The notes beneath the pieces are model-generated. The model was not told where the DNA came from, did no database searches, and saw only the letters and a program-made list of their open reading frames with translations. From Chromera velia (taxonomy: Eukaryota), in NCBI GenBank assembly GCA_018398765.1, contig JAHBMJ010000266.1:1-64000 (forward strand): a stretch of DNA of 64,000 bases, given 5' to 3'. Position 1 is the first letter of the stretch; each line of letters starts with the position of its first letter. The position numbers and the translations under genes are program-made. Positions 1-64,000 of this stretch are shown here, one piece after another.

Positions 1-138
1 TGTACATCTGAAATTTGGCTGGGTTTCTGAGTAAAGGAAGTCTGTGCGATTGAACTTTGTGGGAAGGAATCTTCTTGGTCGAGACTCAATCCTCACCATC
101 GTTCACACACTTTCTGCATAAATCTTCGTGATGTTTAT
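1..138 (+). repeat. Near-identical copy of the 3' part of intron 3 of the TSP1/LNR gene (47431-47568)
   Basis: Aligns by eye to 47431-47568 with about 4 substitutions. The match stops just before the acceptor AG and runs into poly-T. Confidence 0.9.
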
Positions 139-979
139 CTTTTTTTTTTCTGTATCAATCAAACAACTGTTGTTTAAGTGTTGTACAAGTGTTGTTTGTG
201 TGTTGCACAACTGTTGCTAAGTGTTGTTCAGGGTTGAAAAGTAAAAAAAAAAAAAAAAAAGATCTCCTCAAATCGCTTATTTTTTTTCTTTTTTTTTTCT
301 CTAGCCGGCGCCTAACTAAAAAAAATAATAAAAAAATGAAGGTCTTATTTTTTTTTTTTAGAATTTTACAAAACTAAAGCTGTTCATAAACTTGAAGCAC
401 TTCAATCTATACGTGATGATCCTCCTGGTGATCGAAAGATATAAGAAATCTCTATTGCCAGCAGACTGTTGAGACTGGTAATTACCGGCAACGAAGGGTT
501 GTTTTCGATCAGTAGAGTCTGTAGAGATCACAACCCTACAATAATGATGAATTTAATGATCAATTTTCTATTGATTTTATTCCAAAATTCTTTTTTTTTT
601 TTTAATGAGGTCCTTGATTTTTTTTTTTTAAGAATTTTTTAGTGTAGGGCCTTGGTCGATCGGACCGGATCGGTCTTGGTGAAACACAATCGTGTCTATT
701 ATCGAGATGAAGAAAGTTTCATAAACAGTCCTAAGAACTACTAAAAACAGTCAAAGGGAGTCAAATATAGTCACCGAGCATTCGACGATATTCGACGGAA
801 AATCAGGGAGACGGTAAGAGACGAAAATGAGTAAGTTAAACTTTTAATTAACTTGAAGGTGAAAACGGTTATAGATTGACTTTAGCTTAACTTGGCCCCA
901 TATATAAAGCATCTTTTCATGCAGATGAAACCTACAATTAATATATACTAGCTAAAGTGTGTGATAATGCATTCTCTAA

Positions 980-1215
980 GAAATAATATGGGTTAATCTG
1001 GATAACTATCAGACACACGGACTCTTATATGTAAGGTCCTTACGACTGCTAAGAGACTGACATTACGACAAGGTACAACGATCCTTCTGTGTCTTGCAGA
1101 TATCTGTATCATATGATTGATAATACAGATCCTATGAGGATGACGTCAGATTCAGTCACCCCTGGCACCCCTGACATCTCCATTCTGAGACTGGCATGAA
1201 TCTAACTCACAACTC
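980..1215 (-). repeat. 3' LTR of element A
   Basis: Matches 6343-6503 plus 17747-17821 with 12 substitutions, 11 of them transitions. Confidence 0.9.
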
Positions 1216-1246
1216 ACCCCCTCATGACAGGCAAACAATCCACACT

Positions 1247-2981
1247 TCAATCATAGATCGATTGACCAAAAACAATAGGCTTGGTGAGTGCATTGGCTAC
1301 CTGAATCTCATAAGGAATCCAAACAACGCTGGCAGACAATTGCTTGTATTTCTGAATGCACCAGTCGAGAATATGCTGCATCCCCATATCTGAATCTGCC
1401 ACCCCCGATCTGAACTGATCATGGCAAAGGGTTACAGTCAATCAAGAACTGTACGGGCATGTCTTTCTAAAAATTCCGGCCAAAAGAAATCAGTCGAGGC
1501 ACACGCTTGAGGCACTGCTCAAACCTAACCAATTCTGAAGCTGTGGAGCTGCCCAGCTTGACGGTCGAACGCATCGAACGCCATGCGAAAATGTTGAACA
1601 ATTCATCTCCTGGCTTCCAGGCATGATCACAGAGAAGAGCAATCCATGTATGCCTTCCTTCGTATGTGTTTTTCTTATAAGAGGAATCAATGAAGAAAAC
1701 CATCTTAAGAAGAGGAGAGCGAGACAGACGGCAGAAATTCAGACCTTCTGGATCTTTTTTAATTTCGTGCAGGATTCTGACAGCAATCGCGAGATGCCTG
1801 TGGGTCAGTGTCTTCCCATAGCAAGAAAGAACATCGTACCACACACGACGGAAAGGAGAGAGACGTCCTCCCCAACCCAGACACCCGATCACACTGCTGT
1901 AGATGTCTTTCAGAGACAGATCTGGTTGCTCACCTTCCTGCAGATGAAAATCCTTTTGTTTGCATGAACACGTGCCCTCCACTCCTCTCCGAGGGATCTC
2001 ATATTCTCTGAACAGTTTGTCTGTGTCCACCCCCTCAAGATACGAGGACATTGAGACTCTGCACTCCCCTTTATCTTCTTCAAAGTCCATTCCCGCATAC
2101 TTGAATTTGTATGAAGCTATGTCAAGCCTTGTCATTTTCCCAAACTCCATCTCCCCCTGCAGATGTCGCATCACCCTCTCAACCTGCCCAAAAGCAATCA
2201 GGCCAAAACCGTCATCGATCCAATTGATGAGAACATTCTTCTCTTTATCAACTGCAATCCCCAACTCTATTTTCTCAAACCCTGCCCGCCCCGTTGTCCC
2301 AACCCACTTGTTGTCACAAAGTTTAGACGAGACAGGCATACCATAGAGACCGCGAATGACCTCCCGGATCTGTCTAGGCAAGAGAGATCTGGCGTACTCT
2401 TTCACTCTCTCCCACTTCTCGGGCTTCATGTCTGGATAGGGGTACATATCTAGGATCGGAAGCATCCATGCAGGCATGCGCGCGTAGACTCTCTCTGCAT
2501 TCATGTCAGTAGACTGAAGGAACGCCCCCTTCACATCCCCCACAAAAATCTGTAAAACATAAGCGAGTGCCCAGATTATGCAGAAAAAGATCAGAGCAGG
2601 GACAGGGGTACCTGTGAAGGTATCGATCTTTCTCTTATCCCAGAAGCCCTTCCCGAAGCATTGGGCTTTTGGCACTCTCTTTGTCGCTATAGGGGGAGAG
2701 TGACTGGAAGACGGACTTCCGTTCTTTCCTTCCTTCTCCTTTCCTTTCTCTGCCTCCTTCTCCTTCCATGTGAGCCTCCAGCCAAGATCCATCACCATCT
2801 TGGCCTTTTCCCTCGGAACCGCCCTCCCAAACACCTCCTGCCCGCAGATGTTCTGGAGCCACTCATCTCTTATCGCCTCATTAAACTTCCCATCCCTCAC
2901 CTCTTTCTCCTTTGCTGGAATGTTGGTGGAGCTTTTCTTGAAATCAAAGGCTGCTAGCGCCTCCAATGATTCCAAATGCAC
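1247..2981 (-). pseudogene. pol: Copia-type reverse transcriptase and RNase H, disrupted
   Basis: Motifs GDVKGAFLQ, RGLYGMPVS, WIDD, FFIDSSY and terminal QVANALTK (canonical Q-x-AD-x-LTK). Stop and frame change near 1467. Confidence 0.88.
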
Positions 2982-3799
2982 TGACCCTTGTTCTGCCCCT
3001 CCCTCGTGCTAAGGATTTCTGAGGAGGTCGGAACAAAACAAGGAGTCATCAGGAGGAATGCCATCTGGGTGAGGGGCTGCGGGTGCATCCCCACCCGCGT
3101 CTGGCGGCACCCCTTCATTCATAACACCCTGCTGCTGTGCGGACAGACCGACACCAATCAGAGGGGGGCCTGGGAAGACTTGGGATTCGATCTCGGTAGG
3201 CAGACGGTTGTCTACGAAATCGAAATAACGCAGTACTTGCTGTTTCCGAATGGGATTGGGCACTATAATTCCCTCTGCACACCACTTTCCACTCCCATCC
3301 CCCACTGGCTAGAGCCATGCTGCAGGGATAGACTTGTGATACGCTTTCCCTGTCTGCATCATCTTAAGATGCCTGCCATTCGCTTCCACAAGCAAACCTG
3401 TATACTTCCTTTGGCTGTCTCCCGGAGGGCCCGCTCCCTGCTGTGGAACCTCTGCCTAGACTTCCACCCCCAGATCCTGGTCGTCGCCTCCTGCGCTTGC
3501 TGCACCCCCCCGTCCTCTTAAGCAGCGGTTGCCCCCTCCTGAATCGCACCGATCTGCGGAAGAGCCCCACCACCTTGTGGATAGGCGGCGGGAAGGTTCT
3601 GACCAGAAACCTGCAGAGCAGAGGGCAAAAGCACATTTTCACCCCCAAACACAAGCCTTCCCTTCACAGGGGTCTCCAGGATTCTCTTCACCATACGCCA
3701 CCCCGCAAGTGAACCATCGTGCAAGGGCTCCATGAGGAAAGGGTGTGTGTTGAGAGCCTGAATGCGGTGTTTCTGTGCGCTGTAGTACAAGAGTGCTGC

Positions 3800-5200
3800 G
3801 ATACGGGGGGACCAAATGTAGAGAAACATACAAAGCTTACCTGAGAGGGAAAGGTCCTTAGGACCATGATGAATCACAACCCAATCCCCTAACGCAAACT
3901 TGCGATCTGGTTTCTCCCCGGTCCTCCACTCATATGCACTCTTTCTATCAGTGGGATGGACAATCTTATCTCCTTCTATGGCTACTGCTATACTGATTTC
4001 GTGTATAAGACTATGGGGAATTCGCTCTCCCTATCTCTCCCCCTCACTCGGAACCAAACACCTGTCCAGAACCACCCTGACCTGATTCCAATGAGTGCGG
4101 ATAGGTCTCTCAGTGAACCCCAAAATCCTTTTGATTCCAGTTGGGGCCCTTTCTAGGAGGATGGGTAGGCTGAACGACCTGCAAGTTTCGATGAACTTAC
4201 CCCCAATCAACTTGGGGGCCCTGTCTGTGAGGATCTTCTTAGGAACGATACCGTAGTAATCGATCCAATCCATCAAGGAATCTGTAGCATCACGGCGGCT
4301 ACGCATCGGAGTGTTGAACTTGCTACAGGTGTGGAGATCTGTCCAAAGATTCCCATACGGGAACCCACTGACCTCTGTATCTTTATCCCCAGGAAACCAC
4401 ATGTCCAAATACACCTCATCCCCGAATTCCTTCACCTTGCTTCTCCGGCTCTTCTCCCAAGTCGCTGCCGTCAACAACTTGTTGACTGCTTGCTTCTGCT
4501 GGCAAGTCCAGCAAGTGGCAGTAATCTCTACTGCCATGGCTGCTGTGATAGACTTTCCGTCCTCCTCGAGGGTAAGACGGAAATATTCAGCCTCCGAGTG
4601 GATTCCGAGACGATCGTGCTCGACTCTTGCCTCCTCTATGTCTAAACAACGCAGCTTACACTGCATACACAGAGCTTGCCTACCACCACCCCACTCACGG
4701 TCAAACTCTGCTTCCCTTTTCTTCGTATTGACAGGGAGAGGAAAGGAAGGGATACGAGAGCAGCAGTGGCCATTCGGTGCATCAACGTACAGTGATGCGA
4801 TGTATAATGCCACGAATGTCTCGCATATCAAAGTACGACGGCGTCTCGCCCGACCTATCAAACGCTGTGCAGGCATCATACGTGACCAACGTGGGAACAT
4901 TGTCATCTGTGAGGTAGAGATACGTGTGGAACAGCCTACCCGTCTCGTCCTCCAGAATCACGGTGCCGATCCCATCGACATTGATCCAAACGCGCTCGGA
5001 CGTTTGGTGGCCATCGCTGTCGCACTTTGCAACGCCGACGTGCGCGGAGTACGGCTGTTTCCGAACCAGAACTCTCTAGAGAACTCTAGCTCTCTGCAAC
5101 CTCCCACGATTCCCCATTCCCCTCTCGGTACCCGTATCTACCATGGCCTGTCTGACATCATGCTGACAGTTCGTATACTGATATATGACACAGTTTGATG
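3800..5200 (-). pseudogene. pol: Aspartic protease and integrase of element A, disrupted
   Basis: AMVDTGTE at ~5124-5147. HDRLGIH...CWTC zinc finger and VYLDMW / ILTDRAP core motifs in ORF 4031-4906. Boundaries approximate. Confidence 0.8.
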
Positions 5201-5279
5201 ATTACTGGAAATTAAACGCTGTATAAGGAGAAGGGCGGAAGTTGAGCACATCATACTCTCCGATGACGAACTCACCCGG

Positions 5280-6300
5280 GTTACCCGGATCTCCTCGAAT
5301 GTGGTTGACTGCTTGAATGCTTGGATGGGGCGGTATTCTTCTCTGTCATATACTTGCTGCACCTACAGGTTGGCTTCTAGTGGCCCAGACGACCACAGCA
5401 CTTGCACTGATTCCCCTCTTTGAGTGATTCACATGTACTGGGGTTCTTGCAGTTGCTCCGACCAGAATGCTAACACTTCTTTTCGGAATTTGAGATGGGT
5501 TTGCCTTTCGGCTGAGACAAGTTGTTTGACTTCTTTGGGGGACGGGCATTGTTGGGTTTTTCTTTGCATGGGAGTCCCATCCCACCTCCAACAAACAGCG
5601 CAATCTCTTCTTTGACAACGGCCCGTATGTCCCCCTGCTTCTTGAGTGCAAGCCCCCCCTTCCGCGGGGCAGACTCATCTCCGTGTACTGTTTTGCACAT
5701 CTCAGTGAGTTTCTGAATGAGTACGTCTAGATCCTTCAGCTGTGCGGATGTGAAAGTTGCCGACCAGACATCCTGCGTCAACTGAGACAGGGATCTGAGT
5801 ACAGCATCGGCCCTCTTCCTCATAGAAACTTCCCCTTTGAGACTATCAGTACGGGTTACCAGGTTTCCATACTGATTAATCACCTCAGTCCCGGTTGATC
5901 TGCTCAATGCGGGGAAAGTCTCCCACTCTCTTTCTACCTCATCGCGTTTCTTTTCATCGTTGTCCTCCCCTGATGACTTGAGGGCATCAATAAAGGCCTT
6001 TTTGTACTTATTGTACTCGGTACTCCCATTGGCATCGTCATAGTTACCCGCTTTCCTCTTTTGAAATACGTTATCTATGACCACCCCTACCCTGGGGTGT
6101 CCTTTTGTTGACTGATAGAGCTGGTCGCATGTCCAACGATCCAGCTTCACCCCGTCAAGGTCTACTTTTCCGTCCAAAATCGAAAGAAAGGAGTCGTAAA
6201 ACCTCGAAAAGGTATTGACCTCATTGACCGCCAAGTCTTTATCGGGTTTGTCGACAAAGAGAGGGAAGACGAGCTTCCCGTCCGTTGCGAACATTTGCAT
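5280..6300 (-). pseudogene. gag: Gag of element A with CCHC zinc knuckle
   Basis: ORF 5470-6300 continues in frame past TAG into CKCCGRLGH*KPTC (CX2CX4HX4C). Confidence 0.8.
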
Positions 6301-7419
6301 AGCCTACTCCAAACCTCCTTTACGCTCGCTGGCGTCGTACCAGAAATAATATGGGTTAATCTGGATGACTATCAGACACACAGACTCTCATATGTAAGGT
6401 CCTTACAACTGCTAAGAGACTAACATTACGACAAGGTACAACGATCCTTTTGTGTCTTGCAGGTATTTGTATCATATGATTGATAATACAGATCCTATGA
6501 GGAATCACTCCTGCCATGCGGTCAATGGGGGGGTACCCCATTGAAGCCGACGACGACGAGGGCTTTTTGCCAATCAATCCCCCCCTCCTTTCCGACGACG
6601 ACGGATGGAGCTTCAATAAACCTCCCCCCCCATTTAGCCCCTCTCCATTGACTCTCACTGCCGCCCTACAACGTCTTCTTCTGGCAGGCAGTGCATGAGC
6701 ATGAGAGCGGATGACCTGCAGCCACTGACCATGCAACTGGCCACGGTCAACGGAAACCTGAGGAAAGCGAGAAGGCGATCGAAGTTTGTAGTCAAGTAAA
6801 AGAGACATGCCGTCTCTAGCCGTCTCCTGCAAAGTTCGCGAAGCAAGCCAGACAAACACTCCCAGAACTTTATCTTACGATGTACTCTGGCATATCTTTG
6901 ATAGGTGTCTATTCAGGAGTATCTGTAGGTGGCCGTATTACGCATGTACATAGGGCCATTTTCACCTACCTCCATGCCCCTTGCTTCTTCCTGTTTCGCT
7001 CTTCTGTCTTCTGTCCATGAAAGATGGAGCTCGGGCTCGGGCTCAGAAAGAGGAGATCAGCAATGTGACCACCCGGTATGTGAAGCATCAATTCGACAGA
7101 GCTTCGCCCGGCTCGCTGGCACAATGGGTGGGTTTCCTTGTTCCCTTCCTTCCTTCCTTGCTTCCTTCGAAATTGTTCCCTTATTCCTTCCATCCTTCTT
7201 TCTCTCTTTTTTCCTCTCTCTGTGCCCCACGCTCTTGGCCCTGTGTTGGTGTGTGTCTATGTTCCTCTCGCTCCGCATGTGTATGTGTGTATGTACATGT
7301 GTATGTGTATCCCACCCCCCGATGATGACAGTGGTGTGCCTACCACTATCGGAGGGGGGCATATAGACATGTAGGCACTCAGGGAGTCCGACGCACCACC
7401 GAAGGAATACAGGCCAGTG

Positions 7420-7551
7420 AGTCATTCAGTCAGCCAGCCAGCCAGTCAGTCAGTCAGTCATACAACCAGTCAGTGAGTCAGTCAGTCAGTCAGAAAGTCA
7501 GTCAGTCAGTCAGTCAGACAACCAGTCAGTGAGTCAGTCAGTCAGTCAGTT
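7420..7551. repeat. (CAGT)n microsatellite, continuing at 13739-13910 and 14083-14300
   Basis: Direct inspection. Confidence 0.95.
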
Positions 7552-8067
7552 TGTAAGCAGAATACGGGGCTAGAACTCTCAATGCTAACGATGTGCATTC
7601 AGAGTTCATAGACTATAAGAGTTTGACCTAGAGAGGTTTGTAAATTGTTCCTTCGATCAAGCCAGTCCAACGATCGTTAGCGATCGTTAGCTAATTCGAA
7701 TGCATGCAGATCGATGTCACTTTATTTAGTCCTGCACCAAGCCACACTTATTGAAGTCCGCGCGCGCATTGCCGTGGCGCCGCCGGCCTCGCGGCTCCGC
7801 CACTCCGCGGGTCCGTCGCGTACTCGCCGCTCGTAGCCTGCCTACACCTGCCCGCTGCTTTGAAACCGACGTCCACGCTCGGTTCCAGTGACTGCACACA
7901 TCCATAACTAATCGACCTCGTGGCATTGATTAATAACATGCACCTGCACACTTTATCGAACCATAAATAAACGAAGTAAGTCGGAATGCAGAGTCCGACC
8001 CCCATACTGCCACCCTCCCTGCATCTATGCATGATGCAGGATAGAATTGCTTTCTGCCTCGAATCAC

Positions 8068-11000
8068 TTACCAGGGAATTTCATCTTCCCAAAACTCATA
8101 CACATGCATGCCACTCCACAAACCTCTTAGTTCTGCCCATACTGATTTCACCTCTCTACTTCTTAATTGCCACCTACACCTGCCCGTTGCTTGCTTCTCT
8201 TTCTCCTGCTGTCTCTTCTTTTCTTTGAAGGCATGCAATGCCTCCTTTGCATGTGTCAGGTTGACAGCAGGCTCCCATAATGCATTTTCTTTACTTTCTC
8301 CTTCCCACCACACCAGGTAGTGCGCCTGTTTGTTTATCTTTCTATGGTTAAGAATCTCTTTTACTTCATACTCAATCTCTTCTGATGTAGGTAACCGAAC
8401 AGCAGGCAGAGGATCATCCTTCCTTCTCTCATACTTCTTCAGGTATGATACATTAATCACATTGTGACCCTTCATTCCTGCAGGGAATATGAGCTTATAC
8501 GCGTTGCTCCCTACGTTTCTCTCTACCTCGAATGGTCCATAAAATACAGGCTCAAGCTTCCCGCTTGGCTTTCTGCTTCCCCTAAAATATGCATTGCGTA
8601 CAAGCAAAAAATCCCCTGGAGCAAATAAAACCTCTTGTCTGTATGGATCTACTTGTCGAGCTGCTCGTTCTCTTACTTGCTCAAGTCTCTCCTTTGCTCT
8701 CATGATTTCTGCCTCTCTACAATCTGCAAAGTCTGCTGCTGGCGGACAGAATGACTTAGAACGCACAGAGACAGAAGGCAGGCGAATCGGGTCACGTCCG
8801 TACAGAAAGCGAAAAGGAGACATGCCTGTGGCTGGATGCACCGAATCACGATACGCAAACTGACAAGAACACAACCACTTCGGCCAGTCCGTTTGATGCT
8901 CGTTCACAAAACAACGCAACATCTGTTCGATGGTCTGGTTGTCTCTTTCTGTCTGTCCATCTAACTGTGGGTGTCCTCTTGTGCTCATATTCAATTTTGT
9001 GCCCCACAGCCGAGCGAGTTCCTTCCAAAATGCAGAGAGAAAACAAGGATCACGGTCACTGACCACTGATTGGGGCATCCCATGCTCGCAGACAATCCTC
9101 TCAAAGACCACTTCGGCTGTCCCTTCTGCTGTAATCTCTTGTGAGACTGCAGCAAAGAAAGGAGTTTTGGAGAAGCGATCAACCACAGAGAGGATTCCAT
9201 CTACCTCTTCTCCTTTAAACACCACCCTCGGGAGTCCAAATACAAAATCAAGAGAAATAGACTGAAAAGAAAATTCAGGAATAAACAGAGGTTGGAGCAA
9301 TCCATACTGCTTCTCAGTCGGCTTCTTTGCTCTTTGACAGGCATCACACTTTCTGACATACTGAACAACCGATGCATACATATGTGGCCAATAGAAACTC
9401 CCTGCCAGTTTTAAATATGTTTTCTCTGCCCCCAAATGCCCCCCTACAGCCGTATCATGATGTTCATATATCAGGTTTCTTTGTAGTCTCTCTGTCGGGA
9501 CGGCCAGTCTGTCATTGAAATAGAGCAGTCCGTCTTCTATTTGAAACCTCGGAAGAATTAGCCGCAAATGTCGAGGACCAGGCACCTCTTTCTCAGGGTC
9601 TTTGTCAGGGTCTTCAATTTGGAGCCTTGCTTCAAGCACTTCCTTCACCTCCGTCCAGAATTTCTCTTCTTCATATCCTTTCCTTATCCTTTCCAGTAAC
9701 TCCTCATCTGGCTGCACTCTTGATTCCATTTACGACAATTGACACACTTCTTTTCTTTCTTTATCTTTTTCTTCTTTCTCAGCGTTCACTCCAGGGCACC
9801 TGCTCAACGCATCTGCCACACGATTCCGAGTACCAGGCACGTACCTTGGAGTGATGCCGATCTCGTCGAACATGCTGACAAATCTGCGCATACGTGGAGA
9901 CATTAAGGTGCGGTCAGCGGACATATTCACATATTTAAGAGACTCATGATCTGACCACACCTTAGTTGTGTGACTAACATACGGCCTCCATGATTTGACC
10001 GCAAATACGCAGGAAAGAAATTCTTTATCTCTGATCGGATACTTGAGCTCTGCCTGTGTCATTCTATGTGATGCGAATGCACACGGACGGAGCCAGCCGA
10101 TCTTAAGATCTTCCTGCATGAGCGCGGCAGCAAGCGTTTCTGTCGATTCGCATGCATCCACAAAAATTTTGAAGGGACGCGCAGGGTCAGGAATGTAGAG
10201 TTCGACAGTATTTTTTACTGCTTGCTTTACTGCTTCAAAGCTTTCTTCCTCTTTCTTCCCCCACTCAAACGATTTGTTTCCCTTTAACAATGCATACAAA
10301 GGGCCTGCTTTCTCACTGAAGTGAGGGACAAACCGTCTCACCCAATTTGCAAACCCTAAAAACGAAAGCACTTCATTTCTGTTCTTAGGAGTAGGCCACT
10401 TATTGACTTAGTCTATCTTACTCTACTCGGGCCGCACTCCGGTCCTGGAGATCTTCAGCCTGAGAAATGTCACCTCAGTTTGCATGAAATGGCATTTCGA
10501 CAATTTTGCATACAATTTATTTTCACTCAACAAACGCAAAACAATTCTGATGTGTCTCTTGTGCTCTTCTCTTGTACGTGAATAAATCAGAATGTCATCC
10601 AGAAAAACCGAAACAAAACGGTCAAGACAAGAGCGAAGAGCAAATTGAATCAACCTCATCGCTGCAGTAGGCGTGTTTGTCAACCCAAAAGAAACAACCA
10701 GCCACTCAAAAGAACCATAGCGTGTAGTGAAAGCTGTTTTGGGGATGTCTTCTTCTCTGACCCTCATTTAATGATAATACTGTCTGAGGTCCAGTGTCGT
10801 GAAGAACCGGGCCCCATGCAATCGATCAATCAACTCTTGCGGGTGAGGGAGGGAATGCTTGTCTTTGATAGTAATGCGATTCAAGCCAGTGTAGTCACAA
10901 CACATTCTCATCGAGCCATCTTTCTTTTATACAAAAAGAACAGGCGCAGCATAAGGAGAAGCAGACAGTCGGATGAATCCTTGTTCAAGGTATATATCTA

Positions 11001-13371
11001 TCTGTCTCCTCAGCTCATCTGTCTCTCCCACTGACAGCCGATAAGGCGAACGGGTAGGAGGTGAATGACCGGGCTCAAGTTCGATTTTGAAATCCAAATG
11101 AGGTCCTCTTGACGGTGGCAGATAAGAGAGACGATCGGGAAAAAGAGACGCATGATCTACCACAATTCTTTTCACATCCTGAGAAACATCCGCATCTAAT
11201 CGAGAGAGAAAAGCACGTACGTCCGACAAATCAGTTGCCGATCGAGCAGGATGATCAGACGGAAGAGAAGAGAGAAAGTCAGAAGAGAGAAAATCAGAAC
11301 CCACGTTCCCTCCATCATTCATTCTCCCCTTTCCTTTTCCCTCACTCACTTCAGTTGCATGTACGAAGTACTCCAGTTCCCCCTCTCCTGCAGGCCAGTG
11401 TGCCGTCTCCATTCTCACGATGTGGCAGACAGCACCTTTTTGAATTGCTCGTTTGGCCTGCGCAGAAGAAAGAACAGGAGGGCAAGGTCGGTTCTCTTCA
11501 CATGCACCCCCCCGAATAATGACTTCCTGGCCATTAAAGAAGAAACGAAGAGAACGAGACCAATGATCAAGTTCTGGTTGGTGAACGTCACTCCATTTTC
11601 TTCCTAAGATAACATCATAGTCATCCAGGTCAGCCAGCAATGCACCGACTGTCTCTCGATACCTCTGAATACGAAGAGGAACAGAAGGTGCATACTCACT
11701 GACCTCTCGTCCTCTCGGCTCCTTCACAGCCACCCTACATCTCATCGGGGTCCCAAACCTGCGAATATGTAACTAACGCAGGTGTGCAAATTTGCTATCA
11801 ATGAAAATATCATCAGCTCCAATGTCATACAAAACTCTGACTGGAGCACCCGTAACAGTACCGTGATAGACAAAACCAGTCTCAAATGAATCATCCTCAT
11901 CATCCTCTTCCTCACTCAATTCTTCATCTGTTCTCTGCCTTTTATCTTCCTCAACTTCATAACGTACCGTCAGGTCGGGTTCGACCACGGTCTTGTCATT
12001 CTTGTTTCGGCCTCTGATCGTCCTCACCCCAGCTACCCGTCTCAATCCAGCCTTGCGCGCTGGTTGATGTCCACTCAGCTGAGGTTGAGGCGACCCGCTG
12101 AAAGAGGAAGACCATGCACGTCTTCTGTCACCGAAGCCAAAGCCTCTTCCAGATGACATGGGTGAACTTGGACTGTCACCTCTCTGTCCAGACCTCCCTC
12201 TCCCCCCTGTAGGTTGAGTGACTTGATTGATGGGATACGGGAAGGGAAGGGATGGGTAAGGAGGAGGTGGCCAGGGGTACCCAGGCATCGCCCTAAAACC
12301 CGAGACGAAAGGGGCAAATCCTAGAGATACCCTGGGCGGCCACGGAGATCTGGATTGAGACGTCGTTTGAATGGCCCGCATGTGTGGAGGAAGTTGAGGT
12401 CCATTTCTACACGTGGCCATCATATGGGTGTTCTCCCCACATAGAAGACACCGATTCAGTCTCCTCCTGTTCTCCCACACTGTCTGTGGAATCAATGGGT
12501 GTCGGGGTGGAAGTCTTCTCGAAGGTCGCACCCCAACACCACACAATTCTATGGGAGCCGGTCCTGTGGGATCAATCACTAGACTCGGATTAGACGGGGG
12601 CCCTCGCGACCAATGGCTTCGAGAGCGTGAACTGGCCTGCTTGAGCCAGATTTCGCTGTCCAACGCCTTCTCCATTGCTTCGTCCAATGTTGCCGGCTCC
12701 ATCCTGTCAGTCTCATACATAATCCCAGGCGGCAAACCCTTAATATAGTCCTCTACGAGATCCTCCTCACTCGCATTTGTGATCTTCAACGCAAGAAGGG
12801 AAAATTCTTTGTTGTAGTTGTCAACCGTCCCTGTGCACCTGAGGGACAACACCTACTTTCTCGCCTTCCTCCTCTCATGTTTCTTCTTATACCTGCGTTG
12901 CAACACCTCATGCAACGCAGGCCAGTCTGCAAACCCCATACCTCTCTTCACACGTAAATCGAACCAGTCCCTCAGCTCCTTGCACAGGAAGGACTTCGCG
13001 AGGCCAAGCTGACGATGAGGAGCAACATTCGCATTGGTAAAGTAGTTGTTGGTGTCCGTAATAAACCTCTCCACAGTGTCGCGGCGTCTAGTGAACTTGT
13101 TCGGCTGCTTCACTGCAATCTGGGGAAGCTGCTCTCGTAGATCAGGGCCCTGAGAGGGCACGACAAGCTGCTGTGTACCGTCCTCACTCATTGGCAGCAC
13201 CTGAGGAGGCAACTGTGGAGGTGGAGCTGCAACCCTTACCACCAGCCCCTCCATGGTCTGCCATATCATCTCTTGAGTCTGCTGCAGGCTGGTGATGGAC
13301 TGTTCAAGGTTGTACAGTGCCATTCCCACCTGCTTGTTTGTCAATGGAGCCAAGACTGGAGGTGGTTCCAT
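8068..13371 (-). pseudogene. gag-pol: Single-frame gag-pol (Gag, CCHC, PR, RT, RNase H, integrase, chromodomain) with 7 premature stops
   Basis: All track ORFs share one frame. Motifs CLLCGENTHMMATC, LYDIGA, FLDD, HHCC, GPF and chromodomain YEVKEILNHR...YLVWWEG...WEP. Stops at 12853, 11773, 10927, 10768, 10423, 10408 and 9730. Confidence 0.95.
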
Positions 13372-13417
13372 GACAGCAACAGAATTCAGACTGAATACAA
13401 ACGAATCAAAAGCCTGT

Positions 13418-13440
13418 TCGAAACCTGGCTCTGGTAACCA
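13418..13440 (-). promoter_or_regulatory. Primer binding site, initiator tRNA-Met-like
   Basis: The + strand reads TCGAAACCTGGCTCTGGTAACCA, resembling the 3' end of eukaryotic tRNA-iMet (TCGAAACCTGGCTCTGATACCA type). It lies 3 nt from the 5' LTR. Confidence 0.8.
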
Positions 13441-24375: not shown

Positions 24376-26960
24376 TGTTTGTTTTTTTGTCAGAACAATC
24401 CTGTGGGCGCGCCTATGTATGTGTAGATGTACGTTTTTGCCGGCCGAAATTTCGTTTTCTCTATCAATCTACTTGCCTCCCCCATCGTGCGATCCCCTCA
24501 CTTTTTATGCTTTTCACTTGAATTTTCTGTTACTAACTTCCTTTCTGGCTGACTTCCAGGTTGACTACAAATTTATTCACACAAGGATAGCGTGACTGTA
24601 GGACCAAAACTCATGTGTACATCTGGCCTTCCATGTTGTTTGTATGTGTAGAGTGAACCCGGACCTGTACATTCGGTGAGCATTGTAACGATCCGATGTA
24701 GACGGCTCACTATTGCCAGTCAGAGGCTCTCAGTCAAGCATACTAAGGCACAGATCTGATCACTCTTACACCTTCAGGATGGGCTTGTGGGGGCCTGTAT
24801 TTCATGTGTGAGATGGAGGAATGTGGCGGCTGATCCCATGGAGACGGCATTCATACATATATGCGGAAACGATATAGAGACGTGACAAAACGATTCAACA
24901 TAGACGGTTGGATAAACTAAGCGGAAGGCCCCTGCTCAAGTATTTTGAGGGGCACATCTGGTTAGATTACTGTTTTTAGGATGGACGTGTGATAAGCAGT
25001 ATTTCAGTAGTGAGGGCAGCTTTGTGTAGTGGAGATGGCACTCGTTGGTGTGGAGACGGTGAAGTGTTATTCGAGACGAAGAGTGATACAACTTTAAAAG
25101 GAAGAATCCCAACCTTTGTACGATCTGCGGGGGGATTCCATGCTCTCAGCACTGCTTCCCCTTCATTGTCTGATCAAATGAAAAGCAGTTGAAATGAAAT
25201 GACTTGAAGTAGATTAAAAAAATGATACGCATGTACAGAAAGCGGTGTCCGTCTCCTCACTTTTCTTCCTGTCTTCTCTTCCCCATCCACTACGTCTGGC
25301 TTCTTGTGGCCACTTATGTTTTTCTTCCACCCTTCTTTCATTCAACCCTGCCTTCATGTTCTTTCCTTTCTTGCAGGCTGTTACCAGTCCATCTTCAGAT
25401 ATGATCTTCCTCACTGTCTTTCCTTGATCAGGGCGTTCTCGAACTTCCTTAGCAACAAGCATCACGCCGTCTACTCACTTAGGTGCGTCCTGTCTGCTAC
25501 TTGCTCAGGGCGTTCGACCCACTGTGCCTTGTCTTTTTAACATCGTTTTGCTTCTTCCTTCTTCTCATGTACGGACAGTTTCCTGTCTCTTTTCTCCCCA
25601 ATCGCTTGTTTATTGTTGCCTGTTTAGAAGGTGGTAGGTCCTCCGCTCACCTAGGCGCGTACCCACTGCCCTTTATATGAGTTCTGACTGAGCTACATGA
25701 CAGGAGAACAGCGTTGGCTTTTCCAATTCCTTTTCATGAATTGTGTTCTTTTTCTTCCATTTTTCTTCGCTCCTATGCGTTTTCCCTGCCCACTCCCGAT
25801 TTCTGAGGTATAGAAAGTGGAAGTCCTTCGCTCACTTAGGCGTGGTCTTGCGCTTTTGATAGAAGAAAACAGGCCTCTTTCCTTCCTTGTTCCTGATTGC
25901 TTCGAGTACGATTCCATAGATATGCATGCAGTTACTCATGCAGCCCCTTCATTCCTTTCCGTCACTTATGGCGATTTGTAGCTGCCAGTGGATTTACCAA
26001 CTTGACTGCAGAGGATAGCGAGCTGGCGTAGAGCAGACGGGCATGGGCGACAAAGGGAAATAACAGTATTTGTCCATAAAGTGAGCGAAAAGAAGAAAAA
26101 TTTAAACAATCAGAAGAGAAAAAGGGAGAAAAACATGCCTACGACCAATTAAAAGAAGGAGAAACATCAGCGACTGTAGAATGGTTAAGAAAGAGAAAGG
26201 TTTAAAGAAGAACAAGAGAGAGAGAGAGATCCATGCATGCCCCATCTGTCCCGTCATTTCTTCCCCTTTGTTGGCTGATTCGCATTCATATGCATTACCC
26301 CCTCCGTTCATACATTTCCTCATTGAACGGCATGTATACTCAAAGTATTGCTGCCCTGTCCCTTGCTTCAGTCATTCATTTGTTCGGTTACTCATGCCTC
26401 ATGTGTTCATTTATGCTTATGTATTTGAGTTTGGCGCAATTATAAAGGCACTTCCGACAAGGCGGCATAGTTCTACTCTGCTCTGCTTCACTCTGCTTGT
26501 TGCTGATAGCATGGATAGTTATGAACACGCTTGCCCACTATATCATGCATCTGGCAATAGTTAACATTACTGATGGCCGTGACAGCTGGTTTACTGCTGC
26601 TCCTTTGACTGTTCCAATCAAGAGTCAATTTACCCAGTGTATGTAAAAGAGACACGTCGGAGACTGAAAGCTCGCATGCAAAGACAGGTCACGTAGCAGT
26701 TTGATCCTATCATATGAACAAGAGAGGATACTGAAAAGAGAATGAGACAATCGAACAAAAAGAGATCAATTGCTAAAGAGAGTGAATGATGAAGAGCCTG
26801 AAAAAAAAAAAAACTACACAGTATATTCCGAATCCTTCTGCTGAGCCCCCTTCCTTTGTCATAGAAATGCCTCTTACCTCCCCCTTCCATTTTCATGTAC
26901 TACCTTGCCGCTTCGTTTGCCTTTCACACTCCCTTCCCCCGTTTTCTTTATATTGCAGAT

Positions 26961-29900
26961 TCACTGTGCCTGCTCACGTACTGGCATGTTTTCATTCCCT
27001 GTCCTATACCACTTGTGTTTATCTTCCATTCGTCTCCTGTGTTGCTGGTGGAATTGCTCGACCAGGTCAGGGCATGAGCAGTTGTTCTAATGACACTACT
27101 CTGGTTAGGCATATCTGACAAATTTGAGGAGGAACCAAGTGTTTCCTCTTCTGTCTGTCTTTTCTTTGCACACTCGCTCTACTTCGTATTCTTTCCCTTC
27201 CTCAATTTGTTCTTCTCCGACTTCTTCGCCTACCTCCAATTCAGTCTGCCTTGACGGTCTAGCTGCCATGGCCCCGTCTATAGCAGCTGGCTGTTCTTCC
27301 TCCCCCTTCTTCTTTCCTCCTTCCACTCCTCCCAGAGGGCGGGAGGAAAAGGCTGAAGAGCTAGTTGAAGCGGACGACGCAAGAAGTTCCCTTTCAAGCA
27401 CTTGTACTTGTTCCTGCCCCTGCTTTATTGCCTTCTCTGCCATTTCGTTACTCGTTTTGAGGTCCCGACTATAGTAGAGTTTCACCCGTCGTCTGCTCAC
27501 TACCTTCAGTTTCTATGCCCCTAGTCTCTTAAGCATCAGAGTCGAGTTCAATCTCACTTGCTCAATCCGGTAAGGCCCTTCCCACTTGGGTGCTAGCTTC
27601 TCGCTAACCCCCTTGTGTGAATCAATTCTTAGCCACACATACTGTTTCTCCTTCAAAGTTGTACTCAAATAGCTCATGCGGTCCTCTTTTTCCTTTTTTC
27701 TGCTGCTGCCTCTGCAGGATCCTCCTCATCTTGGCTTCAGCCGCTTCCTGCCAGAACTGTTGCTGCAACCTAGATTCTTTTCGGACCGCCCCCAGGAGGT
27801 TGACATAATCCTCTGCCAGGACCCCGGGTTGGTTCTCACTCAGGTCAGTCAATAGGCGGGTGGGTTTGTTCGGGGAATGACCAAAAAGACAGAAGAAAGG
27901 GGACATTCCGAGACCCTCATACGTTTGTGTGTTAAAAATGTATTGGGTAAAAGGACAGTATAACGGCCAGTCCTGCTGGTGTTTCTGGATGTAGGCTGAT
28001 AGAATTTCTTTCAGCCGTCTGTGGAACCGTTCAAGCCGGGCATTCGTTTGGGGGTTGTATGCAGTGGAGACTATACGGCGGGTGTTGCACAAATCACAGA
28101 TTGCCTGAATGATTGGATCAAGGAAGTTGCTTCTCTGGTTACTCAACAATTCTAAAGGTGCTCCCCACCTTAAAATAATTCTCTCAACAAGAGCTCTGGA
28201 AACCGTTGGGGCCTTTGCATCTGTGAGTACTACTATTTCCGTCCATCGACTTATGCAGTCCATCACAGTGAGGATCCACTTAAACCGTCTGCTCTCTATC
28301 TCATTGGACAAAACAAGTGGCCCCATCAGATCGACTGCAAACCTCTAGAGCGGTTCGGTGAGTGGTTTTTGGATCACAAATGTGTCTCTGTCTGCTTTTC
28401 GCTTCCTCTCTTGGCATGTCTTGCAGGTTTTTACGAACCTTTTTATGTCAGCAAACATGTTCTTCCAGTAAAGGTCAGCCGTAAGGTTTCTGATCATCTT
28501 CTGTATCCCTGCATGCCCAGCAACCAGGCAGGTATGGTAGTTGCTGAGTGCCTCTTCCTGCAGTGTTTTTGGTACGATGGGCAAGAATCGAGTCCCTCTC
28601 TTGTGCTCTGATGCTGGGGGCAGCATTCGCAGAAGGAGGCCTCTGTCCAGCGTATACATGCTGGACTGTACACGCAGTTGAAAGTCTACTACCCGATCCC
28701 CTCCCTCTTCCTTTCTTTTTTCAGCTAGGCACTTAATAATCGGTTTTAGTGCTGGGTCTTTTCCTTGCTGCTCTACAAATTCTTTCCCTTCTCAAACATT
28801 GCAGAGGGTCTGTTCAGCAGGGAGGGCGGTGATGGGGGCGACTACGATTTCATTTTTAGTATCGGAATCGGGGCAGACAGGAGGCCACCCTTCATGTACA
28901 AACGGTTTTCTGGTCACTCCGTCTACATCCAGGTGACTTCTTCCGGGGCGGTGCTCGACTATATAGTTGTACATGCTCAGCTTCAAACTCCACCTATGCA
29001 GCCAGGCATTAGTATCCTTGAAGGAGTCTAGGTAGACAAGGGCTTTGTGGTCTGTAACCATTTTGAACAAAGCCCTATACAGATACTTTCGGTAGTGATG
29101 CACCCCCCAAATAACAGTATACGCTTCAATCTCTGAGATGGACCATCGAGCTTTAACGGTCACCGTGGTCAATCGGCGGCTCACATATAAAATTACCCTT
29201 GCCTTCCCTTCCCTGTTTTCCTGTAGTAGAATGGCTGCTACTGCAGTCAAATTTACATCTGTGTGGAGGATAAATGGTTTTGTGAAGTCGGGATAGACAA
29301 GAACATCTGCGGAGGTCAGTGCTTGTTTGAGTGTTGTGAATGCTTCCTCTTGCGGTGCCTGCTACATGAAGGGGGTTCCCTTCCGTATCAAGTCTAGCAG
29401 CGGGGCAGCTGTGCCGCTGAAGTTTAGGATAAAGCACCGATAGTATCTACACACATCCATGAAGCTTTTTACCTCCTTTGCATTTCTAGGAGCCCTTACT
29501 TCTGTGATGGCTTTGACTTTGTCTTCACAAGGACGCAGGCCATCCGGAGAGACCTGAAATCTGAGATACCGGATTGATGACTGGCCAAATCGGCATTTTT
29601 TAAACGCCAGTCTGGCGTTCGCCCCACTCAGTCTCTCTAACACTTTCCTCAAGTTGGCTAAGTGCTCTGGCCAGCTCTTGCTACTGCACAAGATGTCATT
29701 AACATATATGTATGCGCAGGGAAGGTCGCCAACAAGGCGGTCAATGGTCCTTTGGAACTCTGGGGGGCTGATGGAGAGACCCATGGGGAGTCTCTTATAT
29801 TAGAACTGTCCCCACTTCGTGCAGAAGGCAAGTTTTGGTCAGTCTCGAATGCACACTACTAACTGAAAGAAAGTGGACAGAAGGTCTAGAAACGAGAAAA

Positions 29901-31254
29901 TCTTTTTGTCTTTTAGGGAAGCCAGTATTTTCTTGATGTCTCCTAAAGGCCAGTGGTCTTGTGCTATGACTTTGTTGAGGGCTCGAAAATCTGTTGTCAG
30001 CCTGAGCTTCCCGGAAGACTTCTGCACAAGGCAGACGGGTGCCCCCGAGGGGGAGCGAGCAGGCTCAATAATGTCTTGCTTGATGAGCTGATCTATAAAC
30101 TCCTCTGCTTCCCCCTCTAACGCATATGGGATTGGCCGTGGCCAAACATAAACTAGAACATAAATCGGCTTTGCGTCTCCCGTGTTGATCTATATTTCGG
30201 GCCCTCTAATTTTTCTGATATCTGTGGGTGTAGGGGCGAGGCAAGTGAATTCTTGCAAGAAGTCCCACAACTCGACCTTTTGCTCTGGCGTGAGGTCTTC
30301 ACTCTTCCACAGGGCCTCTTCAATGCTCTTGATGGCTTGAAGTTCTTCTGTTTGTGCAGATGTAGTTAGCTGTGAGGGAGCTGGGTTCATTCTATCAGGG
30401 TCTTCATCTACTTCTGTGACTAAGGCGGATATGCCAGGAAGGTCATGTTACACACTTCTGGGCTCTTTAAGGCTATCGGAACGAGATCGTTTTAAGGGTC
30501 TTGCCTCAAAAGGCTCTACCCTTATTCGTTTTTCTCCTTCTGAATCTGGTAAGGATGCACAACAACAGCCACAAGCATGAAAGGTTTTACCATGCATTTA
30601 TATGCAGAGCAGTTGCAGAACGCCACTCGAACAGAGCGATTCATAATTTGCGACACGGCTTCATGCACTTCCACTCCTGCAGGTAGCTGTTCCCCCTGAG
30701 AGCTTGTCAATGGAGACACGTACACTGTGGTCCCATCAGGCATTGGAGTGCCTTCTGGGATTCTAACATCCAGGTAAGAAAGAGAATGGGAAGGGAGTTT
30801 TTCTGGAAAAGAGAGAGATGGAGAAGGGAAGAAAGCCTTTTTCCTTTTCCAGCACAGTCATTGGGGTCAAAGAGACAGGAAGAGGGGGAAGCGAGCCTGG
30901 CATAATCCCTAATTCCTTGAAATACAAGCAGTCTGGTTTAAACCCCACTCTTTCTGTGTGAGAACGATAAAAATCAATGCCCAAAATGCAAGTATGTCTG
31001 GTATTCCTTGTCACGTAGAATGTCTGCTTTCTTGCTTTATCCATGAAGACATGCAAAGTGATCATTCCAACATTCTCTAGGGATTCCCCTTCTTTTCCTT
31101 TCAGCCTCATTGGCGATGGGTAGGTGCGATAGGATCCCCCATGCGTTGCATTCAGTCTCTTCAGGACCTCCTCCCCCATAGTTAAAACATCACTGCCGGT
31201 ATCGATCAATGCAGAGATCACGAACGTCTTTTCCAGGTCAATACACATACCCAT
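26961..31254 (-). pseudogene. pol: Pol of element C (PR, RT, RNase H, integrase, GPY, chromodomain), disrupted
   Basis: ALIDTGSD; YVND (from YVDD); TDHKAL; H-H-CKTC; SNQRSNF (from SDQGSNF); WEGPY; chromodomain EYEVERVCKEK...FLLKFVRYA*PE*CH*NNCSCPDLVEQF. Confidence 0.92.
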
Positions 31255-31360
31255 CCTGGTGACTGTGGGTTAGAGATTGATGTGAGCAACCAGGGCTTCT
31301 CCCCCTGGCTTAGTTGGGGCTGACAGAGGTGCCCGACTCTGCCCTTTCAAGGCAGGCGCA

Positions 31361-34300
31361 TCAGTGTTTTTGCTCTGGTGTCGCTTCTGCTGCTGGGGCC
31401 ATCCCTAGAGGTGGTAGGGCCTGTATAGCAGGCCTGTCAGTAACCATTGGAGGGGGCAGCGGTACAGAGTTCCCCACCGCTCCCTTTGGTTGGAATGCCT
31501 GCTGAGGAAGACTTCCTTGGGGAGGTGGGGGAGGCCGCCAAGGCCCCGGCCTGAAACGTTGGTTGGGAGGACCATCTTGGAGAGCAAATCTCCCTATTGG
31601 GGGCCCCTCTCAGGGTCGCTTTCTATTTGGTCCGTTACTAAGCCTTGGTTGGGGAAAACCAAAGGCCCTCTATCGAGGGTCTGGGAAGTCCCGTCTGGGG
31701 GGTAGGGCTCTAAACGCCGGGGGTCTCCAACCAGGTACAGCCCCATCCCTCCCGGGGCCATAAGGGCCCGGCCTTATGTGGGAAGGTCTTCCATCAATTC
31801 GACTCAACGGCAGCCGGGAGGGACAGGCTACTTTGATATGTCCGGCTTGCTTACAAAAATTGTAAATTATTGAAGCTAGAATAGGGCAGCCATCTGCAGT
31901 GTGGGCATGGGTTCCTGTACACCGGTTGTACCGGGTCTGTTCGGAGATTGTCAGAGCTGTGCTGCTCATCCTCCGAACCATTTCTTCTGTCACGGGCGGT
32001 ACTGACGATGCCTGTGTAGCATTCCTGTTTAGTGGGGAGCCCTCCTCCTCCCCTTCTATCGCTGCAATGCTGAGCCTCTTCACAGGTCTGTCACCCTCCC
32101 CAATCGCCAGAGCCTCGCGATTCTTCCGTTTTTTAACCACATCCTCCGACTTCCTCAAGTTCACTTGCAGCTCTTCAAATGTTTCATACGTGCGACTTTC
32201 CATTTGAATGTGAATCTGGTCATCTTCTATGCCTTCAATGAAGGCGGCTAAGGCGGTGGGGTCGTCCGTGCTCTGATTCGCAGCAGAACACTGCTCCTCA
32301 AAGCGGGTAACGTATTCAGAGGAAGCCTTTCCAAAATTTTGGGTCATCTAAAGGAGGGTTCTCTTTTTCCGTTCTGCTTCCCGCTCATCAATACCATATC
32401 TAGCTAAGAACATCTCTTTAAGCTGCGTGTAAGTCGTGCACCCCTCCAACCGCTCAGGTGGCTGCATTTCATACCACTGCTTTGCAGGCCCGGCGAGGGC
32501 TGTCAGAAAATAAATATCCCTAAGTTTCTTGACGGTCCACCCCAACCTGTTGTTCAACCTCTTCAACGAGTTTCAAAAGCTTTTCGCTTTCATTCGGTTT
32601 CCATCAAAGGACAGTAAGTCCATGCAAACTCGTGGGAGGTCAATCGGTGGGGGTAAAGAAGCAGCATTCATGCTTGACACTTTCGCTGACCCTGTTTTAT
32701 TCCTATTGGATCCTACCTGATGGAGCAACAGCTTTCCTGAGGGTGCCCTGATTACAACAAACCCCATGTCCTGTAATTCGAATAGTACTGCCGGGGAAAC
32801 AGACTCTGATTAAATCTCCTCCCCATCTTTTTCCGTGCTCTTCATCGTTTTTGTGGCTTCTCCTCGCCTTCCGTCTCTATTGTTCCTGTCTTCTCCTCCT
32901 TCTGCTGGTTGCAACAGTTCGGTTCCTCCCCCTTCTTCTTCCTGTTTGGCTAGCTCTACTTGGGATTCTTTGGGTTTAGGTTTTTCGTGTCCCTTTTTCC
33001 CCCCTTTATCTTTCTCCGATCCTCCCTTCCCGAGCCCTTTCTGGAGAAAGATCTGTTGCAAACCTGATTGGAGGCCTTTCGTTTTTTGCTTCCCTTTCTC
33101 CTGAACCTGCTCTCCTCCTTTTATCATGGACCTAGTCTTTGGGGGGATGATGGGTCGTCATACGTGGTCGGATTTTCCCCCTTTTTTTTAGTGGTCCTTC
33201 AGGAAAGGCGGCGGCAGCAAAGGCTGCTGACCTGCTGGGGAATGGTGCGAACCTCAGAGGGCTCCTAGAATGTTCTCTTTGTCATTTGGTGGTTCCAGAC
33301 TTGGGTCCCACCACTGGGCTAGGTTCGGTTTGTCTTCTGGTGGTTGCAGACTTGGGTCCCATCACTGGGCTAGGTTCGGATACGGTTGGAGAGCCCTCGT
33401 GGGCTGGGAAAGGGGCCGCGGCAAGGGAGCTACGGCACCTGCAAAGGGTGCTGGGTTCCAGGCCTGGGAAGCCTGTACGTGAGCAGCCTCCCACTCGGTA
33501 TGTCTGGCGATGAGGGTGATGGCTTCTATGAGGGCTGTCCAGACCTCTTGTTTGATCGTCCCCGCCAGGGTTTCCGCTAATGCACGATGAATGTCTGCTG
33601 AGTTTCTGAGGGTTTCTTATACCCCCTCTCTGACAAGAGCTTGTAAAACACCCTGGGGAGCAAAGTCAAAGGCCGTTGAGAAGGGAAGGCTACCTGCGTA
33701 GAGTTGGGGGACCGGGCTCTGTGGCCGGTGGTCACTGAAAGTTGCTAGTAGATCCAGGCCCGAGCCTAAAGGAACGTCCAACGGGATTGTCATTTCTGGG
33801 TAAGTGGGGAACGCAAAGCTCCGCTCCACTGAGGCGGTTTCTTGATGGGTGGCTAAGGAAAAATCGAGGTTGCTAGGTGGGGGTGGAGCCCGGGAAGAGT
33901 CGAGTGGGGTGGTCGTTTTGTTGACAATTTGCAGTTCAGGAGTGGGTTTCACTTAGGGCTTCCTTGTGGTCACCGCTCAAACTGTGTCTCTACGATAGTC
34001 TCGTATACAGTACGTATATGTGAAGGGAGTAATCTGATCGGGTTTGTGCCCAGGCAGACTTAGGCTTACTATGGGCTTTGATGCTATTGTTCCTTATGGC
34101 AACAGATCTTAAACTGTTAAGTTTTTCTGCATTCTTGTAGTGAGAAGTCGTCTCCAAGCCTGCGAAAGGTGACAGAGGTGAAGCGGATGGAGATCTTTCA
34201 GGGAGGTCCTTCTTTGGGTTCTTCCTACGGAAGGTGGGGAGAAGGGGGGGAAGGGGGTATCTATACGGATAGAAAGACAAGCTTCTATGCCAACGAGTTC

Positions 34301-35200
34301 TTTTGCTGAAAACAACTGTAGGAGACCTCTTTTTCTTGCCTTCTAATAGCTCACTAAGGGCCGTGTGTCGGGTGATTAGCAACGTATGGTCTGATGAGAT
34401 AATTTTTTTTTCTGTCGTACTGCAGGGTATGCAACGAGTGGCTGTACAAAACAAACACCTGATCTTTTAGTGTCGGTCAGGCGGGAATCCTCTTCCTCTT
34501 GAAGGGTCCCAGTATTCTGTATGCTGAATGACTGGCCTGCAGTTGTGTGAGCCGTCACTTACAAGGAGAGTGCTGCGGGGAGAGTATATGATAATATTTG
34601 GGCCAGGCTGGTTCGGTATGTTTCTGCTCAGGTCTGATGCATCGGAGGGGCGTGAATGGGAAGGAAGACGGCGGCTGGGCGGTCGATCGGTTTAGGCTTT
34701 GGGCGGAAGGTACAGCTCAGTGGGTAGTAATGGTGTGTTTGCCAGTGCGAAACGACGGAGTGGATTGGCTACGGGTGTGGGGCAGTAGAGGGAGGTGTTC
34801 TCTTTTCTGGAGTCTTCTGAATGAAAACTTCTCTGCTGTTCACGCGCGATTCTAGTTTATAGGTTTTGTCCTAAGGAGAGTGGTAAGAGAGGTGGTCAGA
34901 TGTTTCGTGTACGACGGTGCTGGGAGGAATCTTCAGATAGAGGGCTACGGGGTCTCCTGTATGGTGATCGAGGGGCAGAATTGTTGTTTAAATTTCAGAG
35001 TCTTCAGGGTGAACAGACGGACCGTACTGGTCTTGACTGTGACTCTGGGCCTCTTTGGTAACTGGAACCAACTGTGAGGAGTCACTTACGGAGAGTGACT
35101 GCAATGAGCGTTGTCCCCACACAAATGTAGCTTCAAGGTCCTCTTGAGTCGGGTACGGTACCCTTTGATACAGGAAATACGGAGGTTGGGAGTCCGACAT
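31361..35200 (-). pseudogene. gag: Very long Gag (~1280 codons) of element C with about 20 in-frame stops
   Basis: Track ORFs starting at 34988, 34376, 34109, 33617, 32810, 32573, 32348 and 31670 all share one frame. Capsid-like region at ~32100-32700 and zinc knuckles at ~31820-31930. Confidence 0.8.
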
Positions 35201-36516
35201 TTTGGCAACGGGGTCGTTGACCCAGCAACTGACAGCGGAAGGTTTTTTCAGTCTCGACTGAGATTGCTTCTGTGCGTCAAGGGAAAAGCGTTCCTTATCT
35301 CTCTGTCAGAGAACTAAGCAGTGCTTCGCGATTTCTTTTGATCACGAAGCAATTCTTGGCAGAGACAAGAAGAGATGCGTCTGTCTAAAAATTGGGCAGC
35401 GCTTCACGGTGCCCTCTGGTTTGGAAAGAATTCTTGGCAGAGACAAGAAGAGACATATCTGTCCTAAAAACGGACAGCACTCCGCGGTTTGCTCTATTGT
35501 CCTATAGGTTTTCCTTCAAGACAAGATTCGGTCTTCTTCAGCTCGAAGGTCTCCTTAGCGGAGGTGAAGGCTGAGATAAAGGCTATGGAGGGTACTAGAA
35601 GCTGGTGGAAAAGAGTGCCGACGTGGATGGAGATCGAAAAAGAGGGACTGCAGTTGCTTCCGTCTAGAAGAATTCTTCATAGAGACGTGAAAGACAGAAG
35701 GCTGCTTGTTGTTGAAATAGCAGGAGCTCTAAGCTGGCAAGTCACCACGTATAGCGGACTACTTGTCTGACTCCTTAGGCTAGAGATTTGTTCCTTGGTG
35801 GAGTTTAGCAAGCGAAAAGTCTGTTCAAGGTTCGAGTCACTGTGTAAAAATCTTAAAGTCCGGATGAAGGTTTCTCGTTCACTCTCTAGCTCTCTTTTGA
35901 TTCATTTTCTTAACACTTTTTGAACAGGTGGAAAACGCCGAAAGTCAACATTTGCTGTTTTAGAGAGCAATTTCTGGTTCAATCTTGACATACGTATTTA
36001 CATACATACATGTTGGTCTTTTGCGCGTGCGTTTTTCGTTCTGTATCTGACCTACAAGTTGGTATTTAAGGATGTGTGTCTTAAGGTATTTAATTTTCCC
36101 CATGTTTTTTCTGTTTTGTATTTGTTTTGCAGGCCTGTATTTACATACGTCTGTAAGTCCAAATCTTGCTGCACGACACCAAAAAATCCTTTTTTTTTCT
36201 TGACGTGGCCACTTTGTTTTCAGACATGCAGAATATGTGTAAGTTCGGGAGAATATATGTACATACGTCTCTAAATACATGCAACTTCTTGTTTGTCTCT
36301 AATGAACCAAGTTTACTTTTACTTCCAAACATGTATGATAGTATAAAATATTAATCCTGGTGTAAAAGTGTTCTTAATATTTCTTAACGTGATATATAAG
36401 TGTGGCTTGGTATGTACGTTCGTATGTGGCTTGGTATGTAGGTTGGTATATATGTGTCAGTCTATCTACCTTATATGTTTCATTGCAATACTTACCTTAA
36501 TTATTTCCTTTCTTTC

Positions 36517-36568
<52 letters not shown>

Positions 36569-37240
36569 CTTAAAGCCTCTTAAAAATTATATGCCATTTC
36601 TTCTTTTCTTTTTTCTATTCTAGTTTCTTCTCATTTATTGTCATTGCAAATTAGTCAACGCTAATTAATTATTTCAAATTTAATTATTTATGCTTCCCTG
36701 ATATTACAAATTATTGATGTAGGAGACCGTAACACAGGTGCCCCCCGTGGTCTACTCTAGTATCTACTAGACAGTGCCTAGAATTAGGCCTAGAAAAGGT
36801 TTAATTTAATATATAAAAAGACGTTTAGAGCTGGACGTTCATGTACAAAAAGTATAAAAACTTTGATTTTTTAAATAAAAAAACTGAAATACATCGATTT
36901 ACACTAGGATTTACATGCATTCTTTCTTTGTTTTTTTTTTCTTTCAGCTGCCTGCAACACTTGCCGCAGTGTGCAAATATGTGCAATACCCATGCAACAC
37001 GGGAAAAAAAAAAGATTTAAAAATTGTATACATTGAGTTATATACAGCTAGCTCTAAAGCTAGCTGTGGATATAGATATAACAATGGCGCGTCATAGTCA
37101 TACTATGACTCATACATACATATACACATTTTTTAAATGCCGCAGTGAGTTTTTCTTTCTATGACTGGAAGTGCATGTTTGCCAGCAAATGGCAGCAGTT
37201 CTTGAAATCAGGAATGTCAAACATCTCAGAGTGCAGCCAT

Positions 37241-38884
37241 TTAGGAAGCCATGCACTCTGCCGTTACTGTCGGGTCGCAAGAAGCCTTTCCAACGTTGCA
37301 CGGCGGTGCGTCGCTATTCACACGCGTGCTGTTTTCAAAGACAGTCTCGAGCACGGTCGGCAGGCCTGACTGAGTATTGTCAGCCGAGGAGAGGCTGCTG
37401 AGTCCGCACGTCTGGAGCTGTGCCTGGTCACTGCAAAAGGCATTCAGCACCAGACCTTGTCCGAGGCTGTCAAGCGACCCGAGCATTCCGTTGTTGAAAA
37501 TCCCCAACTGTCCTATGTAGTTTGTCACAAGGGCCTGACTGAAAATAATCTCCGTCAGGTGCGCATTGCCCGAAATGGTGGTAGGGATTCGACAGTTGTT
37601 TGGGTCATCATCGAACGCCACGACTGCACTGAGGTCCACGCTCTTGAGTCCCTCAACGTTTTGAATTCTCAGAAAATTGTAAAATTGGGCAGTTTGCAGG
37701 ATTGTGTTGATGGTTTCTGTGGGATTCTTTAGGCTGAGGAGATTGATGAACTGGAGGTTGACATTCTGTGTGGGTTGGGAAAACGCAAAAGTTGACGGAA
37801 TCTGAACAAGTTCCAAGATCGGCATGTCAGTAAATCGAAACGACGGAGACGGCCCATCAACGGATTCGAGTTTGGGCAGCAGAATTTGTTTGCCAGACGG
37901 GTGAGTGAACAGCAATCTCCCTGCAGAACGGAGAGAAGGCAAGTTCAAACACTCTAGACCCTCCACGTTGGGGTTGGTGGCCAGTCCACCAATGCGTTCA
38001 AGCAGAGGTGCATAGAATTTGCGGAATCGCGCAGGACCATCAAAGCGTATGCCCCCTAATATCACCTGCAGTTTGGGGAGCCAAACAAGATCCAGAAAGA
38101 CGGCGCTGTTCCAGGCCACCCCGCTGTCGCCTACCCACTCCAAATTGGGCAAAACAATCGTTCGCAATCGGGATGCCTCGCTGGAAATGAAGAAAAAATT
38201 CGCCGATCTGAGGTTGCAGAACGCGGGGGGAACGATGGTCTCGAGGGACTGGAGGGTCAGTCCGACGATATCGCCAGCTGTGACTAGGCCGCTAAAGCCT
38301 TCTAATGTCTTTACGTTCAGAACGGCCCGAGAGGACGCCAAGATCGTTCCGGTAATTTCCCGAAGAGACGAGAAGGCCTCGACAAGGTCGGCATCGTTCA
38401 GAGAAGCGCACCCGGCAACGGAGTCGAATCCACGGCGTGCATCGGCTGCAATGCTAATAACGATGGTGCCTTCGAATCTACAGACACCCTTGAAGGCGTC
38501 TTTAAGCCGTGCAGGGTCGCACGACTGGAAGATGCTCTGTGGGGGGAGGCCCAGGCGGGTAAACAGCGCTTCTGCTGTGAGGGTGTTCTCAGCTGTGCAG
38601 GGAGGGGGCGGTGGGGGGCACTTCGCAAATTCTTTCGGATTGTAGACGGGAATCTCACAAGCGTCTTTGCTCTTTTTCAGAATGTCTTTCCGATCCTTCA
38701 GAATATCCTCTTTCGTTTCAAGGTTGTCAGAGAAGAGCTCTGAAAGGTCGAGTTTCGTCAACTCAGGCACGCCGCCTTTGAACGTGTCAGCCAACTTTCC
38801 CCCAAAGTCCGCGAGGTCCAGTTTTCCGACGGCGGGACTCACGAGGAGGAAGGAGGCAATCAAGGAGCAGCTCAAGCCACGCAT
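37241..38884 (-). CDS. Secreted receptor-L-domain (leucine-rich solenoid) protein, paralog 1
   Basis: Intact single-exon 547-aa ORF with a signal peptide. Repeats FSSLREITG, LPNLEWVG, LPKLQVILG, LPSLRSAG, LPKLESVDG and Cys-rich caps. No TM or GPI tail evident. Confidence 0.85.
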   Translation of the reverse strand: MRGLSCSLIASFLLVSPAVGKLDLADFGGKLADTFKGGVPELTKLDLSELFSDNLETKEDILKDRKDILKKSKDACEIPVYNPKEFAKCPPPPPPCTAENTLTAEALFTRLGLPPQSIFQSCDPARLKDAFKGVCRFEGTIVISIAADARRGFDSVAGCASLNDADLVEAFSSLREITGTILASSRAVLNVKTLEGFSGLVTAGDIVGLTLQSLETIVPPAFCNLRSANFFFISSEASRLRTIVLPNLEWVGDSGVAWNSAVFLDLVWLPKLQVILGGIRFDGPARFRKFYAPLLERIGGLATNPNVEGLECLNLPSLRSAGRLLFTHPSGKQILLPKLESVDGPSPSFRFTDMPILELVQIPSTFAFSQPTQNVNLQFINLLSLKNPTETINTILQTAQFYNFLRIQNVEGLKSVDLSAVVAFDDDPNNCRIPTTISGNAHLTEIIFSQALVTNYIGQLGIFNNGMLGSLDSLGQGLVLNAFCSDQAQLQTCGLSSLSSADNTQSGLPTVLETVFENSTRVNSDAPPCNVGKASCDPTVTAECMAS

Positions 38885-39987
38885 TGCGACGACGTTCGAT
38901 CAGACGTGTCTCAAGGCCGGGCAACGCAGTGCTTCACTGCCGAAAGCAATTAACGGTTCGTCCGAACTTCGTCGACAGAAGCTGAGTTTGCGCGGGAACC
39001 TTCGATCCTCACTTGCTTTCAAATCGTCTCAAAAAGGCTGGGAGGTCAACTCAGTTTTGATGTATGTCAATTCAATTGGGTGTCGTACAGCACGTCATTG
39101 TGACGTCAACACTGCACGTCTATATACATATATATATATAATTCGCAGCATAAATTTCAAGCAAACGACTGACCTTCGCGCGTACGCGTGCATGCGAAGA
39201 CAAATTTTCATGCATGCATGCGAAGACAAATTTCATGCATGCATGAAAATTTGTCTTCGCATGCACGCGTACGCGCGAAGGTCAGTCGTTTGCTTGAAAT
39301 TTATGCTGCGAATTATATATATATATATGTATAGACGTGCAGTGTTGACGTCACAATGACGTGCTGTATGACACCCAATTGAGTTGGCATACATCAAAAC
39401 TGAGTTGACCTCCCAGCCTTTTTGAGACGATTTGAAAGCAAGTGAGGATCGAAGGTTCCCGCGCAAACTCAGCTTCTGTCGACGAAGTTCGGACGAACCG
39501 TTAATTGCTTTCGGCAGTGAAGCACTGCGTTGCCCGGCCTTGAGACACGTCTGATCGAACGTCATCGCAATGCGTGGTTTGAGCTGCTCCTTGATTGCCT
39601 TCTTCCTCCTCGTGAGTCCCGCCGTCGGAAAACTGGACCTCGCGGACTTTGGGGAGAAGTTGGCTGACACGTTCAAAGGCGGCGTGCCTGAGTTGGCGAA
39701 ACTCGACCTTTCAGAGCTCTTCTCTGACAAGCTTGAAACGAAAGAGGATATTCTGAAGGATCGGAAAGACATTCTGAAAAAGAGCAAAGACGCTTGTGAG
39801 ATTCCCGTCTACAATCCGAAAGAATTTGCGAAGTGCCCCCCACCAACCCCTCCCTGCACAGCTGAGAACACCCTCACCGTAGAAGCGCTCCTGACCCGTC
39901 TAGGCCTCCCCCCACAGAACGCTTTCCGGTCGTGCGACCCTGCACGGCTTAAAGACGCCTTCCAGGGCGTGTGCAGGTTTGAAGGCT
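38467..39987. repeat. Large palindrome with axis 39227 and 13-nt spacer (39221-39233)
   Basis: Arms are near-identical through the 685-bp intergenic region and the first ~103 codons, then decay to about codon 139. ATGs at 38884 and 39570 are exactly symmetric. Confidence 0.95.
38885..39569. promoter_or_regulatory. Symmetric bidirectional promoter region
   Basis: Lies between divergent ATGs. CATGCATGCATG x2 at the axis, TGACGTCA at 39101 and 39346, CGCGTACGCG x2 and (TA)n x2. Confidence 0.65.
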
Positions 39988-41216
39988 CCATCATCCTTAA
40001 CGACGCCCAAACACCCGAAAGGGGCTTTGATTCCCCTCAGGGTTGCGTTTCTCTGAACGATGCTGACCTGGTTGAAGCTTTCTCCTCGCTCAGAGAGCTA
40101 ACAGGAGGCTTGCAGGTATTCAGTGATCTGATCAGAAATGTGAAGACGTTTGAGGGCTTTAGCGGTCTCGTTTCAGTAGAGGGTCAGATTCTGATTAATT
40201 CGAGGACTTTAGAGTCCTTGGTCCCTCCTGCGTTCTGTAATCTCGAGTCTGTTTCGGTCCTGAGGATCACACAGAATGCCTTTAATCTCAAGAAGGTCGC
40301 GATGCCCAGTTTGAAAAGCGTTAGGGCTAGTGGCGGTCTCGAAATTGAGGCATCTGGGGATACTGGCATTGAGTTCGTATGGTTCCCAAATTTGGTCAAT
40401 GTAGAGGGTGATGTGAGCTTGGACGGCCCCGGCCCGCTCGGGTCTTTCTTTGCCCCCGCCCTTGAAAGGGTCGCCGGCTCCTTCTCAGTCGATGCAGAAA
40501 TTGACGGGCTCGAATGTTTGAACCTGCCAGGTTTGAGGTTTGCGGGCAGATTCGGCTACAACTACCCTTTTGGGAAGGCACTCCTCCTGCCGAACCTCAA
40601 GTCTGTCGAGACAGTTTTCTCTCTTCAAGAGGTAACTAGTCTTGAGAGGTTTGAACTCTCCGACAGGTTTGACGTGTCTGCACAGACAGATGTGGTCATA
40701 GTGGTGCGAGATTGGCCGAGCTCAAAAGACCAGACCAAATCCGTGAGACATCTCACGCGCACCCTCACTGTGGGCAGCCCCCTCTTCTTTAACGTCCTTG
40801 GTATTTCTACTTTGGACCTCAGCAGCCTGGTCCAAATCAGCACTGAGGAATGCGACGAGCGGCTGCGAATTGCCCGGATGCCCGACCTGGAGACGATTAT
40901 TTGGAATCCTGCGTTGAAGGACAACTTCGCAGCCTGGATCGAAATTTTCGATATCCCCAAACTCGACACCCTGGATGGCCTCGGTGATGGTTTAACCACA
41001 GATCCCAATTGCAACAGTACTGTGAACGTGCGTGACCATGCAACCATGGTTTCCTGCGGTCTGACCAGTCTGAGCTCTGTGGACCAAACACAGTCTGGCC
41101 TCCCAACTGAGCTGGAGAATCTTCCCCTCCCCATATTCAGCAACCTGGCCCCTCTCTGCAACGTTGGCACAGCTTCATGCGACCCACTTGTCACACAAGC
41201 TTGCAAGCCCTCGTAG
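39570..41216 (+). CDS. Secreted receptor-L-domain (leucine-rich solenoid) protein, paralog 2
   Basis: Intact 548-aa ORF, colinear with paralog 1, with the same signal peptide and Cys framework. Confidence 0.85.
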   Translation: MRGLSCSLIAFFLLVSPAVGKLDLADFGEKLADTFKGGVPELAKLDLSELFSDKLETKEDILKDRKDILKKSKDACEIPVYNPKEFAKCPPPTPPCTAENTLTVEALLTRLGLPPQNAFRSCDPARLKDAFQGVCRFEGSIILNDAQTPERGFDSPQGCVSLNDADLVEAFSSLRELTGGLQVFSDLIRNVKTFEGFSGLVSVEGQILINSRTLESLVPPAFCNLESVSVLRITQNAFNLKKVAMPSLKSVRASGGLEIEASGDTGIEFVWFPNLVNVEGDVSLDGPGPLGSFFAPALERVAGSFSVDAEIDGLECLNLPGLRFAGRFGYNYPFGKALLLPNLKSVETVFSLQEVTSLERFELSDRFDVSAQTDVVIVVRDWPSSKDQTKSVRHLTRTLTVGSPLFFNVLGISTLDLSSLVQISTEECDERLRIARMPDLETIIWNPALKDNFAAWIEIFDIPKLDTLDGLGDGLTTDPNCNSTVNVRDHATMVSCGLTSLSSVDQTQSGLPTELENLPLPIFSNLAPLCNVGTASCDPLVTQACKPS

Positions 41217-41863
41217 TAGTCTCGTTATACCTCACAGACCCATTAAATGGGACTCTCCTCAGGACAGATGAATTGTATATGTTTTGACATGCCGTTTGTA
41301 ATCGTTTAAACTAGCGTTTAAACACCAGCTAGCGCAAAGATCATTCGAAGTTTATAAATTTTCTAATATTTTTTTTCTTTTTTTAATAAATGAAATCATT
41401 TTGGTTGTTTTACCTAGTGTTTAACTATTTTCTTTCATACAAAAAAAAAATCCGAGTCATGTTTCATGTTTTAATATATGCATGATATCAATCACTTTCA
41501 GACAGTAGTATAACAAATACTTTTAACACTAGATTCTAGAGTAAATTGAAAAATTCCCTTGAGGTTATGATAAAATAATATAAATAAACTACATTAAATT
41601 TATTTTTTATCTCCTTACTCTGCTGTGACTCTCTTGCTCTTTTGATGCAGGCTGATCCTGCTTTAAGGATCTGACTTCGGTAGAAAGAGGGCAAGGCCTC
41701 GCGTTCTATGTGAGGATGTAAGACTACTCTGCCCTACCGTGGGAATTCAGTGAGTGGCCATCATGGGAAAGCCGTTCTTGCCTTTGTTATCTTCCTTCAT
41801 GGGAGAGGGTTACCTTAGTATTGCGTCTAGCTGCGTATCGAACCAGCCGAACGCTGAACGCTC

Positions 41864-44800
41864 TGCAGAGTCGTACCCGTGTGCTTCGGGCTGAGGGCCG
41901 GCCATCCCGTGCCACGAAGCCGGGATTGGACGCATAGCCCAAGAACCCCGGCAGCTAGACAGAGAAAGAGAGGCCCTCTACAGAAAAGAAAGAATAGAAA
42001 GAGCCGGGGCCTTTTGAGAGGCGGTCCTAGAAGGCAGTTGTGACCTGACTCGAAAGTTGTAGAGATGATGGAGACGGCCAAATATGTTATTGAATCACCC
42101 CTTGCATCGTTACCGTTCAGGAGATATGAGCCATTAAAGATTCAGGAAAAGGATATCCCAAAAGGCAGAATTGCACCTAGCCCCGCAAAGTCATTCCGTG
42201 AAAGCGATAAAGACATTCTGCTTTCCCGGACCAAACATGCCCAACTTTGCGAGGCCCTGAGACATGCACGCTACTCATCACCGGTCAATCGAATTTATAT
42301 GCATGCACGCGCGAAGACATCTTAAGATTCATCTCTAAGTCGAAACGTTGCACAGCCAGGATCAAACTAGTCTGAACATACACATCCGTTTATTAGAATC
42401 CAAAGCCTTCAGAACTCCTTCTACGAATCTTAAGTGCTTTCTATCACATTTTTAAGGTTCTCTAGCTCAGTCCTGCCGATTCCAAACCAGAATTAGCAAG
42501 TGCTGACGCCAGCAAGAGTCGAGAACACGAGCGCCACTCATATGAACCTTCAGCCTGAGGAGCTCAGTCCTTCTGAAACGTTCTTTTTTCATCATAGCCA
42601 TACAGCCAAAGTGAAGCAGGAGAGTATCAACAGCTTTTCTGACTCTTAGAATTCTCTCTCTTGAAGTTTTTGGCCCGAACAAGATCATGGTTGTCAACAC
42701 CCGTCGCACAGAGTATAACCAAAACCAGAACCTATCGACACATTTGTGCATAGACAATATAAGATCTCAGCTATTGGAAGAGACTTTCAATTTCCTAGAA
42801 TCTCCATTACAGAACCCGAAAGACCCCAAACCCAAGAAGGCCCTGACCAAGAAGCAACTCACGTAGAAGGCCAGACAGGAACAGAAACGCCTGGCAGAGA
42901 CTCGCCGAAAACAGAAACAATAAAAAGAGGAGGATACCACGGTCGCGAAGCAGCTCGCTGCCGATGAGGCCATGGGGGTTGAAGAGACTACCGCCCTCTC
43001 TGGAGGAGTCACCGAGAAGACCACCTCCTCGGAGGATAAGTCAACAGCAGCGCACTGCCAGCAGAGAGGCACAGCTGATACACTCTGTCGTTGCACTGCT
43101 GAAGATCTCGCGTATCTCTTCCCTCCCTCCCCCCCGTATGTCTATGTCTGAGACTTCCCTCTTTCTCTCTTTGCTGCAGGCGGTGGTCTCTATGCGGGTG
43201 ACGGACTCCACGCATACTTTGATCCCGAGACCAGGGAGACCGTCTACCTCAGTGTTGCAAAGAACGGCAAGGCTGTCCTTCCACGCCCTGCATAATAGCG
43301 CCAGTCGCTGACAACACGCACGGCACCGTCTCTCACTGCCAACAACACCAAAGACGAGAACGATGAGGATAAGCCGATGCCACCTCCGCCCGAGGCCGTC
43401 ACCTAGTCCCACAAGATCCCCAAGCCGCCCACCAACAACGCCCTACAAGAGGTCGACCACACGTCGGAGCCTGCACCAAAGAGAGGCCAGATAGACAACG
43501 TCGGCACTACTAAGCTCAACCTCCCCAACCCCACTATGAAGGCTGACATACTCACCTTTTCAGGGGAGCACAGCAAGGTGAACGAGTTCTGGCTATCGTT
43601 CAAGGCCGACTGCATCGCGCACAAGTGGGATCTGAACCTCATGGTCTACTACTTCAGGAAAGCCATGAGGGGCACAGCCCTCACATGGTGGACCTCAGAG
43701 ATGGAAGAGAAGGTCGAGATGCTCAAGACTATCAAGAACCTCCATGCATGCTTTGAGGCTCAGTTCGGCATCACCGAGGCCGAGAAGGATGCGGCAGAAG
43801 ACCTTCTGGACAACCTTGTTTAAGACGCTCCCGCGGGGGAGACTATCTATGTATATGCAAAACGCGTGGCGGCCCTGTGTCGACAGGCACGGGTGCGCAG
43901 GAACGACCCCAAAATCCTCAAGAAATTCAAGAAGAGCATTTTTAATGAGACCGTCCGCACCATCCTCACCACGAAAACCTACTCCTCCCTCGATGAGATC
44001 GTTAAGGAAGCAGAGAAGCTTGCCCATGCTAACTCCCCCAACAGCTCCAGCGCCGTCGCCGCTGGTGCTTTCACTCTCGCCCTCCTGTCAATGCTTTGTC
44101 CCTCCTGTCCGGCCACCTTATAGCGTCCAGACAGAAGGTAAAGCGAGGACAAGAACCTTAGGAAGATCTAGAGAAGGAACGTGTGTAACACTAACTTAAG
44201 CAACACTTTACAGGAGGTTTGGCTCCATATCAGTTTAAGCACTAGTGCGATCTGATATTCCAATCAGCTGCGTTCATTCTATCATGCATGGTTTCTCAGA
44301 CTCTTGATCGGGGGGGATCTGTAGAGTCGTACCTGCGCGCTTTGGGCCGAGGGCTGGCTATCCCGTGCTACAAGGCCGGGATTGGACGCATGGCCCAAGA
44401 ACCCCGGCAGCTAGACAGAGAGAGAGAGGCCCTCTACAGAAAAGAAAGAATAGAAAGAATAGAAAGAGCCAGAGCCTTTTGAGAGGCGGTCCCGGAAGGT
44501 AGTTATGACCCGATTCGAAAGTTGTGGAGATGATGGAGACGGCCAAATATGTTATTGAATCACCCCTTGCATCGTTACCGTTCAGGAGATATGAGCCATT
44601 AAAGATTCAGGAAAAGGATATCCTAAAAGACAGAATTGCACCTAGCCCCGTAAAGTCATTCCGTGAAAGCGATAAAGACATTCTGCTTTCCCGGACCAAA
44701 CATGCCCAACTTTGCGGGGCCCTGAGACATGTACGCTACTTATCACCGGTCAATCGAATTTACATGTATGCACGCGCGAAGACATCTTAAGATTCATCTC

Positions 44801-44963
44801 TAAGTTGAAACGTTGCGCAGCCAGGATCGAACTAGTCTGAACATACACATCCGTCTATTAGAATCCAAAGCCTTCAGAACTCCTTCTACAAACCTCAAGT
44901 GCTTTCTATTACGTTTTTAAGGTTCCCTAGCTCAGTCCTGCCGATTCTAAACCGGAATGAGCA
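41864..44963 (+). mobile_element. Non-autonomous gag-only LTR retrotransposon (element D)
   Basis: TG...CA LTRs at 41864-42498 and 44320-44963, perfect 4-bp TSD GCTC, PBS-like TGCTGACGCCAGCAAG, G-run PPT before the 3' LTR, no pol. Confidence 0.92.
42687..44123 (+). pseudogene. gag: Gag of element D, one frame with about 7 premature stops
   Basis: ATG 42687 is in frame with ORFs 43536 and 43866. ILTFSGE...FW...ALTWW...FEAQFG aligns with the element C capsid region (LLSFDGN...F*...AKQWY...FLARYG). Confidence 0.82.
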
Positions 44964-45339
44964 GCTCATTTAATTATGGGCCGATAACGATGGTGAATGA
45001 TGATGATGATAATAATAAAGATCTGACAGTATGCATGTAAAGCAGCATCAGCTTGCTCCAGAAGAGCAAGAGAGTCACAGGCGATGGTAAAGATAAGGGG
45101 TATATCATTGGTTGACGTGGCCATACGTGGTGATAGGACATGCTCTTGAAGAGTAGACACACTCCTGAAGCTAGTCCTCAGGAGATCTGATGAAGAGTGC
45201 GACTGAACGTGAGAGATCAGTTAATTGACAAACCTAGTCAATTCAAAACTAAGAAGGATAATATGAATGCAAACTTTTTACATGTATGGTCTTGCAAACT
45301 TATAGTTTTAAAGAAATGTTTGTGTATATCCTGCGATGC

Positions 45340-45480
45340 CAGAAAGACGCGGCGGGCCCGACCACGGCCCGGGCGGGCCATGCATTAATTCGCGGCCCCA
45401 TGCATGCATCCCCGCGCGGTGGCCGGCCCGCGCGCACTGAAAATTAAGACTTCGATCACCCCGGCCATGCATGCACTCGA
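45340..45480 (+). promoter_or_regulatory. GC/CpG-rich putative promoter with clustered ATGCAT/TGCATGCA motifs
   Basis: About 300-400 bp upstream of ATG 45766. TGCATGCA is a known ApiAP2-bound motif in Apicomplexa. Confidence 0.5.
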
Positions 45481-45765
45481 TCCATATGAAGTGAGCCGAC
45501 TTCAGTGTAAGAGGATCGAGAGAAATAAGCCAACCATTCTTCATTAATTGTGTATACATGTGATTGTGTGCCACTGGCTTCTACCACTGACTGCTGAAGA
45601 GCAGCTGTACGGATACAGTAAGTCTCGCTCTTCAACGCCGGACAATGCAAGCTGTTGAGGTGGAGAGAAGCAAAACTACAGTCTGTCTCTTACACTCCTG
45701 ACTGTTGCAGTGTTGCACGGTGTCGAGACGCTCACTTCATTTCGACATTTCTTCTCTCCCTGACA

Positions 45766-48700
45766 ATGAGAGTCTGTGTTTCCCTGTGTCTACTTGTATC
45801 ACTGCCTGTAGTGAGCTGTTTGGAAAGAGTCCTGTCTGGAATCCGACAGAGATCAGACGAACAACAGGAGCCGAATAAAGGTCAGACACTTTGTATTACA
45901 GCTACAATATTTGTCTTTCTCACCTCCACCTGGCTGACTGAAGGCACTAACTGTCCATCCTGTACGTTTGGATCGTTTGAATTCGCAGAATGGACTCAAG
46001 GTTTCTTCCCGCTCGCTCTGCTCCGTACATGCATAGAGTTCAGGTTCGATGGGTCGAAATTTTACGCCTAGTCCCACCTTCTCAGGTTTCTCCAAGCCCC
46101 TGAGGGATCACGCAACGTACCTCTACTATCTCCTCCTTTCATCTTTCCCACTGCAGGTTCTCTCTTCACTATTTTGAGCAGCGCAAATGAAGAAGGAGAC
46201 TCCAGCTTACAAGGAAGTGAAAGTAAAGGTCCAATCGAAACGACGGCCTATGGAGTTGCGTGTGAGGACAGAGGTCATGTGGTAGTGCCGTTTCTGGACA
46301 CAGAGGCGTCTCGGAGCCTGTTTCCTCAGGGCTTCTCCTGCCGGGCCCCCGTGCACACAGATGCCGTCTCTGCCTCTTCTATCGACTGTACGACGTCCTT
46401 GTCCGACCTTCAGAAAGCCGGGGGGGAGGGGGAGATGCCACCAGAGCTGCTGGGCCTGCGTGTTGCAGATGTTTGCCCTCACTCCTGCGGCCTCTGTGAG
46501 AGTCAGTCGGACTCCATCCAGGCACACAGTGAGAGTAGGGCAGATAGGCAGACACACAGGTACCAAGGCAGGTAGCCAGGGAGGCAAGAAGGCAAGGGGC
46601 AGGCAGGCAATCACAAAGGTTCGGAGGCTACGGAGAGACGAAAAGGTCAAGTAAATAAAGGAATTTTCAAAGAAGAGTGAAGAAAGGTGTTCGCGCTTTT
46701 GCGACGTGTATCTGGCTGCTGTCTGTTTGCACCATGCCCGTCTGTGTTTAAAAAAGAGGAGAAGTGCTGCCGTTCACTTCTTTTCTTTTTGTTGCTGCCA
46801 TGTGTTCTTCCTTTGCAGTTGCATCAGCGTGCATACCGCAACTCGAAGGCTTTTTCGGTAGAGCTTCAACTGACTTTTTTGTTCCAACGATCCCGACTTT
46901 CCACGAACTCATATTATACATCTATGTTTCTCTTCTTTGCAGCCTGTGCTGCTGGGTGTGCTCTCTGGTTTTTGGGGAATGGGGTTTGCGATGAGTCCTG
47001 CCTGACTCCTGCATGTGCTTTCGACGGTGGAGACTGCTGGGCTGAGGACTGCGAGGTGGGAACGTGGGGGGGCTGGAGCTCTTGCAGCGTTTCGTGTGGG
47101 GGGCCAGGGGAGCAGAGAAGGTCACGGGAAGTTGTGAGGAGAAACAGGAACGGGGGGAGGGAGTGTCCTTTGGTGGAGGAGGTCAAAAAGGGGTGCAACC
47201 AGGAAGTGCCCCCATGCGGTCAGTCACAAACATAGTCAATTAAGCAGTCAGGCAGGAAGTCAAGCAGGGATTCAGGCAGCAAGGGAGCACACCGTGCAGG
47301 TAGTCGAGTGATGACGTTGAGTCAATTGGACCATCATTCTGCTGCTTTGGAGGAGCGTGTAGGTGTTTGCGTAATGAGTGAGTGGTGCGTAAAAGCGGAT
47401 ACTATGTACAAAGAGGCAAGGCTGCATATGTGTACATCTGAAATTTGGCTGAGTTTCTGAGTGAAGGAAGTCTGTGCGATTGCACTTTGTGGGAAGGAAT
47501 CTTCTTGGTCGAGACTCAATCCTCGCCATCGTTCACACACTTTCTGCATAAATCTTCGTGATGTTTATTTTGTTTGTGCAGATGAGAGTGTCACGAAGCG
47601 GCGGTTGATTGAAGACTGTCAGGTCACACCCTGGGGGGGTTGGTCTTCTTGTTCGAAGAGTTGCGACGGGGGGGTCCAAATGAGGGAGAGGAGGGTAATC
47701 AACCTAGGCCTTCCCTCTGGCCAGCCATGCCCAGAACTGACTGAAAGAAGGGGGTGTGGACTGCAAAGATGCCCTGACAGTGGGTGTGAAGACGATCCGA
47801 ATCTGAAGGATGATACGGGGGTGGGGTGTCGAACTCTGAAGATCTTCATAGGGTGTGAGAGGAATATGAAGGAATTGGCAGAGTCCAGAGGGGAGGTCTT
47901 CCCTGATGACCTCCCACCAGAAACCCAAGTCTGGGATGCCTGTCCAGACACTTGCGATGTTTGTGATGAATGCGCCCCGGGGTGTCAGCTGAGAGACTTG
48001 GGAAACTGGCACTGCACACAGGACTGTAACGTCCCTGCATGTGATTTTGATCAGGGTGACTGTGACCAAATAGAAGAAGCACCTGTTGTTCAGCAGCCCC
48101 CCCTTTCTCAAAGTTCGGCAGGAGGTGCACAGAGTGGTCCTCCTGGGAGCACTGTCTGTCCTCAGGTCCCCCCCATGACTTTTGTTGACAACCAATGCAT
48201 GCCCTGTATGGATCTCCAGAGAGTCCAGAAAGAGACTGGCCTCGCCTGTTCTACCCTCAAGAACATGGTCGGGTGCGAGTTCTTCCTCTCAAATGCGGGC
48301 ATTTCTCTCCCACCCGATCTTCCCCCCGAAACTCAACTGCTTCACCTTTGCCCCCAGACCTGTGACTTCTGCACTGAGAGCTGTGCTGTCGGGTGCCCTG
48401 ACTGGTTCCGGGGGAACTCCGTGTGTGACCCCGGGTGCAACAAGCCATCGTGTCTGTGGGACAACGGAGATTGTGACCCGGCTGCAGCACCCCCACCCAC
48501 CGCCACCACCACCACAACAACAACAACAACCACTACCACCACGACTACTACTACTACTACTACCACCACCACAACAACCACTACTACCACTACCACTACC
48601 ACTACCACTACCACAACCACAACCACCACGACTACGCAGACCGCCGGGACGGTCGTGTTGTCTGCCAGTAACGGCAGGCCGGTCCCCTGCCCAGAGTTCC

Positions 48701-50946
48701 CCTCCATGACTCTCATTGAGGGAAGGTGCCAGCCCTGCGACGATCTTCCCAAAGTCCAGCAAAGGCTCGGCCTCTCCTGTGGAGACTTGAAGGGTATGCT
48801 TGGATGTGACTTTTGGATGAGCACCTCGGGCGTACCCATCCCCAGCGAGCTTCCTGCAGATCCAAAGCTCCTCCATTTCTGCCCTCACACCTGCAGTCAG
48901 TGCTCTGAGAGCTGTGCCGTCGGGTGTCCTGACTGGTTCCGAGGGAACTCCGTGTGCGACCCCGGGTGCAACAACGCAGCCTGCCGATGGGACAACGGAG
49001 ACTGTGAACCAGTTGCGACACCCCCACCCCCACCTACCACCACCACCACTATGCCTTTCACTACCACCGCTATGCGAGGCGTCCGACCCACCCCTGCTTC
49101 CACCACCTCCCGGGACAGTGTGTTTGCTTTTTTTGGCGGGGGGCAACAGGGGCGCGTCTCTAGTCAGTGTCCCCAGAACCCCCCCATGACTTTGCTTGAG
49201 GGAGAATGCCTAACATGCGAAGATCTCCCCCGAGTCCGACAGAGACTCGGACTCTCATGCTCAACTGTCAAAGGCATGTTGGGCTGTGACTTTTCTATGG
49301 CAACCTCAGGAGTTCCCATTCCCAGCGAGCTTCCCGTAGACTCCAAACTTTTCCACCTCTGCCCCCAGACCTGTAACCACTGTGCTGAGAGTTGCTCCGT
49401 CGGTTGTCCTGATTGGTTCCGAGGTAACTCGGTCTGCGATCCAGGGTGCAACAACGCCGCATGTCTGTGGGACAACGGAGATTGTGACCCGGCTGCGATG
49501 CCTATCACTACCACTACCACCACCACCACTACTACCGAAATCGAGAGGATTGCGGTTTTCTTTAGCAGTACCGGGAGGGGTGTGTCCTGCTCCCAGACCC
49601 CCCCCACGACTTTCCTTGAGGACAGTTGTATGCCCTGTGAAGATCTCCCCAGAGTCCAGCAAAGGATGAGTCTCTCCTGCTCGAGGCTGAAGGACATTCT
49701 GGGTTGTGAGTTCTCCATGAGCTCTTCGGGAGTCTCAGTTCCTCCGGGTCTTCCTGCAGACACCCGACTGCTCCACCTCTGCCCCCAGACCTGTAACCAG
49801 TGCTCTGAGAACTGTGCTGTCGGGTGTCCTGACTGGTTCCGAGGGAACTCCGTGTGCGACCCTGGGTGCAACAACCCATCGTGTCTGTGGGACAACGGAG
49901 ATTGTGACCCTGCTGCAGCACCTCCACCCACCACCACAACCACCACCACCACCACCACAACAACAACAACAACCACTACAACTACCACCACCACTACCAC
50001 TACTACCACCACCACCACCACCACGACCACTTCCACCACCACAACCAGCACCAGCAGCACAACTACAAGACCCCCCCCCCTAAATACGAGGCCCTTCCCA
50101 TCCACAACTGCCGATGCAAGCACCCAGCCAGTGACATCTGAGCTCGTCGGGAGTACAAACGATAAACCCGTGACGGTGATAGAGGGAATCGAATACAGGT
50201 GTGAGGACTTCTCAGAAGTCGAGAAGCTCTCGGGCTTCTCATGCACTCTGCTGTCTAACCTCGTCCACAAGCAGTGTTCCTTCGAGCTCTCTCAAATCAG
50301 TGCACAGATACGCATGCCGGACAAACTCCCCAAAGACGCTACGCTCTCCACAGTCTGCCCAGAGACTTGCGGCCTCTGTGAGGAAAAATGCACCCCTGGG
50401 TGTCCGGTCTGGTTTCTCGGCAACGGATCATGTGACAAGGGTTGCAACAACCCAGAGTGTGATTTTGACGAAGGAGACTGTGAGGGAATCACTCCTGAGG
50501 ATCGGGGTTGCAGAGACAGCCCACTGGTAGAACAGTATGGGTTCTCTTGTTCAGCAGTGGTGGCTTTCGCTCCTCTCATGTGCAGTAAATCACTAGGTGA
50601 GATTGTCGGAGATTCACTAGGAGACGACGGCCTTGGAGGGTTCCACCCGTCCCTTCGCATTCGAGACGCCTGCCCAATGAGTTGCAAGGCCTGCTATCCT
50701 TTTGATGACATCCCCCCAGATGCCGACCTCTCCCAATGCCAAGACTCAGATGCCGTCGTGTTGCTGGAACAAACTTGTGGGTCTCTGAAGGACAAAGCAG
50801 AAACTTCAGGTCCAACAGGATGCAACACCCCTCTGAAAACCCTTTTGCCTCAAAGTCAACAAATGCCTCCATGGCTCCGTACCGACACGAGGCTCCGTGA
50901 TGTTTGCAGACGGACCTGCGGTTTTTGCCAACTACCGACAGAGTAG
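45766..50946 (+). CDS. Secreted multidomain protein with 2 TSP1 repeats, 6 LNR (Lin12/Notch) repeats, ShK-like six-Cys modules and Thr-rich mucin tracts. Exons 45766-45880, 46157-46501, 46943-47218, 47582-50946
   Basis: Signal peptide MRVCVSLCLLVSLPVVSC. Three phase-1 GTCAG...GCAG introns join the exons in frame. WGGWSSCS.SC..G...R.R (TSP1), CPDWFRGNSVCDPGCN...C.WDNGDC (LNR) and poly-Thr. Further 3' exons not excluded. Confidence 0.85.
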
Positions 50947-52731
50947 AGTCCAACCTTTGACCTGATAGTAGAGTGTGTTTGTTTGATTCATATCTGTATT
51001 ACCACCCGCTCACCTTCAATTTCTTACCTTTCCTTCCTCTCATTCACTTCCTGCTCTCCATTCTTTTTTTGTCTGCGTCCGATAGAACCGTTTCGATTTT
51101 TTTTGGCTGTCGGCTTTCCGCTCTTGCTTGTCATTCCTGAAGTCGACGTATGTCATGATTTCGTCCGTCCTAGCGTCCGTCTCGACTAATTTTGTCTGAC
51201 ACTCCTACTGATCCTTTCCATCTGTCCAGTCACCCTTTCAAATCCTCAGCGCTGGCAAATCGATGCAGATCGCTCAGCAGTTATTCTTTCTTTCGTTTGT
51301 TCCTGCCATCTGCCCCTTTGTTTTTGAGATTTTTTTCTCGACCAGTTGTGCCTTTTCTTTCCTTCTGTCCCGTTCCTCCTCTCTTCCTTCCTTCCTTCCT
51401 TCCTTCCTTCCTTCCGTCGTTTATTTATTCCTTCCTTCCCTTCTTCCTTCGATCACCGCTTTCTCTTCCTTTCCTCCCGGCTTGCCCTCAGGCTTTGTTC
51501 CTGAGGCTTCTTTCTCCATTCTTTCTCCCCCTCTTTTTCTCCGAATGAATCTAAATCCTGTTTTTCTGTACTCATTCTAAGTGTCACTCATTGCAATCGA
51601 CTCGATCTTTCGTTTTTTTTTTCACTTTATTTATAGATACATGATTCATATTTGAAGTACGTATGGTTATTTTTTTTGTTTTGATACAGATAGTGTATAA
51701 TACTATTATACTAGTACTATTACTAAACTTATTTCCTAGCTTATTTCATTATGATCATGATATATTATGATCATTATTGTCTTCATCATATGTCATTGCT
51801 TTTAGCTTGTTTCTAGGCTTTAGCGTTTAGCCGCTTCAACCATGACTTTGGCGCTAGCTTTAGTGCCAATACACAAAGCAGTTTTACTTCTATATACAAT
51901 AGTGTTGAATTCAATCAGATTCACTAAATTACTCTGGACACTCTCTTTCAAACTCTGTCACCTTAGGTGTAGCGAGCTTATGTTTAGGCTCCCACCATCT
52001 CAGAGCCTCTGACGGATCGATGCATATGTGGAATGAATGCATAAAAAAATAAATTAAGTATATTACATTGATCTAAACATTCATCTATAGGCTAAAATTA
52101 TAGTGGAATAGTGGAATAGTCCACTATTTCTATCCCCTAATAGTTAATAGTGGGAATAGTGACTATTCCCTATTCCAATTATAAAAAATAGTAGACTATT
52201 CCCACTATTCTAACATTTATGAACCTTATTTAAAAATAGTGACTATTCTCAGTATTCCTGCCGATGCTTTAGTGATATTCTCACTATTCCTGCCAAAACG
52301 AAGGTGACTATTCTCACTATTCCTGTCAAAACGAAGGTGACTATTCTCACTATTCAAAATACAGTCAACAAAAGATTCGACCTAGAGGAGACATCCAAGT
52401 GATCATAAAGAGACTTCAAAGTTAGATTTGGAACTGTCCCTCCCCAAACCGTGAACACTGGTACTGCTTAAAGATCCGTGTCCAGCGTTGCCTCTCCGTC
52501 AGACATCTATGAGTCGGTTTGTATAGATATAGTTGACTATTTCAACTATAGCTATATATCTATAGTTTATAGTCATAATAGTCACTATTTACTATAATTA
52601 TAGTTTGAAATAGTAAACTATTTCAACTATTTTTCATACTGACAAAAATAGTCCACAATAATAACTATAACAAGTCATAATAGTCGACTATACCAACTAT
52701 TTCAACTATTCTAACAGTTCATTCATACAAC

Positions 52732-53214
52732 TCAGTCCTCATCCAAATCGAGACCAAAGAGGTCTTCAGGCTTCTCTTCCTCCCCACTGGCTGCTGCTGC
52801 AGCGCCTCCCTCTTTCTTTGCTTCCACAAAGACCCCAAACCTCGCAAGGCAAGACCTGATATAGAAAATTGGTTCAGCAAAAGGGGAGACAAGAGAAGGA
52901 TGAATTTTGTTTTCACTTTGAAGTCGAGAAACCAATTCTTCCCTCTCGTCATCGTCCATCTCGAATACTTTCACTTTCTCTAATTCTGCTCGCCCCCCAA
53001 AAACGAACTCGACAAGAGAAGTGTAGTCAGCAGCACGGCCTTTCAGCACAGTAGCCGTAAAGCGCTCTCTCTTCAAGATAAACTCCATGCCAGCTAGGGT
53101 GTGGGCAACCTCACTGATCGTGACGTGCTGGAACGCTTCCAGCTTGGCACCCTTGCGCAAAATGGGTTCCCCCTTTTCCCCCTCAGCCAGAATCGGGTTG
53201 ATCATCTCCTGCAT
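52732..53214 (-). CDS. Hypothetical 160-aa protein with acidic tail, inside the TIR element
   Basis: ATG-started intact ORF forming a GC-rich island within AT-rich arrays. No family recognised. Confidence 0.45.
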   Translation of the reverse strand: MQEMINPILAEGEKGEPILRKGAKLEAFQHVTISEVAHTLAGMEFILKRERFTATVLKGRAADYTSLVEFVFGGRAELEKVKVFEMDDDEREELVSRLQSENKIHPSLVSPFAEPIFYIRSCLARFGVFVEAKKEGGAAAAASGEEEKPEDLFGLDLDED

Positions 53215-53463
53215 GGTTCACCTCGGAAAACCCTACGATAGTCTACTATTTTGACTATTCTCAACTAAAATAGTTAGAACAGTGAGGTTTGACTAATAAA
53301 ATAGTGGGAATAGTGGATTTTCACTGGAAAAATAGTGGGAATAGTGGATTTTCACTAGAAAAATAGTGGGAATAGTGGGTTTTTACTAGTGGAATAGTGG
53401 GAATAGTGGGTTTTTACTAGAAAAATAGTGGGAATAGTGGACTATTCTTACTATTCCCGGGTA

Positions 53464-54109
53464 AAGCTGAAAAAAGGTGCATAAGGTGCTGGTGCTGGTG
53501 CAAAAACAAGTTTGCACCTTAAATCAGGTTCAAAACAGGTGCAAAATAAGGTGTACCGTTTACCCTATAAAAACTAGGTTTCTAGGGTTGATTTCTAGTG
53601 TTTCTAACGGCCAAAAGGCACCTTAATCAAGGCCTAAAAGCTTTTTATGATATAGATTTGCTACATTGATTTTTACTATGCAAAACAACTTAAAATGTCA
53701 CTAGAAATATCAGTGAAAAGGCGATAAAAAGCAAAAATAAAAAAAATAATAATTAAAGACTATATGTCTCTGACTGTCTCATGACTTCGGTCTCTTTCTG
53801 GGTTTCTTTTCTCAATTTAAGCAACGTTTTTCACCTGTCCAATGTTTGAATATGTTTAGCGCCGGTTGTTTGCTGCACTGTAGTCCAGTTCTGTCCCCAT
53901 ACGGTCCATAAAACCTTTAAACTGCATCATGCCCCTTTGGAGCAAACTTATGAAGAAAGCAACCACAAATGGTGCATTTTCATGAAAAAGAAAAAGAACT
54001 TCAAGAAAGAATGAAACAAAACAGGTGCATCTGGTGTAAAACAGGTGCATCTGGTGTAACTTCTTAGACTAAGTTTGCACCTTTTCTGAGGTGCACCTTT
54101 TCCAAGCCT
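53464..54109. mobile_element. MITE-like insertion with TA target duplication
   Basis: TIRs AAGCTGAAAAAAGGTGCA and (rc) AGGCTTGGAAAAGGTGCA. TA at 53462-53463 and 54110-54111. Confidence 0.65.
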
Positions 54110-56890
54110 TACTATTCCGACTATTCTACTCCAACTTTTAGCCCATAGATGTTGATATGCTAAAGACAGATATTTGTTCTCATATTTCTTTTATCAGTGG
54201 CATTAAGTGGCTTGGTACTGGGCTTGGCATGGCCTAGGCCATGGCTGGCAAACAACCTTCTACAAGTGAAAATAACGCATGCGCCTAAGCATGCGCAAGC
54301 CTTATTTTTGTGTTTAACGGCTTTAACAGCTTCAATTCATTCATTCAATTCATTTTTTTTTTAATTTTTTTTTCTTTTTAGATTTTTTATAGGCAATATA
54401 GTTAGGTGTGTTGCACTGTTGCATAGATAACTAGATGGAAGGTCAAGAATGACTAAGAAGCGGACCTAGGAAGCGGACATGCTAGGAACGGATCTTAAAA
54501 TTTAATGTATTGCCCCTCCATAGAAACAATTTCTAAAATAACCATTCTAGACCATATTTCTGAATGATTCTCTAATGCTGCTTGCTTGATGGACTATCAG
54601 AAGGAAAATTATAGCAGCCAACGTTTGCCAAAACTGGTTCTGGGGGCTCCAAGTCTCCCTCGGTGGAACCTCTCGCCAAGCAGTTCTTGTCTTCCCCCGG
54701 GGTAGTTTTCCGTCCTTTGTTGTACGCTATTGTTGGAGGGGGGGCAAACCATGGGGGGAGGGTTGAATCAATTTGTAAAGATTGTGAAGAAAAAAGTGGG
54801 GAGAAATTGATTGACGACCTGATTTACCGTCTGACAACTTATGTCGAAACGGAGGTGCCGCGAGGGAGATTGAGTGATCTTTGGTATAGGCGATTGTGTG
54901 ATATCCTACTTAAGCACACCAGGAGCCGCGGGAGGCGGCGGGCCTTACAGCCATTTAGACTGGCCGCGGGCGCCTAGGGCTGCCCGCGGGCAAAGCAATG
55001 GGATTAAGTCTACAACTGCGGATTGCTTGGCAGGGGGCCAAGGCCGCGCGAAGTAGGCCGCGCAGGACCAGGGCCCCGGAACAAATCGATGTGCCCAGGC
55101 ATGCCGCGAGGAAACAACGTAGCGGGCCTAATTTATGTGGTTCCACTGATTTTTGTGGTGGCGATTAAATACACGCGCGTCCCCAACCGGATCCATGCTT
55201 GGGAGACGCGGCGTCTCTTTCTACATGCTGTCCTGTCCAGAATCAGAGAGAAAACAGAGGAGATTCCAATTGTTGTGGTCGAAAGCCAGGACAAAAAAGG
55301 AGACGGGGCAGTCTCTGACGTCTCCTGCGTTAGCCATGCGCGATTAGATTGAGTGGAAGCTAGCGAATAGATCGAGATTGAATCGAGTCGAGTGGTAGGG
55401 AGCTCTAGTTGTTGCTGAGAGAATTTGAACCTTAAGCCTGTCTTGAAGTGAACTTTCTGGCCAGTCCTTTAGCTTCTGTCCTCAGACCAGCTTAGCCTTG
55501 AGCCACCTCTGTGCGGCGCCCAGTAGCACAGAACATTTGGTGACGCCAGGCTCCAAAGAACAGCGAGCAACCTTTCTGTGCGGAGCGACCCTCTCCTTGC
55601 CGTCTCCTCCTTCCACTGCGTTGGTCAGCCTACCTTTTCCCTTCCTGCCTGCATCCCTGCAACTCCTTCGGCTGTATACAGCTCTGTGGGACTCTTGCAG
55701 CCTTGCAAGCGACAGATAGTCAGCCAGGTAGCGACAGAAAGCGCCAGAAAGCCAATCTGTGTGACTGACGAAATTTCTTGACATCCGTCTCCACCCTTTG
55801 CTCTGTTTGTCGGCCTGCCTTCCTCCCATTTGCCTGCATCCCTCTGATTCCTGCAGCCTTGTGCAGCGTCATAGGACCCTTGCAGAGCCTCTGTTGACGA
55901 ATTGTCAGCTGGGTGTTGGAAGTAGCGCGTCAGATCGATCGAGTCATTGAGTGTGTGACAGATAACTTCAGCGTGTGTGTACGTGTATACGAACTGCGTG
56001 TCATCACACTTCATCCTAAGCTGTGTCTAGCCCTTGGCACACTCAGGAACAGACACGTAGGCCTCTATACAATGGAGCAATCCTTGCTCATACCTCTCAC
56101 GAGACTTATATAGCAGGCTTCCTCCCACCTTCCTTATACCCATACCTCGTAGCTTTCCTATACCGATCTCTACTACACCCTTAGGGCATACTACACTTTA
56201 GAGTGCAGTCTAGCCCCATCGTCGACACCTTCACCACACGGCCGGACTTGTCCGTGACTTGTCAACTACTCCGTGAACTTCTCTAACATAGTTGCACAAG
56301 TACACTGTACCACACTGTACTACAATGTACTACACTGTACTGTACTGTACTACTGTACTATGATATCTACACTGTACTGTACTACTGTACTAGACCTTAA
56401 AAAAAAATTTCTTCTATTTCTAGCGTCCTAAGGGGTCTTTTAACCTACGTTGTCATGTCTAAGGAAAGGCTAGAGGAAAGGTAAAATATTAAAAATAAAC
56501 AGGAATAATTTTTTAGAATGATTTCAAAACTTTTAAGAAAGAATAGATAGAAAAACACTGTGTATAATCTTGCACAGGAGGGATCATCAGTTAAATTAAT
56601 ATCTCGTAATTTAAATTGAACACTAATTTCTTTAAAAACAGAATAAATCAGAATATATTACAATATAATACAACACACAATTAAATTTAATAATAATTAA
56701 ATATAACCAGATGCAATATGCAGTGAGTGCAACATCCCAAGTTGAATTACTGCAACACTCATGTAACACTAATGCAACATCATGCAACACTAATGCAATA
56801 CTGCAACACATATATGCAGCACTATAACAGATTTATACAACACTTACGGAATTTTCCGACACTTGCAGAAAATTCCACACTTACGGAAAA

Positions 56891-58695
56891 TTCCGACGTT
56901 TACGGAAAATTCCGACTTACGGAAAATTCCGATTTGCGGAGAATTCTGACTGGTGGAAAATTCCGACATATGCAGATTTAGTAACATGTGGAATTTTCCG
57001 CACATGTGAAAAACCAAAACTCGGATAAAAAGTTTGGTAGCACCTCAGTGACAGATTCCAGAGAGTGATTGAATCGACTATCGAAAAATTCCGCAACTCG
57101 TTCATTCAGGTCTTTGACAGTTAAAATCAACTAGAGAAACTCTCGGGACTTAGGTGACTTTGACTGATCAACAAACTCTGCATCAAAAACCTTCAAATAC
57201 TGTGCAATTCATCAATACCTGCATCAGTGAATACCGATTTGAACTGGACTCCGCCCTCCTGTCCAAGATTCTGCTCTACCCGGTCGACAAGAAGTCGACA
57301 AGTAGAATGGAACACGTGGTGACGCCCTTGCGAGAGTCAACCCTTCTGATCTGGAGTCAGATAACCAAGACAAGCACAGACCAGACCACGAAGTGCTGCA
57401 GGAATCTCAAGCAACCCAGAGTCGGACAAGTTGGACTTGAACAGGAAGAGAACCAGAGACAAGCACAGACCAGACCACGAAGTGCTGCAGGAATTTCAAG
57501 TAACGCAGAGTCGGACAAGTTGGACCTAAACAGGAAGAGAACTAGAGACAAACACAGACCTGACCACGAAGTGCTGCAGGAATCTCAAAGCAACCCAGAG
57601 TCAGACACGCTGGACTTGAACAGAAGAGGAAACCAAGAGCAAAAACGGATTTTACCACGAAGTGCTGCCAAAATTTGAAAACACCTGCAGAAGATTCCCT
57701 TCGAAAGAAGCAGTAGTCAAACCTGTAGGCAAGATTGAGGAATGGAAGACAACCCCAGTGTCCGACGCAGTACTGTACCGACGCTCAAGAGACTATTTAA
57801 TACAGGACCTGAGAGAGAGAGCACGAGTGATTACAGAAAGGACCTTAGTAAGAAACAGCGCTTTTGCTCGAAGCACAGAAGGATTTGACATTTTCGTGCT
57901 AGACCAGTATGCTTACTCGTTCAAAGCCCACAATCGCCTGTCTGAACAGATCATCCAAGCCCTTGCCCTGGACACCACACCCCAAGAGAGAGTAATATCC
58001 ACCTATCATCAACATCTGCCTACATACATAGTACCCAAGGATCAATACGTCTGTCCAGTGACTGACTGCGCTGATTGTCGTGCAAAAAAAGCCGCCGAAG
58101 ATGCCTTCCGGAAACGTAAACGGACAAGCGAAGGTGAAAGCAAAGAAAGCGGCAATACCAAAACTGAAAGCAGCAGTAAAAGCAAAGCCGAAGGTACAGC
58201 TTAAAGTAAAAAGACTCGCAAAGGCAGCAGCGGCAAAACCCAAGATGATCAACAAACAACCTAAAGCAAAAGCCGCCCCAGAGCACGCAATACAAAAGCA
58301 GGAGGATGTGTCTCCAAATGCACCTGAACACGGCAACCCACCTCCAGCAGAGCTACCCAGTCAGATGCAGCAACTAGGGGGCACAGTATTTGAAGGTTTT
58401 TGATGCAGAGTTCGTTGATCAGTCAAAGTCACCTAAGTCCCGAGAGTTCCTCTAGTTGATTTTAACTGTCAAAGACCTGAATGAACGAGTTGCGGAATTT
58501 TTTGACAGTCGATTCAATCACTCTCTGGAATCTGTCACTGAGGTGCTACCAAACTTTTTATCCGAGTTTTGGTTTTTCATATATACGGAAAATTCCGCAT
58601 GTCACTAAATCTACATATGTCAGAATTTTCCACCAGTCGGAATTCTCCGCAAATCGGAATTTTGCGTAAGTCGGAATTTTCTATAAACGTTGGAA
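56891..58695. repeat. 315-bp inverted repeats (56891-57205 and 58381-58695) around 1.2 kb with short ORFs and a ~90-bp tandem repeat
   Basis: Arms are reverse-complementary with few mismatches and rich in CGGAAAATTCCG, a motif that recurs at 61990-62060. Confidence 0.9.
57662..58204 (+). CDS. Hypothetical ~180-aa protein between the inverted repeats
   Basis: Open frame with protein-like composition, a CPVTDCADC motif and basic RKRKR. Start uncertain. Confidence 0.3.
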   Translation: MLPKFENTCRRFPSKEAVVKPVGKIEEWKTTPVSDAVLYRRSRDYLIQDLRERARVITERTLVRNSAFARSTEGFDIFVLDQYAYSFKAHNRLSEQIIQALALDTTPQERVISTYHQHLPTYIVPKDQYVCPVTDCADCRAKKAAEDAFRKRKRTSEGESKESGNTKTESSSKSKAEGTA

Positions 58696-59585
58696 GAGGA
58701 GACGGCTGAACACGCGAACATAGCGTGGAAAGTCTGGAGGTGAAGGAGGAGATGGCTGAACACGCGAACAGAGCGTGGGAAGTCTGGAGGTGAAGAAAGA
58801 GATGGCTGAACACGCGAACACAGCGTAGAAAGTCTGGAGGTGAAGAAGGAGATGGCTGAACACGCGAACATAGCGTGGAAAGTCTGGAGGTCAAGAAAGA
58901 GATGGCTGAACATGCGAACACAGCGTGGAAAGTTTGGAGGTGAAGGAAGAGATGGCTGAACACGCGTACACAGCGTGGGAAGTTTGGAGGTGAAGGAGGA
59001 GACCGCTGAACATGCGAACAGAGCGTGGGAAGTCTGGAGGTGAACGAGGAGACGGCTGAACACGCGTACACAGCATAGGAAGTTTGGAGGTGAAGAAGGA
59101 GATGGCTGAACATGCGAACGCAGCGTGGGAAGTTTGGAGGTGAAGGAGAAGACAGCTGAATACGCATACACAGTGTGGGAAGTCTGGAGGTGAAGGAGGA
59201 GACGGCTGAACACGCAAACAAAGCGTGGGAAGTTTGGAGGTGAACAAGGAGACGGCAGAACACGCGAACAAGGCGTGCAAAATCTGAAGGTGAAGGAGAA
59301 GACGGCTGAATACGCGTACACACCGTGGGAAGTCTGGAGGTGAAGGAGGAGACGGCTGAACACACGAACACAGCGTGGAAAGTCTGGAGGTGAAGAAGGA
59401 GACGGCTGAACATACGAACAGAGCGTGGGAAGTCTGGAGGTGAAGGAAGAGACGGCTGAAACACGCGAACACAGCGTGGGAAGTCTGGGGGTGAAGGAGG
59501 AGACGGTTGAACGTTCAGACAGAGCGTTGAAAGTCTGAAAGGAAGGAAGAAACGGCTGAACGCACAAACAGAGCGTTTGGAGCAC
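58696..59585 (+). repeat. 50-bp minisatellite, about 17-18 copies
   Basis: Unit gagacggctgaacacgcgaacacagcgtgggaagtctggaggtgaaggag, degenerating at the right end. Confidence 0.95.
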
Positions 59586-62268
59586 AAAGGTGGAAAACGG
59601 GGGAGACAAAGCTTTCAATGGAAAGCTCATTGGAAGACGGAAGAAGCAAAAGGGGACGGCTAGAGAAAAGAAGAATAAGCAAACCAAACAAATAAAAATA
59701 AATGATGAGTCTGAGCAAAACAACACGACGGACAGATGAACAACATGTTATGAACGAGTATGTACAAAAGGCAAACGGACGGACTGCAGAGTCAGTGATA
59801 GGCTCTAGAGCGGAGTACCCGTCAGGGCGATTTGGATGGCCCTGCACTGTGTGGAAGTCGGGCTCCCGACTCTCGCAGCCCAGGATTCGCCCTTGGCGAG
59901 GAAAGGCTGCCCCAGGCCCACGCAGCGGCCTCTGAACTTACGTCAAACAACTGCGTAAACAAAAAGGAAAGAAAGGATTTGACCAGTCACATAAAAGATC
60001 TCCCGGTGCTGCACTGAAGGTGTAGGCAACCGTGCGAGAATTTAAACCAGTTCTGTTCAAAATATAAGAGGACACGGCAGCAAATCAAAACACGGGGGTA
60101 CGCGGCGAGATCAGGTGAAGAACACCTTGAGTCTCCAAAGACCCTACCCACCTTCAAAGCAACGAACGGAAGAATGGACAGAAGCTCCCACCGAAAATCA
60201 GTGTGGAAAAGTAATAAACCTGCAATAACCATACATATGGCACTCACAGATAATTTGAAAATAGGAAGAATATGCGAGATAATTCATGTGAACCACGCTG
60301 CATTTCATCTGACAGGAACTGTATGGGATACAGTAAGAGATTCTCTTGAATGTCAGCAAGCATAGCAGCAGACAGATATATGTGCTTGATTCAGAAAGGA
60401 ACATCGGAACGGCAAAGAAGAGATAGACAAGCTTCATAGCGGGGACGCCCGCAATGAAGATACCGGGGAGCCCGGTCAGACATAAGAAATGACCAGAGAG
60501 ACTATTAGGTACAGAAAGAAAGATCAACAGATTGTCGGCCATCCATTGAAAAAGCAGTCATAAGCCAGACAAACAGTCGATACAATCGTACACAATAAAA
60601 TGATTGCATGGTGGAATATATGGTTGCAATTATTTTTTTGGGGGTATGCATATGAATATAAGACACCCCAGGACAGGACCCGACCAAGAACACAGACACG
60701 GCCAGAAGTACAACGGAGCGGATTTCGCTCATCTCGATTGCAGTCCAACTTCAAATCATAAAGAGGGCACCCACCTTCAGGAGCTGTCTCAGGCCGTGAT
60801 AGAGGCTGACACATAACTGCCAGTACCAACATCAACCTGCAGACACAACGGCAGGGGAAGAGATGAAGGAAAAGTAAATCTCGGAAAATTTGGAAAATGC
60901 ACTGCGGGGCACCGTGCCCCATACCAAGGATGACCAGTAAAAATCTCTAAGTACGGGAAGGATTTCGAAAACCTCGCCAATCACATTTCCTCATGGGGGG
61001 TATGATAGCCTGGCACATTGACACCTAGGACGAGTGAAAATTTTCCTGTCTTTGGGAAAATCCGGAGAAAAGTGAGGAGAATGGCCAGTGGGGTAAGGCA
61101 GCGCCGCCATTGGGCCCTTAAGCTCTTCATTCAGAGCAAACCTTTTTAACCCTATTGTGCTGGTGGTTAGCACAAAAAGAGATACCCAACCGGGCCAGAC
61201 GTTTCCCTGACGTCAACTACACCACTAGAAGTTGACAGAGAAACGCGAGGACTCCGAAAGGATCAGTAGCCGTAAGCGACCAAAGACAAGGTAGAATGAA
61301 AGACAAAAGATGCGTTCACATGCACAGTCTTCGACACAAGTTCCCTGCACAACTGAAAGCCTACAAACAGAGCAGTAATCACCATGGCATCTCCCCACAA
61401 ACGATAGAAATCCAATCCAATTAGGAAAAACCCACCAGAGAAAGCACAGCGAGCCCCAAACAACAGAAGTATCCAGGAGACGGCAAACGCGCAAACTAAC
61501 AAAGAAGAAACGAGGCTCCAAAACGAGAGGGGCAGCAGGTCTAATGAACGAAGTAAGGAAATCAAGGTTGTAGAACATCATAAAAAGATAAATATTTACT
61601 GGGACAATGAGCAATTGCTCTCTTTTGAGGCTTGAGCGATTTAAGCTAAACATTGCAAACAAAACATGCAAACAAAACAAGTTTTGCGGCCCTGGAAAGA
61701 CCACAAATTCGCATACGAACGTGCGCCGATTTTGCTGCGCGGGACACTACCTCGCACGAGGTCCCTATTATTTTACGTGCCACCCAAGCTTGCGGCGGCA
61801 GAATATGGGCTCGGGGCGGCGTCGCCACGTAAGGGACCCAACCTTTAGACCCTGAAATAATCGGATTCCCCTTTCCAACTATAAAAGTCTGGGGACTGGC
61901 CAGGCCGCTAGAACCAAACACCAGGCGTTATTAGGAGACCCGCGTGTGGGGTTTTGGTTCGCATGACGACTTGTGGGGCACTTTGAATAAGCGGAATTTT
62001 TTGACTTACGGAAAATTCCGACTGTCGGGAAATTCCGACCTTCGGAATTTTCCGTAAACTCCATCCCCAAGTCTCTCCAGCAAGGCTTGGAGGAGTATTA
62101 TGACATCAAGACGCTGAGAGCAAAAGTGGTTAGATAGGTACAATTTCAAGTGAAAAAGACAATCTGAGTAACAGCTGAGCTACGCTTAGAAGATTCCGTT
62201 TTTACCTCCTTTCTTTAAATCCCTCTCAGTCTCTCCCACATAGTCGCAGTTCTTCTTGGAAGACCCCG

Positions 62269-64000
62269 ATGGAAGAACAAACTATTGTTCCCCATGCAGC
62301 GACCGCGGCGGCTACTCTTCCCAGTATAAAAGACCAGCTACAGGGCTTTCCAGGACGCATCAAAGATTATGTGATCGCTTGTAAAGAACACCCCATCTTT
62401 CAGGCGGTGCCCGAAAATCAAAGGTACACTGACAGCGTCCACGTACCTTTACCTACGGCCCGCAGTCTGCTCGACTCACACGAGACCCGAATCTATGCCG
62501 AGATGCAGGGGGTAGAGGTAGATGCAAAAATAGTATGCGATAAGTATCAGGTCGGGTACAGACTGTCCCCTTTCGCAGGGATTCACGCTTCCAACTTTAC
62601 AGTTGAGAGCCTCGCGCTGGTGGCTGCAGGCCACGAACAGTTCTGGCTTAGACAGACCGGCATGGATGTGGTGACCGAGGTACAAAGAAAACATAGACTG
62701 GAAACCGACCCTCGATACTCCGTGAGGCACGACATCGAGCAGGTTGACATCATTCAACATAGGAGAGTTCTCGAGTGTGGTGTGACACTCATAGCGTGTG
62801 CAGTAGTGAATGGAGGGGTAGCTCTTGAATGGAGCAAGGCGGCCCTTGAGGACTTACACGTTTACCACTACGCCCGCGTGAGGGATGATACCTACCCAGG
62901 GCCAGGAATCCCCTGGCAAGCATTGAAAAAACTATGTGATCTCAACCCCCAATTCGCACCCTGTTGGCATTGCTAAGAAGACCTGGATAGGATGCGGAAA
63001 GGTCTTGTCCCCCCAGGGTCCGTGATATTTTGGAATCTAGATTACAAAGAGGCTTAAGCAAAGGGAATGATCGTTTTCCCTGGGCCACTCTTACAGAATA
63101 GAAGAGTTGTAGCAGCAATGACTCTTCTAAATTCTTTCCGACTCGAGAATGTGCGTGTCTATTGCCCTATAAAAGAAGCAATGGAAAAGGGGAATGTGTA
63201 TATGGTCACCAAGGGGGGAGTCGAAAGAGGTGAGGTCTCTATGGATAAGGACCCTGCTTCTGAGAGCCCTGTGCTCTCCCCAATCACAGAACCCGACTCC
63301 GAGTTAAACTCCGAGTATGAATCAGACACTCAAGATGAAGAGAATGAAGGAAGAAAGGGAAAAAGGAAGAGAGAATTCAGTCTTACCGCACCTGTGGTAC
63401 CTTCCTTGTCAGCTGCCCTTTCTGCGGCAATTGCAGTGGCCCAACCAGTGACTCCTTCAGAGGTTCCCGATGAATCAGACCCTGCTTTCCATCCACTCTC
63501 CTCCCCTGTTTACCCCAACGATTCCGTCCCTCCCCCTCCTCAACCTCACCAGCAACAGCAGCAGCAGCAACAACAATAAAATGCAGCCACACCGATGTTG
63601 ACAGCACAGGTGGGAGGCATCGCTACTCTGTTACCCTCTGCACCGGGCATATCGCCTGTGTTCTTTGCTGACAGTAGCCCCCAACCCTATCAGCAGACAG
63701 GGCCGCTCAGTCCATTCCGTCAGCTATCCCTTCTACCCGCCCCCGCATTCGCCTCAGATTTTCTACCTGCCCCCACTGCAGAGCCACCTGCCGGGTACCT
63801 AACCGGGTATCCTTTTGATCAACCCGAACCCAAGTACTGGATTCAGGGCCTCGGAGACTTTATCCTTCCAATCAATGTGCTTGGGCACTGTATGTGCAGA
63901 ACGGATGAGAAACTTTAGCTTATCATCCCACCAAACTGGCGGGTCCCCGCCCCTGTTCCCCCGCTGCCCCTGGCAGGAGAGCCCCTTCCCAACGCGCTGG
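62269..64000 (+). pseudogene. Long unknown ORF (>570 codons, runs off the window) with 4 in-frame TAA/TAG stops
   Basis: ORFs 62269, 63067 and 63595 share one frame. Stops at 62974, 63055, 63577 and 63916. Confidence 0.7.

What the first reader, a model, noticed from the sequence alone, without database searches (positions are those of the whole stretch)
980..44963. Transposon-restricted C>T / G>A hypermutation (RIP-like or methylation-driven) in an apparently non-fungal eukaryote
Seen: element B gag-pol keeps one frame for 5.3 kb but has 7 stops, all TAA/TAG, including YYH*MRV where RTs have YHQ. Element C Gag has about 20 stops in 3.8 kb with no frameshift, and element D Gag has about 7. 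A local duplication reads PNLAQWWDPS versus PNLAQ*WDPS. Conserved Asp residues appear as Asn (YVND, SNQR, VANALTK). LTR pairs differ almost only by transitions: A 11/12 in mixed contexts, B 8/9 mostly CpG, C many CA>TA and TG>TA. The three host genes have no premature stops. Known: fungal RIP makes CpA>TpA changes in repeats, and model Apicomplexa are generally reported to carry only DNMT2-type enzymes. Inference: a repeat-targeted cytosine mutagenesis or dense methylation system acts here. The context is mixed, so it is not classic RIP.
Basis: partly seen in the sequence, partly recalled or inferred. Interest (0 to 1): 0.88.

Follow-up and report, generated by a model that had tools for sequence, protein, structure and literature searches.

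The report
Alga erases transposons by C-to-T mutation
Jumping genes in this alga, identified by protein match as Chromera velia (a free-living relative of malaria parasites), differ between copies almost only by C/T swaps at CG and CA sites, likely the scar of a transposon-aimed cytosine-modifying defence so far described only in fungi and with no known enzyme in this species.

Summary
Real. Five transposon repeat pairs (four LTR pairs, one inverted-repeat pair) differ by 112 transitions and 8 transversions; per site CpG 22%, CpA 17%, CpC 5%, CpT 3%. Against other genomic copies, 36 of the 40 rows shown have T/A here and C/G elsewhere. Host controls are milder: old paralog silent sites run about 1:1, and a recent host inverted duplication is transition-rich (9-11:1) but lacks the CpG/CpA excess. 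The host is the chromerid Chromera velia, not a fungus. Changes hit both strands, without strand tracts or fungal-style CpA depletion. Best reading: transposon-targeted CpG+CpA cytosine methylation with deamination (0.5). Rivals: true RIP (0.2), general bias (0.15), deaminase or repair gap (0.12). The enzyme is unknown: one survey lists only four DNMT2 in Chromera; another assigns Vitrella a DNMT4. No report found for chromerids. The scan earlier noted similar signatures in two fungi only. A single-copy neutral control and 5mC data are missing.

The parts
979..6503 (-). Element A, Copia-like LTR retrotransposon (integrase before RT/RNase H), 162-bp LTR cores 979-1140 and 6342-6503, frameshifted
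   Evidence: LTR pair 8 ts:0 tv; rve weak E 0.032; gene order from translation; multicopy and in RNA-guess runs
7552..13738 (-). Element B, Ty3/Gypsy chromovirus-type element, TG..CA LTRs of about 297 bp, single gag-pol frame 8068-13461 with 7 TAA/TAG stops; 5-bp target duplication CAGTT/CAGTC inside a (GTCA)n run
   Evidence: Pfam capsid, protease, RNase H, rve, SH3, Chromo; stops; LTR 8 ts:1 tv; ends; high summed depth, many copies
18332..36736 (-). Element C, large Ty3/Gypsy element, about 990-bp LTRs 18332-19326 and 35750-36736; gag 31313-33793, pol 27625-31311; extra DNA inside
   Evidence: Pfam RVT_1, RT_RNaseH, rve, protease, gag; 11+12 stops; LTR 39 ts:5 tv, 23 at CpA
41862..44963 (+). 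Element D, non-autonomous LTR element with gag only (42687-44099), LTRs 41862-42498 and 44318-44963
   Evidence: Retrotrans_gag E 0.002; 7 stops; LTR 42 ts:1 tv
56891..58695 (.).
   Evidence: Self-BLAST; 15 ts:1 tv, 14 at CpG/CpA
37241..38884 (-). Control: host receptor-L-domain-family gene 1 (547 aa, open), left arm of an inverted duplication
39570..41216 (+). Control: host receptor-L-domain-family gene 2 (548 aa, open); identical over about 487 aa to a protein named Chromera velia; arms 38640-39222 and 39233-39815 are 98% identical
45766..50946 (+). Control: host TSP1 / LNR(Notch) / mucin secreted-protein gene with four internal modules; introns 46-48% GC
   Evidence: Pfam; 4-fold sites 35 ts:46 tv; intron GC

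Best explanation
Transposon copies in Chromera velia accumulate C:G to T:A changes at CpG and CpA on both strands after insertion, likely because a C5 cytosine methyltransferase aimed at silenced transposon chromatin marks these sites and the marked cytosines are then deaminated. Shown: the spectrum (112:8), the CpG/CpA preference (about 5 times CpC/CpT), the direction, action after insertion (twin LTRs and inverted repeats differ), action on both retro- and DNA-type elements, and sparing of a host duplication. Inferred: 5mC, targeting by chromatin state rather than by homology pairing, and the enzyme (a DNMT4-like protein as listed for Vitrella, or a DNA-active member of the four DNMT2-class genes listed for Chromera). 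The outcome is gradual inactivation: Gln/Arg/Trp codons become stops, Asp becomes Asn. It works like the Dim2-dependent 'mitotic RIP' of Zymoseptoria or methylation decay in plants, on top of a mild general transition bias of about 2:1.
For: 112 ts:8 tv in 5 pairs, 95% CI of ratio 6.9-33; LTRs alone 97:7, above the 5.16 called elevated in a methylated mangrove genome (p=0.007). Per-site CpG 44/198, CpA 49/282, CpC 9/169, CpT 10/297. Across genomic copies of A+B: 1057:195 and 1059:201 places in two DNA runs; 36 of the 40 rows shown are T/A here and C/G elsewhere, contexts CpG 14, CpA 13, CpT 6, CpC 3. RNA-guess contigs lean to C/G (270 of 426, 443 of 781) while DNA runs are even (531 of 1057), as expected if expressed copies are less eroded. 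Host 4-fold sites 20:21 or 22:31 with independent pairs, p<=2e-8 vs TEs. Recent host paralogs: 6 ts:4 tv non-synonymous events over 1046:2560 opportunities, i.e. about 1.8:1 neutral equivalent (my tally). Host inverted arm: 2 CpG and 0 CpA changes over 171 such sites, 2/9 vs 93/112, p=3e-4. Host introns stay 46-48% GC. Vitrella CEM15752 is classed DNMT4 in PMC10538959.
Against: No 5mC data. PMC12344493 Supplementary Table 1 lists for Chromera velia 0 DNMT1/3/4/5/6/orphan and 4 DNMT2, calls DNMT4/RID confined to fungi, and says species with only DNMT2/6 have undetectable 5mC; the same table gives 0 for Vitrella where PMC10538959 lists two, so it may miss genes. The recent host inverted duplication is also 11:1 (9:1 after dropping two microsatellite-shift columns), not different from TEs in ts:tv (p=0.59); n is small and the arms may be under selection or conversion. 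Among-copy ratio is 5.3-5.4, lower than in LTR pairs. Old 4-fold sites are a different time scale. TE bodies show no CpA depletion (substrate index 1.09-1.43, as in genes). The conserved-column test against distant homologs was inconclusive.
Confidence: 0.5

Rival explanations
1. True RIP-like defence: duplicated DNA is recognised by homology at one life-cycle stage and a RID/DNMT4-type enzyme converts C to T in bursts.
For: Near transition-only spectrum with strong CpA share, the RIP context; uneven load between twin LTRs of C, 27 vs 12, p=0.024; sister genus has a DNMT4-classed protein; the host inverted duplication is also transition-rich.
Against: The linked, 580-bp, 98% identical host duplication has no CpA change; recent host paralogs at 95-98% exist; no strand runs (65 runs vs 61.7 expected, p=0.80); no RIP-index signal in TE bodies, only 14 of 127 windows have product>substrate; the families are high-copy and appear in RNA-guess runs; no DNMT4 listed for Chromera.
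Confidence: 0.2
2. General genome-wide C:G to T:A mutation bias with CpG/CpA preference; transposons only show it because they evolve neutrally.
For: Recent host duplication 9-11:1; small host duplicate 3:1; host coding DNA is also CpG-poor in places (TSP exons o/e 0.39-0.50); no DNA-directed DNMT listed.
Against: 4-fold sites about 1:1 and unsaturated; CpG/CpA excess absent from the host duplication; introns 46-48% GC and a host spacer with CpG o/e 1.5 would not persist under such a one-way bias unless offset by GC-biased conversion (inference).
Confidence: 0.15
3. Methylation-free route: a DNA cytidine deaminase recruited to, or uracil repair excluded from, silent transposon chromatin.
For: Fits the spectrum and the reported lack of DNA-type DNMTs in Chromera.
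Against: 3'-neighbour preference (CpG/CpA) is typical of methyltransferases, APOBECs read the 5' neighbour (recalled); 5' context here is flat for CpA (0.16-0.21). Editing of cDNA during reverse transcription is excluded: twin LTRs differ, both strands are hit in each copy, and an inverted-repeat element is hit too.
Confidence: 0.12
4. Artefact or reassigned code: TAA/TAG read as Gln, or assembly error.
For: All 7 stops of B are TAA/TAG.
Against: Host genes end in TAA and TAG; C and D also carry TGA and stops at Trp positions; two DNA runs reproduce the transition-rich variation.
Confidence: 0.03

Closest known systems
Dim2-dependent mitotic C>T mutation of transposons in Zymoseptoria tritici (PMC8016269, passages read)
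   Same: Transposon-confined, >95% C>T, CpA involved, tied to a methyltransferase, no need for a sexual cycle.
   Different: There >98% of changes are at CpA and CpG is spared; here CpG is at least as mutable as CpA; host is an alveolate with no Dim2 listed.
RIP of Neurospora and other Ascomycota (RID/Masc1/DNMT4) (PMC12543289, PMC9246332, passages read)
   Same: C>T in repeats, CpA among the targets, stops in TE frames, intact host genes.
   Different: No CpA depletion or TpA gain in TE bodies, no strand tracts, a linked host duplication is spared, recent paralogs are tolerated, genome is TE-rich; premeiotic timing and RID untested.
Methylation-driven decay of LTR retrotransposons in plants (mangrove, bioRxiv 10.1101/263830, passages read)
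   Same: Elevated ts:tv between twin LTRs read as a footprint of 5mC deamination.
   Different: Ratio here 13.9 (CI 6.5-35) vs 5.16 (mangrove) and 0.85 (poplar); CpA-weighted; no MET1/CMT/DRM-type enzyme listed for Chromera.
DNMT4-classed proteins of diatoms and Vitrella (PMC10538959, PMC9998398; passages and supplement rows read)
   Same: A candidate enzyme class in the sister chromerid, function unknown.
   Different: Placement with RID is unstable between trees and rejected by PMC12344493; no Chromera orthologue could be tested here.

Membership tests
RIP (fungal) | Near-exclusive C:G to T:A transitions in repeats | tested here: met
   112:8; polarity 36 of 38
RIP (fungal) | Dinucleotide preference, CpA foremost | tested here: inconclusive
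   CpA 17% is 4-5 times CpC/CpT but not above CpG 22%
RIP (fungal) | Triggered by homology: any long, linked, near-identical duplication is hit | tested here: not met
   One host inverted duplication, 580 bp, 98%: 0 CpA and 2 CpG changes over 171 sites; single case, selection or conversion may mask it
RIP (fungal) | Compositional scar (TpA/ApT up, (CpA+TpG)/(ApC+GpT) down) in repeats | tested here: not met
   TE bodies product 0.57-1.06, substrate 1.09-1.43; only an AT-rich satellite and few windows lean positive
RIP (fungal) | RID/Masc1 (DNMT4) gene in the genome | not testable with these tools
   No genome held; literature: none listed for Chromera, one listed for Vitrella
RIP (fungal) | Premeiotic timing in a sexual cycle | not testable with these tools
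   needs crosses or staged sequencing
TE-targeted 5mC with deamination | Excess C>T at methylatable contexts in TEs over host DNA | tested here: met
   CpG/CpA share 93/112 vs 2/9 in host duplication; ts:tv 14 vs about 1-2
TE-targeted 5mC with deamination | 5mC present on the elements | not testable with these tools
   only assembled contigs offered
TE-targeted 5mC with deamination | DNA-directed C5 methyltransferase in the host | not testable with these tools
   published survey lists only 4 DNMT2
APOBEC-type editing of retroelement cDNA | One-strand G>A fixed before integration, retroelements only | tested here: not met
   both strands in each copy, twin LTRs differ, inverted-repeat element hit

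The most novel reading that the evidence does not exclude
Chromera velia runs an active transposon-mutating defence, a RIP analogue outside fungi, using an enzyme not recognised as a DNA methyltransferase (a DNA-active DNMT2 paralogue, an overlooked DNMT4-like protein, or a deaminase). It would be the first such system in an alveolate and a candidate relic of how the apicomplexan lineage shed its transposons.
Probability: 0.3. Interest if true: 0.92.

Novelty: new variant of a known kind. Interest (0 to 1): 0.7.

Why it matters
A 2022 review calls RIP the only known exploitation of cytosine mutagenesis and says it may have evolved outside fungi (PMC9246332). Here a culturable alga next to the Apicomplexa shows a RIP-strength, CpG+CpA-weighted C>T spectrum in its transposons although a 2025 survey lists no DNA-directed methyltransferase for it. 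Either the enzyme inventory is wrong, or a DNMT2/DNMT4-like enzyme or deaminase does the job. Both are directly testable with one nanopore run and a proteome search, and bear on the disputed DNA activity of DNMT2 in apicomplexans (recalled) and on LTR dating in this genome.

Tried and rejected
No whole genome is held, so copies could not be aligned genome-wide and no DNMT search was possible. A read-laying control on a host stretch could not be obtained, so the single-copy neutral spectrum stays open. Two metagenome scans (element A RT, host gene 1) found no relative. No run is on record as RNA; RNA labels are guesses, so expression is not claimed. Polarity from conserved protein columns against 27 distant integrase/RT homologs was inconclusive: B 2 C>T of 5 unambiguous, C 6 of 18 with 11 transversions from family divergence. 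RIP indices negative in TE bodies. Runs test for strand coordination negative. TAR=Gln code rejected. RT-coupled editing rejected. P0005 hoped to be another strain's allele but is a gene-2-like start on a gene-1 body. Literature blanks: Chromera+'repeat-induced point mutation' 0 papers; Chromera+DNMT+5mC 0; Chromera+methylation+nanopore 8, none on this by title/abstract start; none of the 25 listed of 47 holds 'Chromera'; PMC4501334 main text has no 'methylation' or 'point mutation'; PMC12695648 does not mention Chromera; PMC9998398 supplements 1-12 no Chromera/Vitrella, files 13-23 not searched; PMC4501334 supplements 13-16 not searched; bioRxiv supplements closed. Subscription journals are not covered.
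Full report
Observation. Self-comparison finds four LTR pairs and one pair of terminal inverted repeats. Pfam identifies B and C as Ty3/Gypsy elements, B with a chromodomain integrase, D as gag-only and A as a divergent element with integrase ahead of RT. B keeps one frame for 5.4 kb with 7 stops, all TAA/TAG; C has 11 stops in gag and 12 in pol, D has 7. The paired repeats differ by 112 transitions and 8 transversions (A 8:0, B 8:1, C 39:5, D 42:1, TIR 15:1). Per available site the transitions fall at CpG 44/198, CpA 49/282, CpC 9/169, CpT 10/297; CpA and CpG each exceed CpC+CpT (p=2e-9, 5e-12) and do not differ from each other.

Direction and other copies. Laying four public runs on elements A and B gave 1057:195 and 1059:201 transition:transversion places in the two DNA-guess runs. 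Of the 40 best-supported rows shown (1754 more were not shown), 36 have T/A in the window and C/G in the other copies, 2 are the reverse and 2 are transversions; contexts are CpG 14, CpA 13, CpT 6, CpC 3. RNA-guess contigs lean towards C/G (270 of 426; 443 of 781), DNA runs are even. The window's copies thus carry private C:G to T:A changes. Both strands are hit in each copy, without strand runs (p=0.80).

Host. Relatives of the gene at 37241-38884 with E<=3e-10 are three proteins named Chromera velia and one weaker choanoflagellate hit, and one of them is identical to the window's neighbouring gene over about 487 residues. The TSP1/LNR/mucin gene and DNA runs of about 200 million letters of contigs fit (193.6 Mb, about 30 Mb TEs in PMC4501334, passages and one section read). 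The fungal refutation fails.

Controls. Four-fold sites of the TSP modules give 35:46 over 196 comparisons (six non-independent pairs) and of the receptor-L pair, codons 96-200, 10:11; independent subsets give 20:21 or 22:31, p<=2e-8 against the TEs. Recent paralogs of gene 2 differ by 6 transition and 4 transversion amino-acid events plus 2 multi-base ones, about 1.8:1 after correcting for opportunity (my tally, tiny sample, transcript assemblies included). Against a purely TE-restricted effect, the near-identical inner arms of the host inverted duplication give 11:1, or 9:1 after dropping two columns that are one microsatellite shift. But only 2 of those 9 are at CpG and none at CpA although the arm holds 171 such sites (p=3e-4 vs TEs). 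Host introns are 46-48% GC. The simplest decomposition is a mild general transition bias plus a TE-specific CpG/CpA component about five times higher. A single-copy polymorphism control could not be obtained.

Mechanism. A reassigned code is excluded since host genes end in TAA/TAG and stops also sit at Trp positions. Editing of cDNA is excluded since twin LTRs differ, both strands are hit and an inverted-repeat element shares the pattern. Classic RIP fits the spectrum but fails two tests: no compositional scar and sparing of a linked host duplication. I therefore favour methyltransferase-marked cytosines in silenced TE chromatin that deaminate, as in Zymoseptoria, where Dim2 drives mitotic C>T in TEs, though there almost only at CpA (PMC8016269, passages). 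The LTR ratio of 13.9 (CI 6.5-35) is above the 5.16 that was called elevated in a methylated plant genome (bioRxiv 10.1101/263830, passages). Methylation and the enzyme are inferred, not shown.

The enzyme problem. PMC12344493 Supplementary Table 1 (rows read) lists for C. velia no DNMT1, 3, 4, 5, 6 or orphan and four DNMT2; its text (passages) confines DNMT4/RID to fungi and notes that DNMT2-only species lack detectable 5mC. PMC10538959 (passages and supplement rows) lists a DNMT4 (CEM15752) and a DNMT2 for the sister chromerid Vitrella, where the first table has zeros, and notes that this clade splits from canonical DNMT4 in one of two trees; Chromera was not in that panel. EC 2.1.1.37 is marked present in Chromera in PMC4501334 (supplement row), which DNMT2 alone could explain. 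PMC9998398 (passages) says the function of diatom DNMT4 is unknown. So either an enzyme was missed or the route is unusual; this is what keeps the interest high.

Novelty. Searches for Chromera with RIP, DNMT/5mC, nanopore methylation or DNMT4/RID found no report (listings only). A review states that RIP is the only known use of cytosine mutagenesis and may have evolved outside fungi (PMC9246332, passages); RIP-like defences are described as CpA-preferring and limited to few fungal clades (PMC12543289, passages). Earlier notes of this scan record similar signatures in two fungi only. Verdict: a real, strong, context-specific hypermutation of transposons in a chromerid; a new variant of methylation-linked TE mutagenesis, not a demonstrated member of RIP. 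Evidence is one window, five repeat pairs and two elements' worth of other copies.

Noticed in passing
window 9146-9845, 11456-11703, 11756-11966 (B); 3608-4080 (A): Contig joints with CT..AC ends (GT-AG on the coding strand): in RNA-guess runs inside B, two runs each; in DNA-guess runs inside A. Possibly spliced transcripts or spliced, re-copied derivatives of the retrotransposons.
   Followed up: no
window 37241-41216: Head-to-head receptor-L-domain gene pair whose inner 580-bp arms are 98% identical, with only 10 bp between them and a CpG-rich shared spacer; database protein P0005 joins a gene-2-like start to the gene-1 body, so conversion, inversion or an assembly chimera.
   Followed up: partly
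window 39570-43292: Database gene model P0033 fuses gene 2 to a stretch of element D's gag frame, likely a mis-annotation.
   Followed up: partly
window 7547-7551 and 13739-13743: Element B sits in a (GTCA)n microsatellite; its target duplication reads CAGTT vs CAGTC, itself a C/T difference.
   Followed up: yes
window 18332 and 35750: Both LTRs of C begin TA instead of TG; the LTR cores of A lack TG..CA ends.
   Followed up: no
window 21296-22717 (-): 473-aa open frame with no Pfam match inside element C, intact while gag and pol are riddled with stops; extra or nested gene.
   Followed up: no
window 15387-16930: AT-rich (27% GC) satellite, CpG o/e 0.32, the most RIP-index-positive long repeat of the window (product 1.36, substrate 0.83); may be an old, heavily eroded repeat.
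   Followed up: partly
window 58697-59550: 50-bp tandem array of about 17 units; 17 of 28 variant types are C>T, 7 of 8 CpG positions affected.
   Followed up: partly
P0002: The best relative of the TSP1/LNR gene's C-terminal part is filed under a house-dust-mite assembly; possibly an alveolate contaminant there.
   Followed up: no
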